This document shows positions 1-64,000 of a stretch of 64,000 bases of DNA, piece after piece. The translations under genes and the position numbers were made by a program. Location: positions 8,989 to 72,988 of the forward strand of contig SKJI01000007.1 of the NCBI GenBank assembly GCA_007115995.1, given 5' to 3'. Positions within the stretch are counted from its first letter, which is position 1, and each line of letters starts with the position of its first letter. The notes below the pieces were generated by a model. It did no database searches and was not told where the DNA came from. It saw only the letters and a list, made by a program, of their open reading frames with translations. Source of the stretch: a candidate division SR1 bacterium. Lineage in GTDB: Bacteria > Patescibacteriota > Gracilibacteria > Absconditabacterales > Absconditicoccaceae.

Positions 1-141
1 TTCATTGAGAAGAAGAGAAGCAAATGAATCCTGAAAAAGAGCACAACCATCATTGAAAACCTGTTATCAATTGAAAAAGCACGTATCAATTTCTGCCAGA
101 TATGTGAGGAGAGCATTATAAACTATGAGAAAATATTGTAA
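1..141 (+). CDS. 3' end of an unidentified CDS (47 codons). The C-terminal C-x2-C may be a DksA/TraR-type zinc-finger tail.
   Basis: Frame 1 is open from the window edge to TAA 139-141, with one in-frame TGA. Translation: ...IENLLSIEKARINFCQICEESIINYEKIL. Confidence 0.3.
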
Positions 142-213
142 AGAGAGAAACGAGCGAATAGTTAATATTCTGTGCTCTCATAGAGTATATGATCTACTGT
201 GTAATAACTATTA

Positions 214-786
214 TTATGTTCATGTTCGCTCTTTTCGAATTGTTTTAATCCTGTCAGTATGAGTAAGAGAAATCTTTGGAGTAGGATGAGGTTGATCAAA
301 CCGTGCTGTGTTTTTTTCGTGTATTCTATGATAGTGTCTTCAAAACGCTCTCGAAGGTAGGTTTATTGCACTATGTGGAAACATATCGAGGATCATTTGC
401 ACAAACGTGTTGCAGTTAGGTCCGGGAAGTGAACTATACGAATGAAGATAGAGAAATCAGGCAAGGTTGTTTTTGAGGAGATGAGCAAGTTGATATGCAT
501 CAGAGTGTTCTCATCAAGCGATTGTGTGTAAGAGTGTTGCTTGATAGAGTCGTTCGTTGTGTCGTGTAAAAATTGGTAATCATGCACCAAACTGAAGATG
601 ATTAATATGCATATATCACCACTGAGGAGATGCTTTATTGAGAAAGTGACGAATTTCATATCTATGGAGGGTGTTGTCAGGATCTTGTGTTTCAATTCGA
701 GTATGGATAGCAATGTTTTGTAGTATTGGGAGTGGACTACTGTAAATACGTACAATTCGTTCTTTTGTAGGAAGAATTACAACCAT
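214..786 (-). CDS. DUF3750-like protein (190 aa)
   Basis: ATG at 786, TAA at 214-216. Continuous only with TGA as sense. Motifs AIHT[CGA]IE...HRYEIRHF and SLPGPNCNTFVQMILDMFP..LPSRAFG match my recollection of DUF3750. Track ORF 393..755 is a different frame and is rejected. Confidence 0.55.
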
Positions 787-893
787 AGCATGCTTGGTCT
801 TGTATAAAAAACATACTTAACTATAATTTTTTTTGTAAGAGAGTCAAACTGTTGCACGATTCTGAGATACATACTTTATTTTCTTGGTCATAT

Positions 894-1775
894 ATGAGTA
901 ACCCTATTATACATACCCCTGTTTTATTTCAAGAAGTGATGCAGTCTTGTCCTGATGATGCTCACTATGTGATGGATGGAACATTGTGACATGGATGACA
1001 TACGTTGTGATTCTTGGCACAGTGACGTACTGTTTTGGGAGTTGATAGAGATCAAGCAATGATTGCAAAGGCAAGGCAGACTATAGACCAGCAGTATTTT
1101 GATGAGAATCGTATTCAGATTGTCCACGGAAGTTATGCTGATTTTGAGCATATTAAGCAACAGACTGGCGTGCAACAGGTTGATTATATACTGATTGATA
1201 TTGGGGTGAATATGGAACATTTTAAGGATGCGTCTCGTGGGTTTAGTATTAAGCATGATGGACCACTTGATATGCGCTATGATACCTCACAGTGACAACC
1301 AGTTGCACTATGGCTTGCCCAAGCAACGTATCAAGATCTTGTAGACAATCTTGTGGAATATGCAGATTTTTCTGAGAAATATATCGATTGGATTGCAAAA
1401 GAACTCGTGCAACATAAAAAATCACATCCTTTTCATACAACCCATGATGTGCGTGATTGCGCAAAAAATCTTGGTATTAACGACAAAAAACTTGCTGTTA
1501 TTTTTCAGTCATGGAGAATTCAGATTAATAATGAACTTGATGAGTTTGATAGATTTTTAGAAACATTTGTAGACTATTTGAGACCATGATGAAGATGTTG
1601 TATTATTACCTATCATAGTGGAGAAGATAGACGTGCAAAAATAGCACTGAAATCACTTGCAAAACAAAATATTTGAATTATACTAACTAAACATGTTATA
1701 AAACCATCATGGCAAGAAATACAAGTAAATAAAGCAGCAAGAAGTGCGAAGATGAGACTATTTGAGAAAATATAA
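894..1775 (+). CDS. rsmH: 16S rRNA (cytosine1402-N4)-methyltransferase RsmH/MraW
   Basis: HTPVLFQEV..DGTL(G)HG(G)HT, with TGA at 987, 996 and 1008 on glycines. Also GPLDMRYD and YHSGEDRRAK. Track ORFs 1035.. and 1353.. are the same frame joined by TGA. Confidence 0.9.
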
Positions 1776-1799
1776 AGTTTTTGATTCCTAATCTTCACA

Positions 1800-2165
1800 A
1801 TGAATAAGCTCGCATTTGTCAAAAGTATGTCTAAACAATACCTATTGATGCAGCATACACTTAGACGCAATAAAAAACTGTTTAGTAGTGCTAAACTTAT
1901 TGTTGTGTCAATAATCTTCTTTTTTGTTGTAGGTGTCTATGCAGTCAATATTACATCAGCATCTACAAAATGATACTTCCATAGAATAGAAACAAGAAAG
2001 CAAGATGCTTTGGTTTTTGAGCGTAGTATTGTTGATTTGGAGGTTTTGCAATTAGAAAAAAGACTGCTCGATAATGTCTGATGAATCAATAGCAGTCGAT
2101 ATGGATCAACAGATCGTATGGTGATTATTCAAACTTATGAAACTGATTTAGTAATGAGACCATAA
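1800..2165 (+). CDS. Small single-pass membrane protein, FtsL-like by position
   Basis: 121 codons directly after rsmH. One hydrophobic helix (LIVVSIIFFFVVGVYAV) followed by a polar/coiled tail. No sequence-level identification. Confidence 0.4.
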
Positions 2166-3196
2166 AACTCTTCCAATAATACTCTGAGTTCGGCGTATTC
2201 CTTTGCTGCAGGAATGCGTTTTTTTATTTCTTTGTTGTACTCCAATCCAGAAATATAATTAAACAAATATTTACGAAATTCACGAGGAGTGTAGTATCCA
2301 TCGTACTTTTCAGGATGTGCATGGATATGATCTGCACGGTTCTCTAACTGGTGGAGTGTTGGCTGTATGAGTATCGTGTGTCCTGTTTTTTCAGTCGATA
2401 GAGCTCGTTCTTTGAAGTATTGTTCTTGTGCCATAGCGAGTGCAAGATGACGAAATATTACAGCAAAACGTTCTTCAACTGATGGAGTTGTTTCTACAAG
2501 TACTCGAGGGTTACCGATTGCGGCTTGCGCGATCATTACGCCATCGAGTGGACCAATACGATCAGCGCAATCTTGATACGTTCTGATTCATCAATTTCAA
2601 ATAATGACTGTATCTGAGCAGGCTTGTTTGAGTTTATAGATAAATGGTCGATCGACTTCACCGCTATGAGATTGTTTATAAGTTCTTCAATGGACACCAA
2701 TCATCCAGACATACTTACTTGCTTCGACTAGAAATGCAAATTGTTCTTCTTTGTCTGCTTCAGTGAGTCATGCTCTTGTTTTGAGACTAAACGGAGTAGT
2801 GATGCTTTGTGCGATCTGCTTGAGAATCTGCAGTGTTTTTTCTTTGTTTTTGAGCATACCGCTTCATGCTTCACATTTCATAATTTTGGGTGATGGACAT
2901 CACATGTTGAGTTCGATTCATCCGAACGAGTAGTGTTGATCAAGCGACTGCGCACATGCAACCAACGTCTCTACATTTCATCAAAAAATCTGTGCAATCA
3001 GTTCTGACTCGTAGTCAGTCTGCAAGAGATGCTTGACGACTCAGACAGGATTATGCATATACCCATCCGCACTCATAAACTCCGTCCAGAGCATCAGCGA
3101 CTCATGCGGTTTCTGATAACGCAAAAAAATCTCTTTACAGATTATTCTGTATGCACAGTCCGTTACTCAATCCATTGGCGCCAATCAAATCTTCAT
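2135..3196 (-). CDS. dus: tRNA-dihydrouridine synthase
   Basis: MKI(G)LAPMD(G)VTDCAYR, ELNM(G)CPSPK, H(G)RTYKQSHSGEVD[CGA]PFIYKLK, AIGNPRVL. 354 codons in one frame with many TGA. Confidence 0.85.
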
Positions 3197-3207
3197 GCTG
3201 TCATTAC

Positions 3208-3265
3208 AGTATATATTTTGCTTGATGATGCTAGATGAAATAGTGTGAATCGTGGCAAGAGTAGA
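3208..3265. repeat. Copy A of a ~58-nt conserved intergenic module, 12 nt upstream of the dus start
   Basis: agtatatattttgcttgatgatgctagatgaaatagtgtgaatcgtggcaagagtaga. About 85% identical to 5466-5524. Confidence 0.6.
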
Positions 3266-3488
3266 TTTACTTGACTTTGATGTATATATGTATTTAAAGT
3301 TATTACTTATGTTTGAGTGCTAAAATCTTGGCTTATTTAGTAGCGTCTGTCTTTTTGGATGTAAAACATCCATTAAGAAAACATAAGTGATAGCCATGTT
3401 TTTTAGCTCTTGATTGTTTTGTAATCAAGAGCATTTTTATAAAAAGCCACTAACATCATATCAGAAACACCATAAAATAATTCATTTC

Positions 3489-5354
3489 TTATTCAATCAC
3501 TTCAAACCCTTTCTCCACGTCCTCGTAGACGTGGAGTTTTTTGTTGTCTATGACCCAGATTATATTACTGACTTGACTGAGAAAGTCTCTATCATGCGAG
3601 ATGATGATACTTACGCCAGAAAATTGTTGTAACATCATCGTGATGCTTTCTTTGCTGAGGATGTCGAGATGGTTGGTTGGCTCATCCATAATGATAACGT
3701 CAGGTTTGCTGAGGAGCATTTTGGTGAGCGCAACTTTTGCTTTTTCTCCTCACGAGAGAGTATCGATACGTTGTTGTGCTTTTTCTGCACTCACTGACAA
3801 TGATCATAATATCCCAAGAATCTCTTTCATACTAACTCATGGTCAGAGGAGTTCATCAATGATGCTCTGTGATCCATTCATACTGTCAACAATCTGTCCA
3901 TACGAACCAATAATAAGATTTGGTGCGATCTTTACTGATCCAGCAAGCAGTGCTTGTTCTCAGAGAATTGATTTGATCAAGGTGGTTTTTCATACTCAGT
4001 TTTTTCCAATAATACTGATTTGCATCGATTTGGTGACAACGAGTTTGGGTGGTAAGCTCACGAGAGGATCTTGTAGGTGATAGCCTATGAGACCGTCGAA
4101 TAGCGTGAGAATTGTTTCAGGAAGTCTTTTTTCAGAACGTTTGAGGGTGAGAGAACGTGCAGTATGCATATCTTCTGGAGCATCGATTTTTTGGATTTTT
4201 TCGATCTGTTTAATACGACTTTGGACTTGACGCGCTTTACTTTCTTTGTATCTAAAACGATTGATAAACGCTTCTTGTTGGTCGAGATATTTTTGTTGAT
4301 TGGCGAATGCTTTTGATTGTTGTTCAAATAGAGCAATTTTTTGCTCGAGATAGTCGTTGTAATTTCCTTTGTATCGAAAGAGTTGGTGATTACTAATCTC
4401 TACGACCTGATCAAACACTGTATTCAAAAAACGTCTATCATGTGAGATACAGATCAAGGTTTTCCCTCGTGCTTTGCAAAACTGTTCGAGAAACACAATA
4501 CCTTCGATATCAAGATGGTTGGTTGGTTCATCAAGAATTAGGAGATCTACTTGTTGGAGGAGAAATTTTGCAATTTGGAGTTTGGTTTGTTCTCATCCAC
4601 TGAGTTTACTGATCGGTACGGTGAGTTGTTCATCAGTCAATCAAAATCTATGAAGAATCGTTTTTTGCAAATCATAGAGAACAAAACCATTGTGGTGTAC
4701 AAGCCATTCGGTAATGTCTGCTTGCTGTTCAAGGAGATGAACGCTGTCGGGATCTTCTGCTTCGATACGACGTTGAAGAGTATCGAGTATGTCCATTGCT
4801 TGCGTGATGTCTGGAAGCGCAGTGAGTATTTCTTCAAGGACCGTACGTGATGCATTTTCTCGAAAAATATCTTGCGAGAGAAACCCAATCTTGATATCTT
4901 TTTGGAGCAAAATTTCTCCATTATCGATCTCTTCACGTCAGAGCAAGAGTTTGAGTAACGTTGATTTACCTGCACCATTTTTACCAATGAGCGCAATTTT
5001 GCTCCCAGCTTGAATCTGGAGATCTGCTTGTTGAAACAGAATCGTTGAACCGAGTTGTTTATCAACTCATTTGAGCGTCACGATAGGTTGTTTTGTTGTA
5101 TCCTTGGATGATTGGAGTAACCATTTGGGAATGGTCGTGAAACGAGCAGGTTTTTTGGTACTGATTTCATCCAGTAGATCGATTTCAAAGATACTACTGA
5201 GATATTTGAGTAGAATAGGGAGTTTATTTGATGCTTTGGTTTTACTTCACATCTGCAAAAGACGTTCTTCACACAGATCTTCAAGTTCTTGCATTGAAAA
5301 GGCTGTTTGCTCATGAGCAAGACGTTCGAGATAGGGTTGAAGTCATGGAAGCAT
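3489..5354 (-). CDS. ABC-F family ATPase (two ABC cassettes) with an N-terminal extension of roughly 90 aa
   Basis: Track ORFs 3489.., 3996.. and 4641.. share one frame. Walker A IALIGKNGAGKSTLLKLL, a second cassette IIGKN.., MDEPTNHLD, and the inter-domain linker QQKYLDQQEAFINRFRYKESKARQVQSRIK. Confidence 0.85.
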
Positions 5355-5465
5355 CACAATAAATAATTGGTTAAAGCGTGTAGAATGGACTGGAAAATGG
5401 TATTGGTGTGATATTTTCGAATAAGAAAGTTTTCTTTTATGAGGGCATCTTTTATTGCAATATAT

Positions 5466-5524
5466 AGTATATATTTTGCTTAATGATACTAGATGAAATG
5501 AGATGAAAACGTGGCAAGAGCAGA
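5466..5524. repeat. Copy B of the ~58-nt intergenic module, 112 nt upstream of the ABC-F start
   Basis: agtatatattttgcttaatgatactagatgaaatgagatgaaaacgtggcaagagcaga. Confidence 0.6.
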
Positions 5525-5533
5525 AACTATCTT

Positions 5534-6217
5534 CTAATCAAACAACTTCCTCAACACTTCCAACGCAAACGACTGATCCAAAAAATACGGTGAGGTTGCG
5601 ATAGTGACGAATGTGGCGTGTTGGATGAGCGTTTTTGTGCGATTGATCGTCTCGTGCGTGTGATTATTGGTCATACGTGGATCTCGAAAATCAAGGTCAA
5701 TATCAAGAATAAATGGCTGGTCTGGTATAGGGTTGTGCAAGACAGCATATTCTGTTCTTCGTTGTTCGCATGATGTAATGATACCACTAGTTAGTGCCGG
5801 CTGTATAAAACTGCCCACAGTGCAGTAATACTGCGTGTATTCCCAAACATAGTCCATGTCGTCACGCTTATCACGTGCAAATGGCTTGAGCGGTGTTCAT
5901 AAGTCAGCATGCTGGTCGATATGGATAACTGGATATAGTCCATGCTGTTGTCGTCGCCATGCCCACCAATATAATGCATGATTATGATTATCAAAAATAA
6001 CCGCATGATCGAACAGATAGAGATGAGCAAGTCCTATATAAGAAACCACGATACCATGATCATCACGTTCACAAAACACGCAGGTATTTCATAGACTAAC
6101 CTGATCGATTGATTGGATAGTTTTTTTGGATGGAATAGAGATCGATGCAGATCATGTTTCTTGGACTCTTTGATCGTATGCAAAGGTATTATTCCCATGA
6201 TTCGAAGAAAGAATCAT
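5534..6217 (-). CDS. Hypothetical protein, possibly UPF0489-type (DNHNHAL / HIDQHADL motifs)
   Basis: Track ORFs 5534.., 5897.. and 6152.. are one frame joined by TGA. The frame stays open to 6364. I chose the Met at 6217; 6235 and 6364 are alternatives. Confidence 0.35.
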
Positions 6218-6414
6218 TGTGTTGGTGTAGTGCATTGAACGTATCAGTAAGCAAAAGTAAGACGAGTTGTTCTTTGGTGTGAAAAGTTTTCTAAGTCTAT
6301 AGTGATGAATAAATAGAGTATATCTAATGAGTAATCGTTTAACAAGTGAAAATATCCCTTGCATATTCTATCATTCTTCTTGCAAACTTTTCTATTCTCT
6401 ATACTATAATTCAT

Positions 6415-7833
6415 ATGACTCTACAACTCATCTTATACAATCAATTGTGAGTACAGTGTTGTCTGCCGTGAGCAGAGCGTTTTTTGTTTTTGTTGTCTGA
6501 AAAAACGCTGAAATCACCGTATGGTCCATTACAGTTCAATCAGTTTTCCAAAGAGATAGAACACAAAGCGAGTCAATGGTTTATCAAACATCTCAACGAG
6601 CAGGGAAAGCAGGCAGATCGAAAGGCAGTAACAAACTATACGCAATGACTTCTTGAGTACTGTCAAGAATATAGTGTCGATACGGTAATGATTATGCAAT
6701 CATCTGAACCATCACTGCAACGTACATTGCAAACAATGCAACACACGCTCAATGAGCATGGTATTTCGATACAGCGACATGAAAATACTCAATTTTTGCT
6801 CTCTCATAGCAGATTTCTCAAACGTTTTCCAAAACCACCAATAATGGAGACGTTTTATCGTTGGATGAGAAAAGAGTTTGATGTTCTCATGGATGGTAAT
6901 GCACCAGTATGATGACAGCGAAATTTTGATAAAGAAAATAGGAAGTTTGACAAACACTATCAAATGCAGCAGACAGAACAATGAGTGTCATATCCGACTT
7001 CTCGTCCTGAAGCAATAGCACTATTACAACAATTCGTTGATAAAAAAATTGATCGTTTTGGTGAGCTTGAGGATGCAATGTACACGCATGATGAGTACGT
7101 TCATCATTCGTTATTAAGTACAAGTATAAATTTCTGATTATTGACACCATGGGAGGTTATTGATGCGATCTCCCAGACTGACACTGCAATCAATAACAAA
7201 GAGTGAGCAATTCGTCAGATTTTGTGACGAAGAGAATATATGTATCACTGGTTTATGTTTTACCATGAGACGATCTATCATGACAATGCACTCAATCATA
7301 CAACACCACTGCCAGATTGGTTTTGGTGGCCAGACGACTCACCGCTCCAGATGTATTGTGTCAACCATGTACTCAAGACGGTCAAACGTACCTGATATAG
7401 CCATCATATTACCAGATTGATGATTATTTGAAATTTTAGTCTATTAATGTGATATAATCCACATGATGTCAATAAACGATTCTGGGAGATGTATGCTGAT
7501 GCATTCGAACGAGTGGTGACACCAAATGTACTCGGTATGTCACAGTTTGTAGATTGATGAAATCTAGCAACAAAGCCGTATATTTCTTCTGCAAACTATA
7601 TCAACAAGATGAGCGATTATTGCAAACATTGTTATTATGACCCTAAACAAAAGGAATGAGAACGTGCATGTCCAATGAACTATCTGTATCGAAATTTTGT
7701 TGAGAAACATCGTAGTTTTTTTGCAAGGCAGCCATATATCGTGAGTAATCTTAAGAAGATTGATATTACCAAGGTCAAACAGCAAGCACAAACATTTATC
7801 AACCAAATAACAACCGTATCCAAGCAATTATAG
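6415..7833 (+). CDS. Cryptochrome/photolyase-related protein of the FeS-BCP / DPRP type
   Basis: (G)(G)Q[CGA]NFDKENRK, ILG[CGA]REYMY, AFE[CGA]VVTPNVLGMSQF, and cysteine pattern C-x87-C-x2-C-x12-C (MYCVNH ... DYCKHC...ACPMNY). Ends at TAG 7831-7833. Confidence 0.8.
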
Positions 7834-7902
7834 TGATCTTGCATTGTACCACGATATTCCTATACTTACAAACAACACGTTTATTTTTTTGTTACAAAAA
7901 AT

Positions 7903-9807
<1,905 letters not shown>

Positions 9808-9934
9808 TCAATATTTTTCTTGTAGTATGTGTACTTACGTATTCTACTGGTAGGATCTGTATGGTATCTGCTGGTAGAGTAGTGTTGCATGTCTTGTGCT
9901 TTATTCTTCTATCAATCGTGTCTCTATGTTTCAT

Positions 9935-10477
9935 ATGATTTCAGGAAAAAAAGTTGTTTATGATCATTGTACCATGATACACAATGATATGTTTGGTATA
10001 GAGGTAACATACACAGGTCAACAACAACTCTGACAGTTTTTTTTATATCCACAGCTTGATCAAAATAATCAGACTATTAGATATTATGCATTTGATGATA
10101 TTTTACAAAAAACTCAGTTTGAACAATTACTCAAGCTTCCATGAATTGGAGGCAAGACAGCTTATCATATCGCATCGTTACCTCATAATCTCTTAGAGGA
10201 TGCAGTAGAAAAAATGGATGTTGCTTTTTTTCAGTCCTTACCATGAGTCTGACCTAAGACTGCAAAAAGACTTTTGTTGGAGCTTAAACAAACAGTCTCA
10301 AAAGATGATATGATGACACTGTCTGGTGATCCAAAAATTGCTCAAGATATCACGAAATCGTTACAGTCGTTATGATATCAACAGCAAACAATCAAATTAT
10401 TACTACCAGATGTTCCATATCGTTTTGAAAAAGAACATATTCCTGATATTATGAAGCGATTGATAGATCATATGTAA
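9935..10477 (+). CDS. ruvA: Holliday junction DNA helicase subunit RuvA
   Basis: MISGK.., two HhH motifs LLKLP(G)IGGKTAYHI and LP(G)V(G)PKTAKRLLLELK. An alternative ATG lies at 9926. Confidence 0.85.
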
Positions 10478-10502
10478 GAATGTTTTATTTATTGTGCTAT
10501 TT

Positions 10503-12929
10503 ATGTTTGATTTTGGAATCTTATGAATGAATGCAAGGAACTTATCATATATAAGAAAGTTCAATAATAAAAAAGCAATTCGTTTGGCTGATAATAAAGA
10601 GAAAACAAAACGTTTTTTACATGCAAGATGAATACCAGTACCTGAAACATATGCACTTATTAAAACATATGATCAGCTTTGGTCGTTTAATTTTCGTGAT
10701 ATTGAAGCAGATCAGTTTATTATTAAACCAGTGAGATGAAGTAGAGGAAGATGAATTTACCGTGTTGGATGTCTCTGAACTATCAAACAGTCTACCATAA
10801 TGCAATTTTGACCACAAACTTTTGATTTCTCAATTTCTAAACATTCTCCATATGTTGATGAGTATTATAAAGTAGGTTCATCACTAGTAGACGATACAAC
10901 ATTAAGAAGGTATTTATTGGATATTTTATATTGAAGAAATTCACTTGTTTGAGATAAAGATCAGATACTTATAGAAGAACTGTTAGTTCCATGATGAGGA
11001 TTTGAACCATTTTGCGAGCATGGTTTAGCAGATATTAGAGTGATAGTGTTTAACTTGATTCCAGTTGCTGCGATGCTTCGTGTTCCTACGCCAGAGTCTG
11101 ATGGTAAAGCAAATCTTGATAGATGAGCACTATGAATGGGTATTGAAGTTTGATCATGAAAAGTGTATTGAATGTATGTATGATGAAAAATTCATCAAGG
11201 TCATTTCCCAGATAAATATAAATCGTTTGCTCATAAAACAATTCCTTATTGGGATGAAATTTTATTGTATTCTTCAAAAATTCAATATTTTGCAAACTTA
11301 TGATATTTAGCTCTGGATTGGGTTATTACACCTGATTGACCAAAATTGCTTGAAATCAATGCTAGAGCATGATTAAAGTTTCAGTTAGCTGCTCAGCTCC
11401 CACTCAAAAGAAGACTCGAAAAAATAGGTGATCTCAAGGTAGTTACACCAGAAAAATGAGTTGAAATAGCACAAACATTGTTTAGTCACCACAAAACTCC
11501 ACCAGTTGCAAGCTCAAAATTACTCTATTTGACACAACATGGTACATTAACATCACTGTATGAAGCAAAAGAAAAGGTGGTTACAAATGTGATTGTGCAA
11601 GTAGATATCAATAAACGTCATAGTTATGTCTCTGTAGATTTATGGCCTTTGGTCTTACAGACGAGAAAAACCATAGTAAAGACTGAGCAGTGAGTGGAAC
11701 TTTCACATATTAAACGAAAAAAATTAGAAAAACAATATAAACATAGAATAATTCTGTGAAGAGAAGCAGTAGCAGAATATTATGTCAAACCAATCAATAA
11801 AATTTTCACCTCACTTTCATTTATCAATCCCAAAAAAATCTTGCAGTCTGAAATTGATGATATTCATATTTTGGATCAAAGAGTCGATAAGCTAGCGAAA
11901 CAGATTAACATTTCTAGAATCTTGAAACCGATAAATTTCTTGGAAGAACTTGATACTTTTATAACTCGGAATGGGAAATATAATCCACATTTTCATTATG
12001 CTTGGCCAACAAATAAGTCATTACGTCTGTTAACCGAGCAGTCTGACATGCTTTTGGAAAAGTATTTTGGTACAAGTTGATTGCAAAGTAAATTTGCGCA
12101 ATTATTTAAGGAAAAAATTAGAGAAATTCAGAAGAAGGTTGAGCTGATAAGAGCATATAAATCACAAGATTTTCATCGTATTATTCAAGCAAATCAAGCA
12201 TTGTTTTGAAAACTTGATAATGATCTTATTCAACAAGCGTGAGCGTGTTTTATTCAGCATGTTGATCAAGATAGAACCATCTTATGACCAGTACTAAAAC
12301 GTGAAAGAATATTTGCATTGATAAAAACATACATGCATGAAAGATGATTACATGATGTGAAAATAATTTTTGATAGTAATGCATTATGAAGGATGTCTAT
12401 CAAAAGATGAAGAATCTTGACGATCAGAATTTCAGAAGTTGCTTGATTTAGAGAGCAAGAGCTTATTGCAACATTGGCGCATGAAGTGGATGTACATATA
12501 AGAAGATACCAATCTTGAATAGCCACATGATGGCATATCCTCAAAAATTGAACTGCATGATATATAGTAGATGAGGAATGACTTGCTGTATACAAAAGTT
12601 TACAACATCTTCCTGATGAGTATGAGAAAGTAGGAATGTATCAAAAATATTACTTGTTGAGTATTACCCAAGAAAAATCCTTTTCTGATTTGGTTTGAAT
12701 TATTAGATCGTTATCAAACAAATCATTAATGTGATCATTTAAGGCAGCCTTGAGATTAAAGAAGTGAATTACAGATACCGAGAGAGATGATTGAATAGTC
12801 TATAGCAAAACGAAAATATATCTCGAATGATATACTCATATTTGTAAACGAATAGAAGCGTGATGAGACGTTGAGCAACTTTTAAGTATTTGAAAAATAA
12901 AAACATCTGATTTATCTTATATACAATAA
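10503..12929 (+). CDS. Fusion protein (808 aa): N-terminal ATP-grasp (RimK/alpha-L-glutamate-ligase-related) domain plus C-terminal DUF1704/QEGLA-motif metallopeptidase-like domain
   Basis: N-terminus MFDFGIL(G)MNARNLSYI, IKPVR(G)SRGR(G)I, ADIRVIVFN, LEINARA(G)L. C-terminal half LAHEVDVHIRRY (HE-x3-H) and VDEE(G)LAVYKS (QEGLA-like). One uninterrupted frame, checked codon by codon at risky spots. Confidence 0.7.
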
Positions 12930-12938
12930 TCTGAACGT

Positions 12939-14471
12939 ATGATACAAGAAACGATACAAGCATGTGCAGATCGTATAAAAAATACTCCGTGATTGAGAGA
13001 GATTCTTGAATTAACATATGCATATGATATTACTGATCATCATATATACTATAATAAAACACTTTTCAAAGAGTTTTCAGATTGTTCACAATGTAAGAGC
13101 TATGACGAATATTATCAGACACTCTCACGTGCATTTGATCAAGTAAAAAATGATATCACTTACTATTACGGTGTTTTTCAAACATTGCAGTCTTTGGATG
13201 TATATACTGCAACAGTTGTGGACATTATGAGCCGTTATTGTGAATATCTTTTGGATATGATACAGATTGCATACACATGATTGCCATTTGAAATAGAAAA
13301 AATGTGATATACATTACCGTTTTGAGAAGAAGAAATACTCCATCGTCTCAAACAGATTGCAGCATGAGAACAAAAACGATTTGGAACGTTAGTCAAAGAC
13401 GATAGATATGAAGCAAGTAGAGTAATATACTATCTTGAAACATCACTCAAAGAACTCTGATTACAAAGATTAACATACGATGAGATCAAACAGTTTACAC
13501 AATACATAAAAATCCTCAAAGAGCAGAGTAAATACTGCAAAGAGTTTTGTGATGATCATGAAGATCATATTGAGTATATCATGACAGGGCAGGAGTATTT
13601 TGCACAACCGATTCATAGGTCGATCTATGTACAAATTTTTGCCCATGTTTTTGCTATATATGGTATCGAAAAGCCGATACGTATAGAAAGTAGATCATCG
13701 ATGTATGATGGTGTTGATGCATTTTGTATTCCTGATAGTCCATGATACGAAACATTATCGTTGCAAAGAGTCTTGGAGTTGGTCTGTCATGAAATAGAAA
13801 TACATTATCTTGTGCAGCATAATTGATCTCTGCTTCTACCGATTACTGATTGAGCAAACTCATTGTTTAAAGAGGAGTGACTTGCCAAGTTTATGGAAGA
13901 GATATTGGATGGTGCGACATTAATCAATATGGATATTACCCCATCAATAATACAATTATTAGCGTGTGAAATTTTGTGATGAGATGATTGTATGCAATTC
14001 TTGAAGATATACTATCGTTTGAGAAATCAACAAGATCAATGGCTTGGATACTTCCTAAGACGCAAAAGAAACTATGCGATTGCATATCCATGAACGCAAC
14101 ACAAAGACATTACTTATAGTAGATGAAGATTTGCTGTGAGATGATATTTAATGGATTGATGAGATTTTCTGTCGCTCTATTATGCTAAAGTTGATTTTCA
14201 TGATATTGCATTATTATCATCTGTGATCTCACAGCAACAAAAACAACACTTGCTTTATCCTTTATTTATCACTGAAAGAGTGCTACATCGTTTACTATGA
14301 GATAAACGTTCATGGGATGATCTGCTCGCAAAAAAATATCCGTTTATTGATTTTGCATCATATCCGTCGTTGGAGCTCAATAAACAACAAACCCATCATA
14401 TCGAAGCAATTATTGGTCTCATTCATGATAATTTACCAATCCCTGATTATTTTCATTCATGAAAAATATAG
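12939..14471 (+). CDS. Second DUF1704/QEGLA-type domain protein (510 aa), a paralog of the C-terminal half of the upstream fusion
   Basis: VCHEIEIHYLVQHN (HE-x3-H) and FKEE(G)LAKFMEE. Starts 9 nt after the previous stop. Confidence 0.6.
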
Positions 14472-15136
14472 AACATCCACCACTTCATCAACTCCGACAG
14501 CGTCACTTAGCAAATGAGCTTTGATCTGACTGGTTTATGGAACTCATGAATCAGCTTGATCAGGTGCGTCAGCAAGGTGAACAACTCTGTCCTGCATATG
14601 ATCAAATATTTGCTGCATGCAATCATACACCGTTGGATAGTATTCGTGTGGTGATTGTTTGACAAGATCCCTATCATGGACCAGGACAAGCACATTGAGT
14701 TGCATTTTCTGTGCCTGATGGTGTGCGTTGTCCGCCATCGTTGAGAAATATCTTCAAGGAACTGCATGATGATTGTGGTATTGAGCCACCGCAATCTGGG
14801 AACTTACTTCGTCGAGCAGAGCAGTGAGTCTTCTTGCTCAATAGTTGTTTGACTGTTTCGATGCACAAGCCAGCATCGCATGCTCATCTCTGACGAGAAC
14901 GTCTGACCGATCGTATGATTCAGCTTGTCGCTGATCAGTGCAAGCATTGTGTGTTTTTATTGCGATGAGCATTTGCACAATCTAAACAACACCTGATAGA
15001 TGCTCAGCAGCATCTTATCTTGACTGCATCGCATCCTTCACCTTTTTCAGCAAGAAGGTGATTTTTTGGTTCACAACACTTTTCGCAAACAAATAATCGG
15101 CTCATCTCGCATGGGTATCAACCAATAGACCGATAG
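14459..15136 (+). CDS. ung: Uracil-DNA glycosylase (family 1)
   Basis: VVIV(G)[11 protein letters not shown](G)[23 protein letters not shown]. Aligns along its length with E. coli Ung as I recall it. The start overlaps the upstream stop by 13 nt. Confidence 0.9.
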
Positions 15137-15181
15137 ATTTCTATTTGTAGTTCTCAATAAAATAACTATAGTATCGATATC

Positions 15182-16069
15182 ATGAACAGCTTACTCGTAA
15201 ATTATATTGTCTTGTTTTGAAGCTTTTTGCTTGTTGCATTATTCATGATTTTTTTGATTCGTGCAATGATGCAAGGGAGATTTTTTGTAATGATTATTCG
15301 AGCGTTTCTGTTTTTAGTATTTTTTTGGTCAAGATTTATTGAACCACAGAAGATTGTCTATGATGAAATTACTGTTGATTTATGAGTATGAACGACAATA
15401 GCACTCATTTCTGATACGCATCTGTGAGTTTTCAAAGACCAAAATTTTTTGCAAAAAGTAGTGGATCGTATCAATGATCGTCCGGAGGTTGGTATTGTGT
15501 TGATAGCAGGTGATTTGCTGTATAATCCTACCTATAATCAATCATTAGAAACACTCTTTGCTCCATTAGCGTCGTTACGCGCACCGGTCTATGCAGTGTT
15601 ATGAAATCATGATGTCGGTGTGCCATGAGATCCGTTTTTGAGACTGCCACTGACGCAAGCGTTGGAAGCACATGGCGTCACTGTAATGAAAAACGATATT
15701 ATTTGGATCAATAATTTTTTCTTAGTCTGAATGGCACCATACCTCTCAAACGAGGCAGATGTGAGTTTGTTGGAACGTGTTGAGAAAGATGAGACTGTGG
15801 TTGTCCTTACACATAATCCGGATACAATTACAAATTTCCCCAATGATCATGCAGATTTAACACTCGTCTGACATACGCACTGTGGTCAAATCAGAATTCC
15901 ATTGCTGTATAATCTGTTGAGGTCGTATATCGTTCCGGTAACAGGTGATTTCGATTGTGGATTGACTCAAGAAGCAACCACGCGTTTGTATATTACGCCA
16001 TGAGTTTGAGAGGTGTTACTACCGATGAGATTACTCAATCCACCTACTATTTCTCTTATTTCAATCTAG
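15182..16069 (+). CDS. Membrane-anchored metallophosphoesterase (calcineurin-like, YkuE type)
   Basis: N-terminal TM helices, then ISDTHL(G), IAGDLL, VL(G)NHD, LTHNPD, V(G)HTHCGQIRIP. Confidence 0.75.
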
Positions 16070-16819
16070 ATGCAGCTTTTTTTACTTAAAACACCACCGT
16101 CTACTCCTGAAACAGTTACGCTGAGTGATGCATGACTTGTTTATCAAATGAGTCGTGTCTTGAGGATGCGTTCTTGAGATCGTTGTGCACTCCAGCGAAC
16201 AACATCTGATGTAACTACTAGAGCGATTGTAACACTGACCAGTATTGATCGCACACAAATCACAACCTCGATTGAATCGATAGACTATCGTGATAACCAC
16301 CAGATTCGCACACGTTGTGCTGTCGCGTTTCCTAATAAGTTCTCCAAACTCGAACTGATCGTCCAAAAACTCACGGAACTTTCTGTCGATGAGATAATAT
16401 TATTTGGTGCTGAAAGATCACAACCGATGAGACTTCAAGAAAAAAGACTGCAAAGAATCAATACTATTATCAAAGAAGCGACTGAACAGTCCCGATGACG
16501 ACAGCAACCAGTTCTTTCCATATACCCAACACTTACTGATATTCCTGTATCTGAGCAGTGTGTAGTTGCAGATATTCCAGATCACCGTAGATACTTTGGT
16601 CCTGAAACGATACAATATGATCCTCAAAGCTATCTCACACACCACGAAACAGAGCATCATGTATCTGTACCAGTGCGATATATATGACCAGAGTGATGAC
16701 GATGAGCTCGTGATTATGAGTTTTTTGCTCAGCAAAAAACTACCATGATAACCTTATGAGACACAGTCTTGAGAATGGAAACTGCTGCAGTAGTCTGTGG
16801 TTTTTTGGCAGGATTGTAG
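16070..16819 (+). CDS. rsmE: 16S rRNA (uracil1498-N3)-methyltransferase RsmE
   Basis: LIVQKLTELSVDEIILF, IIKEATEQS.., I(G)PE(G)(G)[CGA](G)ARDYE, L(G)DTVLRMETAAV. Its ATG abuts the previous TAG. Confidence 0.8.
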
Positions 16820-16825
16820 TTCTTC

Positions 16826-17137
16826 TTATCTATTATGAAACATTCTTTCAAGTTCGCTGATAAGTCTGTCATGAGTATTGACTTCTTGAGCAACAGTATC
16901 TATCTGTTGAGTGGTTGCTGTTTGAAAAGATGTAAGTGTTTGTTGGAGAGAAGAAATCTGTTGTTGTTGAGCTTGCATCTGCGTCTTAAGCGTATCAATT
17001 TTTTTTGCTTGATGAGTCAGAGTAAGACCACAGAGTACAAGTGCAAGCAAGAAAATAATCAAGATCAATCATCTATTGATATTCATTCAAGAGCATGATT
17101 GTTTGTTGTTTGATGCTTCTTTTTTGTTTTGAGACAT
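16826..17137 (-). CDS. Small membrane-anchored Gln-rich coiled-coil protein
   Basis: ATG 17137. One TM helix (LILIIFLLALVLCGLTL) followed by KTQMQAQQQQISSLQQTL. Unidentified. Confidence 0.4.
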
Positions 17138-17366
17138 GAGAATTACTAAAAAAATAAAGAATACTTTATTGTATATATAGAGTACTTATAAAGCAAAAAA
17201 TACTCAATAAAAATAACTTTTAATCTTGTCTTTTTTATGTATTCTAGTACATTATAACAATGATACATGTAGAAAGAATTTATATGTTTATGTGCGTCTT
17301 ACATCATACATAATATAGTACGTAGCACATTTATTAAAATATCCTTTATTATAGATTATTACTAGT

Positions 17367-20300
17367 ATGGATCCAAAACATATCACCCAAGCAGTCTTGG
17401 AGTATCGACAAACAACTGATGCGTTTCAGCAATCAATCGTGATCAGATCACCAGCGATGAACTATACGTTTTTTGATGGGCCACCGTTTACAAGTGGAGA
17501 TCCGCATTATGGACATCTTTTGCAATCTACGATCAAAGATATGATTCCTAGATGGATGACTATGCGTGGGTATAGAGTACCGCGTGTATGGTGATGGGAC
17601 TGTCACGGTATTCCAGCAGAAAATTTCGTCAATAAGTCATTGTGAATCAGTTCCAAGAAGCAAATAGAAGAAGAGGTAGGAATAGAATCATATATAGAAG
17701 CATGTAGAAGTATGGTCAATAATGTCAATGAAAACTGGTCCAAAGTTGTCGATCAGTTATGACGTTGGGTTGATATGGATAATGCATATTTCACCATGGA
17801 CAATGCATATATGGAAACGGTGATCAATATATTTTCAGATCTCTATCACAGAAATCTGATCTATAAGGGATTTAAAGTGTTGTGATACTCTTGGGCGTTG
17901 TGAACATCACTATCAAATCATGAAATCAACGAATGATACGAGATGAGACAAGATCCAGCCGTGACGATTGCGTTTCCTGCACTGACGGTCTGAGAGCATG
18001 ATCGTTTTCAAACAAGCGAGCTCGGTGCAGTGCAATGTGTTGCATGAGTGATAGAGCAAGATGGAAAATTGCTTCAAGTCTATGATACAAGATCATCAGT
18101 CTGGTATTATCCATGATGAAAAGTTGAGAAAGGTGAAACGAAAGAACAAGCACTTGCAAGAGAAATTAACGAAGAGATTTGAGTAACCGTTACAACGAGT
18201 ACGTTGCTTGGTGTCTTGCATGTGCCGTTTCGTGGTATTCTTTATGAATTATCGTATTTTTCTGTAACGATTGATGGAGTGCCAACAAACTGTGAACCTG
18301 ATAAGCAAGGTGCTGTCGAATGGGTCGAGCAGATACCATTCGATAATGAACTCTGATTTGCACTCAAAGTAGGTGATTTGCTCTTAGACGATCGCAAACA
18401 AATCGAGCATGATTTCAAGGATTATTTTTTCATAAAAAATAAATACTACGAACTTCCGTGATTATCGAGTATGATTCCATCGATGCTTGCACGAACAACA
18501 ACGCCGTGGACGCTTCCATCTAATATGTTTCTCGCAGTCAATGCTTCTATTTGGTATGCAGTGGTATACGATCATGAAAAACAAGCATTGTTTATCATCG
18601 CTCAAGAAGCGCTTGATCGTGTCTATCCAGACAAGAAAGCATATCAAGTGTTGTTTGTCACATCATGATCTCACTTGGTGGGATTAAAATATGAGCCACC
18701 GTTTTCATACTATCATGACGATGAGACGATCGCAAACGAGTATAAACAACAAGTACATCGTGTAGTTCATGCTGATTTTGTGACAACTGATGCAGGGACC
18801 GGAATCGCCCATGAAGCACCTGCGTTTGGTGAAGATGATTATAATCTAGTCTGTACGATCTTACCCAAAGATCACGCGCAAGACTGGTTGTTTGATCCAA
18901 TTGATGATCATGGATCGTTTACTGATTGTGCGCCTGATCGATCATGAATGAATGTAATCGAAGCAAATAAACTGATTATTGCACATCTTAAACAAACAGG
19001 GAGATTATTTAAACATGAAACAATCAATCATAGTTATCCGCACTGTCCGCGTACAGGGACACCGCTGATCTACAAAGCAATTCAATCTCGATTTGTCCAA
19101 GAAGAAGACCTCAAAACACAGACAATCCCAGCTGCAGAACAGATGCGTTTTGTACCAGACTCTATCAAGAAAAGATTTATCAATGGGCTTGAATCAGCAC
19201 CAGACTGGAATATATCAAGAAGTAGATATTGGTGATGTCCGTTACCTGTCTGGGAAAATCCTGATAATCCAGAAGAAAGACTCGTCGTCTGATCACTTGA
19301 TGAGATATTTCAATACAATAAGCCTGCACAACAACTCACCAAGGTGATCTTTGTGAGACATGGGAGAACTGACTATAATGACAAAAAACGAGTTGACTGT
19401 CTTCCAGCTGACAAAGCACAACTCAATGAACTGTGACGTCAACAAGCTGCGTTACTGCCTGAACATTTTGCGTGAGTACAGATTGATCATATCTATTCGT
19501 CACCGATGAGTAGATGTAAAGAGATGATAGCACCATTAGCAGCAGAGCGTGATTGCACTGTGCACTATGATGAGAGAATACAAGAAATTGGAAATTATGG
19601 CTTTCAAGACAAAGTGTTTGATTGTAGCACTATCTCATGGAACGACCAGCCAGTAGATGGTGCAAGCGGTGAGAGTATACAAGCCGTTGCAACAAGGGTC
19701 GAAGCGTTTTTCCAAGAGATCGTTGCAAAGCACCCATGAGCGTGTGTGGTGATTTGTTCACATGGTGATCCTATAGCATTGATGAGAAAAATGATCTACC
19801 AAAAAGACTATGCATATGCAAAATCACGTTTGTATCTTGATAATAAATCGCTCGAGCAATTGCCTGTCTGTGTCGATTATGTACGGCCTGAAACAGGACA
19901 GTATGTTGATTTACATAGACCGTATATTGATACAGTACTGTTACATCATCCAGAGACGGGGCATATTCTGCAGAGAATACCAGAAGTTCTTGATTGTTGG
20001 TTTGAGTCGTGAAGTATGCCATTTGCACAGCATCATCGATTGAAATCTGAACAGTCTGATGAGACCGTACCAGTCGCTGATTTTATTGCAGAATGACTCG
20101 ATCAGACGAGATGATGGTTTAGAGCATTGTATGTGTTGTGACATGCGTATGTGTGACAATCAGTCTATACTGATACTGTTGTGACGGGACTAATTCTCGC
20201 TGAAGACGGAAAGAAAATGTCCAAAAGACTCAATAATTTCCCAAATCCATTGGAGTTATTAGATCAGTATGGTGCAGATCCACTGAGATTGTACTTGTTT

Positions 20301-21383
20301 GCATCACCGGTAGTCAGAGCAGAAACGTTGAGGTTTGCTCAGTCTGGTGTCGAACAGATGTTTAAGGACGTGGTAATTCCACTCCATAACGTCTGGAATT
20401 TTTTGAGTACATACGCTGCTGTTGATGCATGGAAACCAGCAGAAAGTACAGTCTATTTTATGAGACATGCACATTGTCATCATACTGAAGAATCACCAAG
20501 AACGAACGAAACACCTATCAGTAAGCTCTGACAGCAACAACTCCAAGAACAATCGTTTATCGAAGAAGTGTTGAGAGTAAACCCTGATATTATCATCACA
20601 TCACCTGTCCAAAGAACACAAGATACAGCTGCTGCAGTCCAAAATATCCTTGATCGTTATCTCTGAAAAACTGTTGAAATCCGTATTACCGATGATTTAT
20701 CAAGATGAATGACAGAAGAAAATGCTGGAGATATTATACAACGCTTCCAAGAGCAGTATCCATGACAAACTATCCTGTTGGTTAGTCACAAAAAAAGATT
20801 CCGTATGCTGCGAAAAGTCTTGACTGGTTATGAGCATTCTGTGCATACGCATGAGATGATGGAGCAGTTGTTACTTGAAAATACTCAGATTGTGCCGATT
20901 CCATTGCAGCTCATACATAATGAATTAGATCAGTGGATATATGCAGAGTTGCATCGTGTTATTATGCTTGTTGATGAACATCTTGCATCATATGCAATAG
21001 AGCATGCTACCAAAGTGTTGATAGGATTTGTCGATAGTTTGACGAACTGGTATGTGCGTAGATCAAGAAGAAGGTTTTGGGCTTCAGGTATGGAACAAGA
21101 TAAGCGTAGTGCATACCAAACGTTATGGGATGTGTTACAGACCTACTTGCGTCTTTTGGCACCGTTTGCACCGTTTACGAGTGAGTATCTTTGGCAAGCT
21201 ATGCAGATGCCATGATCAGTCCATCATGCTTCTTGGCCAATCTGATCAAAACAACGAATTAATCAACAACTTCTTGAAGAAGTAGAGTGTGTAAGAAAAA
21301 TAATTTCTTGAGCAATGTACATAAGGGCAAAGAATCAGATAAAAATCAAACAACCATTATCATCGTTGGAATTTTCATTTTAG
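17367..21383 (+). CDS. ileS: Isoleucyl-tRNA synthetase (type 2, eukaryote-like class I core) carrying three in-frame inserted domains
   Basis: [13 protein letters not shown], (G)WDCHGIP, LA[CGA][19 protein letters not shown](G)CPLPVW, CWFES(G)SMPFAQ, E(G)LDQTR(G)[26 protein letters not shown]. Eight track ORFs are all frame 0. I verified 17580-18480, 19200-19515 and 19980-20190 codon by codon and found no TAA/TAG. Confidence 0.9.
17991..18470 (+). other. Nudix hydrolase domain inserted in IleRS, just before the [11 protein letters not shown] segment
   Basis: Perfect Nudix box G-x5-E-x7-REUxEExGU: (G)[20 protein letters not shown](G)V at 18117-18185. Confidence 0.75.
19341..19900 (+). other. 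Histidine-phosphatase (phosphoglycerate-mutase-like) domain inserted in IleRS
   Basis: [13 protein letters not shown] (RHG at 19356-19364), ..[12 protein letters not shown].., [10 protein letters not shown]. Lies between LDEIFQYNK and DLHRPYID of the IleRS core. Confidence 0.65.
20455..20900 (+). other. Second, more divergent histidine-phosphatase/SixA-like domain inserted in IleRS
   Basis: [10 protein letters not shown] (RHA at 20463-20471), [22 protein letters not shown]. Lies between DAWKP and [11 protein letters not shown] of the anticodon-binding region. Confidence 0.45.
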
Positions 21384-21407
21384 GTGAGATATGTATAGAA
21401 TAAATTA

Positions 21408-21436
21408 TTGACAAAAATGAATAATATATATAGTAT
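21408..21436 (+). promoter_or_regulatory. Sigma70-like promoter candidate (TTGACA-N17-TAGTAT) just after ileS
   Basis: ttgaca at 21408-21413, tagtat at 21431-21436. No CDS follows. Confidence 0.3.
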
Positions 21437-21581
21437 GTAATAAGTGATTCTTTACTTGCAATTGCTATTTTTATTGTTTATAAATGAAATCCTACCATAC
21501 TTAGCTTCAGTTAAGTATTCATTGAGTTAGATTTATTTGTTCGTTAAGATGTTTTATAATGATAAAACATCTTAAAAAGAA

Positions 21582-21612
21582 AGGGTGTTCTGTTATTACA
21601 GACACTCTTTTT
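21582..21612 (+). terminator. Intrinsic terminator candidate
   Basis: Stem agggtgttctg / cagacactct (10 bp, one bulge, one G-U), loop ttatta, then ttttt. Confidence 0.4.
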
Positions 21613-21898
21613 CTATTTCTATAATACTCTGTAAACATCAAAAAACCCTTATAATAGCAATATCTTCATTTGAGAAGAGATGATTTACAGAGAGTAGTAG
21701 AGTAAATCCAAAAGTGAATCTTTAGTATATTTATTTTATTTTTGTATAAAACTACATAATTATTACTTTGAATAAGTAACGTATCTAAACATTGTATCTA
21801 ATTGACTATAATATTGATAGATTACTTTTCACTTGCAAATTGGTGTATAATCTTTTATATTAATACTGCCTAGTCGTATTGACTGGGTATAGTGCTTG

Positions 21899-21933
21899 GG
21901 GTCGCTAAAGTATTTTATAGTGACCCTTTTTTT
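21899..21933 (+). terminator. Intrinsic terminator candidate
   Basis: 9-bp stem gggtcgcta / tagtgaccc (one G-U), 10-nt loop, then seven T. About 75 nt downstream of a perfect TATAAT at 21846-21851. Confidence 0.55.
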
Positions 21934-22015
21934 ATTGAAGAAAGTACTCCTATATCCAAGTACTAAAACTTTTCTGATGTATTGAGAAAGCCTTATATAT
22001 GTATATTCATTTATT

Positions 22016-23305
22016 CTATTCTTCTTTTTCTGGAAGATGTATATACCAATTTATGAGTAGTGCGTCAAGATTATATCAAGACTCTATAAGGAGCTCATTG
22101 AGGTTGTCATGAAAACGATCAGGATCAAATGCTACAGTAGTATAGAATTCTGCAACTAATACAGTTTGATGTGACTCAATAAGTTTACTATCGACCAATA
22201 GAACTGGTGGATATAATAATGCAAGAAATCTTTCTATAGTTTCGTTTATTTTTTCTAACGGTTGAATACTTGTTGTTGTTGCAAATGATTCAGCACGAAT
22301 AAACTGAATAATTGAAATGTCTACATCAACATCTTGCTGTAGTACATCAGCAAGCTTTTGCGTGAGTGTGTTTTTTTGATTGAGAGTAAATGGTATTGAT
22401 TGTGGTGCTCTTAATTTAACCGACAATGATCTATCAAGAAATTGAAATGACTCTAAACTCATAGATGGATCGATTGTTTGTATGTAGCTCTGAATCGTGG
22501 TATTGATTACTTGTCTTTGATTTATGGACTGAATGATACTAAATAATGAAGAAACAAGGGGAACAGTTAGTCATACTATCATAAGTAGTGAAAATCAAGA
22601 TGTGATAATTGTAGTCTTGAGTTCTTTTTTTTGATTTGGCCAAAATCAATAGAATAGAAATAATAAAACTCAGGCAAGAATAATAGCGATCAAATTTGTA
22701 AGAAATAATATCCCACTTGATACCGCCACTGACCATTGCAACATACCAATACCGATTCATACAACTGCAAGAGGGGGGACAAGAGATGCTGCCATTGCTA
22801 CTCATGCAATTCATATTGAAATATTTTTATATCTAAATGCTAGAAATGCTATACATCACGATGCAAACGCAATACCTAAGTCGATAATTGTTGGTTGTGT
22901 TCTCATCAAGATTTCATTGGTTAACTCTGAGAGTGGCACAAGAAATGTGATACAGATGGCAGTAAGAATACTAAACAGAATACTACTTATTGTGAGGATG
23001 AGTCATTTACCAAAGAGTTTTCTATTTCCAGTAATAATACCAAATGATAATGCTTGGATAGGTCTAAGGATAGGAGCAATAAGCATAGCACCAATAACAA
23101 CAGGAGTAGCATTGATAAGCAATCAGAGTGTTGCGATGATAATCGATAAGATCATTTGTGACCGATACTCAAGTCCAGTTTCTACATCTTTAATAATCGA
23201 GGTCGCAATTGTAGTTTTTTCTTCTCAACTAATTGGTAATAATGCAAGCGCTGAAAAAAATCATTTGGTTTTTTCTTCTGGTGTTCTGATGACGTCGTTC
23301 AGCAT
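22016..23305 (-). CDS. DUF389 family integral membrane protein (429 aa)
   Basis: LSIIIATL(G)LLINATPVVIGAMLIAPILRPI plus several further TM helices. Continues in frame into track ORF 22076..22462 and reads through its TGA to TAG 22016. Confidence 0.75.
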
Positions 23306-23423
23306 AACATGATAGAAAAATTGATAAAAGTTTGAGAAGAATTTTATAAAACTCAGTCTTGAAAATTTGATGTCTATTCGTATACTTTGTGGTAGTTTTT
23401 CTATTATATTTAAATTATTTGGT

Positions 23424-24308
<885 letters not shown>

Positions 24309-24328
24309 AAGAAGTTTATTTTTTTGAT

Positions 24329-24745
24329 ATGCATATGAGTGAAGTAGCATCATTGATACAAGCATATGCAGCACAGCCAATAGGGCAGTGAGTCTTAGAA
24401 CAATTTGATATTGTTTATGAGTTAGAAAATTCTCTCTGTGGAGATGACATTGTTGTATATGCATTACTATCATCTGATAAATTGACTATTGAGAAGTTTT
24501 CTCATGCTTGATCTCCTCAGATGTTTACACTTGCATCAGCAAGTATACTTGCAGAGCAGGTTCAATGAGAACTAGTGAGTACTGTATTGCAATGGTGAGT
24601 TTCTACTATGGAAAATCGGTGATTATATGTTTCACCTAGAAGAAAGCGTGCTACAGTAACAGCACTCTTAGCACTCCATAACGGTTTGGTAGAATATCTA
24701 TCACAATGAGAAAAACGAGACTATGAGACCATTTTACAACAATAA
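24329..24745 (+). CDS. NifU-N/SufU-like domain protein with a degenerate cysteine set
   Basis: NSLCGDD retained. The other two scaffold Cys positions read A(G)SPQMF..ASAS and PRRKRATVTAL. Confidence 0.5.
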
Positions 24746-24774
24746 ATCTGTCAAATAAGGCAGTAGAAGAACTA

Positions 24775-25032
24775 CTATGTTCCTAACCATGTATCAAAAT
24801 CAACTCATTCAGAGTCTCCATCTGCATCATCATAAACTTGCTCAATTTCTTCTGTTAATTCTTGAGGAGAAATATGGCAATGATTTGCTTCATCAATAAT
24901 ATTATTGGTAAGTCTTTTTTGCTTGAGTTTAGTGTATTTTTTGGTTTTATAGGCGTATCATTCTGGATAGTCGCTCACTTTTTTTAGATCAGCATGTTCT
25001 GATAGATGATGAGAATGGTGTTTTTTAGCCAT
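24775..25032 (-). CDS. Small His/acidic hypothetical protein (85 aa)
   Basis: ATG 25032, TAG 24775-24777. MAKKHHSHHLSEHADLKK...DDADGDSE. No homology recognised. Confidence 0.3.
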
Positions 25033-25231
25033 GTATTTTTTTTGGTCAATCATTAAACATCTTTATTGTATAGATTTGTTTGTGCGGTGTCAAAAAAATC
25101 TACTCATTTTTTATAAAAGTATTGATAGTTCTTCAAAAATATCTATGCTCTACATTGTCTTATTGAAGAAAAGCAAATGCAGTATGATGTAATGCGTCTT
25201 CTCATATAACACAATTTTATTCATTTGATGT

Positions 25232-25960
25232 ATGCTTATGTTAGATATAAAAAACTTAACCGTTGCAATTGAAGATAAAACAATCTTGCAAGATGTCTCT
25301 TTACAGTTTGACCAGGGAAAGAATTACTGTATTTTATGAAAAAATTGATCAGGTAAATCATCGTTAGCTTTAACAATTATGGGACACCCAGACTATGAAG
25401 TGTTATGATGATCAATCCGTCTTGCTTGAGATGATATTCTAGAAATGGAACCAGATGAAAGAGCAAAAGCATGAATTTTTCTAGCATTTCAATCAATTCC
25501 AGAAATAAAATGAGTAAAACTTTTTGAGTTTTTAAGAACTATTTATAATACGACATATGACAAGACAGAATCATTTGTGTCTTTTAAGAAAATAATTGTT
25601 CCTTTGATGGAGGAACTTGGTATTGATAAAGAATTTTTATGGAGAGATTTAAATGTTTGATTTAGTTGATGAGAAAGAAGAAAAATTGAAATTTTGCAAT
25701 TAAAATTATTGCAGCCTAAAATTATCATTTTAGATGAGGTAGATAGTGGATTAGATGTTGATGCATTTAAGTCTGTTGCAGAGTTGTTACAATCCCTTAA
25801 TTCATCTGAAAACACGTTTATAGTCATTACGCATTATTTTTCTATTTTGGAGTATATTCCACTTGATGAAGTAGTGGTGATGAGTTGATGATCAGTGCAA
25901 CAAGTTGGTGATGTCGCTTTAGCACATCAAGTCAAAGAACAATGATTTGCTTGATTGTAA
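25232..25960 (+). CDS. sufC: Fe-S cluster assembly ATPase SufC
   Basis: IL(G)KN(G)SGKSSLA, FLAFQSIPEI, LNV(G)FS(G)(G)ERRK, IIILDEVDSGLDVDA, ITHY. Confidence 0.9.
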
Positions 25961-25969
25961 TCTAAAAAT

Positions 25970-26308
25970 ATGCAAACAACCAAAGACGTTATCATAGAAC
26001 TCACCAACCATATTCCATACTGACGTTTTTCAACGTATTGATCTCTTGCAACACAAGCCAGTATTATATTATGAAAAAATATTACCCCTAGAGTAGTCGG
26101 ACGGATACTCTCTTCGATGAAAGAAGATGAGCGAGATTGTTTACCACGATGGAGGGTAGTTAACAGCCGTGGATATATCTCTGCCATGAAGCTGTGAGAA
26201 AAATGATTGATTCAGATGCAGCAGTTACTAAAAGAATGAGTACAGGTTGATACCCATACTCATTCTCTTAAAGATTTTTCAGATTATGTGTGGTATTTTG
26301 TTGCATAA
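25970..26308 (+). CDS. MGMT-family DNA-binding domain protein (YbaZ/alkyltransferase-like, no PCHR active site)
   Basis: IPY(G)RFSTY(G)SLA...PRVV(G)RIL...LP[CGA]WRVVNSRGYIS. Confidence 0.7.
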
Positions 26309-26334
26309 GAGCGTTTTCTCTACAGTTTAGTGTG

Positions 26335-27894
26335 TTACTCTGGTTTTTTCTCAATAGTTGCTTCAAGTGAACACATTTTGCAGAGACAATACCCTGTATT
26401 GCAAGTACATGGTAAGACAGTTCAGTCTTCACATGTTTTAGTTTTTGGACATGCTCATCCTCATGGCGTAATACATGCTTGTAGACGATCGTCTTCTTGA
26501 TGGTCTGCATATATATCAGGACTAATTGCCTGTGAAGATGGTTCTACGAGGACGATATGTAGATCATTGTCATGATCTTTGAGATGTGCATGAGAGAATA
26601 CAAAATGGTCTCTTTTTGCTGCACGAAGTTGAGCTCTAGTGATAAATTCTTCAGCAAGTTCAGCTGCGTGATCATCTGATATAGCTTTAGCATTTTCAAC
26701 AGTTAGTGATGTTTGTCGTTCTCTTGGGCATTGTGCTTTTCTTCATCATGCTCCCCAACACCACATGAAATCATCTCATGATGCTGTTACAAAAATGGTC
26801 TGAGCATCAGCTTCTACCATACCGCACTCATCACGTGTAGCAGCACATGATCAATCTGGGCATCTTACTCAGTCACATGGCATATCATGCAGAACAGTTG
26901 CTTTATCGGTATCCTTATGGTGTATATCTGTTTGTTGGTCTCCTTCAACGCTTTGCATATCATCAGGACGCACGTCTGGATCAGTATCATCACAATCATT
27001 GGTGTCTGTTGGTGTGCAGACGACTGCTACTCATCCTGCTTTGTTTGATCTAGTAGAACTATAGTCTTGTGCTTTGAGTCTTCTAAGTGGTCATTCTACA
27101 ACACAACGCTCATCATGTGTTGGAATACTATCTCCATCATCGTCTGGATCAAGTGGATCAATAATATAGTCTGAAACTCAACAACGAAGTTGATCAGTTG
27201 ATGCGACAAAGACTGCAGATCCTTCGATCATTTTTGCTACATCTCATCTTGTAATTGGTCTGTAGAGGTTCGTAACATCTTCAGCATCAAGCGAGACAAC
27301 TAGTCATGCTCTTTGAGCTCTGAGAAAGTAGTTGCGCGCCCAGTCATCTTCTGGCTCTTCTTGACGTCCTTCTAGCATTCTCATCATTACGGTGAGTGCA
27401 TGAGCATTGGTAAACTCATCCTGTGGCATAAATCTTCATGCATGTCATTGAAATAAACCAAGACGACACGATGCACGAATTTCATCAACCAAGTCATTAT
27501 GTGCTTCGTCAAGGTCTTGAAATTCACAATGAGCTGGTCATCAGTATCCATCCATATCTATATCTATATGATAATCAGATGCTTGTTCAGTTCATAACAC
27601 ATCACGAGCAAATCTTACAAAAAATGCTGCAGCCTCATCTCTTCTGAGTGTTTGACTTGCCATAAATGATTCACGTGTTGCAAATCTTGTGAGTCATGCA
27701 TCATGTAAATAGTGGATTGCATCGTCCACATTACTGACGATAACTGATCATGCAATCCTGTTTTTTAGCTCTACTTGTTCATGCGCTTGATCAATCGCAT
27801 ATCAGCGTGTAGTGTTTCAATATAGGAAACTTACTCCTGCAAGCATTGCAACTCCTAGTCAGAGTCCAATACCATACGTCCAACGAATAGTCAT
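26335..27894 (-). CDS. Cell-surface protein: signal/anchor, three SLH-like repeats, Asp-rich Ca-binding-type repeats, Cys-rich C-terminus
   Basis: MTIRWTY(G)IGL(G)LGVAMLAGV. SLH-like FMASQTLRRDEAAAFFVRFA, FMPQDEFTNAHALTVMMRML, LYRPITR(G)DVAKMI. Then DPLDPDDDGDSIPTHDERC, DTNDCDDTDPDVRPDD, and about 20 Cys in the tail. 520 codons. Confidence 0.6.
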
Positions 27895-28072
27895 GGGTAT
27901 AATACATAAGAATAAAAAAACTATGATGTCCACTTACAACCCTATATATTGAGATGCTGTTTGCAAGATATTGTCTGTAAAGCTTTTCTTTTTTATTCAT
28001 TACCTATTGACTTATACTATATCTTTTCTATAGTAAAATAAATATTACTTTACTTTTTGTTTCTTTATACTC

Positions 28073-29332
28073 ATGAAACATCGTCTATTACTCTGATCAT
28101 TATTGGTGTTGTTATTTATTGCAACAACGCGTTGAATTGTGTCTGCACAGATTCCTTTGTCGGTGACTCAAGCCTCACAACCATCTGCTCTGCAACAATC
28201 AATGCGTGTGATGTTGCAAAGAGAGTGTCAGACACTTACCCCTATCCATTGATGTGGTATTTATCAGCAACAATTATCTATCGCTGAACAAAGAGCTGCT
28301 CAATTATTGCGTACATTGCAGTCGTATCCAGTATCACAACAAAATACACTCTTACAATGACTCTTGCAGAGATTATCATTAATTTTTCAAACTTCTTCTG
28401 ATACAAATACAAAAGTAATTGCTGCATATTACTATTTGTATTTTTGATGAAATCTTGGTGCAACAACAAATGATCCGTTCTTGGATTTTCTTTTTGATGG
28501 AACAACTACCACGACATGATGACTATCTGCTCAATGACGTATTACGAATATATTTTCACTCTGACAAAATACCCGTATTAATAATACACAGCAGACTATA
28601 ACAATGATGAGCAATCATAATTTATTACAAATATGAGTACAAGCATCTCAATTGCAAGCACATGCAACATATCGTCTTGTTGCTCAACTTGACTGATCAA
28701 GAGAAGTATATTGAGCAACCAACCAATCTCAAGGAATGTGGCATGTGTTTTTATGAGAAGGGATTGTTCGTCAAGCACGTTCAGTAACGTTTACCCTGAT
28801 CTGTCAAGAATGTTCTGGTCCAAAATTTTCTGGAAGTACCTTTGGTCAGCGAGCAGTGGTCGATAGCGTGCAGTACTCGTTGCTGACACAGTCATGATCA
28901 GTTCAGCATGATCCATGGTATACGCATACAGGAAGATTGGAGTTGAGTCGTGTTGATGCAACGTATTTCATGCAATCATATCGTTTGGAAATACATCATA
29001 CAACCACATTGACGAACAGATCATCAACGAGTACAGTTGGTCTTGATGATTTGCGTTTCACACTTTTTGTCGATGGTGTGCAGCTTCCAAGAAATACTTA
29101 TACGATCAGATACGAACCTAATCACTGTAATAGAAACTACTTCAACGCAGCACAGTTTCTTCCAGTAACGATGAGAACACTTGATCAATGTAGATTTGAT
29201 ACTACAATATGGGTAGATAATTACACGATACCGTTTAACAGTCTTATCGAGGTTGTTGTTGATCCAATCAGTCGTGGGTGAGTTGATCATGGCTCGTCAG
29301 CAAATAGTGTCTCGTTTAGGGTGTGAAGGTAG
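28073..29332 (+). CDS. Secreted hypothetical protein (419 aa)
   Basis: Signal peptide MKHRLLL(G)SLLVLLFIATTR(G)IVSA. The remainder is unidentified. Track ORFs 28057.. and 28937.. belong to it. Confidence 0.5.
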
Positions 29333-29418
29333 AGGTAGGTGGTAGATTGTAGGAATTAGAAAAAGAGTATTAGTTTCATCTAATCTTCTCAGTCTATTAC
29401 ATTATAGAGATATACCTA

Positions 29419-30906
29419 TTACTGACCAGGAATACTTGTAGAATCTGCGTAAGATACGTTTAAATTTGGGTTACTTAATTTCAATCATTGTTCTAAATCT
29501 TTCATAGTATGTCATAGTTCTACTTTTTTTAAGGTGGGTAGACTTGAAATCAACTTAGAAACTTGAGACTGATATGCATTTTCTTGTAATCAAGGAATTC
29601 ATTGATTTCATAATAATAAAATTCTAAGTTTATTATTCTTTATAAGCTGTCATACCTGTGAGATATTATTTTTTCTTAAATCAATTTCTTCCAAGCTCGA
29701 AAGAGAAGAGAGTCCAGAAATATCGGTTATATTATTGTTTGCTAATCAAACTAATTTCAAATTAGAAACAGAAGAAAGAGCTGAAATGTTGTTAATATTG
29801 TTGTTTTCTAAATAAAGTACTGTTAAGTTCGAAATAAAAGAAAGATTTACTAAATCTTTATCTGTGATCTTATTATTGTTTAATGAAAGTAATCGTAAGT
29901 TAGAAAGTCAATTGAGAGGTGGGATATTTGTGATATTGTTGTTTTCTAACCAAAGCATCCTTAAGTTAGAAAGTCAAGAAAGCATAGAGATGTCATGAAT
30001 ATTATTGTTTTTTAACCAAAGTCTTTCCAAATTAGAAAGAGAAGAAAGAGCTGAAATATTGGTAATATTGTTATTTTCTAAATAAAGTGATTTTAGGTTA
30101 GAAAGAGAAGAAAGAGCTGAAATATCTTTTATTTTGTTATTATTTAGCCAAAGTCATTTTAAGTTCGAAAGAGAAGCAAGAGCAGAAATGTTGGTGATAT
30201 TGTTATTGTTTAATGCAAGTGATTCTAAATTAGAAAGAGAAGAAAGAACTGAAACATCTCTGATGTTACAATTCTCTAAATAAAGTGATTTTAAGTTCGA
30301 AAGTCAAGATATTGAAGAAATGTCTGTTGCTTCTTTAATTGATAATTCTGTAACTTTTTGCAGTTTTTCTATTGGGACTAGTAGCACAAACTTACCATCC
30401 TCAATAGTATAGTGAGTTCAATGAAGCATAATATTAATTTCTCATATTTTTTTAAGTCCTTTATCAAGCTCATTTTTGTGATTAATTGCAACTAGCATTT
30501 TTTCTAGCATAAATTTTCAAGCTATTCAATCTACTTTAAGTCATTTTTTTCTTTGTAGAGATTTAACTGCTTCTGCAGTTTTTTCTCATCGCATACCATT
30601 TAATGGTCATGGATTTTCTCCGAGAAATTTGAGTTTGATCTGTAATGCAAGAACATACGCCGCTCATCGTTTATTAACAGCATCTTGAAAAGGCATAATT
30701 TGCATATCAGCTAAACATCACTCAAGAATACGATTGGCAGCATTGAAAATGTCTTGTTGATTTTTACTCTCCAAGACACTTTTCAGTGAGTTAGTGTTTT
30801 GAACTTCTTCTTCTAAACTAGCAATATCAACTTTGAGTTCTTTGATGAGTTGTTCTTGCAGCCATTTCACTTCATCAATACGATTACTAAATTCTATATT
30901 GTTCAT
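29419..30906 (-). CDS. Leucine-rich-repeat (internalin-like, 22-aa repeats) protein with an N-terminal peptidoglycan-binding (PG_binding_1-like) domain
   Basis: (G)ENP(G)PLNGM[CGA](G)EKTAEAVKSLQRKK(G)LKVD(G)IA(G)KFM, then about 10 repeats of the type LSNLKSLYLENNNITNISALSS. 496 codons. Confidence 0.75.
29650..30335 (-). repeat. About ten tandem 66-nt units encoding the LRRs
   Basis: Recurrent ...ttagaaagagaagaaagagctgaaatatt..ataatattgtt... with 66-nt period, in frame with the LRR CDS. Confidence 0.8.
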
Positions 30907-30941
30907 AGCGGGAAAATAAGTGAATAAAAATACTTACAATA

Positions 30942-30970
30942 ATGATACACAAAACAATGATACTATGCAA
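30942..30970 (-). promoter_or_regulatory. Promoter candidate for the LRR gene (TTGCAT-N17-TATCAT on the minus strand)
   Basis: The reverse complement of 30965-30970 is ttgcat. The reverse complement of 30942-30947 is tatcat. Confidence 0.3.
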
Positions 30971-31033
30971 ATTTTTTGGGAGATTATTTTTTGATTATAC
31001 TGGTTGGTATGTATACTCACTCATGCTCTCTGC

Positions 31034-31885
31034 TTACAAACATCAATTATGTTGTAACCAGAGATCTCTTGGATGTCATTCTGGAATATTTGTACATGGA
31101 TCATCTATTCATAGCATGTCTGCTGGTCATCATGTATGAGTTCATTCGTTGAGCGTACATCAGTTATGTTCTAATCGTAGTGCTTCATGTCCTATTGCTT
31201 TTGCTCGTTCTGGTACTATACAATCTTGTGTTCAGCGTAATGGAGTTACTGGATTGTTTGGCATATAGAGAAAGAGCAACGATACAACAATAATAAATAC
31301 TCATACAATACTTGCATGCGTTGTTGTAATGTATTGGATTGGTTCTTTGTGTTGTCTTTCACAGACTCATCATGGACAATATTGTGCTGTATCCTTGTTG
31401 AATACATTATATAATTCACATCATATACAAATTCCAAATACTGTTTCAAAAAATAAAAATATCAAACAAAGTCCACAGATGATAAAATTTATGGGACTTG
31501 CTGTGTTGAGTATAACAAGCAAGACAAACATGATGCTTGCAAGTATCAATCATAACGATCGTGCAAATCTTTTTTGTGGTGCACCAGTATATTCTACTGT
31601 TTGATGACTAGTACATAGTCTTCAGAGTATCATCGTTGGTGCATACAGAGGATTAATCAGTAATCTTATAACAAAATCTATAAAGAAAATCGTTACAAAA
31701 ATTTTGATTGGAAAGAAATTTCAGAGTGTAAACGCATAAAAAAAACTAATCAGTGCTCCGGTAAATAAAAGACCAGATGCAGATCTAGCTTCCCTTTCAT
31801 TAAGTACTGGAATATCATATCAAGGTACACGTTCTCAAAAGTTGAAAAAATATCTAATAGGTAGAAGGTGATAAGAGAGTAAAAC
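31034..31885 (-). CDS. DUF4395-like membrane protein with a Cys/His-rich C-terminal extension; start codon unresolved
   Basis: IFFIDFVIRLLINPLYAP..., KRFA[CGA]SL(G)LIL, FETVFGICI(G)CELY, then two copies of ..L-W-L-[E/Q]-H-N-(G)-C. The frame is open from the csoR stop (31886) with no ATG/GTG/TTG before Met 31633. Confidence 0.55.
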
Positions 31886-32161
31886 TTATTTTTTTTGTAA
31901 CTGTAATAAGGTGTTTAGTTGTTCCAAGATTTTTGGATGAACATGATGTCAGGGTAAGAGAATATTATAGACAAAACTTTCTAGAGTTTTAACCCTAAGA
32001 CTATCAAATGATTTAGCTATCGATGTAGTGAGTTGCGCAATATCAGAACAACATGCATCATGAGTAATATAGCGTTCAAGTGTTTGTATTTGTCATTGAA
32101 TGCGACGCAGATGATTGAGTGTTTTTTTTCTTCTTGCTTGAATGTCTGGTGTGATTTTCAT
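31886..32161 (-). CDS. CsoR/RcnR/FrmR-family (DUF156) transcriptional repressor
   Basis: KKTLNHLRRIQ(G)QIQTLERYITHDACCSDIAQLTTSIAKSFDSL. 91 aa. Confidence 0.75.
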
Positions 32162-32196
32162 AGTATATTGATATGCTTAGAATATAAAAGTAAGTA

Positions 32197-32216
32197 ATAT
32201 ACCCTCACCCCTATAT
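32197..32216. promoter_or_regulatory. Candidate CsoR-family operator: C-tract flanked by AT-rich inverted arms
   Basis: atataCCCTCACCCCtatat, 36 nt upstream of the csoR ATG. Confidence 0.3.
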
Positions 32217-32255
32217 TATTCAAAAGAGAAAAGTATGCAACTATTTTTAGACTTT

Positions 32256-32411
32256 AGGAACCTCTGAAAAATTACTTTTTAAACGATTATATACAATAAT
32301 TAAGTATCGCAGTATTTACTCGATTATATGTAAAAGAGAGGTTCCTTGAGGAAGGTCCTCATGCGGGAAAAATTTCATTTCATAAAATTTTCTTCCTTTT
32401 TCAGACCTTCC
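32256..32411 (+). repeat. Copy 1 of a ~156-nt conserved structured intergenic element (candidate ncRNA/leader)
   Basis: aggaacctct (32256-65) pairs with agaggttcct (32337-46). ggaaggtc (32350-57) pairs with gaccttcc (32404-11). About 85% identical to 41938-42093. Confidence 0.6.
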
Positions 32412-32510
32412 TTTATTTTACAGCTCCCTATTCGTTGTCTTAAACCCCAGCTTGAAAATACTCTATGAACCAGTACAATAGTCCCACTTTTATAGGTTAT
32501 CATATTGGAT

Positions 32511-33914
32511 ATGACGCATCAAACACAAGAAGATATCGCATTGCGTAAGGCACTTGATAGTGCAGATGATTTTAGGTACAGTCATCAGATCAGCGGACTC
32601 AATGAAGAAACAGTGAGAGCTATCTCTGCACACCTCAACGAGCCACAACGAATGTTGGAACATAGGTTACGTTCATTGGAGTTATTTCTTTCTATGCCTA
32701 TGCCATCATGGTGACCAGATTTATCAAGTATCAACTTTGATGAGTTAGTCTATTATGCATCACCAGAGCAGTCTGAGATCCAGCAAGATTGGGACAAGGT
32801 CGATCCGCTCATTAAGGAGAAATTTGCGAGATTATGAATTCCAGAAGCTGAACAGCGTTATCTTGCATGAGCATGATGACAGATGGACTCTGAGGTTGTC
32901 TATCACAAGATCAAAGAGAAGCGAGCAGAGCAGTGAGTTATTTTTGAGGATATGTCAGAAGCGTTGATTCACCACGAGGAGTTGGTCAAAAAATACTTTA
33001 TGAAGCTGATTCCAGCCAACGATCATAAATTTATGGCATTGCATGGAGCAGTATGGAGTGGAGGGACGTTTATTTATGTCCCCCAATGAGTACAGGTCAA
33101 CGAACCGTTGCAAGCATATTTTCGTATGAACTCGTTGAGTGGTGGACAGTTTGAACATACGTTGATTATTGTGGATGATGATGCGCAGTGTGATTATATA
33201 GAATGATGTAGCGCACCTAAATTTAACACTAGATCATTGCATGCATGAGGTGTGGAAGTATATGTCTGAAAGAGAGCGAAAATGCGTTACTCATCGGTAG
33301 AAAATTGGTCGATCAACACCTACAATCTCAATACAAAACGTGGTATCGTAGAAGACGATGGATTCCTCGAACGAGTCAACTGAAATCTAGGATCTGGCGT
33401 TACGATGTTATATCCATGTAGTATTTTGAAATGAGACAGATCTCGCTCAGATCAGCTTGGTGTTGCTGTGGCAGCGAAATGACAAAACCAAGATACAGGA
33501 TCCAAAGTTATTCATATTTGAAAAGATACAGCATCGACCATCGTTTCTAAATCGATCTCAAAAGATTGATGAATTGCAACATACAGAGGAATTGTCGATA
33601 TTAAAAAATCAGCGCAGTGAGCAATCAACTGAACTGAATGTGACGCATTACTGATGGATGATCAATCTATCAGTACAACGATACCTCATATTCACGTCGG
33701 GAATGACTCCTCAACAGTCGCTCACGAAGCAAGTGCATGAAAGGTAGACGACACAATGCTCTTTTACCTTATGTCTCGTGGCTTGAGTGAAGAAAAAGCA
33801 ATGACTATGGTCGTCAATGGCTTTATCTCAGATGTCGTCAAAAAACTACCCCTAGAATACGCATGAGAACTTAATCGTCTGATTGAGATGGAAATGGAAT
33901 GATCAGTAGGATAG
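32511..33914 (+). CDS. sufB: Fe-S cluster assembly protein SufB
   Basis: NEPQ[CGA]MLEHRL, PMPSW(G)[17 protein letters not shown](G)V, QAYFRMN, YIE(G)CSAP, VENWS, LE[CGA]VN(G)NLGS, HEASA(G)[18 protein letters not shown](G)ELNRLI. An alternative TTG start lies at 32505. Confidence 0.92.
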
Positions 33915-33919
33915 TTTTT

Positions 33920-34732
33920 CTAATGTATCGTCAACGTATGTAATTCTCTTTTTGATGCTTTTCTTTCGCAATTTTTTATTGCATCGATATTACAGCGTGA
34001 TAGTTTGTTGAAATCATAGTTTTCGTAGAGTAGCACAGATAATCATTTTGCAAATTGCACAAAGATTTTTACGGAAGATTTTGCAGTCTTTTGGATTTGT
34101 TGTATAATTTCTGTTTTGTTTTCTGTGAGATTTGGAATATAGACTCGATCAATTTCACTAAAATCATACATGTCAGTAGTAGTGTAAATTATTGATGTGT
34201 TATTGCTTTTATCAGATTTACTTAAGAGGAGTTGTGCAAGGAGCATAGTTTCATAGTTTTTTTCTATACACGTAATAGAAATATTTTCATAAAGATTATG
34301 GAGTATATTTGCTGTCTCCAACAATACTCATCATTGGATGCATACTCATGTTGTGTTGCTGAGATCTAGTCAAGAAAGTTCATTCTGCTTAGATTGTTGT
34401 AGATCAATTATTTCTGATCATAGTGTTATTGGCGCTGTGTTTTGTATCATTATATATCATTTATTAACTTGAATATATGCAAAATATTGTTGATTGAGTG
34501 TCATTATTTCTTGTTTAATTATTTTGAAAAAATGTGTTTGTTTAATTGCATCAATAATTGCATAGTTATCGATAGAGCTGAGAAATAATCTCATAGTATA
34601 GAATAATTTTTCATGTTCATCATTAATGATTCAAGATGTACATTGTTCAGTAATGGTTTTGTACAGCAAGACGAGCTCGTTGAAGAAAACTTCAGTATCA
34701 TTATTGTTTTTATGAATTAGCGTTATACTCAT
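33920..34732 (-). CDS. Hypothetical protein (270 aa)
   Basis: ATG 34732, overlapping the upstream stop by 10 nt. Reads through track ORF 34043..34324 and its TGA to TAG 33920. No homology recognised. Confidence 0.4.
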
Positions 34733-36420
34733 GTATTGGTATCGTTATTTTGAATAAAAATAATCGAAAGATGTTGCTTTGGAAGCATGACTGAGAAATC
34801 ATATAATCATCATACAGTTTCTATATGTATTTTTTTTCATAATATTTTAGAAACAACTTTCTGAAATGGTGCGATAACTTTTCATACAAGATTATTTTTG
34901 TTCTTTGAATAGCTTGATACTGGAAGTTGAGAATTATGGAGCTGTTCTCAGTAATTGAGAATAAGTGCGCCAAAAATTTCAACAACTGATTTTTGACTCG
35001 GCAGATCATCAGATGTAAATTTATTTCAGTGTATCGTGACTTTATTGGTCGTTGCATTAAGGATAATTCATTGTTTGGAATTTAACTCTTCTGGATCTAG
35101 GTATACAATCTGTTTATGAGTTGTTTTGAGTATTGTTTGTACTGGTGAGTATTGATGGATTACTCATTGACTGATTCGTTGGAGGCATTCTATTCATGGT
35201 GATCAAGTTCCTTGTGTGATACTATTATGTATGATACTCAGTTGTGTTCAGTGTGATTGTATATACATTTTTATTGCATGCATTTTGGTTTGAAGCATTT
35301 CTTGATCATTCGCAAGACAGTACCAATAAAGATAGTTTCAATTTGGTATAATAATTACATATGTATCGTTTGAGAGATGAGTTTCTAGATGTTTTTCTCG
35401 ATTATAGATCAGTGAAATGAGCTCAGGTGTTTTATCAAGCTGTGTTATGATTTGATGGCGGATGTGCTGCATTTTTTCTTTGAGAATATTGTTCTGATAC
35501 TTTTTTGATCACTGAATAAGTTCATAGACTCATGCAGTAATACTATCAATGAGTTGTGTTGATGCATATGGCTGGCTTCATGTTCAATAAGGATTAGATG
35601 TTACAATATATCATAATCACGATGGTCGTTTGAGGCGTTCTATTGTTGTTGATGTGGTATTGTATGCACTCAAGAGTGTATCATGATGTTTCAAGATTGA
35701 GTGTACTTTACTGAGTAACTCTGGATGATTTCTGGAGAGGTAAGTAAGAAATGAATGGGTGAGAATACTATCTAATTCCAAAGGCAGTGTTTTACTAATA
35801 TTATGATTATGTTTGATGACTCGGTAAATATACTCTAAAATCAAGTTACTATATGTACTTGATAAGTAATAGTCTCACTCAATAAAAAGTGAAATATCAG
35901 CATGAGTTACTTGTTGCGTTGCTCATAGTGCAGAAGCAAATGTTTTTTTGAGATATCAGTTATTCCAAAGAAAATATTGGATAATCATATTATCTATACT
36001 GTCCATTTGACGAATTTTTTCAAATGATGCCACTCATACATATACTTTTTTGATAGGTGGAGCGCTGAGTGAAACATATGTAGTAGTTCCGTTACATGGA
36101 TGTGTTGTTTGATGATATTCCAAAAAATGACTATGTGTTAGAGCAAAAGAAAGAACAAGATTATGGTTTGCAAAGAATGATTTATATACTTTACTTTGTT
36201 CGATTTGCATTGCTGTTGAGAGAACTCGATTCATTGAGAAGAGGAGTGATATAAAGACTATATAATATACTAATAATGAACCGTAGAAGAGTAGTATGTA
36301 GAGAGTATGCTTAGTCTGCGATAGAGAATATTCTTTTGTTATGAGAATATTCTTTATATGTATGATTTTTTTTGAGTGATGCAATATCAAATATACATCA
36401 TTTTTTTGAAAAAATGCCAA
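34723..36420 (-). CDS. Hypothetical membrane-associated protein (565 aa) with a possible C-terminal OmpR/PhoB-like winged-helix domain
   Basis: Track ORFs 36034.. and 35617.. share the frame. I translated every codon to TAA 34723-34725. TM helix LYILLFYGSLLVYYIVFISLLF. The tail resembles a winged helix: VTIH(G)NKFTSDDLPSQKSVVEIFGALILNY(G)EQL...NLV(G)KVIAPFQKVVSKIL(G)KKIHIETV(G)(G)LYDF. Confidence 0.45.
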
Positions 36421-36613
36421 GTCTCTTACTAAAAAATCATTTTAAGGTAATGAAATGCACCGATTATATTACAATATTCTTGTATAAAGAGATGCTGTAG
36501 CAAACAATCTTTGTAACAATTTTTCTTCTTTCTAGTTTTATGTCAATAATTCTTGCTTTTACAAAAAATAATGATATTATGCACGTAGTTTTATTCTTTA
36601 GTTGTTATTGCAG

Positions 36614-37759
36614 ATGAAAGTATCACTATCAGTAAAAGTATTGCAAGAACTCTTGGATCTTACTGCAAGATTCGTTTCTAAGCATGCTACCTTACCAATT
36701 TTGGAAAATATTTACATTAAGTGAAATATCGATACCTTGTTATTGAGAGCAACAGATATGGAAAAGTATATAGAAATTGAAATACCAGCTGAAATTGAAA
36801 ACGAAGGTGCTGTAACAGTTAATGCAAAAACCTTCTATGATATTATTAGGTCTATTGATGATGAGACAGTACTGTTACATGTAGATACAACCAAAGATAT
36901 ATTGGATATTCATGCTAGTAGTGATAAGTTTAAAATAAAATGAATTGCAGCGAGTGAGTATGTTGCAGTGCCAACTATTCAATCAGAGAATACGCTAACA
37001 CTTTCTACGCAATCGTTTACTACATGAATAAATAAGGTCGAATTTGCAGTAACTGAAAAAAACTTTTCTCCTGTTCTTACTGGCGTCTTTATGAGAACAA
37101 AAGAATATGAAGGAACAAAACATATGGTGTTTGTGGGTACAGACTCGTTTAGATTAGCTGAGTATAAAACAGTATTTGATGGTCAGTCAGAGCAAGATTT
37201 TTCATGTATTGTTCCCAAAGTACATATAGCTGATATCAATAAAGTTGCTCAGTATATGCTTGAAAAAGAAGTTGAAACTATGCAAATCACCTTGTCAGAT
37301 AATATGGTCCGTTTTGGTTTTAGTTATGGTGATATGCAAGTATCATGTATGTCTTTGCTTATTCAAGGAACATTCCCAGATTATGAGAATGAGAATATTA
37401 TGCCAACTACATTCAATACAACAGTATTACTTGATAAAACACAGCTTGAAAAAGCAATTAGAAAGATAGCTATATTGACGAGAGATATCAATAATTATAT
37501 TGCAGTACAGTGATGAGATAACCAACTAATTTTTACGTCTGGTGAAACAGATATGGGTGAGTGAAAGACATCGTGTGCGGCACTTATTGATAATGAAATG
37601 GCCTCATTTGGTATGAATGGAAAGTATATTGCGGACTTTCTCAAGAATATAGAAGGTATTGATGTGCAGATGGCACTGATCAATGCAGAAAAACCTGTAA
37701 TTTTCAAAGATAAAGATGATACGCAATTTACCTATGTGGTAAGACCATTAATGAAATAA
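36614..37759 (+). CDS. dnaN: DNA polymerase III beta sliding clamp
   Basis: MKVSLSVKVLQELLDLTARFVSKHATLPILENIYIK, FVGTDSFRLAEY, LIQGTFPDYENI.., KPVIFKD...YVVRPLM. 381 codons. Confidence 0.9.
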
Positions 37760-38673
37760 TGACTATTCCTACGACATCTGTATGAGTACAACATAACGAC
37801 GAAAAAACCTATCTTTTTTACGATATTATGGATTATCCACTACCTCGTCAAAAAGAGTTTTTTGCGTATCGTGTTGGAAGTGAACCATGGTGACTCTGAT
37901 ATGTGCAGCTCCCTACACGATCACATGTAGATGAACAATTCGATGAGTATGTTGCATGGATCAATAAATGGAAGCATCTTTGGAAACACATACCGTTTAT
38001 CGAGGCAGTCTATGTTGCAAATAGTATGACATTCAATGCATTGAAGCCCTGATCTGATATTGATTTATTTATAGTGACAAACGTTAAGAGACTACGATGG
38101 TGAAGATTGTGTAGTGTAATAATTTATGCTTTATTGCGTCTCAAAAGAACAAAAAAAAACTTTACAATGAAATTTTGTTTGAGTTTCACTGTAGCACGTG
38201 ACGCGGTCAATTTACAAGAATTAAAACTCAATCCATATGATCCGTATTTGGTCTATTGGATAGCGCATTTAGTTCCTATTTATCAAGAGTTTGAAGACTA
38301 TCCGCTCAATATCTACAAAGAAAATAGTCGAATTCGTTTTTATCTTCCAAACCACCCGCTTGAGCAGGTGATCGATCTGTGAATCGATCCGGTAGTTGGT
38401 TGCTCATCGATAAGACGTACCTTTGAGAAACTATGGAGTGGCTTTGCAGGTGATCTGATTGAACGACTAATCAAGGTCTGTTGGTATCCAATCTTACTCT
38501 GGAAGCGCAAAAGACTCGGAGCAGTATGAAAAGATTGTATTATTTCAGATAAAATGCTCAAATTCCATTACGACAAAAGAAAACTTTATGCCTTAAAACG
38601 AAAATTAGCACAAAAAACAATGAAAAAAAATACTCATAATGAACAATGCGAGTGAGTGCATGAGACGCAATAA
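37759..38673 (+). CDS. Nucleotidyltransferase-domain-like protein
   Basis: The start overlaps the dnaN stop (TAATG). ANSMTFNALKP(G)SDIDLFIV resembles the G[SG]-x9-DxD motif of the pol-beta NTase fold. Confidence 0.45.
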
Positions 38674-38902
38674 ACGTTATTTCCTTTATTTATAAAGACA
38701 TATATAAAATATTGACATTAATTTATTTATACTAGATAACTATTGGTTATCAGTATAGTCCAAAAATCATTTGAGCATAGAGGACAAAAGTATATACATA
38801 AGGCAACAAACATATTCAATGCAATGACAAGTAAACATTTGAGTTTTATATGTCGATCAGTGTAATGAATATGATAGATTTATACGCTAACAAATATGCT
38901 TT

Positions 38903-40081
38903 ATGAATTCACTCCGTACCGTACTTGACATATGAAATGGATATGTCAAATGAGTAGTTTTTGGTTTAGAAAATAACCGTGTTGTTGTTCTTGCAAAAGA
39001 AATGGTCAAGACAAGAGGAATGCGCAAGTGAAAAATTCTTGATGTTGAAGACTTTGCAATGTGTATCAATGAACTCTTACAATCATTTGCAAAAAAACTT
39101 TGATGAGATTTTATTGAAGAAGTAGTGCTTGGTGTGTCACATCCAGAAACAGATATCAAAAGAGTTGCAGAACAAAAAAGAGTATTGAGTATGGAAATTG
39201 GTCATGATGATATTGCTCACCTTTCTGATGTAGTTGCTGAGTCAGCTTATAGACCAAACTATGAAGTTATTAAGATCATTCCAGTCGTGTGGTTGATAGA
39301 CGAAGAAACGAAATCAAAAGATCCAATCGGTATGGAAGCTAAGAAACTTGAACTTATAGCTGACGTATTTATGATACCAAAGAATTTTTATAATAATATC
39401 TTGGATGTGTTTGCGAGATTAGATTTGCAAGTAACTGATATTGTCCCAAATATTCTAGGTGCAGCAGAAGGTGTTTTAGACTTTGATCTTAAAGATCTTG
39501 GATCTGTGTTGATAGATATCGGAGCAAATCAAACTTCTTATGTGATTTATGAAGAATGATATCCATTGTTTTATGGAACGATCCCAGTTTGATGAGAAGA
39601 AGTAACAAAAGATATTTCAATCGGTTTGCAAGTAGATATCAAAGAAGCTGAAACAGTCAAAAGAGAAAAATGAATCATATTGAGTGATAATAGAACGATT
39701 GAAGATGAAGCTATTGATATTAGATTTTTGTCAGATATTATGATAGCAAGATATGAAGAAATTTTTGAGCTCATACAGCAAGATCTGATTAAACGTTGAA
39801 AAGATTGAAGATTACCATGATGAGTGTTACTTATTGGTGGTGCATCAAAAGTAGAAAATCTTCTTTGGCTAGCAAAAGATGTCTTTAAGTTAGCAAGTTT
39901 TGTTTGAGAAGAAAGAAATCTAGATCTCTGAGATTTATCACACAACCAACATTTCATTTCATTGTTATGAAACTATACGTGGTTCCAAAAATATGATATG
40001 TGACGTTCTAAATGATTCTCATTTAATCTGAACTTTGGTCTTGTCTCAAAAGTAAAAGACTTTTTTAAGCAGTTATTCTAA
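38903..40081 (+). CDS. ftsA: Cell division protein FtsA
   Basis: VLDI(G)NGYVK(G)VVF, R(G)MRK(G)KILDVE, VLIDIGANQTSYVIYEE(G), VL(L)IGGASKVENL. Confidence 0.9.
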
Positions 40082-40137
40082 TAGTAAACTATTCTCTTAT
40101 AATAGAGTATATTCTTTATTCTTAATTAATTTGTATA

Positions 40138-41325
40138 ATGATTGTAGAAGAATTTAACCCAGTAATGACACCTGGTGCAAAAGTAAAAGTAATTTGAATC
40201 TGATGAGCGTGATGAAACACTATCAACAGAATGGTCAAAGAGTGACTTGATAATGTAGAGTTTATTGCCGTCAATACTGATGCACAAGCGTTAGCTGGTT
40301 CACTTGCACATAAAACTGTTAATATTGGACTTAACCTCACTAAATGATTATGAGCTTGAGCTAATCCAGAAATTGGTAAAAAAGCAGCAGAGGAAAGTGT
40401 AGAAGATATCAAAGCGTTCTTGGCTGATGCTGATATGGCATTTATTACAGCAGGAATGTGATGATGAAGTTGAACAGGAGCATGACCAGTGATTGCAGAA
40501 ATTGCTAGAGAAATGTGAATTTTGACCGTATGAGTAGTCACCAAGCCATTTTCATTTGAATGAAAGAGAAGATTTGAGTTTGCACTGGAATGATTGGCTA
40601 AAATGAAAGCAGCAGTCGATACACTGATTGTGATACCAAATGACAAAATTTTCAATATTATCGACAAAAAAACAACCTTCAAGCAAGCATTCTCTATGAT
40701 TGATAAAATTTTATTCTTGTGAGTGCAATGAATTGCTGATTTGATAACAAAACCATGAGATATTAATATCGACTTTGCAGATATCAATATGATTATGAAA
40801 AATTCTGGTACTGCCTTACTTGGAATTGGATATGGAGAATGAGAAGATAGAGCAATTGATGCAGCAAGACGTGCAATCGATAATCCACTACTTGAAGCAA
40901 GTCTAGAAGGAGCTAAGAATATTATTTTTGCGGTAACATGAGGAGATGACTTGACACCTATGGAAGTGCAGGAAGCTGCAAGAGTAGTTGAAGAAATTGC
41001 TGATCCTGAAGCTATGATAGTATGGTGAATGACATTTGATGAAAGTTATGAGTGAGAAGTAAAAGTATCTATTATTGCAACATGATTCCCTGAGTCTGAA
41101 CAAGAATCAATGATCAAAAACGTCTGATCAAGATCATGAGCGTTATCAAGATTATGAACATCTAGGACGAGTTCAAGCAATACGACATGATGAAGTTTTA
41201 TTAAAAAAGCAATGGCAGAAGAAGGTGTTACATCAGCATCAGAAGCTACACAACCTGAACCAGTCAAAGAAGAAAGAGATTTTGAAACACCAGCATTTTT
41301 GAGAAAAAAATTATTGAACAATTAA
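40138..41325 (+). CDS. ftsZ: Cell division GTPase FtsZ
   Basis: VI(G)I(G)(G)A(G)(G)N (40192-40218), [10 protein letters not shown](G)(G)(G)S(G)TGA(G)P (40450-40488), VVTKPFSFE(G), IPNDK, and the C-terminal [11 protein letters not shown] tail. Confidence 0.95.
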
Positions 41326-41450
41326 GTAGATAGATATCGGAACGTTTTTGTATCAAGCATATAATACCGTGCAGAGAGAATATTGTGCTTTTCTTTCTCT
41401 GTAAAAAATACTACCTACAATTTTTCTTTTATATTGTTAAGTAATGAGTT

Positions 41451-41890
41451 ATGAATATGGATAAATTTGATAGTACATATGCATTCTTACTTCAAGATGT
41501 TCATTTGCAAGAGTGAGACTTTAATCCTGATTGTATTAAAAAAATACAGTGATTATTGAGGATATTAAAAATAATTTGCTTGAAAACGTTTGAAAAAATA
41601 ACCTTGATAAAATTTTAGGTTATCAACTTCTTAAAGCAATCAACCAAATCTTATCAAAAAAGATAAAAGATTTAAAAGATTGACCTGTTACATCCCATGT
41701 GTGCGAATTATCTCTTGATTTTTATTTGATTCGTGAACAATTAGAAAATGTTATGGAAGAATTGAGTATTCAAGAATCCCTTGTCCAAGTAAGACTAAAT
41801 TCACATAAGGACTTGAGTCCTGAACAAAAAAAATCGTTACAAAATCTTAGAGTAGAGGTATATAATATGATGCAGTGAGTTGATATGTAA
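41451..41890 (+). CDS. Hypothetical protein encoded in two overlapping frames (41451-41618 and 41549-41890) that join with a -1 shift at an A7 tract
   Basis: A7 at 41538-41544. Frame 0 stops at TAG 41616. Frame 2 is open from 41543 to TAA 41888. Unidentified coiled-coil-like sequence. Confidence 0.3.
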
Positions 41891-41937
41891 ACTATGCAAT
41901 GACATATTGAAAATATCTATGATTGACAGAAAGTATA

Positions 41938-42093
41938 AGGCATCTCTGAAAAATTACTTTTAAAACGACTATATACAATAATTATGTATCATTCTATTTA
42001 TAGGATTGTATGTAATATAGAGGTTCCTTGAGGAAGGTTTTCATGTAGGAAAAATTTTATTTCATTAAATTTTATCCTTTTTTCATACCTTCC
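41938..42093 (+). repeat. Copy 2 of the ~156-nt structured intergenic element
   Basis: aggcatctct / agaggttcct and ggaaggt / accttcc arms. Collinear with copy 1. Confidence 0.6.
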
Positions 42094-42151
42094 ATAAGAT
42101 TAGAATATATAAGCTTTAATAAAACATATTTACATAGTACTAATAAAAAAT

Positions 42152-42679
42152 ATGGAGAGTTTTTGGGATGATTTAAAACGAAATAAAGAAAACGTTGTAC
42201 AAGAGTTTTGAGACACAATAGAGTTACTGTGAGAAGTTTTTTGAAAAGACAAGTACTTATGCTTGCCTTGGTATCAAAAAATGAATACAATGCAATGCAA
42301 TATTGTAGACCTTTTTGATAAAAAAGAATATGAGAATAAAAATCTACGATATGACATAAAATATTTTCAGTGTTGTATAAGTGATTTTGTTCTCTTTCAT
42401 GAAAAATTTGTTCATAATATTAATATTTTCAATGATATTTTAAGTAAAAATGCAAAAGAAGACTGAATATATGATATAAACCGTCAAGCAGTATTTGACA
42501 TACTTTTACAGATATGTAAGGATGAGATAGTTTTAGATAATTGAAAAATCGATAAGATTGAATCTTTAATAGATGACGCTTTAGAGTTCTGATTAATTAA
42601 GAAGCAACAAATTAAAGAAGTAGCAAGACATGATTTGCTTGTTGCTATTGAATGTGATGAAATCTTATCTGAATATTAA
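42152..42679 (+). CDS. Hypothetical protein (175 aa)
   Basis: ATG 42152, TAA 42677-42679. Includes track ORF 42263... No homology recognised. Confidence 0.4.
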
Positions 42680-42752
42680 ATAATTGACTATATCTTGTTA
42701 TTCACACCAAAATCAATACACTGCAGTGAGTTTATACTGTAGCATTATATCC

Positions 42753-43001
42753 ATGCATCTAAAAATTACTGCACCTGATAGTCTCGTCTTTTCATGAGAG
42801 GTTACCAAAGTATCATTACCAACAGATTCGTGACAAATAGTTATTTTGCCGGATCATCATCCATTGGCAACAGTGATACTTCCCTGAAATGTAGAAGCAA
42901 CGCTACCAACATGATCAGAACATAACACCCAATCATTTGCTGTTGGTCGTGGACTTGCATACGTAGATGGCGACAATATTGTAGTAACAACGGCTTTATA
43001 A
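42753..43001 (+). CDS. atpC: F1 ATP synthase epsilon subunit, N-terminal beta-sandwich only (82 aa)
   Basis: MHLKITAPDSLVFS(G)EVTKVSLPTDS(G)QIVILPDHHPLATVILP(G)NVEA...VGRGLAYVDGDNIVVT. Confidence 0.65.
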
Positions 43002-43013
43002 TGATAACTACTC

Positions 43014-43958
43014 ATGCTTGCACAAGTGCTTAAACCGTGAGATACGATTGGAATAGTCTCTCCATCATATCCTGTAACAGAACAAAAAAAACACTATTTA
43101 CATCTCGCTGCAGAAAAGTTTGCCACACTATGATTGCATGTGGTATATAGTGAACATTGTTTTGCTACTGACGAGTATGGAGCCTCTGCATGAACACCAC
43201 AGCAAAGAGCAGATGATATTAATAATTTTTTTGCTGATCCAACTATCAATGCGATGTATTGTTCGCAGTGATGAAGTACTGCTATAGAGATTGTTTCATT
43301 GATAGACTATGAGAATATCAAACGTCATCCCAAGGTTTTTTTAGGTATGAGTGATATTGATCTCCTTCATTGTGCAATCTATACAAAGACGTGACTTGTA
43401 ACATTTCATTGATCTGATCCAAGGTCATGAAGAGGAATTGATTTGGATATCCCCTATACGTGGGAGCAGTTTCAAGCGAGAATGTTCCAAAAATCTCATC
43501 AGATTCCTGCTGCATCATTAAGAGCAACAATAAGACCATGAACTGCTCGTGGGACGTTACTTTGATGTAATCTGTCTACTCTGTTGAAACTTGCATGAAC
43601 ACAATACTGGCCTACGTTTGAGAATACAGTTCTCTGTTTAGAGTGATATTCTGTAAACATCAAAACAACACTGTACCAGCTTCAGCAACTCAAAGAAATA
43701 GGAGTATTTGAGCAGATTACCTGATTAGTGATAGGATATATTTACTGATTTCAAGATCCATATCGAAGAAAGGAAAATGCTATCACGCACGAATTTGAAG
43801 AGATAGTTGTTGCAAAAACTCGTGAATATTCTTTTCCGATTCTCAAAACAGACGATTTTGGTCATCATTCGCCAAATTGTTTTCTCCCGATTGGATCTCA
43901 AGTTTTTCTTGATGCTACAAATCAGCATATTGAAATTACTAGTGATTTTTTACTGTAG
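43014..43958 (+). CDS. LD-carboxypeptidase (peptidase S66, LdcA/MccF-like)
   Basis: LKP(G)DTIGIVSPS, QQRADDINNFFADPTINAMYCSQ(G)(G)S (a Gly-Gly-Ser nucleophile region), FLGMSDI, L(L)CLE(G)Y, DDFGHH. Confidence 0.8.
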
Positions 43959-43978
43959 TGTACCTCTTTGTATCCCCG

Positions 43979-44566
43979 ATGAGCATTGATAAGATAATAG
44001 TCTGTGGACCACCACTTGCATGAAAATCAACACTATCGCGTATGCTTGCTGAGCAGTTGTGACTTTCTCATATACCGGTTGATTGATTTGTAACGGCTTT
44101 TCAGCATGCTTTTCAAGAACTTGGTATACAACACGATAGCGTTGTTTCTCTCGACACATGGAAATCTGTTGCTTCGAGGTTATATCCATTTTTGTGTAAT
44201 TTTATTAAAGAGCTTGATGAACAAGCATCGTATTGATGATATGTGATTGAATGATTTCATATTGATGTAGAGCAGATAGTTAGAGATTTTCGTCATTCTC
44301 ATACTCTTGTAGTGGTATGATATCCGCAGATATCTTGAGAAGAAAAATTTACATTGACCAGAAAATATGATAGTGATAACTGGACAAATGATTGTAATGA
44401 TCAAGAATTACAGCAGCTTATTTGATTATTTATTGAGTTAAGTACATACTTTTCTAGAGTAGCATCTGATAATGCTCTCGATTGTATTGATACGAGTATC
44501 GAAAGAAATACTGCGCTACAAGTATGGATAGATAGCTATAAACAGCAGATTAGTAGTGCTGTATAA
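43979..44566 (+). CDS. P-loop NTPase / small-molecule kinase-like protein
   Basis: MSIDKIIVCGPPLA(G)KSTLSRMLAEQL(G)L. Track minus-strand ORFs 43950.. and 44180.. are antisense to it. Confidence 0.6.
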
Positions 44567-44572
44567 TGTTCT

Positions 44573-45157
44573 CTACCTCACTCTCGCTCACGTGCGATAC
44601 TCTATAATCGTTGAAGGAGATCAGAGACATGGTCATCAGTCGATAATGACAAGATCGAGATCACCAAACTGTTCAACTGCTTGGTGTGCTGTGGTAATAG
44701 GTTGTTGTCATGAGATGTTACATGAGGTGGTGATGATTGGTGCTCAGAGTGCAGTAACAAGTGCTTGTATTGGATGATCACCAAGATGTCTGCATCAAAT
44801 GACTGGACTGTCAGAGATAGCGTCCCATGGGAATGAGGACGTTTTTTTTACTGGTAGGAGAAGAGTCAGTGTGTTGGTATTATATGTCTGACTATAGTCT
44901 GACCAGAGTTGTTCGGATCTGGTTGAGAGCGATGTGTGTTCATCGATTCGTTCAAATGATGGTACAAGGATAGAAAAACGTTTTGATGCAGGACGTTGTT
45001 TTATGGTAGCTATACGCTGTGCAGTCTGTTTCGTGATAATTGATCAGATACCATAGACTGTATCAGTTGGATAGATAATTATCGTTTCTTGCTGGAGGAG
45101 TGAACAAAACACTCATGTGTCTTCTAAAAAATTTGTAAGATTGTGTATTGTATGCAT
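44573..45157 (-). CDS. tsaC: L-threonylcarbamoyladenylate synthase (YrdC/TsaC domain)
   Basis: IIIYPTDTVYGI(G)S, IKQRPASKRFSILV, APIITTSCNIS(G)QQP, VIID(G)(G)P..STIIEY. Confidence 0.8.
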
Positions 45158-45172
45158 TTTGTAGTGAGTATT

Positions 45173-45201
45173 TTGACAAATAAAGTATTGACGTGTATAC
45201 T
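45173..45201 (+). promoter_or_regulatory. Strong sigma70-like promoter candidate (TTGACA-N17-TATACT)
   Basis: ttgaca 45173-45178 and tatact 45196-45201, 34 nt before ATG 45235. Confidence 0.45.
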
Positions 45202-45234
45202 ATAGATAAGTTGTTCTTTTACTCAAGACATCAC

Positions 45235-48200
45235 ATGGTTGATACGATACGATGCAAAAATCAAATATGACTACTTCATCAGCAATATCCTTGATTGATC
45301 AATAGTTTTTCTCGTTTTACACAACAAGCATGGTGAGACTATAAGGAGTTTTGTTTGCATGATTTTTGATCGACTGTTGCGATTAGAACGTTTTTGTTAA
45401 ATCCTTGAGATTTTCAATTTGTGGCAACAAATCATCTATGAGAGCATGGGTCATGAGAACATGGAGCTGCTGATGAGCACTCAGTTGAGGGTGAAGAAGG
45501 GACTGTAATACTACAAGAATCGTCATGATCATTTAATGATTTTTGGGATTGACTGTGAGATAATATGTGATCATTTTTTTCTTTTGCCTTATGGTTTATT
45601 CTCTGAGCGATTATTACTATTTCATTATTTAAAGCTATCAAATACTTTTTGGTTTTGATGTATGATGTCTTTAATGCAAAGAGAATTGAATACTTCAAAG
45701 TAATCCAACCTAGATGAGACTCGAAACTTGATCGTGAAGTCCAAAGAGAACTTGCAAAAGATATGAAAGAAAAGATTTCCAGAATGGCTCAAGTCTATGC
45801 AAATGTTCATAAATTATGAGAATTGAGTGTTGTTGATGGTATTTTGAGGAGATTATTTAAAAAGCCCAAAATTACTTTTTTGTTACACTATGAAAAATGA
45901 AAAATAGAGTTTATCATCGGGACATATCCAGAATATAGAAAAATTGTAGAATCAGCGATAGCAGCGCAGTATTCAGATTCTTCATTACAAACGATTGAAA
46001 AACCTCATTTCTTCTCTCATCAATATAGCGATCTCATGCCACTTCAACCAATAAAAGAGTGAGTCTATCCAATTAGAATGTTTAGACAAATGGAAGATGA
46101 CCCGATTAATAATATTATCGATTCGATGGCCAAAATTCCTCAATCTGACACCTTTACAATGATGTTAACGGTAAGACCTGAAAGATGAGCTTTTAATCAA
46201 AGAGCACAAAAATTTGCAGATGCACTGTATAGAAAGGATGATTCTGTAACAAAATGAACAAGATTTTTTCAGTATTTGCTACCTTGGAACTTATTGAAAT
46301 TTCTCACAAGATGACCAAGTGAGGAGTTGGTACAAAGATTTACTGGTGACAAGACACGTTGAGATCCTATGATTCGTATGGTCAAGGCAGAAGAAGAAGC
46401 ACTCAATAATATGGCAGAAGAAGCTGGTAAGAAAGCATTTTATTCATGACTGATGCTTTTATCGAGTTCGCCACAACCAAAAAAAGCAAGAGAAAATATT
46501 TATAATTTGGTCAGTGCGTTTACTGTGTATAGTGATGAGTACAATAATGCATTAGATCAGCCAGAAGTGCTGTCTGATATTTTTGGCGTGATTGTGAAAC
46601 CATTATGGAGAGCAAGTATTACGTTTTTGATTCCGTGATTTTTTTATAAGAAAAACGTTTTTTCTGTGAGTGAACTTGCATCATTATTCCATCTCCCTGA
46701 TGGGATGTACAATCGTTCACCGGCAATTTCTTGGATGGATTACAAAATGCTAGCACCACCTGATAACTTACCGCTGCTCAAAGAAGAAAATCCTGATTTC
46801 TTTATGACATGAATTATTGCTGAATCGTACAAATGATGAAATATTTCCAAGATTTTATCTGACAAAATTCATCCAGCAGTGTGAATCAAAGAGGAAATAC
46901 ACGAAGAGAAAATTCCAGTCGATGCATCGTACGTCTTACAAGAGTGAGAAGAGTTGCGTGAGGAGGATGACTCGCTTTATGTGATACGCAAAACAACAAC
47001 AAAAAAAGCAGCACTCAAGATCTACAATGATTGAATCTTGTTATGATTGAACGTGTATAGGAATAAGTTTTCTCCGGTCTATATGAAGCAAAAAGATAGA
47101 ACGAGACATCACTATATTATTTGAAAATCGGGTACGTGAAAATCGGTCTTTATCGCTGCGCTTGCAAGACAGGATATCTGGGCAAATGCATGAGTCTGCG
47201 TTGTTGATCCGCATGGTGATTTGGTAGAGGGAATTTTGGAGTATGTACCAAAACATAGAGCAAAGGATGTGATATATTTCGATGCAGGAAATGCTGAGCG
47301 TCCAATGTGACTCAATCTGTATCAAGTAAAATCGTTTAATGAGGCAGATAGAGTCGTCAACGATGCTGTTGAAATTTTCATCAAGATGTTTGGTCCAGAG
47401 ATTTTTGGTCCGCGTATCCAAGAATATTTTAAGTATGGAAGTTTGACGTTGTTGGAGGATATGGAAGATAGAGCGACACTGATCGATGTGCCAAGGTTGT
47501 TTACTGATGAGTGATATAGAGAGTACAAAATTGCAAAAGTAAAAAATCCAGTGGTCAGAAACTTTTGGGACAAAACATATAACGCAATGGGTGATCGTGA
47601 GAAACAAGAAATTATTCCATATTTTACTTCGAAATTTGTCTCGTTTACCACAAACTGACTGATTAGAAACATTATCGGACAAACTGAATCAGCATTCAAT
47701 TTTAGGGATGTAATGGATAACTGAAAAATCTTATTGATTAACTTAAGTAAAGGTATGATTTGAGAGCTGAATGCACAGTTGTTATGAATGATTATCGTGT
47801 CCAAAGTGTATAATGCTGCTATGGGAAGAGCAGATATGGCAGAAAAAGATCGTAGATTCTTTTACTTATATGTGGATGAGTTCCAAAACTTTGTAACTGA
47901 TACGTTTGCAGATATTTTATCTGAAGCAAGAAAGTATAAGCTTTGTTTGATTATGGCACATCAGTATATTGCACAGCTTGATTGATCAGCATGAAACAAT
48001 ATCTGAGAGTGAAAGAGTAAAGTGAAGGATGCGGTATTTGGTAACGTTTGAACGATGCAATCATTTAAAGTCGGTGCCCCAGATGCAGAGTTTTTGGAAA
48101 AGGAATATGCTCCTGTGTTGAGTGCGCAAGATATTTTGTGAATTGCAAACTACAAAGCATATATAAAACTGAATATCAACAATACTACCTCAAGAGTATT

Positions 48201-48441
48201 TAGTCTCAATGCATTATGGACGCAGGATTATAAAAATGAAAGAGTTGCAGAGATTCTAAAACAATACTCAGAAAAGAAATACGGACGTAAGAGAGAGTTT
48301 GTCGATGCAGAAATTGCAGCCAGGTTGTGAATACTTGGTGATAATCATGAAATTCCCTGAGTAGATGACTTACAGCTTGAAAGTGATACTGCATGAGACA
48401 CAGAATCAGAGTCTGATTGAGATGAGAATCAATCAGAATAA
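45235..48441 (+). CDS. Large VirD4/TraD-type (type IV coupling protein-like) P-loop ATPase, paralog 1 (1068 aa)
   Basis: TM segment FFLLPYGLFL(G)AIITISLF, Walker A HHYII(G)KS(G)T(G)KSVF, VVDPHGDL, LLINLSK(G).., FFYLYVDEFQNFVTDTFADILSEARKYKLCLIMAHQYIAQL. Checked codon by codon over 46081-47160. An alternative later start (Met near 45565) is possible. Confidence 0.75.
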
Positions 48442-48477
48442 TAAAAAAAGTTCTTTTTATTATTTATCAATAGTATT

Positions 48478-48735
48478 ATGTCAATCAATACATTATGAAA
48501 TTATTTAGATGATTGAGAACCAAGAAATCCAGATCTCTATAGTGAAAGAGAAACACCAGAACAATGAAGTGAAAGAGAAACACCAGAACAATGAAGTGAA
48601 AGGGAAACACCAGAACAAGAAATGATAGAAGCTACTATAGCAGATGTTCAATGGGCATTAAGCAATCTAAAAGGTGAAATTCCTGGTTATGATCGTTATT
48701 GAAGGTTAGATAATATAGAATCACTTGATGCATAA
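48478..48735 (+). CDS. Small acidic protein with three SERETPEQ(G) repeats
   Basis: ATG 48478, TAA 48733-48735. Confidence 0.4.
48541..48621 (+). repeat. 27-nt tandem repeat, 3 units
   Basis: agtgaaagagaaacaccagaacaatga x2, then agtgaaagggaaacaccagaacaagaa. Confidence 0.9.
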
Positions 48736-48862
48736 ATATATAGTAGTGGAAACTCTTGTAGTGAATACTATTTCTACTGGAAATAGGATATAAGTAGAGT
48801 ATATTAGAACAAATCATGTGAGATGAGACATATCAATAAATACTTTATCGTAGGTTTATTGC

Positions 48863-49864
48863 ATGACTCCTTATTTGCGTGTAACGTTTTTAGCTTTTTC
48901 ACTCCTTGCTCATATGCAAGAAACCGTGTTGCCTGTAGATATTCTCACAGCAGTTGGAAATGATATACCAGTGATTAAACCACTATTCCAAGCGTTATCA
49001 GATCAAGATGTTTTTCCGCAGAGAATCGTAGTGTTATTGTATGCAGTCAAATCATATGAGGATCATCAGCATTATGAAAAGACGATGCGTGCATGGCTAG
49101 ATCCATCATTGCATCAATCGCTTGTCATTGTATCGTCTTTTACCAGCGATCATGAGCAGTGAAACTATCACGGATATGATAGACAATTTTTGTTGGAATG
49201 CGCAATGAGCCCATGGGTATTTTTTATTGATAGCGACAATAGTTTTGCTCCAAACTTTTTGCGTATAATGCAACATACATATCAGGATATTGCAGATCAG
49301 TATCAACGTCCATGTATTCTCTCACCAAGTATCTATTATGCTCAAACACAGACACTACAATCGCAATGAATCAGTTCGTTTTTTCGATGATTCCCGAAAT
49401 ATCAGTACAATACACTGACTGATCAACAGTATGCACCTGTTCAGATGATAGGGTGAAATTCGTTGTTTGGACCGACAGCACTGTTTCGCACCATATCGTT
49501 TGATCGTCGTTTTGCTTATTGTTATGAGGATGTCGACTATACATTTGGGTTGTATCGTGCATGATTTCCTGTGATAGTGCTGAGAGATATTCATATTTTT
49601 CATCACGATACAAGGCAATCACCACTCCAAAAGCGTTTTTTACATACACCACAAGCAACGCGATATAGAGCAAGAAATAGAATCATTTTTGCAAAAAAAC
49701 ATGCACACGGACGAGCAAGCGTTGCATATTTTGGTTTGGGTTTTTGGTTACAGACTTGTTTGTTTGTTGTACTTATTCTATACTACAAACGACGTCAACC
49801 AAGAACGATGCTCTCTTTACTTACTGCCTTGGTACGTGGTACACGAGCAGGACTGAGAGCGTAG
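48863..49864 (+). CDS. Family 2 glycosyltransferase with a C-terminal TM segment
   Basis: FFIDSDNSF (DxD), FAYCYEDVDY, RNRIIFAKKH. Track ORFs 48863.. and 49571.. share the frame. Confidence 0.7.
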
Positions 49865-49887
49865 GAGAGTTATTGATTATACATTTC

Positions 49888-50826
49888 TTACTCTTCAACC
49901 AGACTATCATGGTGTTGTGCAAAGAGTTCTTTGATTGCAGGAGGAGAGTCATAAGCTGGGAAGAGGAGCTGATTGAGTGCAATAGTGCAATCTATAGTTT
50001 GTGCAATGGCACCATTATTGCTAGCATATGTATCTATTTCAGATTGTGTGTATCAATTTTTTAGGAGTATTGCTGTGATTTCTTCTAATGATGCAAGATG
50101 GTATGAATGTTCTACTTTTCTTCTTGTTTCATCATAAATACGTTTTCAGTCTTTAATAGAAAGAGCTATCTCAAATGGTTTTTGATCTTCTTTGTGAATA
50201 TAATGTACGTCGCTTGTAATGACAATTGCTGTTTGTGTCTCGTGAGCAAGTTGTTTAATAGTTTGATTAACAGTTTTGAGTGACTGATCCTTGTTTTCAT
50301 CGTGTGCACTAATCATACAGTATACTTGATTAGGATGTGTTGCTTGTTTCAGGAGTTGTAAGGTCTCATGTAATTTTTCAGAAGATTCATTGTGCATAAT
50401 AAGTTCTCCAAGCATACTACGAGGTGTTCATATAAGGCAGTATAGATCTGAACCGTATTGTTTGAGTGTTGTGATATCTATTCTTGGGATCTGTGAATAT
50501 CATTCCATTTGTGCAAATGAAATAAGTTCAAGAAGGTCTTGATATCATTTGGTTGTTTTTGCCAACAATACAAGATATCATCATGCATGATCGTTATGAT
50601 TGCGTGCATCATGGACACAAAATAATTCTACGCCAATGAGTGGCTTGATTGAGTGTTTTTCTGCTTTTTGATAAAATTCTATTGCACCGTAGAGACCATG
50701 ATAATCACTTAATGCACATGCATGCATTCATAAATCAGCAGCCTTTTGGAGATATCACTCTGGTGATCATATTGCTTCTAGCAATGAATAATGTGAGTGT
50801 ACATGCAAATGAATAAATCAACTCAT
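49888..50826 (-). CDS. DnaE-type PHP domain protein: the N-terminal ~310 aa of DNA polymerase III alpha, ending at a TAA
   Basis: FIHLHVHSHYSLLEAI(G)SPE, (G)MHACALSDYHGLYGAIEFY, IKPLIGVE, YLVLLAKTTK(G)YQDLLELIS, VITSDVHYI, LLFPAYDSPP. Stop at TAA 49888-49890. The convergent GT2 gene follows. Confidence 0.75.
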
Positions 50827-50907
50827 AACAAAAATATTAATAATCAAAGAGTGTAAGTATATCTATTCTCATATTGAATACAATATTCCATTGAGTATGA
50901 TAGAACT

Positions 50908-52953
50908 ATGTTTAGACAAGTAGGTTTTTTTTCTTTTCTTTTTTTCTTGAAGCTTGCATGCTGATATTTTTTCTCGTTTCCTGTATCTGCATCTACAGTA
51001 GTTTGATCTCTTAATCTACAGACTCGCCAAGAACGATGAGCAGATGAATCATTGAGATATGGAAGATGAGCAACAGTGACAACAAGCTTTAATCAAGAAG
51101 GAGATCAAACTGATTCAACAGCACCACTCAATAATCAAGAAAAAAATATTGTGAGAACAAGATTTCTCCAAGAGCAATTCCCACAATATATAATGCCAAC
51201 GCGTATTGAAACACATGAGTGATCAAATCGTTTGAGATGGCCATTACAGTATACCCCCAAAACATGAATTATATTACATCATACGGCTGATGGATTTGTA
51301 TACGAGTATCCACAACAAACATATCAGTATATTCGTGATATTTATCACTCACATGCTCGCCAAAGAAACCGATGAGATATTTGATATAATTATCTTATAG
51401 ATCCATTTGGCAATACATTTGAGTGAAGGGCTTGATGACCTACTGTTGCATGAGCGCATACTGCATGGAATAATGCAACAACAATATGAGTATCATTGAT
51501 GTGAAATTATCATCTTAGACAACCTTCACAAGCTATGTGGTCTGCACTTGTTAATCTGCTGACATACTTATCTGTAACATATGAAATCAATCCATGAGAT
51601 CGTCACACGTACTTTGAGGCAACAGACCAGTACCCGTTTATTGAAGTACTCAATAATTATGCATTAATAGGGCATAGAGATGCTTGAGACACTGTGTGTC
51701 CTGGTCAGTATGTCTATGCTGAGTTACCATCATTGAGAATGGAAATTATCCAGCGTTTACAACGATTAGATAGTCATGGTATTGAAGAGCTGCAGCTGGA
51801 AAATTTTGTACGTCGTGTAGAACCATTTATTCTATCAGGAGATACTGGAGTGTTGCGGTTTGATCGTCTCAACAATCATGCTGTATCATGCAAAAGTTTT
51901 ACTGCATCACAAGCTATAAGTTCCTGTCATTTGTTATGAGAAAAAATTCTCATCACTATACCGTATGTATGAGCTGGTTCATCTTGAAGACTTTCGTTAT
52001 GAATACAGCAATGACCAGCAGTACAGTTTTTGGATGTAGCTATAGTGTGGGAACAAGAATTTACTGAGTCGTTTTTACAAGATCATAATGCGCAGGTATC
52101 TTCAGCATTGAAACAAGATCAAGCCGTGCCTTTATCAGCACTATGGCATCATATGCAATCACCCATTTCTGTTTTATTGTATCAACCAACCGCTACGCTC
52201 AACACATGGGAATTTAGCTGTACGTGAACATGTACAGTGCTTGCAGGAGAGAGGTTTGTGCATAATCCATCTCATATACGTGTAGCAAAGGCAGGAGATC
52301 AAAGATTACAAATAATTATAGATGATGAGTTGATCTGGGCGCAGAGTTTTGGTATCAGTACTCTCTGATGAGAGATAATATTAGAAAATTTTACAAGAGC
52401 GGAACACTGAACTGCATTAAATAGGTTTCAGTGATCAATAACTATTACGTCTTCAAAACGACAAGATTTACAGTGAATACTTCATGAGTGATTTATTGTT
52501 GTCAATACCCTTGCTTTGGATGAGTATCTCCATGGTGTCTCAGAGTGGTCAGAACACTATACTGATCAAACATTAGAACTATTGGCAATACTTGCAAGAC
52601 AGTTTGCGTTATTATATCGTTCAGGAGCTATAAGGCATCCTGCAATACCACAATGAGTATGATATCATAGTATTGATCATCCTGAACTGTTTCAGTGATA
52701 TGTTTGAATATGACAAAAGGACTATGCTCAAAGACGATGAAGAGCAGTAGAAGCAAGTAGAGGAAAGTATGTCCTTCTTGAAGATAATGCAGTAAGACTT
52801 ATGCCCTTACTTCGCTATAAATCATGACTTTCTAGAGGCACAACTCTTGGGTTACGTGATGTTGATTATTGGTTGCATCAATGAGTATTGGCTCAAAGAG
52901 TGCTTGATCGATTTATGCCTGGTGTAACAATTGTTTCATGATATCTCTTTTAG
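50908..52953 (+). CDS. Secreted N-acetylmuramoyl-L-alanine amidase (Amidase_2/PGRP) fused to a SpoIID/LytB domain
   Basis: IILHHTA, HARQRN[CGA](G)DI(G)YNYLIDPFGNTFE(G)RA(G)(G), (G)AHTAWNN, L(M)(G)NY. Later VVNTLALDEYLHGVSEWSEHY and ARQFALLY. Confidence 0.8.
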
Positions 52954-52995
52954 TATACTCATTTGTATTATACGAGGAAAAATTCTTGAGAGTGA

Positions 52996-54618
52996 TTATG
53001 CTCAATTCTTTTTTTGTGCAGCATGTATAAATCATACAAAAAGAGGATGAGGATGTTCTATTGATGAGGTAAATTCTGGGTGTGCTTGCGTAGCAACATA
53101 AAATGCATGGTTCGTAATTTCTATAAACTCGACAAGTCATAGTGTAGCATCTTTTCAACAAAGGTGTAGTCATCACTGTTCCAAACGATCATAGTATGCA
53201 GGATTTACTTCAAATCTATGTCTATGTCTTTCTTGTATCGTATTTTTGTTTAAACGTTCTGGTCCATAGGTAGAATATAATGTATAAACACGAGAATCTG
53301 TATCTAGATGTGTTGTATAAGCTCCCAATCTCATTGTTCATCATTTGAGTAGCTCATCCGATTGTCATGGCATATAACTAATAACAGGATCTTGACAGTT
53401 TTGATCTGCTTCTACAGTATGAGCATGTTGTATCTTCAAGACATTCCTTGCATATTCAATAACTGCCATTTGTAATCATAGACACAATCACAGAAATGGA
53501 ATATTGTGTGTTCTTGCATACTGTGCAGCTGCAATTTTTCATTCCATTCATCTACTTCCAAATCACCCAGGAATAACCAACCCGTCAATACCATCCATAA
53601 TTGTCTGGAGTGTATCAGCATGAGTAAAGTCATCAGCTTGTAGTCGTTTGATAGTAATTTTTTTATGAAATACTATGCCAGCATGTTTGAGCGCTTCAGT
53701 AACACTCATATAAGAATCTTGTTGTTCTGCGTATTTTCAGACCATACCGATAGTGAGTTTGTCAGGTGCATGTAAAAGACTATCAACTTTTTGATTCCAT
53801 AAGGTTATATCTGCAGAAGATGCTCATAAACCAAAATGTTCTAAAATTATTCTATCTACTCCTTGTTCTTGAAAGAGTGCAGGAATTTGATAGATAGATT
53901 CTACATTACGGTTTTCTATTATTGCTGATGCATCAATATCACAAAATAAGCTCAGTTTTTCTTTGATCGATTCAGGGAGAGGATGTTCTGTTCTACATAC
54001 AAGCATATCAGCATGAATACCCATACTTGCTAAATTTGCATAAGAGTGTTGAATTTGTTTAGATTTAAACTCTCAAGAGTAGTTAAGATAGAGTACAGGA
54101 ACAACGTGAGCATACATCACGTTTTCTTTTCATAATGTTGCTTTCAATTGTCTTGCAGCTTCAATAAAATGAGGTCATTCTATATCTCATATAGTTCATC
54201 AAATTTCTATAATGGTAATATCATATTTTCTAGCAACGGTAAAAATTTGCTCTTTGACTTCATCAACCACATGAGGTATAACTTGAATATTTTTTCATAA
54301 GTAATGACCAATTCTTTCTTTCTCTAAAACAGTTTTGTATATTTTTCATGTTGTAATACTATTGTCTTTACTGAGTGGTGTATTGATAAATCTTTCATAG
54401 TGTCATAGGTCAAGGTCGGTTTCTCATCAATCTTCAGTCACAAATACCTCTCAGTGTTCATATGGAGACATTGTTCATGCGTCTATATTGAGATATGGGT
54501 CAAGTTTTATTGTGGAAACTTTAAATCAAGCAGCTGAGAGAAGTTTTCATATTGACGCTGCAGTGATTCATTTTCCTAATCATGAGATAACTCATCAGGT
54601 AACAAAGAGAAGTTTCAT
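52996..54618 (-). CDS. pyrG: CTP synthase
   Basis: LLFVT(G)(G)VIS(G)LGK(G)[15 protein letters not shown](G)TMSPYEH(G)EVFVTED(G)(G)ETDLDL(G)HYERF, IP(G)(G)FGSR(G)MEGKI, FL(G)LCL(G)[11 protein letters not shown]. 541 codons. Confidence 0.95.
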
Positions 54619-54624
54619 GGGTTG

Positions 54625-55395
54625 TTATATATCTAAGATAAAACTATATTTTTTGATGATTGTGATGAGTTTTTCTGCAAGTGCTTTATTCTCTTGTTTT
54701 GCTATATCATAGAGTCTATTGATACTTGTATGATGTTTACCAATTTTTATAATGTTTTCAAATATTTCAACTGCTCGCTGTTTATTTTTTTTGATAATTT
54801 TTTTAACTATTTCATATTCATAACGATTCACTTTTTTGTCAAAATTATACAACGTTTCCAAAATAGCTATTTCTTTACAAGCATATTTAAAACTGTATTT
54901 CCCAAACTTGATTGTTTCTAGATGTTTTTTGAAAGTGGGAAAGAGCGAAACTTTTTTGCTCGTATATTTTTTGAATGAAGCAGATTTATCTCATACAATA
55001 ATTTCATTTCCTTGTTTCATTTCAGTGACAATTAATATTTCATCTGGGATATCGAGATTTTTTAATTGGAATTCCATTGCTTTGACTCATCAAATATATC
55101 GATTTTTACCAACTGACTCATTACAGTGCTGATGGAGAATCATTCGATAATAGTCTTCGATTAATGCATCCATACTTATGACTATTGTTGGTTTAGTAGC
55201 CACAAAAATATTTTTCTTGAGAGAGATAAGATACTCTTTGTTTTTGAGATGATAGATAAGTTTGTAGGCTCTTTGATCTGTATACTGATCAGCCATAATC
55301 GTTTTGATAACAGCTTTGAGTTCATCAATATAAATGATTTTATTGCTGCGCTTTTGGAGCTTGTCTGCAACTGGTTGTAGATACGAATTTCTCAT
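54625..55395 (-). CDS. Hypothetical protein, weakly AbiEi-antitoxin/winged-helix-like
   Basis: Track ORFs 55090.. and 54625.. are one frame joined by TGA. N-terminus ..YIDELKAVIK..AYKLIYHLKNKEYLISLKKNIFV and ..[CGA]YI(G)(G)VKAME. Very Lys/Ile-rich. Confidence 0.3.
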
Positions 55396-55550
55396 ATAAA
55401 ACTATTTTAGTATAATTAAAGTAAAAAAAATATAATAATCTTTCTATAAAAATAAAGAGAAAGTTTCTATAAAAATATTATGGTTATGTCTCTTGCATTA
55501 TTTCTCAAAACTCATACATTACTATTGTTTAGTTATTTACAAAATTTGAC

Positions 55551-55823
55551 ATGGAACAATTAAGACTTGTACAGCCTTCAAAACTTACTTTTGAAAAAAG
55601 AATTTCTTATTCTCATATTAGTGCAGTATTTAAAAAAGTTAAACATACTCTACACGAAGTAGTCTTGGAGATTAATTCAAACAAGTTTTTATTGAATGTC
55701 AAAATCTGACTAAAAAAATTAGAGCAATTTGAAATAATTGCTGTCCAGTGATGCATTGATCTGTGAGTAAAAGTAATTAGACTCCTGAAAAAGATAGTTA
55801 CATCATTATACTTTGAGTACTAG
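55551..55823 (+). CDS. Hypothetical protein (90 aa)
   Basis: ATG 55551, TAG 55821-55823, four in-frame TGA. No homology. Confidence 0.3.
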
Positions 55824-55872
55824 GAATATTCATAGTTTCCTCTTAACATATTTTATTTTTTTCTTATCCCCA

Positions 55873-56199
55873 ATGGCAGTACATGATATAGTGTGAAAAG
55901 AACAACTTGATGCTCTCTTATCTCAAGATTGATTAGTTTTTGTAGATTTTTGGGCTGAATGGTGTGGTCCGTGTAGAATGTTATGACCAGTTTTACATGA
56001 AATTGCTGAAAAACATCCTACGGTACATGTTGCAAAAGTTAACGTCGATGAAGAAGCAAATGGACCATTAGCGATGGACTTTGCAGTAAGAAGTATTCCA
56101 CAAGTCACCATCTTCAAAAATTGACAACAAGTTGATCAATTTGTCTGAGCGCTACCGTTGGAACAAATTGAATCATATATTGAAAAATATTCTGGATAA
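55873..56199 (+). CDS. trxA: Thioredoxin
   Basis: VFVDFWAEWCGPCRML(G)P...VAKVNVDEE...SIPQVTIFKN(G)Q. Confidence 0.9.
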
Positions 56200-56203
56200 A
56201 CTT

Positions 56204-56776
56204 ATGATACACCATTCTTTCTATACCCCTACACAACGACAACAACAGCCAGAACGTGCTGTTGTTTTTCCTACTCAGGTGCATGGGTCGAGGATTGTGA
56301 CAGTGATTTCTTGAGCAGAGGATTGCACAGCAACAGATTGATTGTATGCGTATCATGGAAGTTGATGGGTTCTTGGAGTCAAGACAGCAGATTGTGCTGC
56401 AATTTCATTCGTGGATGATGTCGGGTATGGTATAATTCATGCGTGATGGAGATGACTTGTCAATGGTATTATCCCCTTGATGATGGATCGTTTTATTGAT
56501 CCAGTTATTCAGGTCTCTCCATTACTCCAATCATTTGAGATTCAACGTGATGCGTGTTATGAACAACTAAGCAAAGTAGTAGGTGATTCGTTTGTTGCAT
56601 ATCGTATGGTAGATGGAAAAGAAGTAATCATCTTTCATTTTCTTGCAGCAATACAATCGATTCTACCTCCAACAGCATCCTACGATAGAAGAGATACTGC
56701 TGCTACTCCTACACTTGCATCACGGAGAAGAGATAGAACATCCCAAAGAAATGTGACATGTATAGGAGAGTGGTAG
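56204..56776 (+). CDS. YfiH/PgeF (DUF152, laccase-domain) family protein, short form
   Basis: PTQVHGSRIV, ATD(G)LYA, L(G)VKTADCAAISF, IIHA(G)WR(G)LVNGI. Confidence 0.7.
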
Positions 56777-57181
56777 GGCGAGGTGTTTATAAAGCATAAT
56801 AAATAATTAAAGTATTTTTAGAAATACCACGTAATTTATCTGAAGAGTACATTGTTATGCATCAAAATCCATCTTATATATTAAGATCTTAGATTTCTTA
56901 GATTTCTTAGTATTACAACTACTTTTACATGATTATAAAGAATGAATTGATAATGAATCAGATCAGACAAGAGATGAATAGTTTCAGTTCTTTAAGTATA
57001 TCTCATTAGGCTAATAATTTTTTATTTGTAAGATAATTTTTTTTGAAGGAGATATAGTTTTATAGATAATCAAGAGAATAGAGCGATACGTAATTGTTGA
57101 ATATGATTGTTATAATCTATTATTTGTAAGGTTTTATATAATTATTACCTAATAGCACATTGTCTTACTTTTTCAAAAACC

Positions 57182-57955
57182 CTACAGTACTTGCTTATCA
57201 AATCAACAAGCAATGAGTTTTTCATAAGCATTCCAAACATGGTGTGGAATATCTTGCTTGATTTGGAATCATAAATCAGGATAGACAGCAATTCTATGTA
57301 AGTCTCACACCATACTATTTATTAGATCGTCCATCGTAATAAGTTCGTTTGGATATGAAGATAGTGCAATACGAGGTGATGATATGATAACCTCTTTTTC
57401 TGGTCGTTGAGCTTTCCATGTAGCAAAACTTCTTCTCTCCATATATGGTTTATGAACGAGGATGAATTTTTGAGGATCTACTCAATGATGAGTAAGCAGT
57501 TGTCTTGTTAAGGTGATATTTTCTCCAGTATTTGTTGATTGATCTTCGATAAGTATCGCTTCATATGGTACTCCTAGTTCACGTGCTCTTGTTGCATATT
57601 TTTTGGCTTCTGGTTCGTTTCGAAGTATTTTGCTCTTACGTCAGTATCATCAAGAAAATACTATAAAAGGGGCATATCATTCAAGAAATAACTGTGCTCA
57701 TCGTTCTGCGGTTCTTATATCAATGCTTCATAATACTACAATACAATCTGCTGGAGCAAGAAGATGATGCATGTGATGATACTCCCATAATACTTCTGCT
57801 CGTTGAAGTATTGTTTTGTCGATCATATATTTCTCGTGGTTCATCGAAATAAAATAATGAGCATAACTACTACAACCACCCAACATTATAACAGATAGTA
57901 TATCAAATACAAGTCCCCACATTTTCCCCAATTCTGCTCTTGCTCACAGGAGCAT
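57182..57955 (-). CDS. DUF218 (YdcF/ElyC/SanA-like) protein
   Basis: ADCIVVL(G)S.., FS(G)(G)Y(G), EPEAKKYATRARELGVPYEAILIEDQSTNTGENI. Alternative starts at 57931 (TTG) and 57922. Confidence 0.7.
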
Positions 57956-58061
57956 TTTTTGTATAGTAGAAGAGCCGATAAAGGTTTTCTATTCCTCTAA
58001 TCTCTGAGTTTTCTGCACCAAAAGTAGAAGTGAGATAATTTATTTATTTATTGTTTTTTAT

Positions 58062-59723
<1,662 letters not shown>

Positions 59724-59899
59724 TTCAGACTGTAAAGCATTTATCATAAAAAATGAGTAGTCAACTATTTTTTTCTAGAAAATACACTTGTAAATTATAC
59801 TCTGAATGAAGAGATTACTAATTTTGCTCTTTGCACTGTTTTCAGTATACTAAGAGTACTGATAATAGAATAATTTTTATTTGTAGTGAAGTTTGCTTG

Positions 59900-62368
59900 A
59901 TGATATTATCAATTGCTGAGCGTTTATGATGAGTACTTGCATCGATCTTTGGTACAAAGCAATCACAGAATAATTCTATATGTTTTGAAATTATCCCATA
60001 CAAAGAAAATGAGTTTGGGCAAGCACATTGGTGATCATTCCTTGCAAATTTTTCTAGTTTTCAGGAACATCTCTATTTTTCAATCGAATGAAACACGAAG
60101 CAGATCAAACTCTTTATGTATGCGCCAGAAAGCTATCAAGAATACATAAGAAATATTTTTTATGCAACATTTCCTACCAGTGATATAAAAATTCACCCAC
60201 AAAAATCACTCAAAAAACACCCATCTAATCTTAAATTTTCTCATGACAGTGTGTTTTATGAAACACATGAATTTATGAAATGATGAGAATATGTTGATCC
60301 ATTCAAAGATGTTCTTTCGCTTTTTTGATCAATTCCTCAAGAATGAACACTTTCGTTACTATATAGTTGTCAATTTAAGGTAAAAAAGACTTTTTTTCAA
60401 AAATGTTTAGCGTTGCGAAAGAAATTTTTTAGTAACGATAAAAGTGAAAAAAACACAAATGATAAAGAAGAAGTAAGTCAACAAGAAAATGTAAAAAAAG
60501 TTTGAAAAGATGTAATATTTGCTTTACAGTATTTTTTACATTTAGATCCGCAATGATATATAAATAAAGTAAATACAGACATTAATCATGTTTTTGATAA
60601 ATTTTTACAACAAGGAACAGTAAAGCCATCACAGTCTATTCATTGGGTGAGTACTAACTTAGATGCATTTATCAATCTCTTTCATATCCCAACTAAATCA
60701 TTCTTAAACAATACTTTACATTATATTCCATATCGTAAGTTAGAACATCCTGTTAATTTGCCAATGTTATCAAATACATCAAGTGATGATCTAACTATTT
60801 TATGAAAAACAGAATACAAAAACCAATGAATTGAGTTTGGTATCAAAACAGAAGATAAGTTTAGACATGTATATATTGTGTGAAAAACGTGAATGTGAAA
60901 ATCTACATTCATTTCAAATATGGTGAGAAGTGATATGCAGACTAATCATTGATTAGCAGTGATTGATCCTCATGGCGATCTTATTGATGATGTATTAGTA
61001 CATATTCCATCTCATCGTATCAATGATGTTGTGGTTTTTGATGTGAGTGATACTGCATATCCTGTCTGATTTAATATTTTGGAATTTAATACTCCTGAAG
61101 AAAAAACGCTCGTAGCATCTGCTGTTGTTTCAATCTTCAAAAAACTCTTTGCGCACAGTCGATGACCAAGATTAGAGTACATCCTCAGAAACGTTATGTT
61201 GTCTGTGCTTGACTATCCAAATACAACATTGATGCATGTGATGCGTATGCTCAACGACAAAAAATTTAGAGAAGAAGTATTGACACACGTATCTGATCCA
61301 GTTGTGATGAAATTTTGGAGAGATGAGTATGACAAACGACAACCAAGACAAGTTCAAGAGGCAGTCTGACCGATCGCAAACAAAATTTGACAGTTTTTAT
61401 CATCTCCAGTTGTGAGGAATATTTTTGCTCAGCCCAAGAGTAGTTTGCAGTTAAGAAAAATTATGGATGAAGGGAAAATATTGCTTATTAATCTTTCTAA
61501 ATGAAAGATATGAGAAGATAATGCGAGTATGCTGTGATCTTTTCTTGTCTCTAAATTCCAAATTGATGCTATGTCTAGAGCTGATGTAGATTATAATATG
61601 AGAAAAGATTTTTATTTGTATATTGATGAGTTTCAAAACTTTGCAACTGACTCATTTGAAAGTATCTTATCAGAAGCAAGAAAGTATCGTTTATCATTGA
61701 TTGTTGCAAATCAGTATACTTCTCAAATTCAAGAAAATGTCAGAAATGCAATTTTTGGGAATGTCGGGACTATCGTGAGTTTTGGTCTGTGATATGATGA
61801 TGCAATGCTTATGTCTCAACAGTTCAAAGAGCTTATTTCTCCCAATGATTTACTTTCATTGCCTAAATTTAAAGCATATGTAAAGCTTATGGTTGATTGA
61901 GTTACTACTGACCCTTTTACTATGGGGACATTTCCTCTACCATTACCTGAATCATGACCAGAAATTAAAGAAAAAATTCTCAAACAGTCAAGACAGCGTT
62001 ATGCAACTGAAAGAGAAAAACTTGAGTCGCTCTTGCAAGCTCGAATGGAAAAGCAGTTTACAGAGTCAGAAAAAGTCATCGAGAAAGTGCAACAAGAAAC
62101 TCTCAAACAAGATGGTACAACATTTAGTATAGATGATTTAAAAGTATGAGAACGATATGACTGATATGTGAAGCTAAAATATAATTATTGATTATTTGTG
62201 ACTGTAAAAGGTGTAGAGTGATTATTACATAAATCGTTGGTTAAGGTGCCAGACACCTTATCATCATGGAAAGACTTGTATGTTATTTGAGATAAGATAT
62301 CTGTCAAGGTTGACTGATTCAAAGAAATTGAGTGAGAAAAGAAAATTGTTTGGACGCAAAAAGATTAG
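59900..62368 (+). CDS. VirD4/TraD-type coupling-protein-like P-loop ATPase, paralog 2, with a C-terminal S1 RNA-binding domain (822 aa)
   Basis: Walker A HVYIV(G)KT(G)M(G)KSTF, VIDPHGDL, LLINLSK(G)KI(G), FYLYIDEFQNFATDSFESILSEARKYRLSLIVANQYTSQ. Tail V(G)E[CGA]YD(G)YVKLKYNY(G)LFVTVKGVE(G)LLHKSLV...V(I)(G)DKISVKVD. Codon-checked over 59939-60900. Confidence 0.75.
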
Positions 62369-62477
62369 TGAGAGCATTTTTTGAAAAAAAAGCAATAAAC
62401 ACAAGGAAAAATTTATTGCAAAACATTGATAAAATAGTACTGTTGATAAATACTCAGTTTATTATTTTTCTTATTTC

Positions 62478-64000
62478 ATGACTTTTTCTAAAAAATACTC
62501 TCCTTCATTTGAATCAGATATATATACATATCGAGAGCAGCATGGTGTATTTAAGCCTAAAGCATCGAAATGATGAGAAAGGTTTGTTACATTATTACCA
62601 CCTCCAAATGTTACGGGAAATTTACATCTTGGACATAGTATAATGTGTGCTATTCAAGATGTTATGGTGAGATATAATCGTATGAATCAAAAGGAAACAG
62701 TATGGATACCTGGAACTGATCACGCATCGATCTCCACACAGGTTGTTGTCGAAAAAATGTTAAGAGAGCAAGGTATACACAAAGAAGACCTTGGCAGAGA
62801 GAAATTTCTTGCAAAAGTTTGGGAACGAGTAACACAAACAAGATCAACTATCGTATCACAAATCAGATCAATGTGAGCATCAATTGATCGAGAGAGAGAA
62901 CAGTTTACAATGTCTGAAGCACTTTCACGTGGTGTGAGACATGCCTTCAAAAAACTATATGATCAATGAACAATTTATAAGTGAGACTATATGGTCAATC
63001 GATCTCCTGGTGCACAAACAGTCTTATCTGATCTTGAAGTTGAAAATAAAGAAATAAAAACAAAAATGTATTTTATAAGATATTTTTTACAATGAAAAGG
63101 AGATGCAATTACAGTTGCTACAATTCGTCCAGAAACTATTTTTGCTGATGTTGCTCTAGCAGTTCATCCCAAAGACAGAAGGTACAAAAAATACATTGGT
63201 AAAAATGTACTTATTCCTATTATCAATAGACCAATTCCAGTTATTCCAGATGAAAATGTACAGATAGAATTTGGAACGTGAGCGCTCAAAATTACTCCAA
63301 CGCATTCTGAAATCGATTATGATATCGCTAAAGTACATGAACTTCCTATGAATATTTATGCGTTTGATAAAAATAATATATATACTGATCAGGCATGAGA
63401 AGATTTTGCCTGAAAAAATGTTTATGAGTTTATGGAAAATCTTGTGTATCATTTACAAGAAATTTGAAATATAGAAAAGATAGAAGATTATGAAACCACT
63501 ATACCAGTTTGTGAAAGAACTTGAGTAACCGTACAACCATTACTTTCAAAACAGTGGTTTATGGGTGTAAAGAGATCTGCAGAAGTTGTTTATAATGCTT
63601 TTGAAAACGAACAAGTAGCAGTACATCCACCAAAATTCCAAAAAACATTTCTAAACTGGCTTGAAGATATTAGACCATGGTGCATTTCTAGACAGCTCTG
63701 GTGGTGACATAGAATACCTGTCCGATATACTGATAATTGAGAAAAACTTTGTTTTGATGAGACAAATGTATTGCAGCATAATACTTGAATCTATCAAATT
63801 TTATCAATGATTATTTTTAATTGTATAGCTGATAGTCGTTTAACGAATCCATTCTCATTGGAATCGTTACTAGACTTACTTACTCAAACAAGTATTGTTG
63901 AGGCAAACGGTCGTGTGATTGATGTGTATTGTGCGATTTATAAAGAAAAATACAAAGATGACCCTATTTTACTTAATGAAATTACTCTCTTGGAGTCGTT
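62478..64000 (+). CDS. valS: Valyl-tRNA synthetase, 5' part (runs off the window)
   Basis: [35 protein letters not shown][CGA], SID[CGA]ERE, MVN[CGA][33 protein letters not shown](G)HRIPV[CGA]Y. Confidence 0.92.

Follow-up and report, generated by a model that had tools for sequence, protein, structure and literature searches.

On the evidence of its sequence, the 64,000-nt stretch of DNA analysed here (the window) is very probably chromosomal DNA from an uncultured member of the Absconditabacteria (candidate division SR1) in which UGA encodes glycine, CGA encodes tryptophan, and CGG probably encodes tryptophan as well. Its GC content is 34.8%, and where it was compared with ENA contig ERZ27301260:k141_586750 the two match with 100% identity. 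The full contig is 79,455 bp long, and the same sequence is present in ENA, NCBI, and Logan.

Reading frames are restored when TGA is a sense codon

Under the standard bacterial code (table 11), a greedy gene call gives a coding density of 0.49, a median ORF of 79-80 aa, and no ORF of at least 300 aa. When TGA is treated as a sense codon, the density is 0.91-0.92, the median length is 271-295 aa, and about 55 genes are recovered, with 26 ORFs of at least 300 aa. Control calls with TAG or TAA as the sense codon reach densities of 0.63 and 0.73, respectively, while 20 shuffles of the window called with TGA as sense have a mean density of 0.35 and zero ORFs of at least 300 aa. Only freeing TGA restores the genes; freeing TAG or TAA, or shuffling, fails. 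An earlier reading of the window (the sequence-only reading) had ascribed the fragmented ORFs to a translation-table artefact, and the rise in density, the failure of the controls, and a median ORF that lengthens on re-calling to about 290 aa, from about 80 aa, all agree with it.

The gene set contains 55 models and was made with TAA and TAG as the only stops, under which gene lengths agree with those of orthologues. Within these models are 751 in-frame TGA codons (3.85% of codons), 114 CGA codons, and 9 CGG codons. Of the models, 54 have their end within the window, and these terminate in TAA (32) or TAG (22), as had been claimed for all gene models. The caller imposes this outcome, so the code is properly tested by coding density and gene length.

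A standard code would require the interruptions to be pseudogenes, sequencing or assembly debris, readthrough, or selenocysteine at special sites. The ORF track is indeed fragmented under table 11, but the fragments of each gene all lie in a single frame, TGA is the sole interrupting stop with no TAA or TAG inside the gene models, and the 751 sites are concentrated on conserved glycines. The same pattern also occurs in orthologues from independent assemblies, and the presence of the same contig sequence in three archives speaks against assembly debris. The single frame, the TGA-only interruption, and the number of sites refute a standard code with debris, readthrough, or selenocysteine, and we give it a negligible probability. 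The expectation that gene callers would report pseudogene debris holds under table 11 but not for the public pipeline, which chose table 4 and produced full-length proteins.

TGA is a glycine codon

We masked TGA as X in 16 proteins of the window and aligned them to their E. coli K-12 orthologues, which gave 5966 columns. Glycine is the E. coli residue at 144 of 244 TGA positions (59%, against a background of 7.7%; P = 5e-94), and tryptophan at one. The GGN codons lie opposite E. coli glycine at 120 of 187 positions, a profile from which that of TGA is indistinguishable (Fisher p = 0.32). Among codons with at least 25 aligned positions, all but TGA keep their standard meaning relative to E. 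coli. Codon exchange with three relatives gives the same picture, with window TGA replaced by GGN or TGA at 151/204, 40/50, and 56/72 positions. GGN alone accounts for 2.3% of codons and GGN plus TGA for 6.2%, which makes TGA the majority glycine codon (61-62% of glycine codons).

Translation with NCBI table 4, in which TGA is tryptophan, restores long ORFs too and is the choice of the public pipeline. The three public proteins from contig ERZ27301260:k141_586750 that were checked are all translated in this way, so that each TGA appears as W and each CGA as R. The single tryptophan among the 244 E. coli positions stands against this translation, as does the exchange of TGA with GGN, and not with TGG, in relatives. 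Table 4 would also imply a protein composition of only 2.3% glycine and, from TGG plus TGA, 4.7% tryptophan, an implausible value for that residue. Pfam scores for uracil-DNA glycosylase, ValRS, and RsmE are higher by 25-34 bits with TGA as glycine than with TGA as tryptophan. The column tabulation against E. coli refutes tryptophan at TGA, and we regard table 4 as extremely improbable. TGA as a glycine sense codon, proposed in the sequence-only reading, is confirmed by four independent comparisons, of E. coli columns, relatives' codons, Pfam scores, and codon balance.

Individual genes illustrate the pattern; all those named are on the forward strand except CTP synthase. In RsmH, the 16S rRNA m4C1402 methyltransferase (852..1775), TGA at 987, 996, and 1008 falls in DGTL-G-HG-G-HTL-G. 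GyrB (7903..9807) has 38 in-frame TGA codons, 27 of them opposite E. coli glycine, and includes the sites LE-TGA-LE (7936-7950) and RP-TGA-MYIG (7963-7983). SufC (25232..25960) has 12 of its 14 aligned TGA codons opposite E. coli glycine, and its Walker A motif (25337-25360) reads TGA-KN-TGA-S-GGT-KS. SufB (32505..33914) and FtsA (38903..40081) contain 21 and 18 in-frame TGA codons, respectively. FtsZ (40138..41325) contains 31; its G-box (40192-40218) reads ATT TGA ATC TGA TGA GCG TGA TGA AAC and its tubulin signature (40450-40488) reads AGM-TGA-TGA-TGA-S-TGA-T-GGA-A-TGA-P. CTP synthase PyrG (52996..54618, reverse strand) has 35 TGA codons, 26 opposite E. coli glycine. A TrwB/TraG/HerA-like ATPase (45193..48441) has 48 TGA codons and the Walker A motif TGA-K-S-GGT-T-TGA-K-S (47122-47145), and a second such ATPase (59831..62368), with a C-terminal S1 domain, has TGA-KT-TGA-M-TGA-KS (60881-60904).

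The FtsZ G-box and RsmH strings given previously were recovered exactly where they had been placed, and the GyrB strings are present as well. For the tubulin signature, the coordinates and the TGA-rich start stand, but the motif continues as S-TGA-T-GGA-A-TGA-P and not as S-TGA-TGA-TGA. The Walker A string quoted previously has no exact match in the window, and the nearest sequences are the Walker A motifs of the two TrwB/TraG/HerA-like ATPases.

CGA, and probably CGG, are tryptophan codons

In the same alignments, 15 of the 26 CGA and CGG positions have tryptophan as the E. coli residue (background 1.2%; P = 6e-23) and one has arginine. These codons were entered as R in the query, which biased the test against a tryptophan outcome. 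Taken alone, CGA is opposite tryptophan at 13 of 24 positions and arginine at 1 of 24, and CGG, with nine codons in all, is opposite tryptophan at 2 of 2. The remaining arginine codons lie opposite E. coli arginine at 94/219 positions and never opposite tryptophan (0/219). Window CGA exchanges with TGG, CGA, or CGG at 19/31, 5/5, and 3/3 positions in the three relatives (27/39), and no arginine codon was found among the partners listed. For CGG the corresponding sample comes from nine codons only, with TGG at 1/6 positions and an arginine codon at 0/6.

Conserved sites and domain scores point in the same direction. Reading CGA and CGG as tryptophan (CGR=W) adds 3.4 to 30.5 Pfam bits over table 25. 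For uracil-DNA glycosylase (14459..15136, forward strand; five CGA and one CGG), the score is 32.5 bits under table 4, 58.8 under table 25, and 62.8 under table 25 with CGR=W. The corresponding scores are 67.4, 92.6, and 96.0 for the RsmE methyltransferase (16070..16819, forward) and 212.6, 246.8, and 277.3 for the N-terminal part of ValRS (62478..64000, forward; five CGA), which continues past the window end. In uracil-DNA glycosylase, CGA at 14963-14965 is followed by TGA at 14966-14968, which together read FLL-W-G. The same pair occurs in a protein with Amidase_2 and SpoIID domains (50908..52953, forward), where CGA (51370-51372) and TGA (51373-51375) stand in N-W-G-DIGYN. In IleRS (17367..21383, forward; 1338 aa), CGA at 18492-18494 is at the W of the WTTTPWTLP motif, and in ValRS, CGA at 63723-63725 falls in HRIPV-W-Y. 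MetRS (58062..59723, forward) has five CGA codons and a CGG at 58893-58895 in FHAIY-[CGG]-LAM, which we take to be the conserved tryptophan position of the family (FH..W-PAM).

The sequence-only reading assigned the window to plain NCBI table 25, in which TGA is glycine and all else is standard, with CGA and CGG as arginine. Its glycine assignment is fully supported, UAA and UAG are the stops, and CGA is used rather sparingly, at 58 per 10,000 codons. The arginine assignment fares differently: the E. coli columns favour tryptophan by 15 to 1, no other arginine codon falls on tryptophan, CGA exchanges with TGG in relatives, CGR=W raises the Pfam scores, and the change of CGA and CGG to tryptophan has been published for this lineage (PMC8629427). 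We consider plain table 25 very unlikely. From these comparisons, CGA is a tryptophan codon and not an arginine codon, and CGG is probably a tryptophan codon. Table 25 is thus incomplete for this genome, and its translation is wrong at roughly 0.6% of residues (123 misread codons in the 55 gene models). The CGA/CGG change had been overlooked in the sequence-only reading.

CGA and CGG make up 43-47% of tryptophan codons. Judged by the same alignments, AGA, AGG, and CGU are still arginine, and CGC is probably so; sampling of CGC is sparse, with arginine opposite in E. coli at 1/5 positions and exchange with CGT, CGC, or AGG in relatives at 7/19. AGA is the main arginine codon (423 occurrences), followed by CGT (244), AGG (50), and CGC (31).

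The window very probably derives from an Absconditabacteria chromosome

The best named matches of GyrB are to Candidatus Absconditabacterales and Ca. Absconditicoccus praedator, with 58-63% identity, and at an invariant GyrB tryptophan 42 of 120 relatives have 'R'. Gene order is shared with Absconditabacterales chromosomal contigs of at least 0.4 Mb, and with contig L017. The window is rich in housekeeping genes (rsmH, gyrB, ileS, sufBC, dnaN, ftsA, ftsZ, pyrG, metG, and valS), and no rRNA was found in it or in the retrieved contig ends. Some phages recode stop codons, and this, together with the two TraG/TrwB-like ATPases, would fit a phage or another mobile element with an altered code. The dominance of housekeeping genes and the synteny with large chromosomal contigs argue for a cellular chromosome instead, and leave a mobile origin with next to no probability.

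IleRS carries a further lineage marker. By Pfam, its tRNA-synt_1 domain is found in two stretches, accompanied by a NUDIX insert (aa 228-320), two stretches of His_Phos_1, and an Anticodon_1 domain. An SR1 IleRS interrupted by Nudix and two phosphoglycerate-mutase (His_Phos_1) domains was described by Kantor et al. (2013, mBio, PMC3812714), and the window has this architecture in common with their SR1 genome, RAAC1 / ACD80, which is a different organism. The GyrB matches and the IleRS inserts agree with the source proposed earlier, a CPR bacterium of the SR1/Gracilibacteria type.

Proposed decoding of the reassigned codons

A tRNA pattern scan, which did not recover named Absconditabacteria tRNAs, found no tRNA genes in the window, nor in the contig as far as its last 724 bases (78.7 kb out of 79,455 bp). 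Release-factor domains (PCRF, RF-1) were likewise not found among the window proteins scanned or the gene calls seen at the two contig ends. The tRNA-Gly(UCA) and the loss of release factor 2 in the following scheme are therefore taken from the literature on the lineage. UGA would be read by a dedicated tRNA-Gly(UCA) with the identity elements G1:C72, C2:G71, G3:C70, and U73, and release factor 2 (prfB) would have been lost. CGA and CGG would be read by tRNA(UCG) and tRNA(CCG) with tryptophan identity, while tRNA-Arg(GCG) would retain CGU and CGC as arginine. In this scheme, low GC (35% here) would have made the codons in question rare before their capture. The evidence for the window is comparative throughout, and some ambiguous or partial decoding at the recoded codons is conceivable. 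Separately, a tRNA-Gly(UCA)-type gene is present at 2420-2493 of contig L042, a recoded-looking contig that may be unrelated to the window.

Consequences for annotation

TGA and CGA together account for about 4.5% of residues in the window gene models. In GyrB, table 4 turns 38 conserved glycines into tryptophan. Such errors lower homology scores (the loss is 25-34 bits for the three Pfam comparisons) and would distort predicted structures and phylogenetic trees. The correct code for the window would be table 25 plus CGA and CGG as tryptophan, for which we know of no NCBI table number. Both reassignments emerged from 64 kb when each codon was simply tabulated against a single reference genome with the standard code, a cheap check for other windows.

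Among the three relatives, TGA shares range from 0.19 to 0.64 and CGR shares from 0.27 to 0.50, with no simple tracking of GC. One tentative interpretation, which we consider somewhat less than evenly probable, is that both reassignments have reached a late, 'rebounded' stage in this genome, with TGA the majority glycine codon and CGA and CGG supplying 43-47% of tryptophan codons. Should this extend to the whole genome, the clade would provide graded steps from which the spread of a captured codon, once reassigned, could be reconstructed.

Comparison with known codes

Both reassignments are already known, UGA to glycine since 2013 and CGA/CGG to tryptophan since 2021. Our result is therefore a correct call of the code and an annotation hazard, and not a discovery. 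Like the window, NCBI table 25 has UGA as glycine and UAA and UAG as stops; it is the table for candidate division SR1 and Gracilibacteria (Campbell et al. 2013; Rinke et al. 2013), with an extra tRNA-Gly(UCA) as the published mechanism. It keeps CGA and CGG as arginine, whereas those of the window behave as tryptophan. NCBI table 4 (UGA to tryptophan; Mollicutes and some endosymbionts) restores the ORFs as well, but the residue in the window is glycine. Gene callers tend to choose table 4 for such contigs, and this one was evidently translated with it.

The closest counterpart is the Absconditabacteria code that Shulgina and Eddy (2021, eLife, PMC8629427) determined with Codetta, with UGA as glycine, CGA and CGG as tryptophan, matching tRNAs, and GC contents of 0.26-0.38. 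They describe a tryptophan identity in tRNA(UCG) and tRNA(CCG) that involves G73 but not A20, and a tRNA-Arg(GCG) for CGU and CGC. The window is alike in its glycine UGA, its tryptophan CGA, and its use of AGA as the main arginine codon, and its GC content of 0.348 falls within their range. CGG is much rarer than CGA in the window, as it is in their Absconditabacteria. Use of CGA in the window is at or slightly above their ceiling, a comparison that is indicative only as the denominators differ.

Reading frames in the window are restored when TGA is sense

Genes were called on the window with a greedy procedure that takes the longest non-overlapping ORFs. Under the standard bacterial code (table 11), coding density is 0.49, the median ORF is about 80 aa, and no ORF reaches 300 aa. 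Reading TGA as sense raises the coding density to 0.91–0.92 and the median ORF to 271–295 aa, with 26 ORFs of at least 300 aa. The same treatment of TAG gives a density of 0.63, a median of 91 aa and no ORFs of that length; for TAA the values are 0.73, 92 aa and three. Twenty shuffled sequences read with TGA as sense give 0.35, 77 aa and none. Stop-to-stop ORF counts are in agreement. ORF restoration is specific to TGA, and the claim of the earlier, sequence-only reading that the fragmentation of genes here is a translation-table artefact holds against these controls. In-frame TGA codons number 751 in 55 gene models, or 3.85% of codons, and every model that ends within the window has TAA (32) or TAG (22) as its stop. 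The greedy ORFs g15, g18, g19, g35, g49 and g50 are probably spurious, the last two because a thioredoxin gene (55873–56199, + strand; WCGPC motif, Pfam score 93 bits) underlies both on the opposite strand.

The motifs quoted in that reading were located in the sequence. The FtsZ G-box at 40192–40218 reads ATT TGA ATC TGA TGA GCG TGA TGA AAC as quoted, RsmH carries TGA at 987, 996 and 1008, and GyrB contains both LE-TGA-LE (7936–7950) and RP-TGA-MYIG (7963–7983). The FtsZ tubulin signature was correctly placed at 40450–40488 but its letters were paraphrased, the actual string being AGM-TGA-TGA-TGA-S-TGA-T-GGA-A-TGA-P. The Walker A wording has no exact copy in the window, where the closest strings lie at 47122–47145 and 60881–60904.

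TGA encodes glycine

Database relatives of GyrB, retrieved using a query with every glycine masked and not the TGA sites alone, were dropped as a circular test of TGA meaning, since their sequences already depend on the code assumed in translating them. Because the proteins of relatives are code-dependent in this way, we chose E. coli K-12 as the reference. With X in place of TGA, sixteen proteins of the window were aligned to their orthologues from 13 E. coli K-12 regions, giving 5966 columns. E. coli has glycine opposite TGA at 144 of 244 positions (59%) and tryptophan at one, against a glycine background of 7.7% (P = 5e-94). Among the standard glycine codons, GGA falls on glycine at 73% of positions and GGT at 56%; GGN codons pooled do so at 120 of 187, a fraction statistically like that of TGA (Fisher p = 0.32). 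The standard amino acid is the commonest partner of every other well-sampled codon (at least 25 aligned positions), which validates the per-codon method.

Codon balance points the same way. GGN codons alone make up 2.3% of the total, too low for glycine, and reach 6.2% when TGA is included, while TGG rises from 0.84% to 4.7% with TGA, too high for tryptophan. In Pfam comparisons of three genes, TGA as glycine outscores TGA as tryptophan by 25–34 bits. We also examined codon exchange with three related genomes: L017, L015 (Ca. Absconditicoccus praedator) and L016. Opposite window TGA, these genomes carry a GGN codon or TGA at 151 of 204, 40 of 50 and 56 of 72 positions, respectively, which in these alignments is the behaviour of a synonymous glycine codon. 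The assignment of TGA to glycine in the earlier reading is thus borne out by E. coli columns, codon balance, Pfam scores and exchange with GGN alike.

CGA, and probably CGG, encodes tryptophan

The same alignment reveals a second reassignment. E. coli has tryptophan opposite CGA at 13 of 24 positions and arginine at one, and it has tryptophan opposite CGG at both of the two positions (P = 6e-23 for the pooled codons against the tryptophan background). Their pooled tryptophan fraction is comparable to that of TGG (24/51; p = 0.47). The other arginine codons fall on arginine at 94 of 219 positions and never on tryptophan, an arginine fraction unlike that of CGA and CGG (p = 3e-5). These counts were obtained from an alignment biased against a tryptophan meaning, because the query carried arginine at the CGA and CGG sites. 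AGA, AGG and CGT behave as arginine; CGC leans to arginine but, like CGG, is sparsely sampled in 64 kb.

CGA occupies what we take to be the conserved tryptophan of [W]TTTPWTLP in IleRS (18492–18494), FLL[W]G in Ung (14963–14965), HRIPV[W]Y in ValRS (63723–63725) and N[W]GDIGYN in an amidase (51370–51372), and CGG presumably does the same in FHAIY[W]LAM of MetRS (58893–58895). Opposite window CGA, the three relatives carry TGG, CGA or CGG at 19 of 31, 5 of 5 and 3 of 3 positions, and the partners listed include no arginine codon; window TGG is matched in turn by CGA or CGG of the relatives. Translating CGA and CGG as tryptophan improves Pfam scores by 3.4 to 30.5 bits. The invariant tryptophan of the GyrB motif PEQLWETTM is given as arginine in 42 of 120 relatives, which looks like the same effect lineage-wide. 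The earlier reading had assigned the window to table 25; its TGA component stands, but the table is incomplete here, missing the reassignment of CGA, and probably of CGG, seen in E. coli columns, codon exchange and Pfam scores.

Decoding machinery

As far as sequence comparison can show them, the meanings of TGA and CGA are established for the window. Going by the literature, UGA would be read by a dedicated tRNA-Gly(UCA), RF2 would have been lost, and CGA and CGG would be read by tRNA(UCG) and tRNA(CCG) with tryptophan identity. No tRNA genes were found in the window and its flanks (the contig minus its last 724 bases), Rfam gave nothing above the gathering threshold for the window and the contig ends, and no release-factor domain is present among the gene calls seen for the two contig ends. 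Beside gyrB in three relatives, the only tRNA found is one tRNA-Arg(CCU).

A scan of the genome collection with a structural pattern for tRNA-Gly(UCA) returned 41 loci, mainly odd tRNAs of GC-rich standard-code genomes and none from named Absconditabacteria; the pattern is probably a poor fit to the tRNA that SR1 actually uses. The sole recoded-looking contig among them, L042, carries at 2420–2493 a convincing example, a UCA tRNA with glycine identity (G1-C2-G3 paired with C70-G71-C72, U73, anticodon loop CUUCAAC). UCA class-I tRNAs with glycine-type acceptor stems also occur in GC-rich standard-code genomes (L026 269–341, L038 2860–2933, L051 153–226 and L021 1799–1871). They often cluster with tRNA-Thr and tRNA-Tyr, the usual slot of tRNA-Gly(UCC), and could be opal suppressors of natural origin or the result of misassembly.

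Other features of the window

Two paralogous TrwB/TraG/HerA-like P-loop ATPases, both type IV coupling-protein-like, lie on the + strand (45193–48441 and 59831–62368), the second with a C-terminal S1 RNA-binding domain. An ATP-grasp (ATPgrasp_ST) protein is encoded at 10494–12929 (+), and its L017 orthologue also has a weak MATCAP/DUF1704 match. The next gene (12939–14471, +) codes for 510 aa without a Pfam match on record; the pair is kept beside UDG in L017. The product of a stand-alone PHP-domain gene (49888–50847, −) can be aligned with the N-terminal end of E. coli DnaE. PHP domain and polymerase core are likewise separate genes in L016, and together these arrangements suggest a split DnaE in this lineage. 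A small ORF with three tandem SERETPEQG copies (48478–48735, +) has no family match. The gene at 29419–30906 (−) encodes a PG_binding_1 (peptidoglycan-binding) domain and, after it, many leucine-rich repeats; its product may act at the surface or in interactions. Gene-poor stretches at 21383–22016 and 23590–25232 contain weak ORFs only, and their one RNA-family signal, a sub-threshold RatA match (21550–21624, −; E = 0.078), is probably due to chance.

Consequences for public annotation

The public GyrB of this contig (P0001) has tryptophan at all 38 TGA positions, a table-4 translation, and for two more genes of the window the table-4 product appears verbatim in the public protein collection (P0121 and P0122). 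All three carry tryptophan at every TGA and arginine at every CGA, and given their table-4 origin are therefore wrong at each of these codons, which together make up about 4.5% of residues in the window gene models. Table 25 would mend most of the mistranslated residues but not the tryptophan sites. The recoding itself is already known and has little discovery value; the use of the result is a correct code assignment and a warning on existing annotations.

Lineage and comparison with published codes

Window positions 1–19807 are 100% identical to the 79,455-bp ENA contig ERZ27301260:k141_586750, also present in NCBI and Logan. The GyrB relatives that carry a name come from Candidatus Absconditabacterales and Ca. 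Absconditicoccus praedator. Inserted in the 1338-aa IleRS (17367–21383, +) are a NUDIX domain (aa 228–320) and two His_Phos_1 (phosphoglycerate-mutase-type) stretches, the architecture of SR1 genomes in Kantor et al. 2013 (PMC3812714).

Codon usage varies among the relatives sampled, with TGA shares of glycine codons from 0.19 to 0.64. L016 (GCA_030429145.1, JAUIDC010000001.1) has the lowest share, 0.19, and a gyrB without in-frame TGA, and in this genome CGA and CGG supply 44% of tryptophan-type codons. The two reassigned codons therefore vary independently across the lineage.

Papers citing Campbell 2013 and Rinke 2013 give the UGA-to-glycine code of SR1/Gracilibacteria as NCBI table 25. Shulgina & Eddy 2021 (PMC8629427) additionally inferred CGA and CGG as tryptophan in Absconditabacteria, with consistent tRNAs, tRNA-Arg(ACG) absent and GC contents of 0.26–0.38, and a 2026 NAR paper takes that reassignment as accepted. 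Window GC is 34.8%. CGA accounts for 58 per 10,000 codons across the gene models of the window and for 40 per 10,000 in the columns aligned to E. coli. Shulgina & Eddy reported <37 per 10,000 in Pfam-aligned columns, a ceiling that the window reaches or slightly exceeds; the denominators differ, and we do not lean on this comparison. With UGA as glycine and CGA as tryptophan, the window matches the Absconditabacteria code of Shulgina & Eddy 2021, a known code that is distinct from table 25.

Follow-up and report, generated by a model that had tools for sequence, protein, structure and literature searches.

Sense-codon reassignments are, to our knowledge, very rare in bacteria. A stop-codon change is established for the SR1 and Gracilibacteria lineages, in which UGA is read as Gly under NCBI translation table 25 (Campbell, 2013; Rinke, 2013). 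A further change, CGA and CGG to Trp, was predicted computationally for Absconditabacterales with Codetta, CGA being assigned to Trp in 10 of the 10 genomes tabulated, all of which have zero tRNA(ACG) genes (Shulgina and Eddy, 2021, eLife 10:e71402, PMC8629427). The sequence-only reading of the DNA described here had pointed to this report, and correctly so. The Trp identity elements given for the tRNA(UCG) and tRNA(CCG) of the group are G73, the lack of A20 and an A/G1:U72 pair (Shulgina and Eddy, 2021, PMC8629427).

The window, meaning the whole stretch of 64,000 nt that was analyzed, contains 55 genes when called under code 25. TGA is a sense codon in this DNA. Open reading frames stay intact only when TGA is read through, the longest growing from 308 aa under code 11 to 1343 aa, and the window has 744 in-frame TGA codons, read as Gly. 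Columns aligned with TGA hold Gly in 64% (ValRS) and 56% (IleRS) of the outgroup residues. Translation table 4 (UGA as Trp) was rejected, since Gly dominates the TGA columns of unrecoded references and Trp is not among their six commonest residues. CGA and CGG occur in 39 of the 55 genes, with 116 and 9 codons, respectively; among all codons of the called genes CGA reaches 60 per 10,000, while CGG is rare (4.7 per 10,000). The Trp content of the window genes is 0.85% counting TGG alone and 1.50% once CGA/CGG are added, these two codons then making up 43% of the inferred Trp codons. The GC content is 35%, and Arg is written mostly AGA, with CGT in second place; under the proposed code, Arg would be encoded by AGA, AGG, CGU and CGC only.

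The nearest GTDB genomes are Candidatus Absconditabacterales MAGs, with 57% and 53% identity in the best segment, and the IleRS of the window is at most 57% identical to that of any GTDB species representative. The architecture of this IleRS, with NUDIX and His_Phos inserts, is common to SR1 homologues. By this similarity argument the DNA would belong to Absconditabacterales, and its source is very probably a divergent SR1/Absconditabacterales member with a doubly altered code, predicted as UGA for Gly plus CGA/CGG for Trp. The features that bear on the second change are the following:

2135..3196, minus strand: dihydrouridine synthase (Dus), with CGA at 2648-2650 and 2504-2506 (aa 231) and one further, unaligned CGA
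6415..7833, plus strand: FeS-BCP/(6-4) photolyase-related protein, with seven CGA (6619, 6775, 6919, 7228, 7477, 7510, 7690)
14459..15136, plus strand: uracil-DNA glycosylase (UDG), with CGA at 14495, 14813, 14894, 14963 and 15131, and CGG at 15098
17367..21383, plus strand: IleRS with NUDIX and two His_Phos inserts, with eight CGA and one CGG; Trp sites 17406, 18492, 19089 and 20811
25970..26308, plus strand: MGMT-like DNA_binding_1 protein (g23), with CGG at 26102 and CGA at 26132 and 26147
31058..31060, minus strand: TGG in the second copy of the DUF4395 tail motif, L-W-L-Q-H-N-G-C (internal control)
31175..31177, minus strand: CGA in the first copy of the duplicated DUF4395 tail motif, L-x-L-E-H-N-G-C (internal control)
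32511..33914, plus strand: SufB, with CGA at 32649, 32922 and 33372
50908..52953, plus strand: Amidase_2/SpoIID protein, with CGA 51370 in an N-x-GDIGYNY motif
58062..59723, plus strand: MetRS, with CGA at 58332, 59142, 59409, 59460 and 59604, CGG at 58893, and an Arg CGT at 58875
62478..63998, plus strand: ValRS, N-terminal part, continuing past the window end, with CGA at 62532, 62826, 62889, 63000 and 63723

The 24 codons on which the sequence-only reading had built its case are all in frame and of the kind claimed (24/24). When CGA/CGG sites were aligned to homologues from standard-code organisms or with solved structures, 35 could be assessed: 24 (23 of them CGA) fall on Trp columns, 5 on columns that are Tyr/Phe or of mixed aromatic type, and 6 on aliphatic or variable ones, with no site on an Arg column; CGT, AGA and AGG fall on Arg columns. 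Trp occupies roughly 1-2% of protein positions, and 24 of 35 sites would be far more than chance provides. That CGA always stands at an invariant Trp, as had been claimed, was an overstatement; about one third of the assessable sites are variable aromatic or hydrophobic positions, which probably separate the possible readings only weakly.

All five CGA of ValRS correspond to W in unrecoded references (5/5), in agreement with the claim made for them, and among 70 distant homologues these columns hold W in 83%, Y in 11%, F in 5% and R in 0%. For IleRS, the conserved Trp proposed at 18492 was confirmed in a standard-code outgroup set (61/62), as were 17406 (47/48) and 19089 (61/63), and 20811 is TGG in 10 of 11 SR1 relatives; 19389 and CGG 19884 lie in regions of variable sequence. 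MetRS positions 58332, 59460 and CGG 58893, also proposed as Trp, are W in both PDB structures, 59460 by way of a weak second-domain alignment, while 59142 aligns with I/L and 59409 with I/A. The Arg of the RFH motif of MetRS is CGT (58875), consistent with the proposal that conserved Arg residues are written in this way.

When UDG, MetRS, SufB, Dus and the photolyase-like protein were aligned with PDB structures, 16 masked sites had W opposite them and no masked site had Arg. Most of the positions predicted as Trp in these proteins were borne out: Dus 2648-2650, together with 2504-2506, is W in structure 1vhn; SufB 32649 and 33372 are W in the E. coli SufB structures, with L at 32922; and photolyase-like 6919, 7228 and 7510, as well as 7477 and 7690, are W in two of two solved homologues, 6775 lying in an alignment gap. 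UDG agreed in part, with W at 14813, 14894 and 14963 in three of three solved enzymes, and at 14495 in the sole alignment reaching that site, but with Leu/Tyr/Tyr opposite CGG 15098; CGA 15131 is the terminal codon and lies outside the alignments. The parallel drawn between CGG and CGA stood at MetRS 58893 and was weaker at UDG 15098. Among the nine CGG codons, two are clear Trp sites (MetRS 58893 and g23 26102), none is Arg, UDG 15098 is aromatic/Leu, and the others are uninformative. For the MGMT-like protein no PDB match was found, and the Trp proposed at 26147 is a weaker case, based on SR1 orthologues with TGG twice and CGA once; these orthologues also have TGG twice and CGA once at 26102, and CGA three times at 26132.

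One alternative is that CGA and CGG still encode Arg and that the lineage swapped many conserved Trp residues for Arg. Table 25 assigns both codons to Arg, and SR1 relatives have R at these positions in their database translations. The absence of Arg from the 35 assessable columns, 24 of them Trp, speaks against it, and so do the Pfam scores: reading CGA/CGG as Trp in ten proteins raised the summed scores of the top families by about 90 bits, whereas the control of reading CGT as Trp lowered them by about 46 bits and lost one family match. The gain is visible in ValRS (tRNA-synt_1, 246.8 to 277.2 bits), IleRS (365 to 384), MetRS (262.6 to 274.5), Dus (148.3 to 158.4) and the photolyase-like protein (DPRP, 90.5 to 101). 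Close relatives, moreover, alternate TGG and CGA at the same site. In 16 SR1 relatives, window CGR codons face TGG in 49 cases, CGR in 41 and another Arg codon in one, whereas other Arg codons of the window face other Arg codons 646 times, TGG once and CGR three times (Fisher p = 4e-73 for this codon-class matrix). The exchange runs in both directions, TGG of the window IleRS facing CGG in SR1 relatives 14 times, and SufB orthologues of SR1 having TGG, CGA or CGG at the CGA sites of the window. The internal control pointed out in the DUF4395 repeat is also correct, one copy having CGA where the other has TGG. Together with the Trp-type CGR tRNAs of relatives described below, these data effectively refute standard decoding, which we regard as extremely unlikely.

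It might also be asked whether CGA encodes another aromatic residue, Tyr or Phe. Relatives have Tyr/Phe at IleRS 18939, 20037 and 21255, photolyase-like 6619 aligns with Y, and amidase 51370, which had been proposed as Trp, lies in an aromatic column (G-[YW]-x-D-[IV]-GYNF) where, of three PGRP structures, two have Tyr and one has Trp. The best-conserved sites, in contrast, are W at 83-98% with Y/F as a minority, CGA exchanges mainly with TGG within the clade, and the candidate CGR tRNAs resemble tRNA-Trp and have G73; a Tyr or Phe meaning of CGA is accordingly given hardly any credence. Even less probable is an artefact, either editing of CGA to UGG in mRNA or sequencing/assembly error, for which no support was found: dozens of assemblies, made independently in different studies, show the same pattern, and editing would have to alter two letters in each of 125 codons, a less simple route than dedicated tRNAs. 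Gly at TGA columns and Trp at CGA columns bear out the proposal of a second reassignment, CGA/CGG from Arg to Trp, atop UGA as Gly. From the alignments, this Trp reading in the window appears real and well supported, and it was already known as a prediction.

No tRNA genes were found in the 64,000-nt window. A pattern search of metagenomes yielded 39 tRNA(UCG) and 24 tRNA(CCG) on 62 TGA-recoded, low-GC contigs; these tRNAs have a Trp-type acceptor stem and G73 and lack A20. The first two features had been required by the pattern and are in part a product of the search; the missing A20, the resemblance to tRNA-Trp and the tandem arrangement had not been required. The contigs carrying CGR tRNAs place CGR at TGG positions of the window. 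A true tRNA-Arg(GCG), on contig L194, has an A20-type D-loop and shares only 38-52% identity with the CGR tRNAs. In the proposed mechanism, tRNAs with UCG and CCG anticodons on a tRNA-Trp body (A1:U72, G2:C71, G3:C70, discriminator G73, no A20), as seen in relatives, would be loaded with Trp by tryptophanyl-tRNA synthetase, which would have to accept anticodons departing from CCA at position 34, position 36 or both. According to the literature, CGA and CGG would be read by no Arg-accepting tRNA, because the group is without tRNA-Arg(ACG/ICG) and tRNA-Arg(GCG) covers only CGU/CGC. Throughout the clade, CGA and TGG would then be synonyms for Trp that replace each other freely.

Ambiguous decoding of CGA/CGG as both Trp and Arg, through competing tRNAs or mischarged CGR tRNAs, would represent an intermediate of reassignment. 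Ambiguous translation is allowed for by Shulgina and Eddy (2021, PMC8629427), in whose table CGG was inferred to be Arg for one genome, and the search pattern used here was blind to any coexisting Arg-type tRNA(UCG). However, CGR stands at invariant catalytic-core Trp positions of essential enzymes, it faces Arg codons of relatives in just 1 of 177 cases, and frequent Arg reading would be very costly where CGR supplies 43% of Trp codons. Dual decoding is thus considered improbable, and unambiguous Trp is preferred.

How the CGR tRNAs arose may be indicated by contig L138, syntenic with the window, where tRNA-Trp(CCA) and tRNA(CCG) lie 61 nt apart with 74% identity. The tRNA(CCG) has the appearance of a tRNA-Trp(CCA) copied in tandem and altered by one A36-to-G change. 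As a tentative route, one that we would not yet favor, tandem duplication would have produced tRNA(CCG), which would retain A37 after the single anticodon change, followed by a second, more diverged UCG family that would have acquired G37, the base usual for codons starting with C. If this route is true, the TrpRS of the clade would have relaxed anticodon recognition. Such a route was not seen in the literature examined on this code. When 17 TGA-recoded lineages are compared by their IleRS, those that use UGA more for Gly write a smaller share of their Trp with CGA/CGG (rho -0.78), a hint of interaction between the two reassignments, perhaps by a wobble conflict in the UGA/UGG box.

With the Arg-to-Trp change stacked on the stop-codon reassignment, three codons are changed in the code of this lineage. 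Annotation under table 25 gives 39 of the 55 window proteins Arg at inferred Trp sites, often in the catalytic core, and the same misreading is present in database translations of relatives, weakening homology scores, structure predictions and phylogenies of the entire clade. No translation table encoding CGA/CGG as Trp is mentioned in the literature examined on this code, and a table-prediction tool from 2026 covers tables 4, 11 and 25 only.

Among known codes, table 25 shares UGA as Gly with the window and differs in keeping CGA/CGG as Arg. A sister TGA-recoded lineage (L073, L077 and L078, possibly BD1-5/Gracilibacteria-like) shares UGA as Gly, low GC and a homologous IleRS, but this enzyme has 0-2 CGA/CGG against 22-25 TGG, with TGG at the CGA Trp sites of the window; it looks like a stage of near codon loss and not of recapture. 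Anaerococcus and RFN20 Bacilli, in whose codes only CGG is Trp, resemble the window in having a low GC content and an Arg CGN codon captured by a Trp-type tRNA(CCG), this tRNA being predicted for the window; there, however, CGA is Arg through tRNA-Arg ICG, tRNA(UCG) is lacking and UGA is a stop, whereas the window has UGA as Gly and CGA as its principal reassigned codon. A CGG-only code was rejected for the window, given CGA on Trp columns and TGA as Gly. The Absconditabacteria (SR1) code is matched by UGA as Gly and by CGA/CGG at conserved Trp columns, as well as by the preference for AGA and then CGT as Arg codons, the scarcity of CGG, the Trp-type tRNA(UCG) and tRNA(CCG) of relatives and the Absconditabacterales MAGs as nearest GTDB genomes. 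The GC content (35%) lies within the 0.29-0.38 of SR1 code genomes, and the 43% CGR share of Trp codons within the approximately 16-61% calculated from the published table (Shulgina and Eddy, 2021, PMC8629427); CGA, at 60 per 10,000 of all codons, compares with fewer than 37 in Pfam-aligned columns in that paper, two measures that are not directly comparable. The window adds no new principle and shows no essential difference from the published Absconditabacteria (SR1) code, of which it provides a clean example with strong support.

The window has a GC content of about 35%, and its longest stop-to-stop open reading frame measures 1343 aa with TGA read through versus 308 aa under code 11, so TGA must be a sense codon here. 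Under code 25 (UGA=Gly, with CGA and CGG still Arg), 55 non-overlapping genes were called, covering 90% of the window. This is an ordinary chromosomal housekeeping set, including IleRS, ValRS, MetRS, UDG, SufB/SufC, Dus, GyrB, DnaN, FtsA, FtsZ and RsmH, and, among others, an FeS-BCP photolyase-like protein. The called genes contain 744 TGA, 163 TGG, 116 CGA and 9 CGG codons, alongside 244 CGT, 31 CGC, 430 AGA and 50 AGG.

The sequence-only reading had proposed that CGA and CGG (together, CGR) fall on invariant tryptophan positions, as a second reassignment besides UGA=Gly. Every coordinate that it cited is an in-frame codon of the type claimed, including those of Dus and DUF4395 on the minus strand, and the CGT reported at 58875 is likewise present and in frame. 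All CGA and CGG codons were masked as X ahead of alignment, to guard against bias. For ValRS, the reference consisted of 70 distant homologues, mainly eukaryotic or from unrelated bacteria; these came from a concatenated six-protein query that matched only long ValRS fusion proteins, apparently through a length filter. The five CGA columns of ValRS held W in 83%, Y in 11%, F in 5% and R in 0% of cases, as compared with W 91% at TGG, R 71% at CGT, R 54% at AGA, R 55% at AGG and G 64% at TGA columns. For IleRS, a GTDB genome scan gave 80 loci, of which 64 formed a standard-code outgroup by a TGA threshold. This outgroup carries W at the CGA sites 17406 (47/48), 18492 (61/62) and 19089 (61/63), and the lone R at each of them probably belongs to L053, an SR1-like genome misplaced by that threshold. 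Other sites were compared with solved structures.

CGA and CGG codons of the window and the residue at the same position in solved structures
14495, 14813, 14894, 14963: CGA in UDG, Trp
58332 (CGA), 58893 (CGG), 59460 (CGA): MetRS, Trp; 59460 lies within a weak second-domain alignment
32649, 33372: CGA in SufB, Trp
2648-2650, 2504-2506, minus strand: CGA in Dus, Trp
6919, 7228, 7477, 7510, 7690: CGA in the photolyase-like protein, Trp
51370: CGA in the amidase, Tyr/Tyr/Trp

For the MGMT-like protein, no PDB entry matched below the cutoff of E = 1e-6. The duplicated DUF4395 tail, offered as an internal control, does show the exchange, with CGA at 31175-31177 in L-x-L-E-H-N-G-C and TGG at 31058-31060 in L-W-L-Q-H-N-G-C. 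Altogether, 35 CGA/CGG sites could be assessed: 24 fall on Trp columns, 5 on Tyr/Phe or mixed aromatic columns and 6 on columns that are aliphatic or variable; no site falls on an Arg column. The wording "invariant tryptophan" thus suits about two thirds of the sites (24/35), the remainder being less conserved positions.

Ten proteins were scored against Pfam under three readings, namely CGA/CGG as Arg, CGA/CGG as Trp and, as a control, CGT as Trp. Reading Trp instead of Arg raised the top-family scores of ValRS (+30.4 bits), IleRS (+19), MetRS (+11.9), DPRP (+10.5), Dus (+10.1), SufB (+4.8) and UDG (+4.0), and three weakly conserved proteins shifted by about 0 bits. The net gain over the ten proteins was about +90 bits, and a MetRS anticodon-domain match appeared under the Trp reading only. 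The secondary domains His_Phos_1, SufBD_N and S1 each fell by about 2 bits, the size expected for a rare residue at an unconserved position. In the CGT control, each top-family score fell, by about 46 bits in sum, and one family match was lost.

The IleRS gene (17367-21383) encodes 1338 aa, a length due to insertions: a NUDIX domain at aa 228-320 and a pair of histidine-phosphatase (His_Phos_1) domains. In a search of 5.8 billion database proteins the nearest IleRS were only 48-56% identical; they have the same unusual combination of NUDIX and His_Phos inserts, and the label of one reads candidate division SR1. Among the 120 matches listed, nearly all SR1 IleRS homologues have the NUDIX domain and most have His_Phos_1 too. 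At CGA sites of the window, the database translations of these matches are split between R and W (60/58, 61/59 and 50/66), and R makes up 23% at the TGG sites of the window. This pattern is what the same recoding leaves behind when annotation pipelines mistranslate it. Public translations of the SR1 clade carry systematic errors. The SR1-type IleRS entries P0071-P0190 have R at Trp positions; W also accounts for about 10% of their residues opposite the window's TGA codons, which suggests that some entries were called under code 4.

Codon exchange was also followed in the DNA of 16 SR1-like relatives, at orthologous positions of IleRS and flanking orthologues; ValRS and MetRS were left out because of contaminating ValRS-versus-IleRS paralogue matches.

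Codons of 16 SR1-like relatives opposite each codon class of the window
Window CGA/CGG: TGG 49, CGA/CGG 41, other Arg 1, Tyr/Phe 48
Window TGG: TGG 187, CGA/CGG 122, other Arg 4, Tyr/Phe 65
Window AGA/AGG/CGT/CGC: TGG 1, CGA/CGG 3, other Arg 646, Tyr/Phe 22

The Fisher test gives p = 4e-73 for these counts, which are not phylogenetically independent. Judged from these DNA comparisons, CGA and CGG appear to have left the arginine codon family across the clade and to belong now to that of tryptophan.

The use of CGA varies among TGA-recoded relatives. Three IleRS genes (L073, L077 and L078) have 52-65 TGA and 0-2 CGA/CGG codons, with TGG at the CGA Trp sites of the window; theirs looks like a lineage in which CGA is almost extinct, resembling a codon-capture intermediate. 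The L053 IleRS (CAMVOC010000004.1, 10001-13987) has 28 CGA/CGG versus 8 TGG and only 4 TGA codons, and there CGA appears to be the dominant Trp codon, with UGA-Gly scarcely used. Over 17 TGA-recoded lineages, the more TGA(Gly) codons this one gene has, the smaller tends to be the part of its Trp codons written CGA/CGG (Spearman rho -0.78, p = 2e-4, without phylogenetic correction), and the same holds inside the SR1-like set (rho -0.61, p = 0.02). The idea that heavy UGA-Gly use drives Trp codons toward CGA was rejected, since the IleRS data have the opposite sign.

Over the whole 64 kb, ARAGORN found no tRNA and no Rfam family scored above threshold. The 826 bp downstream of ftsZ (41326-42151) have no called gene, their sole ORF being one of 117 aa (41540-41890). 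A further 85 loci centred on IleRS, taken from relatives and outgroups, likewise gave no UCG, CCG or CCA tRNA with ARAGORN. Metagenomes were searched with a pattern of AGGG...CCCT ends plus G73, a standard T-loop and a UCG or CCG anticodon; such acceptor ends are near-universal in bacterial tRNA-Trp. At least 120 loci matched. Among the matches listed, 62 loci are low-GC contigs with long ORFs only when TGA is read through, and on these ARAGORN called 39 tRNA(UCG) and 24 tRNA(CCG).

On contig L138, a canonical tRNA-Trp(CCA) and a tRNA(CCG) stand in tandem, 61 nt apart and 74% identical, with the D-arm and anticodon-arm core in common. This contig is syntenic with the window (DnaN, a gene like window gene g34, FtsA, FtsZ and UDG, at 41-66% protein identity), and about 4 kb separate its ftsZ from the tRNA pair downstream; the window has no detectable tRNA in this neighbourhood or elsewhere. 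On L194, a tRNA(UCG) adjoins a genuine tRNA-Arg(GCG); the latter pairs G1 with C72, its D-loop is of the A20 type, and its identity to the CGR tRNAs is just 38-52%. In the UCG family (L092 5153-5223 and other loci), position 20 is C or T and the anticodon loop, CUUCGGA, contains G37, as tRNAs reading C-initial codons typically do. The CCG family (L086, L087 and others) has A37 and the loop CUCCGAA, as in tRNA-Trp(CCA). A CCG tRNA on L170 was not picked by the search pattern, yet has A1:U72 and G73. On the tRNA-bearing contigs, window TGG stands opposite CGR 17 times, and window CGR stands opposite CGR 14 times and TGG twice, without a single match to another Arg codon. The acceptor-stem features were preset by the search pattern. 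What counts as independent evidence is that A20 is lacking, that the tRNAs resemble tRNA-Trp, that they can stand in tandem with it, and that their host contigs are recoded. The CGR tRNAs would be charged by TrpRS, and a competing Arg tRNA would be absent.

Similar tRNAs also occur elsewhere. L094 (2577-2649) and L125 (2653-2725) carry CCG tRNAs with a Trp-type acceptor, G73 and a tRNA-Trp-like body on contigs of GC 0.63-0.66 that are not TGA-recoded, that of L125 adjoining a Thr-Gly-Tyr-Thr tRNA cluster; these may be Trp-like tRNAs that read CGG beyond the low-GC clades known so far, or else Arg tRNAs of an unusual kind. On L095 (28 tRNAs in 6 kb), L136 (with a tRNA-Arg(ACG) as well), L093, L110 and L169, Trp-acceptor-type tRNA(UCG/CCG) lie within dense arrays that look like those of phages or mobile elements; they may include a tRNA carried by a phage for recoding or suppression.

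The observation that CGA and CGG fall on Trp positions is real and very strongly supported, and the interpretation proved correct on the Trp columns, the Pfam gain and the codon swaps in relatives. The phenomenon is already published. CGA=Trp was inferred by Codetta in all ten Absconditabacterales genomes listed, with UGA=Gly alongside, CGG being assigned to Trp, undetermined or Arg, and consistent tRNAs and low GC were described (Shulgina and Eddy, 2021). The reassignment is taken as established by a 2026 NAR paper, whose supplements hold no Absconditabacterales tRNA sequences, and by a 2026 k-mer preprint; a 2026 table-prediction tool covers tables 4, 11 and 25 only. The window has 60 CGA per 10,000 codons and the published genomes under 37, figures that are not directly comparable because the former counts all codons of called genes and the latter Pfam-aligned columns. 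The figures of the window agree with those published: its GC of 0.35 is inside the range of the published Absconditabacterales genomes, CGG is rare, as it is in them, and the CGR share of Trp codons is 43% here and about 16-61% there, as calculated from the table of that paper.

Follow-up and report, generated by a model that had tools for sequence, protein, structure and literature searches.

Extra domains are known from several aminoacyl-tRNA synthetases, such as UNE-I, GST and WHEP in eukaryotes and the leucine-specific domain of LeuRS; most of them serve binding or assembly and are not catalytic. For a bacterial isoleucyl-tRNA synthetase (IleRS) with an additional enzyme domain, the NCBIfam model NF040702 (ileS_w_GNAT) is a curated precedent. 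Mycobacterial MutT1 breaks down 8-oxo-(d)GTP in steps, and also diadenosine polyphosphates. Its Nudix and histidine-phosphatase domains are carried on one polypeptide (PDB 5GG5, 9CXX; NCBIfam NF052459). Type-2 (eukaryote/archaeal-like, mupirocin-insensitive) IleRS, represented by Thermus thermophilus 1ILE, yeast/Candida 7D5C and 6LDK, and MupA/MupB, keep the C-terminal domains C-ter A/B/C (~210 aa). In yeast IleRS these domains grip the anticodon stem-loop and recognize N34, and model IleRS shortened at the C terminus by engineering still activate Ile but are unable to charge tRNA (PMC11685878).

An IleRS gene with three additional domains is located on the + strand of the window, by which we mean the whole 64,000-nucleotide stretch of DNA analyzed. 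As the earlier note had stated, the gene is a single 1338-codon frame free of internal TAA and TAG; the frame comprises 1339 codons including the TAG stop, contains 32 in-frame TGA codons, and has its closest upstream in-frame stop, a TAG, at 17352. When 43 standard-code IleRS homologues were aligned, the pooled TGA columns contained Gly 404 times (runner-up, Ala, 65), and the TGA codons at 18114, 18117 and 18180 corresponded to three Nudix-box glycines. The reading of TGA as Gly is thereby upheld, but the statement that only TGA was recoded overlooked CGA, which occurs eight times (aa 14, 376, 525, 575, 675, 891, 1149 and 1297). The six CGA codons in core columns aligned to W or F/Y/L and never to R, and at three sites W was found in 41–43 of the 43 homologues. 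Only because CGA too is reassigned does the leading W of [11 protein letters not shown] read as Trp; code 25 would give Arg there. The host is a member of the Absconditabacterales (candidate division SR1), in which TGA is read as Gly and CGA as Trp. The features of the gene are as follows.

17367..21383, + strand: IleRS gene, 1338 codons plus TAG; TGA = Gly (32 codons), CGA = Trp (8 codons)
17367..17981, + strand: aa 1–205, first Rossmann-fold half, CP core and opening strand of CP1 (yeast IleRS 16–212)
17505–17516, + strand: HIGH motif HYGH, aa 47–50, inside the aa 1–205 block
17982..18479, + strand: insert 1, MutT-like Nudix domain, aa 206–371 (Pfam NUDIX, 7.5e-13)
18117..18185, + strand: Nudix box, aa 251–273, [23 protein letters not shown], exact fit to Gx5Ex7REUxEExGU
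18480..19310, + strand: aa 372–648, CP1 editing domain, CP core, CP2 and start of CP3 (yeast IleRS 218–489)
18492..18494, + strand: CGA codon for the invariant Trp that opens the WTTTPW editing motif (homologue alignment)
19311..19901, + strand: insert 2 (HP-A), aa 649–845, complete branch-1 histidine phosphatase (Pfam His_Phos_1, 2.1e-33)
19902..20444, + strand: aa 846–1026, remainder of CP3, second Rossmann-fold half, stem-contact fold and helix 1 of the anticodon-binding domain (ABD) (yeast IleRS 497–668)
20214–20228, + strand: KMSKR, aa 950–954, inside the aa 846–1026 block
20445..20915, + strand: insert 3 (HP-B), aa 1027–1183, shortened SixA-like module (Pfam His_Phos_1, 2.9e-12)
20916..21380, + strand: aa 1184–1338, helical ABD (Pfam Anticodon_1, 9e-33)

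The protein scored 753 bits against NCBIfam TIGR00392 ileS (cut-off, 621), and a Pfam search of the recoded protein detected tRNA-synt_1 (6e-109), His_Phos_1 (7e-44, two stretches), NUDIX (1e-11) and Anticodon_1 (9e-33). Its best PDB matches were eukaryotic/type-2 IleRS (3e-188), compared with 6e-68 for type-1 S. aureus IleRS. The type-2 enzymes were closest in the core (phmmer E-values, 3e-188 to yeast IleRS and 5e-144 to 1ILE; MupA/MupB models, about 540 bits), and share with the window protein the HIGH and KMSKR motifs, the CP1 editing site, CP2/CP3, and a helical ABD with the anticodon-loop Arg. Among 121 sequences, HIGH (H47, Y48, H50), KMSKR (K950, M951, K953), the Thr-rich peptide (T377–379), GTG..H..AP, H482, the editing Asp (D491) and the ABD Arg run, where R1234 corresponds to yeast R739, were invariant; the Thr-rich editing peptide, (W)[19 protein letters not shown], and D491 both lie within aa 372–648. 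The window protein is a type-2 (eukaryote-like) IleRS, and both its synthetic site and its editing site are intact.

Alignment to yeast IleRS (7d5c/9wqs) gave four collinear blocks (q9–206, 372–648, 846–1016 and 1185–1334), and the inserts are therefore aa ~206–371, 649–845 and 1027–1183 (nt 17982–18479, 19311–19901 and 20445–20915), ~520 aa in total that set this protein apart from type-2 IleRS. The domain limits of Ca IleRS were used to place inserts 1 and 2 (PMC7191050). Both the alignment and Pfam bear out the central claim of the earlier note, an IleRS gene with in-frame Nudix and two histidine-phosphatase-fold domains, as well as its insertion points (before the Thr-rich peptide, before DLHRPYID and in the anticodon-binding region), and its coordinates match our limits to a few codons. 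The HMM scan proposed there gave a match for each insert scanned alone (NUDIX, 7.5e-13; His_Phos_1, 2.1e-33 and 2.9e-12).

All IleRS hallmarks had been described as present and collinear, which is correct for the core motifs and the four blocks, but the C-terminal tRNA-binding domains are wholly missing. The window protein terminates 7 residues past KQPL, and 120 of 120 homologues end 7–9 aa past it; the ~210-aa C-terminal domains corresponding to yeast C-ter A/B/C are therefore absent. The core HMM match stops at position 848 of 1062, and no ORF for the C-terminal domains was found in the window. IleRS of this clade stops exactly where the domains reading anticodon base 34 should start, and its natural end is that of the engineered Ca IleRS 1–856 construct (PMC7191050). 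Since truncated model IleRS cannot charge tRNA, aminoacylation by the window protein is an assumption. Site-3 phosphatases and C-terminal domains occur together in Gracilibacteria IleRS, indicating that site-3 phosphatases predate the truncation.

Insert 1 interrupts CP1 after its first strand and before the Thr-rich editing peptide. The Nudix box was as perfect as first reported, and E257, R265, E266, E269 and E270 were kept in 121/121 sequences; the module also has a conserved C-terminal extension of ~50 aa, in which F350 is invariant. The box and the surrounding fold are those of MutT/NudG-type (d)NTP pyrophosphohydrolases and Bdellovibrio RppH (3EES), the best PDB sequence match of the insert (8e-10). 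It differs from the MutT/NudG type in scoring below the MutT equivalog cut-off, in its extension and in being embedded in CP1. The closest free-standing relatives (125–138 aa, 35–44% identity) are named 8-oxo-dGTP diphosphatase or (d)NTP pyrophosphohydrolase; because the domain resembles (d)NTP pyrophosphohydrolases, the earlier suggestion that it could hydrolyze Ap4A-type dinucleotides is without specific support.

HP-A is placed within CP3, directly ahead of DLHRPYID and near the catalytic core, and covers positions 1–177 of the 194 in the His_Phos_1 profile. The motif VRHGRTDYN...CSHGD was present as claimed, with RHG at 664–666, N671, R716, E740 and H799, and RHG and the second His were kept in 106 of 108 sequences. 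The Rv2228c, CobC and PspA models fit HP-A better than MutT1 does, and it can be described as a generic branch-1 phosphatase near no single characterized subfamily. Both halves of MutT1 matched the window protein weakly, but the protein is not a member of that family (44.5 bits against NF052459; cut-off, 475) and its two folds are not adjacent, being placed in different synthetase loops. No module reached an NCBIfam equivalog cut-off (MutT, 46.5/148; CobC, 86/163; PspA, 77/350; MutT1, 44.5/475 bits).

HP-B sits at the start of the ABD and matches only the N-terminal half of His_Phos_1 (profile positions 1–75). The earlier note had described an RHA...SH phosphatase; FMRHA...VSHKK is indeed present, and HP-B retains R1033-H1034, R1083 and H1141, but in comparison with full-length Gracilibacteria site-3 phosphatases it has lost the ~45-aa segment bearing the general-acid Glu, and about half of its relatives have lost catalytic residues (R-H..R..H kept in 64/121, lost in 57/121). 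The description "SixA-like" agrees with an AlphaFold model of the HP-B homologue from P0002 (43% identical to the window protein; pLDDT 82.7), whose top Foldseek matches in the PDB were SixA-type (2RFL, 3F2I and 4HBZ; target-normalized TM, 0.66–0.69). HP-B and SixA-type minimal phosphatases share a length of ~150 aa, the alpha/beta fold and the R-H...R...H residues, but sequence identity is just 16–21%, and the alignment points to an origin by internal deletion of a full-length site-3 phosphatase, not from SixA. The module was present in 121/121 C-terminally truncated IleRS, its short form co-occurring with the truncation. Catalytically dead HP-B was reduced to ~112 aa and evolved with an omega of 0.33, against ≤0.12 elsewhere; in one homologue pair, HP-B was 38% identical and the remainder 96–99%.

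The inserts are separable modules sitting in loops: the core aligns in four collinear blocks, IleRS without inserts occur in other phyla, and in 13/121 homologues the HP-A position is a linker of 9–25 aa. Each of the three inserts is acidic, with a net charge between −3 and −16; the ABD, by contrast, is basic (pI 9.1). The inserts are under purifying selection, with dN/dS among L001–L003 of 0.07–0.09 (Nudix), 0.12–0.13 (HP-A) and 0.02–0.11 (HP-B), compared with 0.015–0.055 for the core.

The architecture, of which the earlier reader knew no described case, is not unique but clade-wide in Absconditabacterales: the proposed ortholog search retrieved it from more than 100 homologues (40–54% identity) in independent assemblies, with contigs reaching 1 Mb in some cases. 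Elements of it occur widely in IleRS of the candidate phyla radiation (CPR). Of 80 related loci, 27 have a histidine phosphatase at site 2, 18 have one at site 3 and 12 have a Nudix domain at site 1, the window adding one more to each count; as the phosphatase insert is far commoner in CPR than the Nudix insert, they were not gained together. Insert-bearing lineages included Saccharibacteria, Nomura-, Campbell-, Zambryski- and Dojkabacteria, Gracilibacteria, Vampirococcus and Absconditabacterales. Nudix, LMWPc, His_Phos and possibly Ser_hydrolase domains return again and again to a common set of three or four loops in distant lineages, and these IleRS loops hold hydrolase domains in many CPR lineages. 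Gracilibacteria relatives carry up to seven or more inserted domains, some weakly resembling Ser_hydrolase, and homologue P0063 has a GNAT acetyltransferase in a fourth loop, after CWF(E/D)SGSMP (Pfam, 3e-12). The window protein lacks a GNAT and is not a member of NF040702 (258 bits; cut-off, 1999). Like other synthetases it has gained lineage-specific domains in loops or termini, but, unlike UNE-I, GST, WHEP or the LeuRS domain, these look catalytic: a single bacterial enzyme bears three phosphohydrolase folds. A literature search found no published description of this three-insert architecture, which is apparently undescribed so far.

We consider it somewhat better than an even chance (about 0.55) that the window encodes a type-2 IleRS with three selected hydrolase-fold inserts which has lost its C-terminal domains, probably still charges tRNAIle, and carries phosphohydrolases that are presumably active. 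Within this reading, the sequence data establish the single frame, what the domains are and where they lie, the conservation of catalytic residues, purifying selection and the clade-wide occurrence; tRNAIle charging and hydrolase activity are predictions. The inserts could instead be ordinary hydrolases, such as a MutT-type sanitizer of the NTP pool and a general phosphatase or phosphomutase, lodged in an essential, constitutive gene of a ~1-Mb genome and working independently of aminoacylation. The free-standing MutT/(d)NTP pyrophosphohydrolases closest to the Nudix module, the generic character of HP-A, the free gain and loss of single inserts between lineages, and a rate of evolution 2–4 times that of the core all fit this possibility; we nevertheless regard it as doubtful, since several hydrolase folds in the same loops of distant CPR lineages are hard to explain without a link to the enzyme, IleRS being the one synthetase compared. 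It is unlikely that the inserts, HP-B especially, are pseudo-enzymes that bind tRNA or position domains in place of the lost C-terminal ones. The location of HP-B in the ABD, its universal presence in truncated IleRS even where R-H..R..H is lost, and the co-occurrence of its short form with truncation would agree with such a role, but the inserts are acidic beside a basic ABD, dead HP-B shrinks and evolves rapidly, the catalytic residues of Nudix and HP-A are almost perfectly conserved, and site-3 phosphatases are older than the truncation, coexisting with C-terminal domains in Gracilibacteria.

The coincidence of the natural end with the engineered one, and the failure of truncated model enzymes to transfer activated Ile to tRNA, raise the question of a paralogue that makes only Ile-AMP or dinucleoside polyphosphates, or only edits, and with its hydrolase domains serves nucleotide signaling or metabolite processing while another IleRS supports translation. 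We think this improbable: the invariant editing site, ABD and anticodon-loop Arg and the low core dN/dS fit a tRNA-handling enzyme, the ileS equivalog cut-off was passed, and no second IleRS was found in these MAGs among 195 relatives with patterns that are specific to the window protein and could miss one. Genomes of about 1 Mb also seldom keep two IleRS. By analogy with GNATs such as MccE and RimL, which acetylate aminoacyl-nucleotide antibiotics, the Nudix, phosphatase, GNAT and serine-hydrolase inserts might destroy or modify toxic Ile-AMP analogues at their target. The GNAT of P0063, the Ser_hydrolase-like modules and the dedicated ileS_w_GNAT model speak for this proposal, yet no inhibitor, immunity context or biosynthetic neighborhood was seen, and Nudix enzymes cut pyrophosphate bonds, which aminoacyl-adenylate mimics lack; it seems very unlikely. 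An artefact (chimeric assembly, pseudogene, or several genes misread as one) is hardly credible despite the 32 stops in frame under the standard code, for TGA aligns to Gly even in the Nudix box, the architecture recurs in more than 100 clusters, purifying selection acts on the inserts, and promoter-like sites numbered 13 against 22 expected from shuffled sequence. Misassembly, pseudogene and separate genes, the last already judged unlikely in the earlier note, are thereby ruled out as far as sequence data allow.

In the preferred reading of a charging, insert-bearing IleRS, three autonomous hydrolase-fold domains have entered surface loops and been retained by selection, and the clade has lost the domains with which other IleRS hold the anticodon stem-loop and recognize base 34. 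The hydrolase chemistry is connected to aminoacylation solely by the fusion itself and by the repeated appearance of hydrolase folds in these loops. Nudix and HP-A may be active phosphohydrolases on nucleotide-type substrates beside the synthetase; most plausibly, Nudix would convert NTP or NpnN to NMP and HP-A would then hydrolyze a phosphomonoester, and HP-B would be a decaying module with a residual or structural role at most.

Window region 17367-21383 (+) forms one uninterrupted frame that runs for 1338 sense codons to a TAG stop, and the nearest in-frame stop on its 5′ side is the TAG at 17352. The frame contains 32 TGA codons and no internal TAA or TAG. The whole protein scored 753.3 bits against TIGR00392, the ileS equivalog model (curated cut-off, 621.4 bits), and Pfam models matched the recoded protein as tRNA-synt_1 (6e-109), Anticodon_1 (9e-33), NUDIX (1e-11) and His_Phos_1 (7e-44, in two stretches). 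The claim of an earlier note on this DNA, that one 1338-codon isoleucyl-tRNA synthetase (IleRS) frame carries three enzyme-domain inserts, is thereby borne out. The closest solved structures were eukaryotic or type-2 enzymes (yeast, 3e-188; Thermus 1ILE, 5e-144), the type-1 enzyme of S. aureus reaching only 6e-68; judged by these matches, the window core is a type-2 IleRS.

The genetic code was examined by projecting the window codons onto a core HMM of 1062 positions, which was built from insert-free IleRS. Compared with 43 standard-code IleRS homologues, the TGA codons corresponded mainly to Gly (404 pooled residues), followed by Ala (65), and the TGA codons at 18114, 18117 and 18180 supply three glycines of the Nudix box. 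Eight CGA codons occur in 17367-21383, including those at 17406-17408 and 18492-18494, the latter encoding the first "W" of the WTTTPW editing motif. The six that fall in core columns were aligned with Trp or Phe/Tyr/Leu and never with Arg; at aa 14, 376 and 575, Trp was found in 41-43 of the 43 homologues. This alignment, made on IleRS only and with a single CGG codon (aa 840) that is uninformative, indicates that CGA is read as Trp, besides TGA as Gly, in the window organism. In 2021, Shulgina and Eddy (PMC8629427) predicted that CGA/CGG is reassigned to Trp in Absconditabacteria, and this prediction together with the alignment places the window in that group. Thus the statement of the earlier note that the frame holds only TGA (as Gly) and no TAA or TAG was correct as to the stops, but it overlooked the recoding of CGA. 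The G+C content ranges from 29 to 41% across the window. Public translations of related IleRS (database proteins P0001-P0061 and others) mostly read TGA as Trp and give CGA its standard meaning, leaving W in place of Gly ("PWWKVDLWET" in the Nudix box) and R in place of Trp ("RTTTPRTLP"). Because most database copies carry both errors, motifs are masked and automated domain annotation is degraded, as in the homologue P0009, which has no NUDIX call.

When 5.8 billion proteins were searched, over 100 clusters (1337-1440 aa) came back with the same Pfam set and a query coverage of 99-100%, at 40-48% identity by BLASTP and 43-54% by alignment. They derived from many independent assemblies, some of them lying on contigs of up to 1 Mb, and one was labelled candidate division SR1. 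In an alignment of 121 sequences (the window protein and 120 homologues), the class I motifs HYGH (for HIGH, aa 47-50) and KMSKR (for KMSKS, aa 950-954) were invariant. The editing set of connective peptide CP1 is also present, namely the Thr-rich peptide (aa 376-386), GTGIAHEAP (for GTG..H..AP) and the editing Asp, D491, and within it T377-379, H482 and D491 were invariant, as was R1234, which is aligned to the anticodon-loop arginine R739 of yeast. The synthetic and editing motifs of the core are therefore intact and strongly constrained, and we infer that the window protein is the IleRS of the cell.

Alignment with yeast IleRS broke into four collinear blocks (q9-206, 372-648, 846-1016 and 1185-1334), which indicates three insertions, and these were placed on the enzyme using the domain limits of Candida IleRS published in PMC7191050.

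Inserts in the window IleRS, from the yeast alignment and the Candida limits
aa ~206-371: insert 1 (Nudix), within the editing domain CP1, after the first strand of that domain and ahead of the Thr-rich strand that lines the editing pocket
aa 649-845: insert 2 (HP-A, a histidine phosphatase), within CP3, directly ahead of DLHRPYID
aa 1027-1183: insert 3 (HP-B, a shortened histidine-phosphatase-fold module), close to where the anticodon-binding domain begins

When the inserts were scanned singly with Pfam, the domain assignments of the earlier note held, with matches to NUDIX at 7.5e-13 (49.1 bits against a cut-off of 21.1) and to His_Phos_1 at 2.1e-33 for HP-A and 2.9e-12 for HP-B. By these profiles the inserts are members of the Nudix and the branch-1 histidine phosphatase superfamilies, falling in no characterised subfamily.

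Insert 1 contains an exact match to the Nudix box Gx5Ex7REUxEExGU at aa 251-273. The module was present in 121/121 sequences, with E257, R265, E266, E269 and E270 invariant. Its score against the MutT equivalog NF008044 was 46.5 bits, below the cut-off of 148, and it resembles the MutT 8-oxo-dGTP diphosphatase family at the subfamily level only. Its best NCBIfam and PDB matches were MutT, NudG and Bdellovibrio RppH, and its nearest free-standing relatives (125-138 aa, 35-44% identity) go by the name of either 8-oxo-dGTP diphosphatase or (d)NTP pyrophosphohydrolase. The isolated Nudix query returned 12 free-standing MutT-like proteins, a number that is no measure of abundance, the word index having evidently missed embedded homologues. 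The Ap(n)A-hydrolase subgroup of Nudix enzymes has its own signature downstream of the Nudix box. Given the MutT-, NudG- and RppH-like relatives, NTP-type pyrophosphohydrolysis is the best-supported chemistry for this insert, better supported than specific Ap4A cleavage; the proposal that it hydrolyses Ap4A may still hold but gains no specific support, since (d)NTP pyrophosphohydrolases, and not Ap(n)A hydrolases, head its named relatives.

HP-A matched His_Phos_1 at 116 bits (cut-off, 21.7) over profile positions 1-177 of 194 and carries the catalytic set R664-H665-G666, R716, E740 (the general acid) and H799 (the second His). It was found in 108/121 sequences, and 106 of these 108 retain RHG and the second His, with RNG in one sequence. 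The remaining 13 homologues have a linker of 9-25 aa at this position, a natural deletion experiment which indicates that HP-A is a separable module. Its scores lay below all equivalog cut-offs (bits/cut-off: CobC 86/163, PspA 77/350, dPGM_arch 67/225, GpmB 54/261, MutT1 44.5/475). The isolated HP-A query retrieved one unnamed protein, again no measure of abundance because the index evidently missed embedded homologues. Mycobacterial MutT1 combines the same two folds as the window protein, but MutT1 was not the source of the inserts: joint gain of Nudix and phosphatase from a MutT1-like gene was rejected, because phosphatase inserts are far commoner than Nudix inserts and HP-A shows no special likeness to MutT1.

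HP-B is reduced. It matched His_Phos_1 at 47.1 bits (cut-off, 21.7) over profile positions 1-75 only, and in the window protein it keeps R1033-H1034, R1083 and H1141; although the module was present in 121/121 sequences, R-H...R...H was kept in only 64 of them. In the alignment, a segment of about 45 aa with the general-acid Glu ("DDRFAEQAAGEYAG...") that belongs to the site-3 phosphatases of Gracilibacteria is deleted in the window clade, which indicates that HP-B probably descended from a longer phosphatase and not from SixA. An AlphaFold model, computed with an alignment, of the HP-B homologue in P0002 (43% identical to the window module; pLDDT 82.7, pTM 0.82) placed the SixA-type structures 3F2I and 2RFL at the top of a Foldseek search (E ~3e-6, TM 0.66-0.69 by target), with phosphoglycerate mutases ranking next. 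The label "SixA-like" that the third module had received is probably fair as a description of its shape. In a catalytically dead subclade, only a quickly evolving HP-B remnant of about 112 aa is left; between the IleRS loci L081 and L083 this remnant is 85% identical, with an omega of 0.33, against ≤0.12 elsewhere. Shrinkage and rapid change without the catalytic residues make HP-B look like a decaying domain. Between L081 and L082 (gene positions 3001-7026 and 3001-7017), the remnant is 38% and the anticodon-binding domain 80% identical, and the rest is mostly 96-99% identical; this pattern looks like a recombination tract over the 3′ part of the gene.

The inserts are under purifying selection that is looser than that on the core, as dN/dS values among the loci L001-L003, from three related genomes, were 0.07-0.09 (Nudix domain), 0.12-0.13 (HP-A) and 0.02-0.11 (HP-B) when the core gave 0.015-0.055. 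No other part of the protein diverges as much as the inserts, with 34-39% identity to the nearest relatives compared with 55-71% in the core. A promoter and terminator scan found nothing beyond chance, and promoter-like sites within the IleRS gene numbered 13, compared with 22 ± 5 in shuffled sequence. This count, and the occurrence of the same architecture in more than 100 clusters from many assemblies, exclude misassembly and separate genes at the level of sequence.

We then scanned one genome per species and obtained 80 IleRS loci, each of which was retranslated with the appropriate code and mapped onto the core HMM; the window is excluded from the counts below.

Domains at the three insertion sites in the 80 IleRS loci
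Site 1: 12 loci with a Nudix domain
Site 2: 27 loci with a histidine phosphatase, among them Saccharibacteria, Nomura-, Campbell-, Zambryski- and Dojkabacteria, Gracilibacteria and Vampirococcus
Site 3: 18 loci with a histidine phosphatase, chiefly from Gracilibacteria and their relatives

In the aligned sets, which include the window, RH(G/A) and the second His were kept in 26/26 site-2 and 19/19 site-3 modules, and canonical Nudix boxes were found in 12/13. The architecture is clade-wide, and the same loops are occupied in many CPR lineages. Other domains sit in these or neighbouring loops as well. At site 1, the IleRS of one Saccharibacteria genome (L021, aa 237-393) carries a low-molecular-weight phosphatase domain (LMWPc, 3e-9). 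In another loop, after CWFDSGSMP, the SR1 homologue P0063 has a GNAT acetyltransferase (3e-12, with W corrected back to G). Matches below the cut-off were obtained for ASCH-like modules after the same motif in other SR1 homologues, P0006 and its relatives (P0037, P0057 and P0065 being named with it; E 0.0014) and for Ser_hydrolase-like alpha/beta modules in Gracilibacteria (E 0.006). A module of about 180 aa at core-HMM position 266 ("site 1b") occurs in L022, L024, L028, L029 and L031; its assignment as a CYTH domain was dropped, as Pfam gave it no support. Giant IleRS of Gracilibacteria, encoded by code-25 ORFs of about 1,900-2,150 codons, contain up to four histidine-phosphatase copies in addition to alpha/beta-hydrolase-like modules, and at site 2 a further copy of "LHKPYID", the native strand that follows the site, comes after every inserted module, a repetition that suggests cassette-like duplication or insertion. 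Examples of these giants are L014 (6001-11211), L030 (3409-8487) and L035 (6001-11679), with matched spans of about 1,700-1,900 codons. Core-HMM mapping revealed no inserts in the IleRS of Bdellovibrionota and of several Patescibacteria. The varied occupation of the loops across CPR makes the three-insert set of the window one combination from an old, variable repertoire. An IleRS with an added enzyme domain is already known to annotators through the NCBIfam model ileS_w_GNAT, but the window protein falls outside that family (258 vs 1999 bits). A full-text literature search, with most subscription journals outside its coverage, found no description of Nudix or phosphatase inserts in IleRS, or of C-terminal loss. 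The architecture is thus not unique, being shared by more than 100 homologue clusters, with its loops occupied across much of CPR, but a published description was not found. It belongs to a known kind, the synthetase with lineage-specific added domains; the window case is conserved, and broader than first noted.

The window core fails one defining feature of IleRS, the C-terminal domains that read N34. The protein ends 7 residues past KQPL, at the end of the anticodon-binding domain, which corresponds to core-HMM position 848 of 1062 and to about yeast residue 852. The end point lies 7-9 aa past KQPL in 120/120 homologues, and the related loci L001-L005 and L007 stop there too. The absent part, about 210 aa, comprises in other IleRS the junction and Zn domain (type 1) or C-ter A/B/C (type 2). 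HMMs of this region detected it in 14/14 relatives that use code 25 but do not belong to the clade (E 1e-16 to 1e-29; one partial match, 2e-4), and found no ORF for it at E ≤10 among the six-frame ORFs of the 64-kb window and of L001-L005 and L007 (~6 kb around the gene). Consequently, the finding that all hallmark IleRS motifs are collinear applies to HIGH, KMSKR, the editing motifs and the anticodon arginine, which are present and invariant, but not to the C-terminal domains. In other IleRS, the anticodon stem-loop is clamped and N34 is read by these domains; engineered C-terminal truncations of model IleRS activate Ile but are unable to charge tRNA (PMC11685878). The natural end very nearly coincides with that of an engineered Candida construct lacking the C-terminal domain (1-856). 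All three inserts are acidic (net charge -3 to -16) and the anticodon-binding domain is basic, so the inserts would be poor substitutes for the lost domains; HP-B in particular is unlikely to stand in for them, being acidic, quick to evolve and prone to shrink where catalytically dead. The behavior of the truncated model enzymes is in keeping with a less likely alternative in which the window protein is a paralogue that charges no tRNA; against it stand the invariant editing and anticodon-loop residues of the 121 sequences. If the protein is the IleRS of the cell, as we consider it to be, members of the clade seem to get by on a truncated enzyme, and they offer a natural system for studying how IleRS discriminates tRNAIle from tRNAMet at position 34, a question of long standing.

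The genes around ileS are unrelated to it and suggest no functional link.

Neighbours of ileS in the window
15161-16069: membrane Metallophos protein, upstream
16070-16819: RsmE-type methyltransferase, upstream
22016-23746 (minus): DUF389 membrane protein, downstream and convergent, separated from ileS by 630 AT-rich bases
23328-24308: ATP synthase gamma, downstream

Rfam families at the gathering threshold and tRNA genes were absent from the 64-kb window, and no T-box was found upstream of ileS. Elsewhere in the window, 10467-12929 (+) encodes an 808-aa protein in which a sugar-transfer-associated ATP-grasp domain (2e-45) is joined with a carboxypeptidase domain of MATCAP-like type (1e-14), and beside it lies a 510-aa ORF (12930-14471, +) with an HExxH-like "HEIEIH" motif and no Pfam match. 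Two large paralogous ORFs, 45184-48441 (+) and 59822-62368 (+), have C-terminal halves like type IV secretion coupling ATPases, the former by Pfam (TrwB_AAD_bind at 3e-8, TraG-D_C and T4SS-DNA_transf) and the latter by eye, from shared Walker motifs. A secreted-looking protein of 681 aa (50857-52953, +) matched Amidase_2 (N-acetylmuramoyl-L-alanine amidase, 1.5e-15) and SpoIID (1.4e-5); it is possibly a cell-wall lytic enzyme, and could be relevant to life as a predator or epibiont.

The catalytic residues of the Nudix domain and of the full histidine phosphatase are conserved almost without exception, and both are probably active phosphohydrolases. Their substrates might then be linked to IleRS chemistry, with nucleotide by-products, dinucleoside polyphosphates, alarmones and RNA ends as candidates. 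The main rival is that the inserts are housekeeping enzymes which sit in an essential gene but function independently of it, a reading with which the separability of HP-A and the looser constraint on the inserts agree. That several phosphohydrolase folds recur in the same IleRS loops across CPR argues instead for some link to IleRS chemistry, to which we would assign a probability of about one in three or four. Less probably, the inserts, HP-B above all, could be pseudo-enzymes or tRNA-binding modules; the conserved catalytic residues of the other two modules, and the acidity of all three, speak against this. In-cis antibiotic defence is a further and unlikely alternative, put forward by analogy.

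The boldest reading, at a probability of about one in four, is that CPR IleRS is a conserved scaffold for phosphohydrolase modules, lodged in the editing domain, in CP3 by the active site and in the anticodon-binding domain, which would couple isoleucylation or editing, in a way so far unrecognised, to the turnover of nucleotides, dinucleotides or alarmones. The IleRS of Absconditabacterales would in addition work without the C-terminal domains on which every IleRS studied depends for reading N34 and charging tRNA, implying a new way of recognizing tRNAIle and rejecting tRNAMet. The extra domains known from synthetases are mostly binding modules in eukaryotes, whereas the window encodes a bacterial IleRS with three catalytic-looking phosphohydrolase domains within its core. 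That such domains fill these loops across much of CPR, in polypeptides of up to about 1,900-2,100 residues, points to a selective reason tied to IleRS; if so, these enzymes would open a way into how ultra-small symbionts of this kind manage their nucleotides, which is poorly understood.

What the first reader, a model, noticed from the sequence alone, without database searches (positions are those of the whole stretch)
32256..32411. Conserved ~156-nt intergenic element with nested long-range inverted repeats (copy 1, upstream of sufB)
The segments 32256-32411 and 41938-42093 are collinear and about 85% identical, with no conserved ORF. Copy 1 has an ATG-initiated ORF where copy 2 reads ATG-TAG. 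Each copy carries a 10-bp outer inverted repeat (aggaacctct ... agaggttcct) enclosing about 70 nt. This is followed by a second inverted repeat (ggaaggtc ... gaccttcc) enclosing about 46 nt. Both copies lie in the same orientation, 60-100 nt upstream of a plus-strand gene (sufB and a hypothetical). This looks like a structured RNA (leader, sRNA or riboregulator) or a miniature repeat element, and I cannot assign it to a known family.
Basis: seen in the sequence. Interest (0 to 1): 0.65.

Follow-up and report, generated by a model that had tools for sequence, protein, structure and literature searches.

The report
Small IS5-like mobile DNA repeat
The two conserved 155-base intergenic segments are most likely copies of a small non-coding "jumping" DNA element (a MITE) with inverted-repeat ends and 4-base target duplications, not a regulatory RNA; this is a known kind of element, not reported for this bacterial group in the literature I searched.

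Summary
Window 32256-32411 and 41938-42093 are collinear, gap-free and 84% identical (blastn E 1e-44), and both nested inverted repeats are present. (1) The two outer ends are inverted repeats of each other: GGAACCTCTGAAAAA versus the reverse complement of the other end, GGAAGGTCTGAAAAA (13/15 in copy 1, 11/15 in copy 2). (2) With boundaries GG...CC, each copy is flanked by a perfect 4-bp direct repeat that differs between copies: TTTA|copy 1|TTTA and ATAA|copy 2|ATAA. Outside these repeats, identity falls to 27%. [quoted passage not shown] Its ends and duplication length mirror E. coli IS5 (GGAAGGTGCGAATAAG, 4-bp duplications; right end 13/16 identical). The nested repeats are best read as the end pairs of two sub-elements (89 nt and 62 nt) joined by a 4-bp spacer, TTGA. 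There is no Rfam match. The element is not conserved upstream of sufB in relatives, and there is no significant covariation. No transposase, further intact copy or empty site could be found with the accessible data. Verdict: new member of a known kind, low to moderate interest.

The parts
32253..32256 (.). Left target-site duplication of copy 1 (TTTA)
   Evidence: Read directly. It is identical to 32412-32415. The scan for GGAA..TC...GA..TTCC pairs with 4-nt flanking repeats recovers this pair as the only one in the window.
32257..32411 (+). Copy 1 of the 155-nt element (GG...CC boundaries)
   Evidence: 84% identical to copy 2. The 40-nt flanks beyond the duplications are only 11/40 identical on each side.
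32257..32271 (+). Left terminal inverted repeat of copy 1, GGAACCTCTGAAAAA
   Evidence: 0 mismatches to the pattern GGAASSTCTGAAAAA. It matches the reverse complement of the right end at 13/15.
32397..32411 (-). Right terminal inverted repeat of copy 1, GGAAGGTCTGAAAAA on the minus strand
   Evidence: 0 mismatches. Extended by one base (32396-32411), it is 13/16 identical to the E. coli IS5 terminal repeat GGAAGGTGCGAATAAG.
32257..32345 (+). Sub-unit 1 (89 nt), with its own perfect end pair GGAACCTCT / AGAGGTTCC.
32346..32349 (.). 4-bp spacer TTGA between the two sub-units. It has the same length as the target duplications and is identical in both copies.
32350..32411 (+). Sub-unit 2 (62 nt), with its own end pair GGAAGGTC / GACCTTCC.
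32412..32415 (.). Right target-site duplication of copy 1 (TTTA)
41935..41938 (.). Left target-site duplication of copy 2 (ATAA)
   Evidence: The combined test (4-nt duplication plus ends matching at >=10/15 at 155-nt spacing) picks 41939 as one of only 3 positions in the window.
41939..42093 (+). Copy 2 of the element: sub-unit 1 at 41939-42027, spacer TTGA at 42028-42031, sub-unit 2 at 42032-42093. The terminal repeats are GGCATCTCTGAAAAA and GGAAGGTATGAAAAA (2 and 1 mismatches to the pattern).
42094..42097 (.). Right target-site duplication of copy 2 (ATAA)
57059..57112 (-). Degenerate partial copy (relic). It is homologous to the interior of sub-unit 1 (element positions ~27-80, 78% identity). 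Its ends are no longer recognisable.
   Evidence: blastn E 3.4e-7; nhmmer E 5e-4; alignment.

Best explanation
[quoted passage not shown] It carries no gene. It is moved in trans by a DDE-type transposase that recognises its inverted-repeat termini (consensus GGAA-SS-TCTGAAAAA). That enzyme makes cuts staggered by 4 bp in an A/T-rich target, which leaves a 4-bp direct repeat on each side (TTTA at the sufB site, ATAA at the second site). The termini and the duplication length point to an IS5-family (IS5-group-like) transposase. The element looks like a composite of two small hairpin-forming units, each with its own perfect end pair, set end to end and separated by 4 bp (TTGA). The composite now moves using its two outermost ends. 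This explains the 'nested long-range inverted repeats'. Its position upstream of sufB and of an orphan gene is then a consequence of insertion into tolerant intergenic DNA, not of a regulatory role. Shown here: the repeat itself, the terminal inverted repeats, the target duplications, the sharp homology boundaries, absence from relatives, and the lack of coding or Rfam signal. Inferred: mobilisation by a transposase, the IS5-family affiliation, and the composite origin.
For: (1) Terminal inverted repeats match at 13/15 (copy 1) and 11/15 (copy 2). Among all 155-nt frames in the window, P(>=13/15) = 3e-5 and P(>=11/15) = 2.7e-4. The pattern GGAASSTCTGAAAAA at <=2 mismatches finds the four termini; its two other 2-mismatch hits lie inside genes. 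(2) Perfect 4-bp flanking direct repeats differ between the copies (TTTA/TTTA, ATAA/ATAA). The chance of one is 0.0076 in this window, and of both about 6e-5. Only 3 of about 63,800 positions combine a 4-bp duplication with ends matching at >=10/15; two of them are these copies. (3) Identity is 84% inside the element and 11/40 in each flank. (4) E. coli K-12 IS5 control: TTAG|GGAAGGTGCGAATAAG...CTTGTTCGCACCTTCC|TTAG, and likewise TTAA and TTAG at two other copies. The boundaries are the same GG...CC, the duplication is the same 4 bp, and the element's right end is 13/16 identical to the IS5 repeat. (5) No ORF is conserved between the copies. (6) The element is lineage-restricted. It was not found in about 83 kb from five related Absconditabacteria loci whose SufB is 82-85% identical. 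Upstream of sufB there are only 71 nt in L013 and 6 nt in L042. (7) A decayed third copy exists, as expected for a repeat family that turns over. (8) The 25 differences between the copies are spread evenly: 13/93 in paired and 13/64 in unpaired positions (Fisher p = 0.38). The longest identical run (20 nt) equals the random expectation of 20.6. This fits neutral decay. (9) The internal spacer between abutted ends is 4 bp, the same as the duplication length. That is what tandem insertion of two units at one target would leave.
Against: There are only two intact copies and one relic in the 73 kb of the 79-kb contig that I could read. No transposase gene appears among the gene calls and Pfam hits I saw (L009, L043 and L045 tables). 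Not every window protein was scanned. No empty site or presence/absence polymorphism could be shown, because the other assemblies that carry these loci are 100% identical to the window. The public-collection scans found no further copy, but they required an exact 19-mer or 17-18-mer. The targets TTTA and ATAA do not fit the YTAR preference I recall for IS5. I selected IS5 for comparison from memory, so the 13/16 match carries a look-elsewhere penalty, and the left end matches IS5 at only 10/16. Both copies have the same orientation relative to the downstream gene, and one pair in hairpin 2 changed in a compensatory way (G-C to A-U). A functional RNA would also predict both of these.
Confidence: 0.72

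Rival explanations
1. It is a structured non-coding RNA, such as a cis-acting leader or riboregulator or a small RNA gene present in two paralogous copies. It would be transcribed from the + strand and would act through its two hairpin domains on the downstream genes (sufB and the 175-aa ORF).
For: Copy 1 folds well beyond its shuffles (z = -4.2). Both copies have the same orientation, 58-98 nt upstream of + strand genes. There is one compensatory pair (110-141, G-C to A-U) and one G-U to G-C change in hairpin 2. The stem-1 change C to U gives a G-U wobble only on the + strand.
Against: There is no Rfam family at gathering score, and the sub-threshold hits are generic hairpins (miRNA precursors at 21-25 bits against a gathering score of 76). 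Of the 10 predicted pairs that differ between copies, 7 are broken in copy 2, and paired positions are not better conserved than unpaired ones (p = 0.38). Copy 2 folds only marginally better than shuffles (z = -2.4). The minus strand of copy 1 folds even better (z = -5.4), as expected for DNA palindromes. The element is absent upstream of sufB in relatives. The only sigma70-like site upstream of sufB in the consensus scan lies downstream of the element, and that scan found no promoter-like or terminator-like site conserved inside it. This reading does not explain the terminal inverted repeats or the copy-specific 4-bp flanking repeats.
Confidence: 0.1
2. It is a MITE that has been co-opted. 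The inserted element now supplies a cis-regulatory function, such as a hairpin terminator or insulator between the divergent csoR-like gene and sufB, or a protein-binding palindrome (TTCCTTGAGGAA) shared by the two downstream genes.
For: Both copies have the same orientation upstream of genes. In copy 1, hairpin 2 is followed by TTTATTTT, which is terminator-like. Prokaryotic MITEs are known to affect neighbouring gene expression (review PMC10969869).
Against: The T-run in copy 1 is flank and target-duplication sequence, and copy 2 lacks it. No conserved promoter or terminator was detected. The substitution pattern looks neutral. With only two copies, shared orientation has a chance probability of about 0.5.
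Confidence: 0.1
3. It is a plain segmental duplication of an intergenic regulatory region (promoter or operator) with no transposition. The two genes would share a duplicated upstream control region.
For: There are two copies only 9.7 kb apart, both upstream of genes.
Against: The homology ends abruptly at GG...CC, with copy-specific 4-bp direct repeats on both sides, and the ends are inverted repeats of each other. A recombinational duplication predicts neither feature. A third, decayed copy lies 15 kb away on the other strand, in a convergent gene-free stretch.
Confidence: 0.05

Closest known systems
Prokaryotic MITEs (for example Correia/NEMIS of Neisseria, RUP of pneumococcus, ERIC, MITEAba12, QMITE of Coxiella; reviewed in PMC10969869)
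   Same: Size of 100-200 bp, no coding capacity, terminal inverted repeats, short flanking direct repeats, intergenic location, strong hairpin potential, and lineage-restricted distribution with decayed copies.
   Different: The copy number seen here is very low (2 intact copies plus 1 relic in the 73 kb of the contig that I read). The host is a small, TGA-recoded Absconditabacteria-type genome, a group for which my literature searches found no MITE report. The internal architecture has two abutted hairpin units instead of one long terminal hairpin.
IS5 of E. coli (IS5 family, IS5 group) and MITEs derived from IS5-family elements
   Same: The termini begin GGAAGGT, with the right end 13/16 identical to GGAAGGTGCGAATAAG. 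The element boundaries are GG...CC, and the target duplication is a 4-bp, A/T-rich T-A type. I verified this on three IS5 copies of E. coli K-12.
   Different: No IS5-family transposase was found in the accessible sequence. The left end matches at only 10/16. The targets TTTA and ATAA do not fit the YTAR preference I recall for IS5. The interior has no detectable similarity to IS5.
REP/BIME/REPIN elements and IS200/IS605-derived palindromic elements (PATEs)
   Same: Short intergenic repeats made of palindromic units, sometimes in pairs.
   Different: By established knowledge, those elements are moved by HUH (Y1) transposases. They have no terminal inverted repeats in the transposon sense and make no target-site duplication. 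This element has both.
Cis-regulatory RNA leaders and small RNAs (Rfam families)
   Same: Intergenic location, two stable hairpin domains, and position upstream of genes.
   Different: No family match, no conservation at orthologous loci, no significant covariation, and the element is bounded by target duplications.

Membership tests
Prokaryotic MITE | Small (<~500 bp) with no transposase or other conserved ORF | tested here: met
   The element is 155 bp. The only ORFs are an ATG-ORF in copy 1 that reads ATG-TAG in copy 2, and a 37-aa ORF in copy 2 that has no start in copy 1.
Prokaryotic MITE | Terminal inverted repeats | tested here: met
   13/15 in copy 1 and 11/15 in copy 2. Background P(>=13) = 3e-5 and P(>=11) = 2.7e-4 over all 155-nt frames of the window.
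Prokaryotic MITE | Flanking direct repeats (target-site duplications) that differ between copies | tested here: met
   TTTA/TTTA and ATAA/ATAA. P = 0.0076 per site.
Prokaryotic MITE | Several dispersed copies in one genome | tested here: inconclusive
   Two intact copies and one relic lie in the window. There are none in the 9 kb further left on the contig.
Prokaryotic MITE | Evidence of mobility: empty sites or insertion polymorphism | not testable with these tools
   The other assemblies with these loci (L010, L011, L044, L046) are 100% identical to the window. The nearest other genomes (SufB 82-85% identical) are not syntenic at either site.
Prokaryotic MITE | Cognate autonomous IS with the same termini | tested here: inconclusive
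   No transposase family appears among the Pfam hits for the genes examined (gene tables). No second pair of matching termini was found within 3 kb. Only 73 kb of the genome was seen.
IS5 family (IS5 group) derivative | Terminal repeats of the GGAAGGT... type | tested here: met
   The right ends are 13/16 (copy 1) and 12/16 (copy 2) identical to the IS5 repeat read from E. coli K-12. The left ends are 10/16 and 9/16.
IS5 family (IS5 group) derivative | 4-bp target-site duplication | tested here: met
   The duplication is 4 bp here. The control on three E. coli IS5 copies gives TTAG, TTAA and TTAG.
IS5 family (IS5 group) derivative | Target preference YTAR (from memory of the IS5 literature) | tested here: not met
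   The targets are TTTA and ATAA, and the internal spacer is TTGA. All are A/T-rich with T at position 2 and A at position 4, but none is YTAR.
IS5 family (IS5 group) derivative | Mobilising DDE transposase of the IS5 family in the same genome | not testable with these tools
Rfam structured RNA, riboswitch or leader | Match to a curated covariance model | tested here: not met
   No hit at gathering score in the 64-kb window. The best sub-threshold hit is a miRNA precursor model at 24.8 bits against a gathering score of 76.
Rfam structured RNA, riboswitch or leader | Conserved upstream of orthologous genes, with covariation supporting the stems | tested here: not met
   It is absent from five related sufB loci. 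Between the two copies there is 1 compensatory pair, 2 one-sided changes and 7 broken pairs.
REP/REPIN or IS200/IS605-derived palindromic element | No terminal inverted repeats and no target duplication; associated Y1 (HUH) transposase | tested here: not met
   Terminal inverted repeats and 4-bp duplications are present. No Y1 transposase appears among the genes seen.

The most novel reading that the evidence does not exclude
The element is an active or recently active MITE family in a TGA-recoded, reduced Absconditabacteria (CPR) genome that may lack its own transposase. That would imply mobilisation in trans by a transposase from another replicon, a phage or a co-resident organism. Alternatively, it is a MITE co-opted as a shared cis-regulatory module upstream of sufB and an orphan gene.
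Probability: 0.12. Interest if true: 0.5.

Novelty: new member of a known kind. Interest (0 to 1): 0.27.

Why it matters
If this is correct, the finding removes a candidate 'new structured RNA' from the list and replaces it with a mobile-element annotation. It also documents a DDE-transposon-derived repeat in an Absconditabacteria-type genome. These are small, recoded genomes, and my literature searches found no report of MITEs in them. Practically, such repeats can mislead ncRNA discovery pipelines because they fold very stably. They also mark places where genome rearrangement or changes in neighbouring gene expression (here sufB, next to a CsoR-like regulator) could occur. The composite architecture, two units abutted with a spacer of target-duplication length, is a tidy example of how nested inverted repeats can arise from transposon ends rather than from RNA structure.

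Tried and rejected
1. Exact-pattern scans of public collections. The 19-mer core AGAGGTTCCTTGAGGAAGG gave 8 hits in genome contigs, 21 in metagenome contigs and 4 in viral contigs. All were in unrelated taxa or coding sequence: one phage gene found identically in several samples, and a transposase-like ORF reading ...KRFLEEGYAGLEE... None extended beyond 26-28 nt. The 5' block, the two-ended terminal-repeat pattern and the 17-mer right end gave nothing relevant in viral contigs. These scans need exact matches, so diverged copies would be missed.

2. I looked for a coding explanation. One frame is partly conserved (…YRSIYSIICK… versus …YHSIYRIVCN…, with an AGT/TCT serine switch). It has no start codon in copy 1 and ends at different places, so I rejected it.

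3. Empty-site comparison failed. L012 is not syntenic downstream of ftsZ. The 175-aa ORF downstream of copy 2 has no homologue at all. The other assemblies are the same strain.

4. I could fetch only part of the rest of the contig. The left 9 kb holds no copy and no transposase.

5. A contig break inside the element in a Logan assembly (L010 starts at element position 109) is not informative. The same assembly also breaks inside ftsZ.

6. The perfectly conserved central 20-mer is not special. Twenty-five random differences in 155 nt give a longest identical run of 20.6 on average.

7. A structural scan for GGAA..T...A..TTCC pairs with 4-bp duplications in the related loci gave one hit, which is at chance level.

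Full report
**Context.** The window has 35% G+C. Under the standard bacterial code it has almost no long ORFs. If TGA is read as sense, ORFs of at least 100 aa (all frames, overlapping ORFs counted) sum to 1.48 times the window length, against 0.17 under the standard code. The sufB gene (32511-33914) has 21 in-frame TGA codons at positions where the code-25 translation gives the glycines conserved in SufB. Its best named relatives are Absconditabacteria/SR1 and Gracilibacteria. The window is part of a 79,455-bp metagenomic contig, ena:ERZ27301260:k141_586750.

- Segments 32256-32411 and 41938-42093 align without gaps at 84% identity (blastn E 1e-44).
- Both nested inverted repeats are present.
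- Copy 1 folds far better than its shuffles on either strand (z = -4.2 on +, -5.4 on -). Copy 2 does so only marginally (z = -2.4, -1.5).
- Copy 1 lies in the 343-nt spacer between a divergent 91-aa CsoR/RcnR-like repressor gene (31886-32161, minus strand; PF02583) and sufB.
- Copy 2 lies in the 261-nt spacer between a 113-aa ORF and a 175-aa ORF that has no homologue among 5.8 billion proteins.

- The two outer ends of the element are inverted repeats of each other. The left end is GGAACCTCTGAAAAA and the reverse complement of the right end is GGAAGGTCTGAAAAA.
- They match at 13/15 in copy 1 and 11/15 in copy 2. Over all 155-nt frames in the window, 13/15 or better occurs with frequency 3e-5 and 11/15 or better with 2.7e-4.
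- With boundaries GG...CC (32257-32411; 41939-42093), each copy is flanked by a perfect 4-bp direct repeat that differs between copies: TTTA|copy 1|TTTA and ATAA|copy 2|ATAA.
- A 4-nt match at that spacing has probability 0.0076 in this window, so both together have about 6e-5.
- Only three positions in the window combine a 4-bp flanking repeat with ends matching at 10/15 or better. Two of them are these copies.
- Inside the boundaries identity is 84%. In the 40 nt beyond the direct repeats it is 11/40 on each side, which is the random level.
- Terminal inverted repeats, copy-specific target-site duplications, sharp boundaries and no coding capacity define a MITE (features as listed in the review PMC10969869).

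**Which transposase family.** I recalled that E. coli IS5 ends in GGAAGGTG and makes 4-bp duplications, and I checked this on annotated IS5 copies of E. coli K-12.
- Three copies read TTAG|GGAAGGTGCGAATAAG...CTTGTTCGCACCTTCC|TTAG, TTAA|...|TTAA and TTAG|...|TTAG.
- The element's right end, GGAAGGTCTGAAAAAG, is 13/16 identical to the IS5 repeat. The left end is 10/16 identical.
- The element has the same GG...CC boundaries and the same duplication length.
- This is a resemblance, not proof of family membership. The comparison partner was chosen from memory. The targets (TTTA, ATAA) do not fit the YTAR preference I recall for IS5. No transposase was found.

**What the nested repeats are.** The left terminal repeat pairs perfectly with an internal AGAGGTTCC, and the right one with an internal GGAAGGTC. 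The two internal arms abut, separated by TTGA in both copies. So the element reads as unit 1 (89 nt, ends GGAACCTCT/AGAGGTTCC), then 4 bp, then unit 2 (62 nt, ends GGAAGGTC/GACCTTCC). Each unit has its own matched end pair (the 'CC' type and the 'GG' type). The spacer has exactly the length of a target duplication. That is what would remain if a second small element inserted at the duplicated target next to a first one. The composite then moved as a whole, because the outer duplications differ between copies while TTGA does not. This part is inference.

**Tests of the RNA reading.**
- Rfam gives nothing at gathering score across the window. Sub-threshold hits are generic hairpins only.
- Ten pairs of the copy 1 minimum-free-energy structure differ in copy 2. 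One changes on both sides (G-C to A-U), two change on one side, and seven are broken.
- Paired and unpaired positions diverge alike (13/93 versus 13/64; Fisher p = 0.38).
- The longest identical run (20 nt) is what random placement of 25 differences gives (mean 20.6).
- A leader for sufB should be conserved in relatives. I fetched sufB loci from five related genomes with SufB 82-85% identical. Upstream of sufB, L013 has a 71-nt spacer and L042 a 6-nt spacer. No locus (about 83 kb in all) has any match by blastn, nhmmer or terminal-repeat pattern.
- The only sigma70-like site upstream of sufB in a simple consensus scan (TTGAAA-16-TACAAT, 32452-32479) lies between the element and the gene. That scan finds no promoter-like or terminator-like site inside the element in both copies.

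**Family size.** nhmmer with the two-copy profile finds one more, degenerate match at 57059-57112 on the minus strand. It covers only the interior of unit 1 (E 5e-4; blastn E 3e-7). It lies in a 405-nt stretch between convergent genes. The 9 kb of the contig to the left of the window has no copy. Exact-word scans of the genome, metagenome and viral collections returned only chance matches.

**Limits.**
- I saw no transposase (gene tables), no empty site and no polymorphism.
- The other assemblies that carry these loci are the same strain, at 100% identity.
- Only 73 kb of this genome could be read.
- The MITE assignment therefore rests on structure: ends, duplications, boundaries and distribution. 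There is no direct demonstration of movement.

**Conclusion.** I put 0.72 on a non-autonomous DDE-transposon derivative. The IS5-like affiliation is a weaker sub-claim, at roughly even odds. I put about 0.1 on a genuine structured RNA, about 0.1 on a co-opted MITE with a cis-regulatory role, and 0.05 on a plain duplication. This is a new member of a known kind. Its main value is to prevent a false 'novel RNA' call and to record a mobile-element relic in a recoded CPR-type genome.

Noticed in passing
window, whole; e.g. sufB 32511-33914: TGA is a sense codon. sufB has 21 in-frame TGA codons at conserved glycine positions, which indicates genetic code 25. The public protein collection translated them as W (code 4).
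   Followed up: yes
window 31886-32161 (-) and 32197-32216: A 91-aa CsoR/RcnR-family metal-sensing repressor gene (PF02583) lies divergent from sufB. Between it and the element is ATATACCCTCACCCCTATAT, a C-tract flanked by an A/T inverted repeat. From memory this resembles operators of that family. It is a possible metal-responsive control of the regulator gene and/or sufB.
   Followed up: partly
window 3205-3262 and 5463-5520: A second intergenic repeat of about 60 nt, with a core of 37 nt at 92% identity. It lies just upstream of two minus-strand genes (a Dus-family gene and an ABC-F ATPase gene). It may be a shared promoter or operator.
   Followed up: partly
window 21384-22015: A 632-nt gene-free stretch, the largest in the window, with several hairpin-plus-T-run motifs. 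It has no Rfam or tRNA hit.
   Followed up: no
window 42152-42679: The 175-aa ORF downstream of copy 2 has no homologue other than itself in the 5.8-billion-protein collection, and no Pfam domain. It is an orphan gene.
   Followed up: partly
window 29655-30320 and 48529-48618: Tandem 66-nt repeats lie inside the leucine-rich-repeat protein gene 29419-30906 (-). 27-nt tandem repeats lie inside an 85-aa ORF and encode ...SERETPEQG... units.
   Followed up: no
window 47860-47975 and 61610-61725: A 116-nt stretch at 77% identity is shared by two large genes (45193-48441 and 59831-62368). Both encode P-loop proteins with similar ...DEFQNF... and ...ARKY...L... motifs, so they are probably paralogues.
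   Followed up: no
window 56777-57181: A 405-nt stretch between convergent genes holds the decayed partial copy of the element (57059-57112, minus strand). The rest of this spacer is unexplained.
   Followed up: partly

Follow-up and report, generated by a model that had tools for sequence, protein, structure and literature searches.

Absconditabacterales encode the PHP domain of DNA polymerase III alpha as a separate gene: an intein-free split of dnaE at the PHP-palm linker

In the current view, the replicative polymerases of the bacterial C family invariably include a covalently attached PHP domain. In the DnaE1 protein of Mycobacterium tuberculosis and the Pol III alpha of Thermus aquaticus, it is an active proofreader; in the Escherichia coli Pol III core, it is degenerate, folds alone, and has a structural and docking role, as seen in the structures that combine residues 1-270 of alpha with the C-terminal peptide of epsilon (4GX8 and 4GX9). 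To our knowledge, the role of the inactive PHP domain, as a stabilizer of the polymerase or as a dock for the exonuclease, has until now been approached only by means of engineered mutants and truncations. Intein-free fission of core genes whose polypeptides reassemble is exemplified by the PolB of Methanothermobacter, which is encoded by two genes, and by the split genes of Nanoarchaeum. In the cyanobacteria Synechocystis and Nostoc punctiforme, Pol III alpha comes from two distant genes, both needed for one enzyme, and the break lies around residue 774, much further along the protein than in the case described here. The cyanobacterial halves carry IntN and IntC and are ligated by trans-splicing; this split-intein case is the only split DnaE mentioned in the literature consulted (PMC3919608).

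Members of the order Absconditabacterales (SR1) also encode Pol III alpha in two distant genes but, in contrast to the cyanobacteria, without any intein, with the break at the PHP-palm linker and with the two parts remaining separate chains. The detached domain (referred to below as dnaE-N) shares its fold with the active PHP proofreaders of M. tuberculosis and T. aquaticus, from which it differs by being detached and, together with all its TGA-recoded relatives, by having lost several ligands. Whereas the isolated PHP domain of E. coli is a laboratory construct made from a covalent part of alpha, the one in Absconditabacterales is a natural gene product, and an orthologue of epsilon is not consistently present in the order. 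The two-gene PolB of Methanothermobacter is an archaeal B-family enzyme divided at another domain boundary, unlike the bacterial, C-family dnaE. No prior description of an intein-free split of dnaE between PHP and palm was found in the literature searched, which covered surveys of polymerases as well as the genome paper on Vampirococcus; the sequences themselves are public.

The analyzed stretch of DNA (the window, 64,000 nucleotides) is contig C25 of a 1.0-Mb metagenome-assembled genome (MAG) that consists of 50 contigs and is 94.5% complete. The features discussed here are listed in Table 1. The start codon of dnaE-N, ATG at position 50826, matches the starts of its homologues (M-x-F-x-HLHGHS); an alternative in-frame TTG at 50847 would extend the ORF (49888..50847, minus strand) to 319 aa. 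When read with translation table 11, the frame is interrupted by 11 TGA codons and that reading was discarded; table 25 gives a single ORF in which each of these TGA positions is a glycine in the relatives. In the partner gene described below, TGA likewise encodes every invariant glycine of the GPGRGSxAGS motif. Because TGA stands at conserved glycines, including those of this motif, the genome can be said to use code 25 (TGA=Gly). With TGA read as Gly, all the DnaE PHP/N-terminal motifs that had been recognized in the sequence-only reading are present, and the frame of about 312 aa ending at a TAA at position 49888, noted in the same reading, stands as well. The protein ends with ...AQHHDSLVEE, and its tail is predicted to be helical (helix 303-315, pLDDT 70-84 in the AlphaFold2 [AF2] model). 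The Pfam PHP domain (PF02811) matches residues 13-177 with an E value of 7.6e-35, and the best NCBIfam matches are DnaE models, aligned over model positions 1-293 only. Public records label this N-terminal (N) piece merely as “PHP domain-containing protein.”

Table 1. Coordinates of the two dnaE pieces and of the features around dnaE-N (window positions unless a contig is named)
Feature	Position	Strand	Size	Remarks
dnaE-N, stand-alone DnaE PHP piece	49888..50826	-	312 aa	code 25 ORF, TAA stop included
Stop codon TAA at the fission point	49888..49890	-		inside the PHP-palm linker; read directly in the sequence
C-terminal tail of dnaE-N, FPAYDSPPAIKELFAQHHDSLVEE	49891..49950	-		N-side half of the linker insertion found only in the recoded clade (junction alignment)
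GT2-like glycosyltransferase, convergent downstream neighbor	48863..49864	+		weak Pfam Glyco_trans_2_3 match, E=4.7e-5, below cut-off
Short divergent intergenic region, dnaE-N versus Amidase_2/SpoIID gene	50827..50907	.		ORF map
Amidase_2 + SpoIID protein, divergent upstream neighbor	50908..52953	+	681 aa	Pfam
dnaE C piece, palm-fingers-HhH	C7:10445-13354		969 aa	no PHP domain

The rest of the polymerase, which the sequence-only reading had suggested looking for, is encoded on contig C7 by a gene that lacks the PHP domain. This gene accounts for the only match in the genome to the Pol III alpha palm domain (PF07733, E=1.2e-90), which is followed by the fingers (PF17657, E=1.9e-51) and HhH (PF14579, E=2.9e-19) domains. 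Its product, the C-terminal (C) piece, starts with MNIFEFELRY and retains the catalytic motifs PDIDTDF and KMDVLGL, as read directly in the sequence. The gene is divergent from glmS and is preceded by an AT-rich, stop-rich intergenic region. A full-length dnaE elsewhere, which had been proposed as the mark of a pseudogene at this locus, was searched for with no result: profile searches of this 94.5%-complete genome revealed no full-length dnaE or polC and no other C-family polymerase, and the only other PHP match is an unrelated 238-aa protein of the YcdX/PolX type.

DnaE of this genome is thus encoded not as one polypeptide but by two genes on different contigs, and the two products are complementary. 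The NCBIfam model NF004226 is covered from position 5 to 293 by the N piece and from 297 to 1107 by the C piece, with scores of 171.7 and 755.7 bits, respectively, both under the equivalog cut-off of 1002; the superfamily model TIGR00594 is passed by the C piece only (711 versus the cut-off of 434). In the junction alignment, the end of the N piece and the start of the C piece are collinear with the unsplit homologues, with nothing lost or added. The summed length of 1288 aa (319 aa, counted from the alternative start, plus 969 aa) compares with 1272-1425 aa in the unsplit recoded relatives, and because it is the length of an unsplit relative, an intein is excluded; the earlier remark that no intein was visible at the end of the PHP ORF is thereby borne out. 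Neither IntN and IntC nor the +1 nucleophile that characterize the split-intein DnaE were found.

The order-wide distribution of the split was examined using an intact DnaE from a sister lineage as the query against genomes at least 90% complete (86 genomes from 30 genera). All 86 gave two separate matches, interrupted at residues ∼300 and ∼318 of the query, without a junction-spanning one among the matches listed. In all Absconditabacterales genomes tested, single-contig ones included, the position of the break is identical to the residue. ORF lengths that end at the next TGA cannot prove a split in recoded genomes, and explicit code-25 translation was used. In this translation, the N pieces (n=20) end with TAA or TAG after a homologous tail, LY..K..L[IV], and the C pieces (n=23) start with M[DN]IFEFELRY.SY.GL and are closely preceded by an in-frame stop; 12 further N pieces, including the one from “Candidatus Vampirococcus lugosii,” have the same end. 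Since this stop recurs in dozens of independent genomes, some of them consisting of a single contig, an assembly artefact, which the sequence-only reading had raised as a possible refutation in the form of a break at 49888, can be ruled out. This conservation across the order points to one ancestral fission and, together with the gene on contig C7, upholds the first explanation offered in the sequence-only reading, a split dnaE with the remainder elsewhere. In genome G029, which was considered as an independent split, both pieces merely run off the contig ends.

The distance between the two pieces ranges from 4 to 337 kb. In 24 genera of this family, the two pieces never lie at the same place; in the single-contig genomes among them, the distance is 89-337 kb. 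The shortest distances belong to the two single-contig genomes of genus g44 (G044:C1:298000-308000 and G074:C1:660000-670500), in which both pieces are on one strand and the N piece is upstream by ∼4-4.5 kb. The interpretation of this gap as the scar of an inserted mobile element was rejected, as it contains gyrB (on the opposite strand), a 183-aa HhH protein, and a His_Phos-like ORF and no mobile element.

The order of events can be read from the relatives that have retained an unsplit gene. The TGA-recoded sister families (f21, f28, and f30) have one contiguous dnaE frame of 1272-1425 aa in code 25, and the standard-code relatives (Peribacteria-like) have a single dnaE of 1160-1280 aa. In the junction alignment, all recoded lineages share a 20- to 35-aa linker insertion between the FPxYxxP and EWxLR motifs, as well as a further insertion of ∼50 aa, and both the stop and the new Met of Absconditabacterales are located inside this linker insertion. 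The canonical PHP metal ligands, HHDHEHCDH, are intact in 5 of the 6 standard-code relatives examined and degenerate in all TGA-recoded lineages, split or unsplit. Because the unsplit recoded relatives share it, the decay of the PHP site predates the fission: ligand decay and linker insertion came first and the fission came after.

Two other sequences were considered in the search for intermediates. The standard-code dnaE at L080:4421-7915 (ENA ERZ28563657, ANAN16-1 scaffold_2290) is called as a 302-aa PHP ORF and an 842-aa polymerase ORF. It was rejected as an adjacent-gene intermediate (L080/P0039) because the contig uses the standard code and the two ORFs are a single frame interrupted by one in-frame TGA. 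This TGA sits exactly at the PHP-palm boundary (..DVMTE[TGA]AYQGLEKK..) and could be a sequencing error, a pseudogene mutation, or a read-through codon. The other candidate, P0044, is a fragment.

In the dnaE-N encoded in the window, the ligand set reads H H E Y(H shifted) E Y T D H versus the canonical HHDHEH[C/H]DH, so that ∼6 of the 9 ligands are kept, among them the H-x-H, Glu, and D-x-H ligands. The full set of nine, as in an active PHP 3'-5' exonuclease, is not there. The set varies among 19 other members of the family, some of which lack even the H-x-H. The AF2 model of dnaE-N is a complete PHP barrel (pLDDT 92.3, pTM 0.87), which in Foldseek comparisons matches the PHP domain of Taq Pol III alpha with a TM score of 0.80 (rmsd 1.8-2.0 Å) and the isolated E. 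coli PHP construct (4GX8/4GX9) with a TMt of 0.75. Since it superposes on this isolated construct, the PHP domain can stand alone. The closest matches in both sequence and fold are DnaE PHP domains and not free PHP enzymes: the free-standing PHP phosphoesterases YcdX, HisJ, and RNase AM and the PHP domain of PolX come far down (Foldseek TM 0.29-0.46, NCBIfam E=2e-4), so that dnaE-N falls outside these families.

On average, pairs of sequences are 37% identical in the PHP piece and 57% identical in the polymerase core, and the PHP part is also the faster one in the unsplit relatives. The ratio of PHP to polymerase divergence is 1.47 in the split, 1.57 in the unsplit recoded, and 1.29 in the standard-code lineages, values that come from nonindependent pairs and are descriptive only. 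There are 35 invariant or near-invariant columns among 36 homologues, and dnaE-N appears, from these comparisons, to be under no extra relaxation.

Given the anatomy, complementarity, conservation, and event order of the split dnaE, the following scenario can be proposed. One ancestral intein-free fission of dnaE would have occurred in the stem lineage of Absconditabacterales (SR1, code 25). A cut in the poorly conserved PHP-palm linker would have produced the 312-aa PHP gene, equipped with a start and a stop of its own, and the 969-aa palm-fingers-HhH gene, and both genes would then have drifted apart in the genome. The two polypeptides could be expected to reassociate noncovalently via the native interface between PHP and polymerase, and the catalytically degenerate PHP piece would probably be a structural stabilizer of the polymerase and possibly an exonuclease dock, like the E. 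coli PHP domain for epsilon. A two-subunit Pol III alpha of this kind, in which the PHP chain is bound noncovalently via the native interdomain surface and has a structural role, is likely to be the correct reading. Two observations count against it: the genes for the N and C pieces are not colocated and have no conserved replisome neighbors in common (none were found next to dnaE-N among 20 related loci), and PHP evolution is faster than that of the polymerase piece, although this is also true of the unsplit relatives.

A bolder version, in which the detached dead PHP is a true accessory subunit of the replisome, with its amount or partner set independently (for example, by recruiting the lineage's own DEDD exonuclease), or in which the polymerase piece runs without any PHP, is unlikely. 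If the polymerase piece does run without PHP, this would overturn the view that every Pol III alpha requires a PHP domain. It is possible, though weakly supported, that dnaE-N provides the surface on which a DEDD proofreading exonuclease docks. Epsilon was rejected as a universal partner of the PHP piece, as the orthologues of the DnaQ-family protein are patchy, with clear ones in only 4 of the 24 genera of the family. This 198-aa protein (G000:C50; L078:1486-2082) passes the TIGR00573 model. The genome also encodes a 767-aa protein (G000:C13; L162:310-2613) that combines a DEDD exonuclease domain with an unassigned C-terminal part of ∼500 aa. The course from decay and linker insertion to fission, along with the patchy DnaQ, raises the question of how Absconditabacterales proofread.

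A rather improbable alternative to the two-subunit Pol III alpha is that the detached PHP piece acquired an independent job after the fission, as a free metal-dependent phosphoesterase, exonuclease, or pyrophosphatase or as a regulator, leaving a polymerase piece that works without PHP. The remote location of its gene, with no conserved replisome neighbors, and the H-x-H, Glu, and D-x-H ligands kept in this copy would fit such a change of function, as would the nuclease activity of PHP domains elsewhere, such as those of PolX and DnaE1 (PMC5636811). However, the nine-ligand set is incomplete and freely varying, which is unexpected for a conserved catalytic site; the ligand decay is common to the unsplit recoded relatives and so is older than the fission; and the best matches in sequence and fold are DnaE PHP domains rather than free PHP enzymes. 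A free PHP exonuclease is unlikely because the metal site had decayed before the fission. The separate exonuclease or phosphoesterase that the sequence-only reading had listed as its second candidate thus finds no support, given ∼6 of 9 ligands, a variable set, and a decay that preceded the split.

There is very little chance that the PHP ORF is a decaying relic beside a rearrangement breakpoint. The degenerate active site and the faster divergence of PHP than of the polymerase piece are what a relic would display, but the intact frame, a length of ∼305-330 aa, and the homologous stop are found in every genome inspected (at least 30 genera), the near-invariant residues persist, the PHP/polymerase ratio is no higher than in the unsplit relatives, and the fold is confidently predicted. 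The relic explanation is effectively refuted already, and the truncated pseudogene proposed on first reading has to be rejected with it, there being no full-length copy, with length, frame, and ∼35 near-invariant residues kept across at least 30 genera. It is hardly credible that the halves are rejoined by protein trans-splicing or that the split is an artefact of assembly or binning, which the cyanobacterial split intein as the only split DnaE in the literature consulted (PMC3919608) and the 50-contig MAG might suggest, as there are no extra residues (N ...SLVEE, C MNIFEFELRY) in a junction collinear with the unsplit protein and no Cys/Ser/Thr context for a +1 nucleophile, and single-contig genomes show the split as well, carrying the N and C pieces on the same molecule.

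An entire order with a separately encoded PHP domain since before its genera diverged represents a natural experiment on the role of the inactive PHP. The PHP-palm linker can be viewed as a permissive split site, and the two pieces as natural parts for split-polymerase engineering. In practical terms, annotation of DnaE, as well as completeness and marker checks, can mis-score the dnaE of Absconditabacterales, with each piece under the equivalog cut-off and the N piece vaguely labeled. The arrangement should be of moderate interest to specialists in replication and in the CPR.

The glycosyltransferase that the sequence-only reading placed next door in convergent orientation is indeed there, weakly GT2-like, with a gap of 24 bp from its end to the stop of dnaE-N, and such a neighbor recurs in 5 of the 20 related loci. 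The Amidase_2 + SpoIID gene occupies the same neighbor position in 7 of the 20. The intergenic region between the latter gene and dnaE-N is the presumed site of the promoter for a monocistronic dnaE-N; a scan for consensus promoters and terminators performed no better than chance. Further away in the window, a 1082-aa ORF with 48 TGA=Gly codons (45193-48441, plus strand) combines VirD4/TraG/TrwB-type coupling-protein and HerA-like P-loop domains; its product is a coupling ATPase of type IV secretion that has a long extension at the N terminus. Directly after it lies a small ORF (48478-48735, plus strand) with three tandem copies of SERETPEQG, a repeat that reads as SGVSLSLHC, also three times, on the opposite strand.

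What the first reader, a model, noticed from the sequence alone, without database searches (positions are those of the whole stretch)
59900..62368. Type IV coupling-protein-like ATPase fused to a C-terminal S1 RNA-binding domain
The protein has the VirD4/TraD-type core (Walker A GKTGMGKS, VIDPHGDL, YIDEFQNF...EARKYRLSLIVANQY). Its last 75 or so residues read as a canonical S1/OB fold (VGE.YDGYVKLKYNYGLFVTVKGVEGLLHKSL...VIGDKISVKVD). Coupling proteins normally hand DNA-protein substrates to a secretion channel, and none of the other T4SS genes (VirB4, VirB6, relaxase) is in this window. An S1 domain points to a single-stranded nucleic-acid substrate. In an episymbiotic CPR cell this could relate to nucleic-acid uptake or exchange with the host.
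Basis: partly seen in the sequence, partly recalled or inferred. Interest (0 to 1): 0.6.

Follow-up and report, generated by a model that had tools for sequence, protein, structure and literature searches.

The report
Anchorless coupling-type ATPase with S1 tail
This is one real 822-codon gene (TGA read as glycine) for a conjugation-type "coupling protein" motor that nearly all ultra-small CPR bacteria keep as a core gene; this lineage's copy has no membrane anchor and carries an RNA/ssDNA-binding S1 domain, which makes it a testable candidate for handling single-stranded nucleic acid.

Summary
Observation confirmed. With genetic code 25, window 59900-62368 (+) is one 822-aa protein. Its layout is a VirB4-NTD-like domain, a TrwB/VirD4-type ATPase with an all-alpha insert, a charged linker and a canonical S1 domain (Pfam 27 bits against a cut-off of 22; confident AF2 beta-barrel).

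The core plus N-domain is a near-universal orthologue in the phylum (300 of 301 genomes, 41-55% identity), and is better conserved than this genome's own three paralogues. The S1 tail is lineage-specific. It occurs in all 14 other sampled genomes of the window's TGA-recoded family and in two other families of the class. It occurs in none of 40 orthologues sampled phylum-wide; ten of those carry a treble-clef zinc finger instead. Most orthologues have an N-terminal TM-like segment (37 of 40), but this lineage does not (2 of 64).

The gene sits among housekeeping genes with no conserved partner. A VirB4/VirB2-pilin cluster, ComEC, DprA and FtsK lie elsewhere in the genome, and no relaxase was found.

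The function is inferred: probably a hexameric translocase or receptor for single-stranded nucleic acid, possibly working with the chromosomal T4SS.

Orphan VirD4-like genes in Patescibacteria are published (PMC12102498); the S1/anchorless architecture is not, in what I searched. This scan has already noted the same architecture in other genomes.

The parts
59900..62368 (+). Whole CDS: 822 codons plus a TAG stop, read with TGA=Gly (33 TGA codons)
   Evidence: start confirmed
59900..59950 (+). N-terminal helix (aa 1-17). It is not hydrophobic enough for a TM segment and occupies the position of the anchor seen in other lineages
   Evidence: AF2 helix 2-17. Hydropathy scan: no TM-like segment from ATG 59900
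59969..60679 (+). Alpha/beta N-domain (aa ~24-260) resembling the N-terminal domain of VirB4/TrwK. It is conserved across the phylum, either fused or as a separate upstream ORF
   Evidence: Model pLDDT 87.6. The top five Foldseek hits are all TrwK/VirB4 (best E 3.2e-4, prob 1.0, TMq 0.41). N-domain HMM found in 40 of 40 orthologue loci and in all four own paralogues
60791..61939 (+). T4CP-type P-loop ATPase (aa 298-680): nucleotide-binding domain plus all-alpha insert
   Evidence: Pfam TrwB_AAD_bind, TraG-D_C and DUF87. Foldseek TrwB TMt 0.65 and Cag-beta 0.55. The family profile hits only TrwB and DotL in the PDB
60881..60904 (+). Walker A motif GKTGMGKS (three of its four Gly are TGA codons)
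61094..61585 (+). Helical insert (aa ~399-562), equivalent to the all-alpha domain of TrwB
   Evidence: Secondary structure of the model. About 455 columns align to TrwB-deltaN70, which is 424-427 residues long
61613..61642 (+). Walker B region YLYIDEFQNF
   Evidence: D576, E577, F578, Q579, N580 and F581 are invariant in 41 phylum-wide orthologues
61673..61717 (+). EARKYRLSLIVANQY motif
   Evidence: E592, R594, K595, Y596, L598, Q605 and Y606 are invariant across the phylum
61940..62137 (+). E/K/Q-rich, mostly helical linker (aa 681-746); about 150 aa longer in many homologues
   Evidence: pLDDT falls to 56-63 around aa 710-730
62138..62356 (+). C-terminal S1 (OB-fold) domain, aa 747-819
   Evidence: Pfam S1 27.0 bits against a cut-off of 22. 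bS1 hits in the PDB. Beta-barrel in the model. 35% identity over 65 aa to the third S1 repeat of this genome's own rpsA. F766 and H777 are invariant in 64 homologues

Best explanation
The gene encodes a soluble, ring-forming P-loop motor of the type IV coupling protein (VirD4/TrwB) clade. It is this lineage's version of an orthologue that nearly every Patescibacterium keeps. The family's basic plan is: TM anchor, VirB4-NTD-like domain, T4CP nucleotide-binding domain with an all-alpha insert, and a variable C-terminal tail. In this lineage the anchor is absent, and the tail is a canonical S1 domain held on a ~65-residue charged linker.

Shown here: the gene is real and conserved; the four-part architecture; its phyletic distribution; the absence of an anchor; and the presence elsewhere in the genome of a VirB4/VirB2-pilin T4SS cluster, ComEC and DprA.

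Inferred: (1) it forms a hexamer and hydrolyses ATP, like TrwB; (2) the VirB4-like N-domain docks it to the membrane platform of the chromosomal T4SS, standing in for the missing anchor; (3) the six tethered S1 domains capture single-stranded nucleic acid (RNA or ssDNA) and present it to the central channel. In this reading the S1 tail plays the substrate-selecting role that variable C-terminal tails play in TraD or DotL. The direction of transport, import from the host or export, is not determined.
For: Identity of the motor: Pfam T4CP families score above cut-off. TrwB_AAD_bind is found in 41 of 41, TraG-D_C in 40 of 41 and T4SS-DNA_transf in 25 of 41 orthologues. A profile of the orthologues hits only TrwB (4.1e-5) and DotL (3.2e-4) among PDB sequences. 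The best global superpositions are on TrwB (TMt 0.65) and Cag-beta (0.55).

N-domain: it resembles the VirB4/TrwK NTD and always accompanies the core, fused or as the adjacent ORF, in 40 of 40 loci.

S1 domain. The tail is 53-70% identical within the family, against 47-64% for the longer alignments of the protein, so it is under selection. The canonical aromatic and His positions (F766, H777) are invariant.

Core status: found in 300 of 301 phylum genomes at 41-55% identity.

Possible T4SS partner: a VirB4-like gene is found in 288 of 301 of the same genomes, and this genome has VirB4-like and VirB2/TrbC-pilin genes on contig C27.

Other tails: other lineages carry a different small module, a treble-clef zinc finger, in 10 of 40. 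This fits a swappable substrate or adaptor-binding tail.
Against: The gene is never seen next to T4SS genes in the contexts read. Published work finds only 148 of 5,713 Patescibacteria T4CP homologues near virB4 (PMC12102498). Anchor-deleted T4CPs are non-functional in conjugation (PMC7431656), so a naturally anchorless copy may work differently. No MobA-type relaxase was found. The target and VirB4 are both near-universal, so co-occurrence cannot discriminate between models. In Southlakia, one T4CP-like paralogue is dispensable for epibiotic growth and the other is essential, and I could not establish which is the orthologue. The resemblance to the VirB4 NTD is weak (TMq 0.41). Nucleic-acid binding by the tail has not been tested.
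Confidence: 0.42

Rival explanations
1. It is a cytoplasmic nucleic-acid translocase that works without the T4SS. It might process ssDNA brought in by the type IV pilus/ComEC route (a ComFA-like role), act in recombination or repair as HerA does, or remodel or thread RNA as a Rho-like ring with an OB-fold loader would.
For: The protein is soluble with no anchor. It sits in housekeeping neighbourhoods with no conserved partner. ComEC, DprA and PilB/PilT-type ATPases are present. The S1 tail is most similar to ribosomal S1 repeats, which bind RNA. Its very high conservation is more typical of a core cellular function.
Against: The fold and profiles are specifically of the T4CP type, with an all-alpha domain, and are not HerA, FtsK or helicase-like. 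Most orthologues outside this lineage are membrane-anchored, and the N-domain resembles that of VirB4; both features point to a membrane machine. FtsK is present, so it does not replace FtsK. In Southlakia, loss of comEC abolishes competence without affecting viability (review PMC12857230).
Confidence: 0.3
2. It is a coupling protein for protein effectors. On this view the S1 fold and the zinc fingers of other lineages are protein-protein or adaptor-docking or autoinhibitory modules, and do not bind nucleic acid.
For: The Patescibacteria T4SS lacks a relaxase and has been proposed to export proteins (Wang et al. 2023). The C-terminal tails of TraD and DotL bind proteins (own knowledge; the variable C-terminal domain is noted in PMC7431656). 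OB folds can bind proteins.
Against: The tail keeps the S1 signature, including the invariant aromatic and His positions used for RNA contact in canonical S1 domains (the role of these residues is from own knowledge). S1 domains score above the Pfam cut-off in three separate families.
Confidence: 0.15
3. It is a component of an anti-phage defence system (HerA-like or MADS mad8-like ATPase).
For: PADLOC hits: mad8 at 3.8e-13 and several HerA models. NCBIfam gives weak antiphage-HerA hits.
Against: The hits cover only the generic P-loop core and score far below the family cut-offs. The gene is a vertically inherited, near-universal orthologue, which is not the patchy pattern of an island gene. 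No defence partners lie next to it.
Confidence: 0.03

Closest known systems
Type IV coupling proteins (TrwB of R388, VirD4, TraD, TraG, DotL, Cag-beta)
   Same: The nucleotide-binding domain has Walker A and B motifs and an all-alpha insert. Pfam PF10412 and PF12696 match. Sequence-profile hits in the PDB are to TrwB and DotL only, and the best global structural superposition is on TrwB. It also has a variable C-terminal tail, as a few T4CPs do.
   Different: It has no N-terminal transmembrane domain. It has a ~260-aa VirB4-NTD-like domain in front. The tail is an S1 nucleic-acid-binding fold, which none of the T4CP papers I retrieved mentions. It is a chromosomal core gene that is not linked to a relaxase or to mating-pair-formation genes.
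Orphan VirD4-like T4CP homologues of Patescibacteria (Quinonero-Coronel et al. 2025, PMC12102498)
   Same: This is the same gene family: 5,713 homologues in 2,918 of 3,035 genomes, nearly all encoded far from virB4, with possible exaptation noted by the authors.
   Different: That paper does not describe the N-domain, the fused and split forms, the loss of the anchor, or the S1 and zinc-finger tails (zero occurrences of 'S1 domain' or 'DUF87').
VirB4/TrwK N-terminal domain, and the archaeal CedB/CedD DNA-import ATPases
   Same: The N-domain's only significant structural matches are to the TrwK/VirB4 NTD. CedB and CedD are HerA-clade motors with VirB4-NTD-like front domains, and they are needed for DNA import (PMC11868833). 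NCBIfam CedD gives a weak hit at 9.3e-11.
   Different: The motor here is of the T4CP type and not the VirB4/HerA type; it does not hit PF03135 or PF19044. The Ced proteins are often membrane-anchored and have no S1 domain.
Ring motors that carry an OB-fold or zinc-finger nucleic-acid loader (Rho factor, ComFA); an analogy only, from own knowledge
   Same: The design principle is shared: an ATP-driven ring with a small nucleic-acid-binding module attached.
   Different: The ATPase families are unrelated (RecA-type and DEAD-box), and no homology is claimed.

Membership tests
Type IV coupling protein (VirD4/TrwB/TraD) | T4CP-type nucleotide-binding domain with Walker A and B motifs (the feature that defines the family, PMC7431656) | tested here: met
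   Pfam PF10412 and PF12696 score above cut-off and are found in 41 of 41 and 40 of 41 orthologues. The orthologue profile hits only TrwB and DotL in the PDB.
Type IV coupling protein (VirD4/TrwB/TraD) | All-alpha domain inserted in the NBD | tested here: met
   The AF2 model has a helical insert at aa ~399-562. Nearly the whole of TrwB-deltaN70 aligns, with TMt 0.65. This rests on a prediction, not an experiment.
Type IV coupling protein (VirD4/TrwB/TraD) | N-terminal transmembrane domain (present in most members, not all) | tested here: not met
   No TM-like segment is found from the confirmed start. Only 2 of 64 close homologues have one, against 37 of 40 orthologues elsewhere in the phylum. 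The scan is a simple hydropathy window and not a dedicated predictor.
Type IV coupling protein (VirD4/TrwB/TraD) | Works with a T4SS channel and a relaxase or substrate | tested here: inconclusive
   VirB4-like and VirB2-pilin genes exist on another contig. No MobA-type relaxase was found. There is no linkage in any context read. Physical interaction cannot be tested here.
S1 domain (PF00575) | Profile score above the curated cut-off | tested here: met
   27.0 bits against 22. It is also detected in the orthologues of G392 (36.2 bits) and G316 (37.4 bits).
S1 domain (PF00575) | Five-stranded OB-fold beta-barrel | tested here: met
   The model has strands at 752-760, 764-769, 772-777, 799-810 and 813-819, and a helix at 790-793, with pLDDT about 72-89.
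S1 domain (PF00575) | Binds single-stranded RNA or DNA | not testable with these tools
   There is only indirect support: the invariant F766 and H777 align with the conserved F and H of bS1 domains.
VirB4 (CagE_TrbE_VirB / P-loop_TraG) | VirB4-type ATPase domain | tested here: not met
   The target does not hit PF03135 or PF19044. The genome's only VirB4-like gene is on C27.
VirB4 (CagE_TrbE_VirB / P-loop_TraG) | VirB4-like N-terminal domain fold | tested here: inconclusive
   The top five Foldseek hits for the isolated N-domain are all TrwK/VirB4, but the match is weak (E 3.2e-4, TMq 0.41, rmsd about 8 A).
HerA / FtsK translocases | HerA or FtsK-specific profile or fold as the best match | tested here: not met
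   DUF87 matches, but it is a broad family that matches in all 14 control genomes. FtsK_SpoIIIE scores only 16 bits, below its cut-off. No HerA or FtsK chain passes in the profile search of the PDB. A true FtsK is encoded elsewhere in the genome.

The most novel reading that the evidence does not exclude
In these predatory or episymbiotic, nucleotide-auxotrophic bacteria, the anchorless S1-tailed motor could be the cytoplasmic end of a T4SS/pilus-based import route. In this reading it reels in host-derived single-stranded RNA or DNA for nucleotide salvage or gene acquisition. The S1 domains would grip the incoming strand, and the VirB4-like N-domain would dock the ring onto the channel. That would make it a bacterial counterpart of the archaeal Ced import system, with RNA as a possible cargo.
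Probability: 0.1. Interest if true: 0.85.

Novelty: new variant of a known kind. Interest (0 to 1): 0.5.

Why it matters
Patescibacteria make up a large share of bacterial diversity, and they depend on hosts for nucleotides and other building blocks. How material moves between host and epibiont is an open question. Their T4SS is essential for epibiotic growth, yet it has no known substrate or recognised coupling protein in its gene cluster. This family is a near-universal, highly conserved coupling-type motor. Its exchangeable tail is a single-stranded nucleic-acid-binding domain in one lineage and a zinc finger in others. That offers a concrete, biochemically testable handle on what these machines transport. 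The natural contrast between anchored and anchorless, and tailed and untailed, versions amounts to a ready-made comparative experiment.

Tried and rejected
1. Upstream TTG start at 59831, which would add a hydrophobic N-terminus. Rejected: the homologue consensus begins at ATG 59900, and three relatives have no start codon upstream.

2. A stand-in for FtsK. Rejected: a true FtsK is on C48.

3. A defence-system ATPase. The PADLOC mad8 and HerA hits cover only the generic P-loop core, and the distribution is that of a core gene.

4. A conserved operon partner. None was found. Synteny (CTP synthase, thioredoxin, MetRS, target, ValRS) holds only in the closest relative and is lost in Ca. Absconditicoccus praedator and SR1 RAAC1.

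5. Co-occurrence with VirB4 as a test of T4SS dependence. Uninformative, because both are near-universal.

6. A single origin of the S1 fusion. Unresolved: the label needs three changes on the core tree, but the AU test does not reject one clade (p = 0.66).

7. Linking the target to the Southlakia Tn-seq phenotypes. The query family I chose (f25) turned out to be Dojkabacteria, not Saccharimonadia, and that used the only named-genome scan.

8. Fold search of the S1 tail alone.

Full report
OBSERVATION. Under table 11 the region is broken into ORFs of at most 79 aa. Under table 25 (TGA=Gly) one frame opens from 59831 to 62368, with 33 in-frame TGA codons. The flanking MetRS, ValRS and CTP synthase genes need the same code. 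TGA supplies 33 of the 45 glycine codons of the gene, including three of the four in the Walker A motif. The consensus of 64 homologues begins there. In three relatives the upstream in-frame extension contains no start codon.

DOMAINS. Pfam gives DUF87 (1.3e-9), TraG-D_C (6.5e-7), TrwB_AAD_bind (7.3e-7) and S1 (5.8e-6; 27.0 bits against a cut-off of 22, residues 747-808), all above their cut-offs. NCBIfam's best hits are a VirD4-like family, the archaeal DNA-import ATPase CedD and several ribosomal S1 and PNPase models, all far below their family cut-offs. By sequence, the only PDB hits below E 0.01 are S1 domains of ribosomal protein bS1 and S1 homologues.

An AF2 model built on 64 homologues is confident (pLDDT 86.4, pTM 0.75). 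It shows:
- an alpha/beta N-domain (aa ~24-260);
- a P-loop domain (298-680) with a helical insert (~399-562);
- a helical, charged linker;
- a five-strand beta-barrel with one short helix (752-819).

Foldseek's best global superpositions of the model are on TrwB (TMt 0.65 over ~455 columns) and Cag-beta (0.55). VirB4 and HerA hits have good E-values but poor global superposition. A profile of 41 phylum-wide orthologues hits only TrwB (4.1e-5) and DotL (3.2e-4) among all PDB sequences. The core is therefore of the T4CP type and not HerA/FtsK only.

The N-domain modelled alone (pLDDT 87.6) finds TrwK/VirB4 N-terminal domains as its top five hits and nothing else below E 0.01 (best E 3.2e-4, TMq 0.41). 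This match is weak but specific. No TM segment is present.

DISTRIBUTION. At least 8,000 database homologues exist. The 120 closest (46-96% identity) are named DUF87, HerA-domain or T4SS DNA-binding proteins of Absconditabacterales, SR1, Gracilibacteria and Peribacteria by their depositors. All of them carry the N-domain and the S1-like tail at the very C-terminus.

In 301 genomes sampled across the phylum, the core (query residues ~253-715) is found in 300, at 41-55% identity and E 1e-80 to 1e-170 in all but one of them. That is better than the match to this genome's own three paralogues (1e-90 to 1e-111). It is thus a near-universal orthologue.

In 40 orthologue loci fetched from across the phylum, the N-domain is always present: fused in 20 and encoded by a separate ORF immediately upstream in 20. 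All four paralogues of this genome share the N-domain.

Tails differ. S1 occurs in none of these 40. A treble-clef zinc finger (PF23477) occurs in 10. The rest have tails of 22-369 aa with no recognised domain.

Within the window's class, a search with the tail alone gives strong matches (E 1e-20 to 1e-32, 53-70% identity) in all 14 other genomes of the window's own TGA-recoded family. In 13 of them the match lies directly downstream of the core on the same contig and strand. Two further families that use the standard code (G392 and G316) carry Pfam-positive S1 tails of 36-37 bits.

On a tree of the core alone, the main S1 lineage is one clade (100/100) on a long stem (0.67). The two other S1 bearers sit among tailless relatives. 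The label needs three changes on that tree, but a single S1 clade is not rejected (AU p = 0.66).

An N-terminal TM-like segment is present in 37 of 40 phylum orthologues but in only 2 of 64 S1-lineage homologues. The median maximum hydropathy over the first 60 residues is 2.07 against 0.50. G392 has both an anchor and S1, so the two traits are separable.

GENOME CONTEXT. The genome is 1.0 Mb in 50 contigs and 94.5% complete. The target lies between MetRS and ValRS. This synteny is kept only in the closest relative and is lost in Ca. Absconditicoccus praedator and SR1 RAAC1.

Elsewhere the genome encodes:
- a T4SS-like cluster on contig C27, with a giant PKD-repeat surface protein, an unannotated 379-aa protein, a VirB4-like ATPase (P-loop_TraG 1.8e-25) and a protein ending in a VirB2/TrbC pilin domain;
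- PilB/PilT-type ATPases;
- ComEC, DprA and FtsK.

No MobA-type relaxase was found. A VirB4-like gene is found in 288 of the same 301 phylum genomes, so co-occurrence cannot separate T4SS-dependent from T4SS-independent models.

LITERATURE. Quinonero-Coronel et al. 2025 (PMC12102498) report VirB4 in 2,417 and VirD4-like T4CPs in 2,918 of 3,035 Patescibacteria genomes. Only 148 of 5,713 T4CP genes lie near virB4, and the authors raise possible exaptation. They do not mention S1 or the N-domain.

Wang et al. 2023 (PMC10633639) show that the Southlakia T4SS is essential and note that its cluster lacks a recognisable coupling protein and relaxase. Their Tn-seq table lists two T4CP-like genes with opposite behaviour: SEML1_0142 is essential at all time points and SEML1_0293 is non-essential. 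I could not establish which is the orthologue of the target.

T4CPs are defined by their NBD. Most have a TMD and an all-alpha domain, and a few have a variable C-terminal domain. TMD-deleted mutants fail in conjugation (PMC7431656).

The archaeal CedB and CedD proteins are motors with VirB4-NTD-like fronts that are needed for DNA import (PMC11868833).

None of the coupling-protein papers retrieved mentions an S1 domain.

MECHANISM (inferred). By homology to TrwB, the protein should form an ATP-driven hexameric ring. The N-domain is always present and resembles that of VirB4. Most orthologues are anchored, and a T4SS is co-conserved. Together these make recruitment to the chromosomal T4SS platform the most economical reading. 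The swappable C-terminal module would then select the substrate, and in this lineage that module is a canonical single-stranded nucleic-acid binder on a flexible tether. The tail is at least as conserved as the rest of the protein and keeps the invariant aromatic and His positions, so it is functional.

The main rival is a T4SS-independent cytoplasmic role in handling incoming DNA or RNA. It is favoured by the lack of an anchor and of any gene linkage. A protein-adaptor role for the tail and a defence role are less likely.

NOVELTY. The gene family is published, but as an unexplained orphan. The specific architecture is not described in what I could search: a VirB4-like front, a T4CP motor, a lineage-specific S1 or zinc-finger tail, and loss of the anchor. 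Earlier notes of this scan flagged the same architecture in other genomes. I re-tested their main claims independently here, so this window is a further example and not a first sighting.

Noticed in passing
window 45193-48441 (+): A second T4CP-like paralogue of 1082 aa lies in the same window. It hits TrwB_AAD_bind, DUF87, TraG-D_C and T4SS-DNA_transf, shares the N-domain (E 7e-38), has a TM-like segment at aa 125-143 and has no S1 tail. The genome has four such paralogues in all; the others are at C1:21319-23751 and C4:21519-23768.
   Followed up: partly
window 17367-21383 (+): A 1338-aa class I aminoacyl-tRNA synthetase (tRNA-synt_1 plus Anticodon_1) has a NUDIX domain (aa 228-320) and a histidine-phosphatase domain (aa 660-829) embedded in it. 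This is an unusual architecture.
   Followed up: no
window 10494-12929 (+): An 811-aa fusion of a sugar-transfer-associated ATP-grasp domain (2.4e-45) with a MATCAP-type carboxypeptidase domain (1.2e-14).
   Followed up: no
L012 (G000:C27:26000-39523), genes at 2880-7193, 7937-9076, 9208-11292 and 11216-12283: This is the genome's T4SS-like cluster. It has a 1437-aa PKD-repeat surface protein, a 379-aa protein with no Pfam hit, a VirB4-like ATPase, and a 355-aa protein whose last ~70 residues are a VirB2/TrbC pilin domain. The contig ends 2 kb further on.
   Followed up: partly
L020-L054 (phylum orthologue loci): In half of the sampled lineages the N-domain and the motor are separate adjacent ORFs, and in the other half they are fused. 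All ten treble-clef zinc-finger (PF23477) tails found occur in the split forms.
   Followed up: partly
L059 (G316:C14:9800-15000), ORFs 1074-3149 and 3201-3872: The orthologue of G316 is broken into two ORFs of 691 and 223 aa (two TAA stops in the match). The second ORF carries the end of the core and the S1 domain. This could be a pseudogene, a sequencing error or a split gene.
   Followed up: no
window 59900-62368: TGA encodes 33 of the 45 glycines in this gene (73%), so it is by far the preferred Gly codon here.
   Followed up: no
L063-L142 (search for related loci titles): Many relatives of the family f25 orthologue are deposited as 'uncultured Candidatus Saccharibacteria bacterium'. Named MAGs at similar identity to the query (66-81%) are labelled Dojkabacteria or WS6. 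This suggests generic mislabelling of the TPA assemblies.
   Followed up: no
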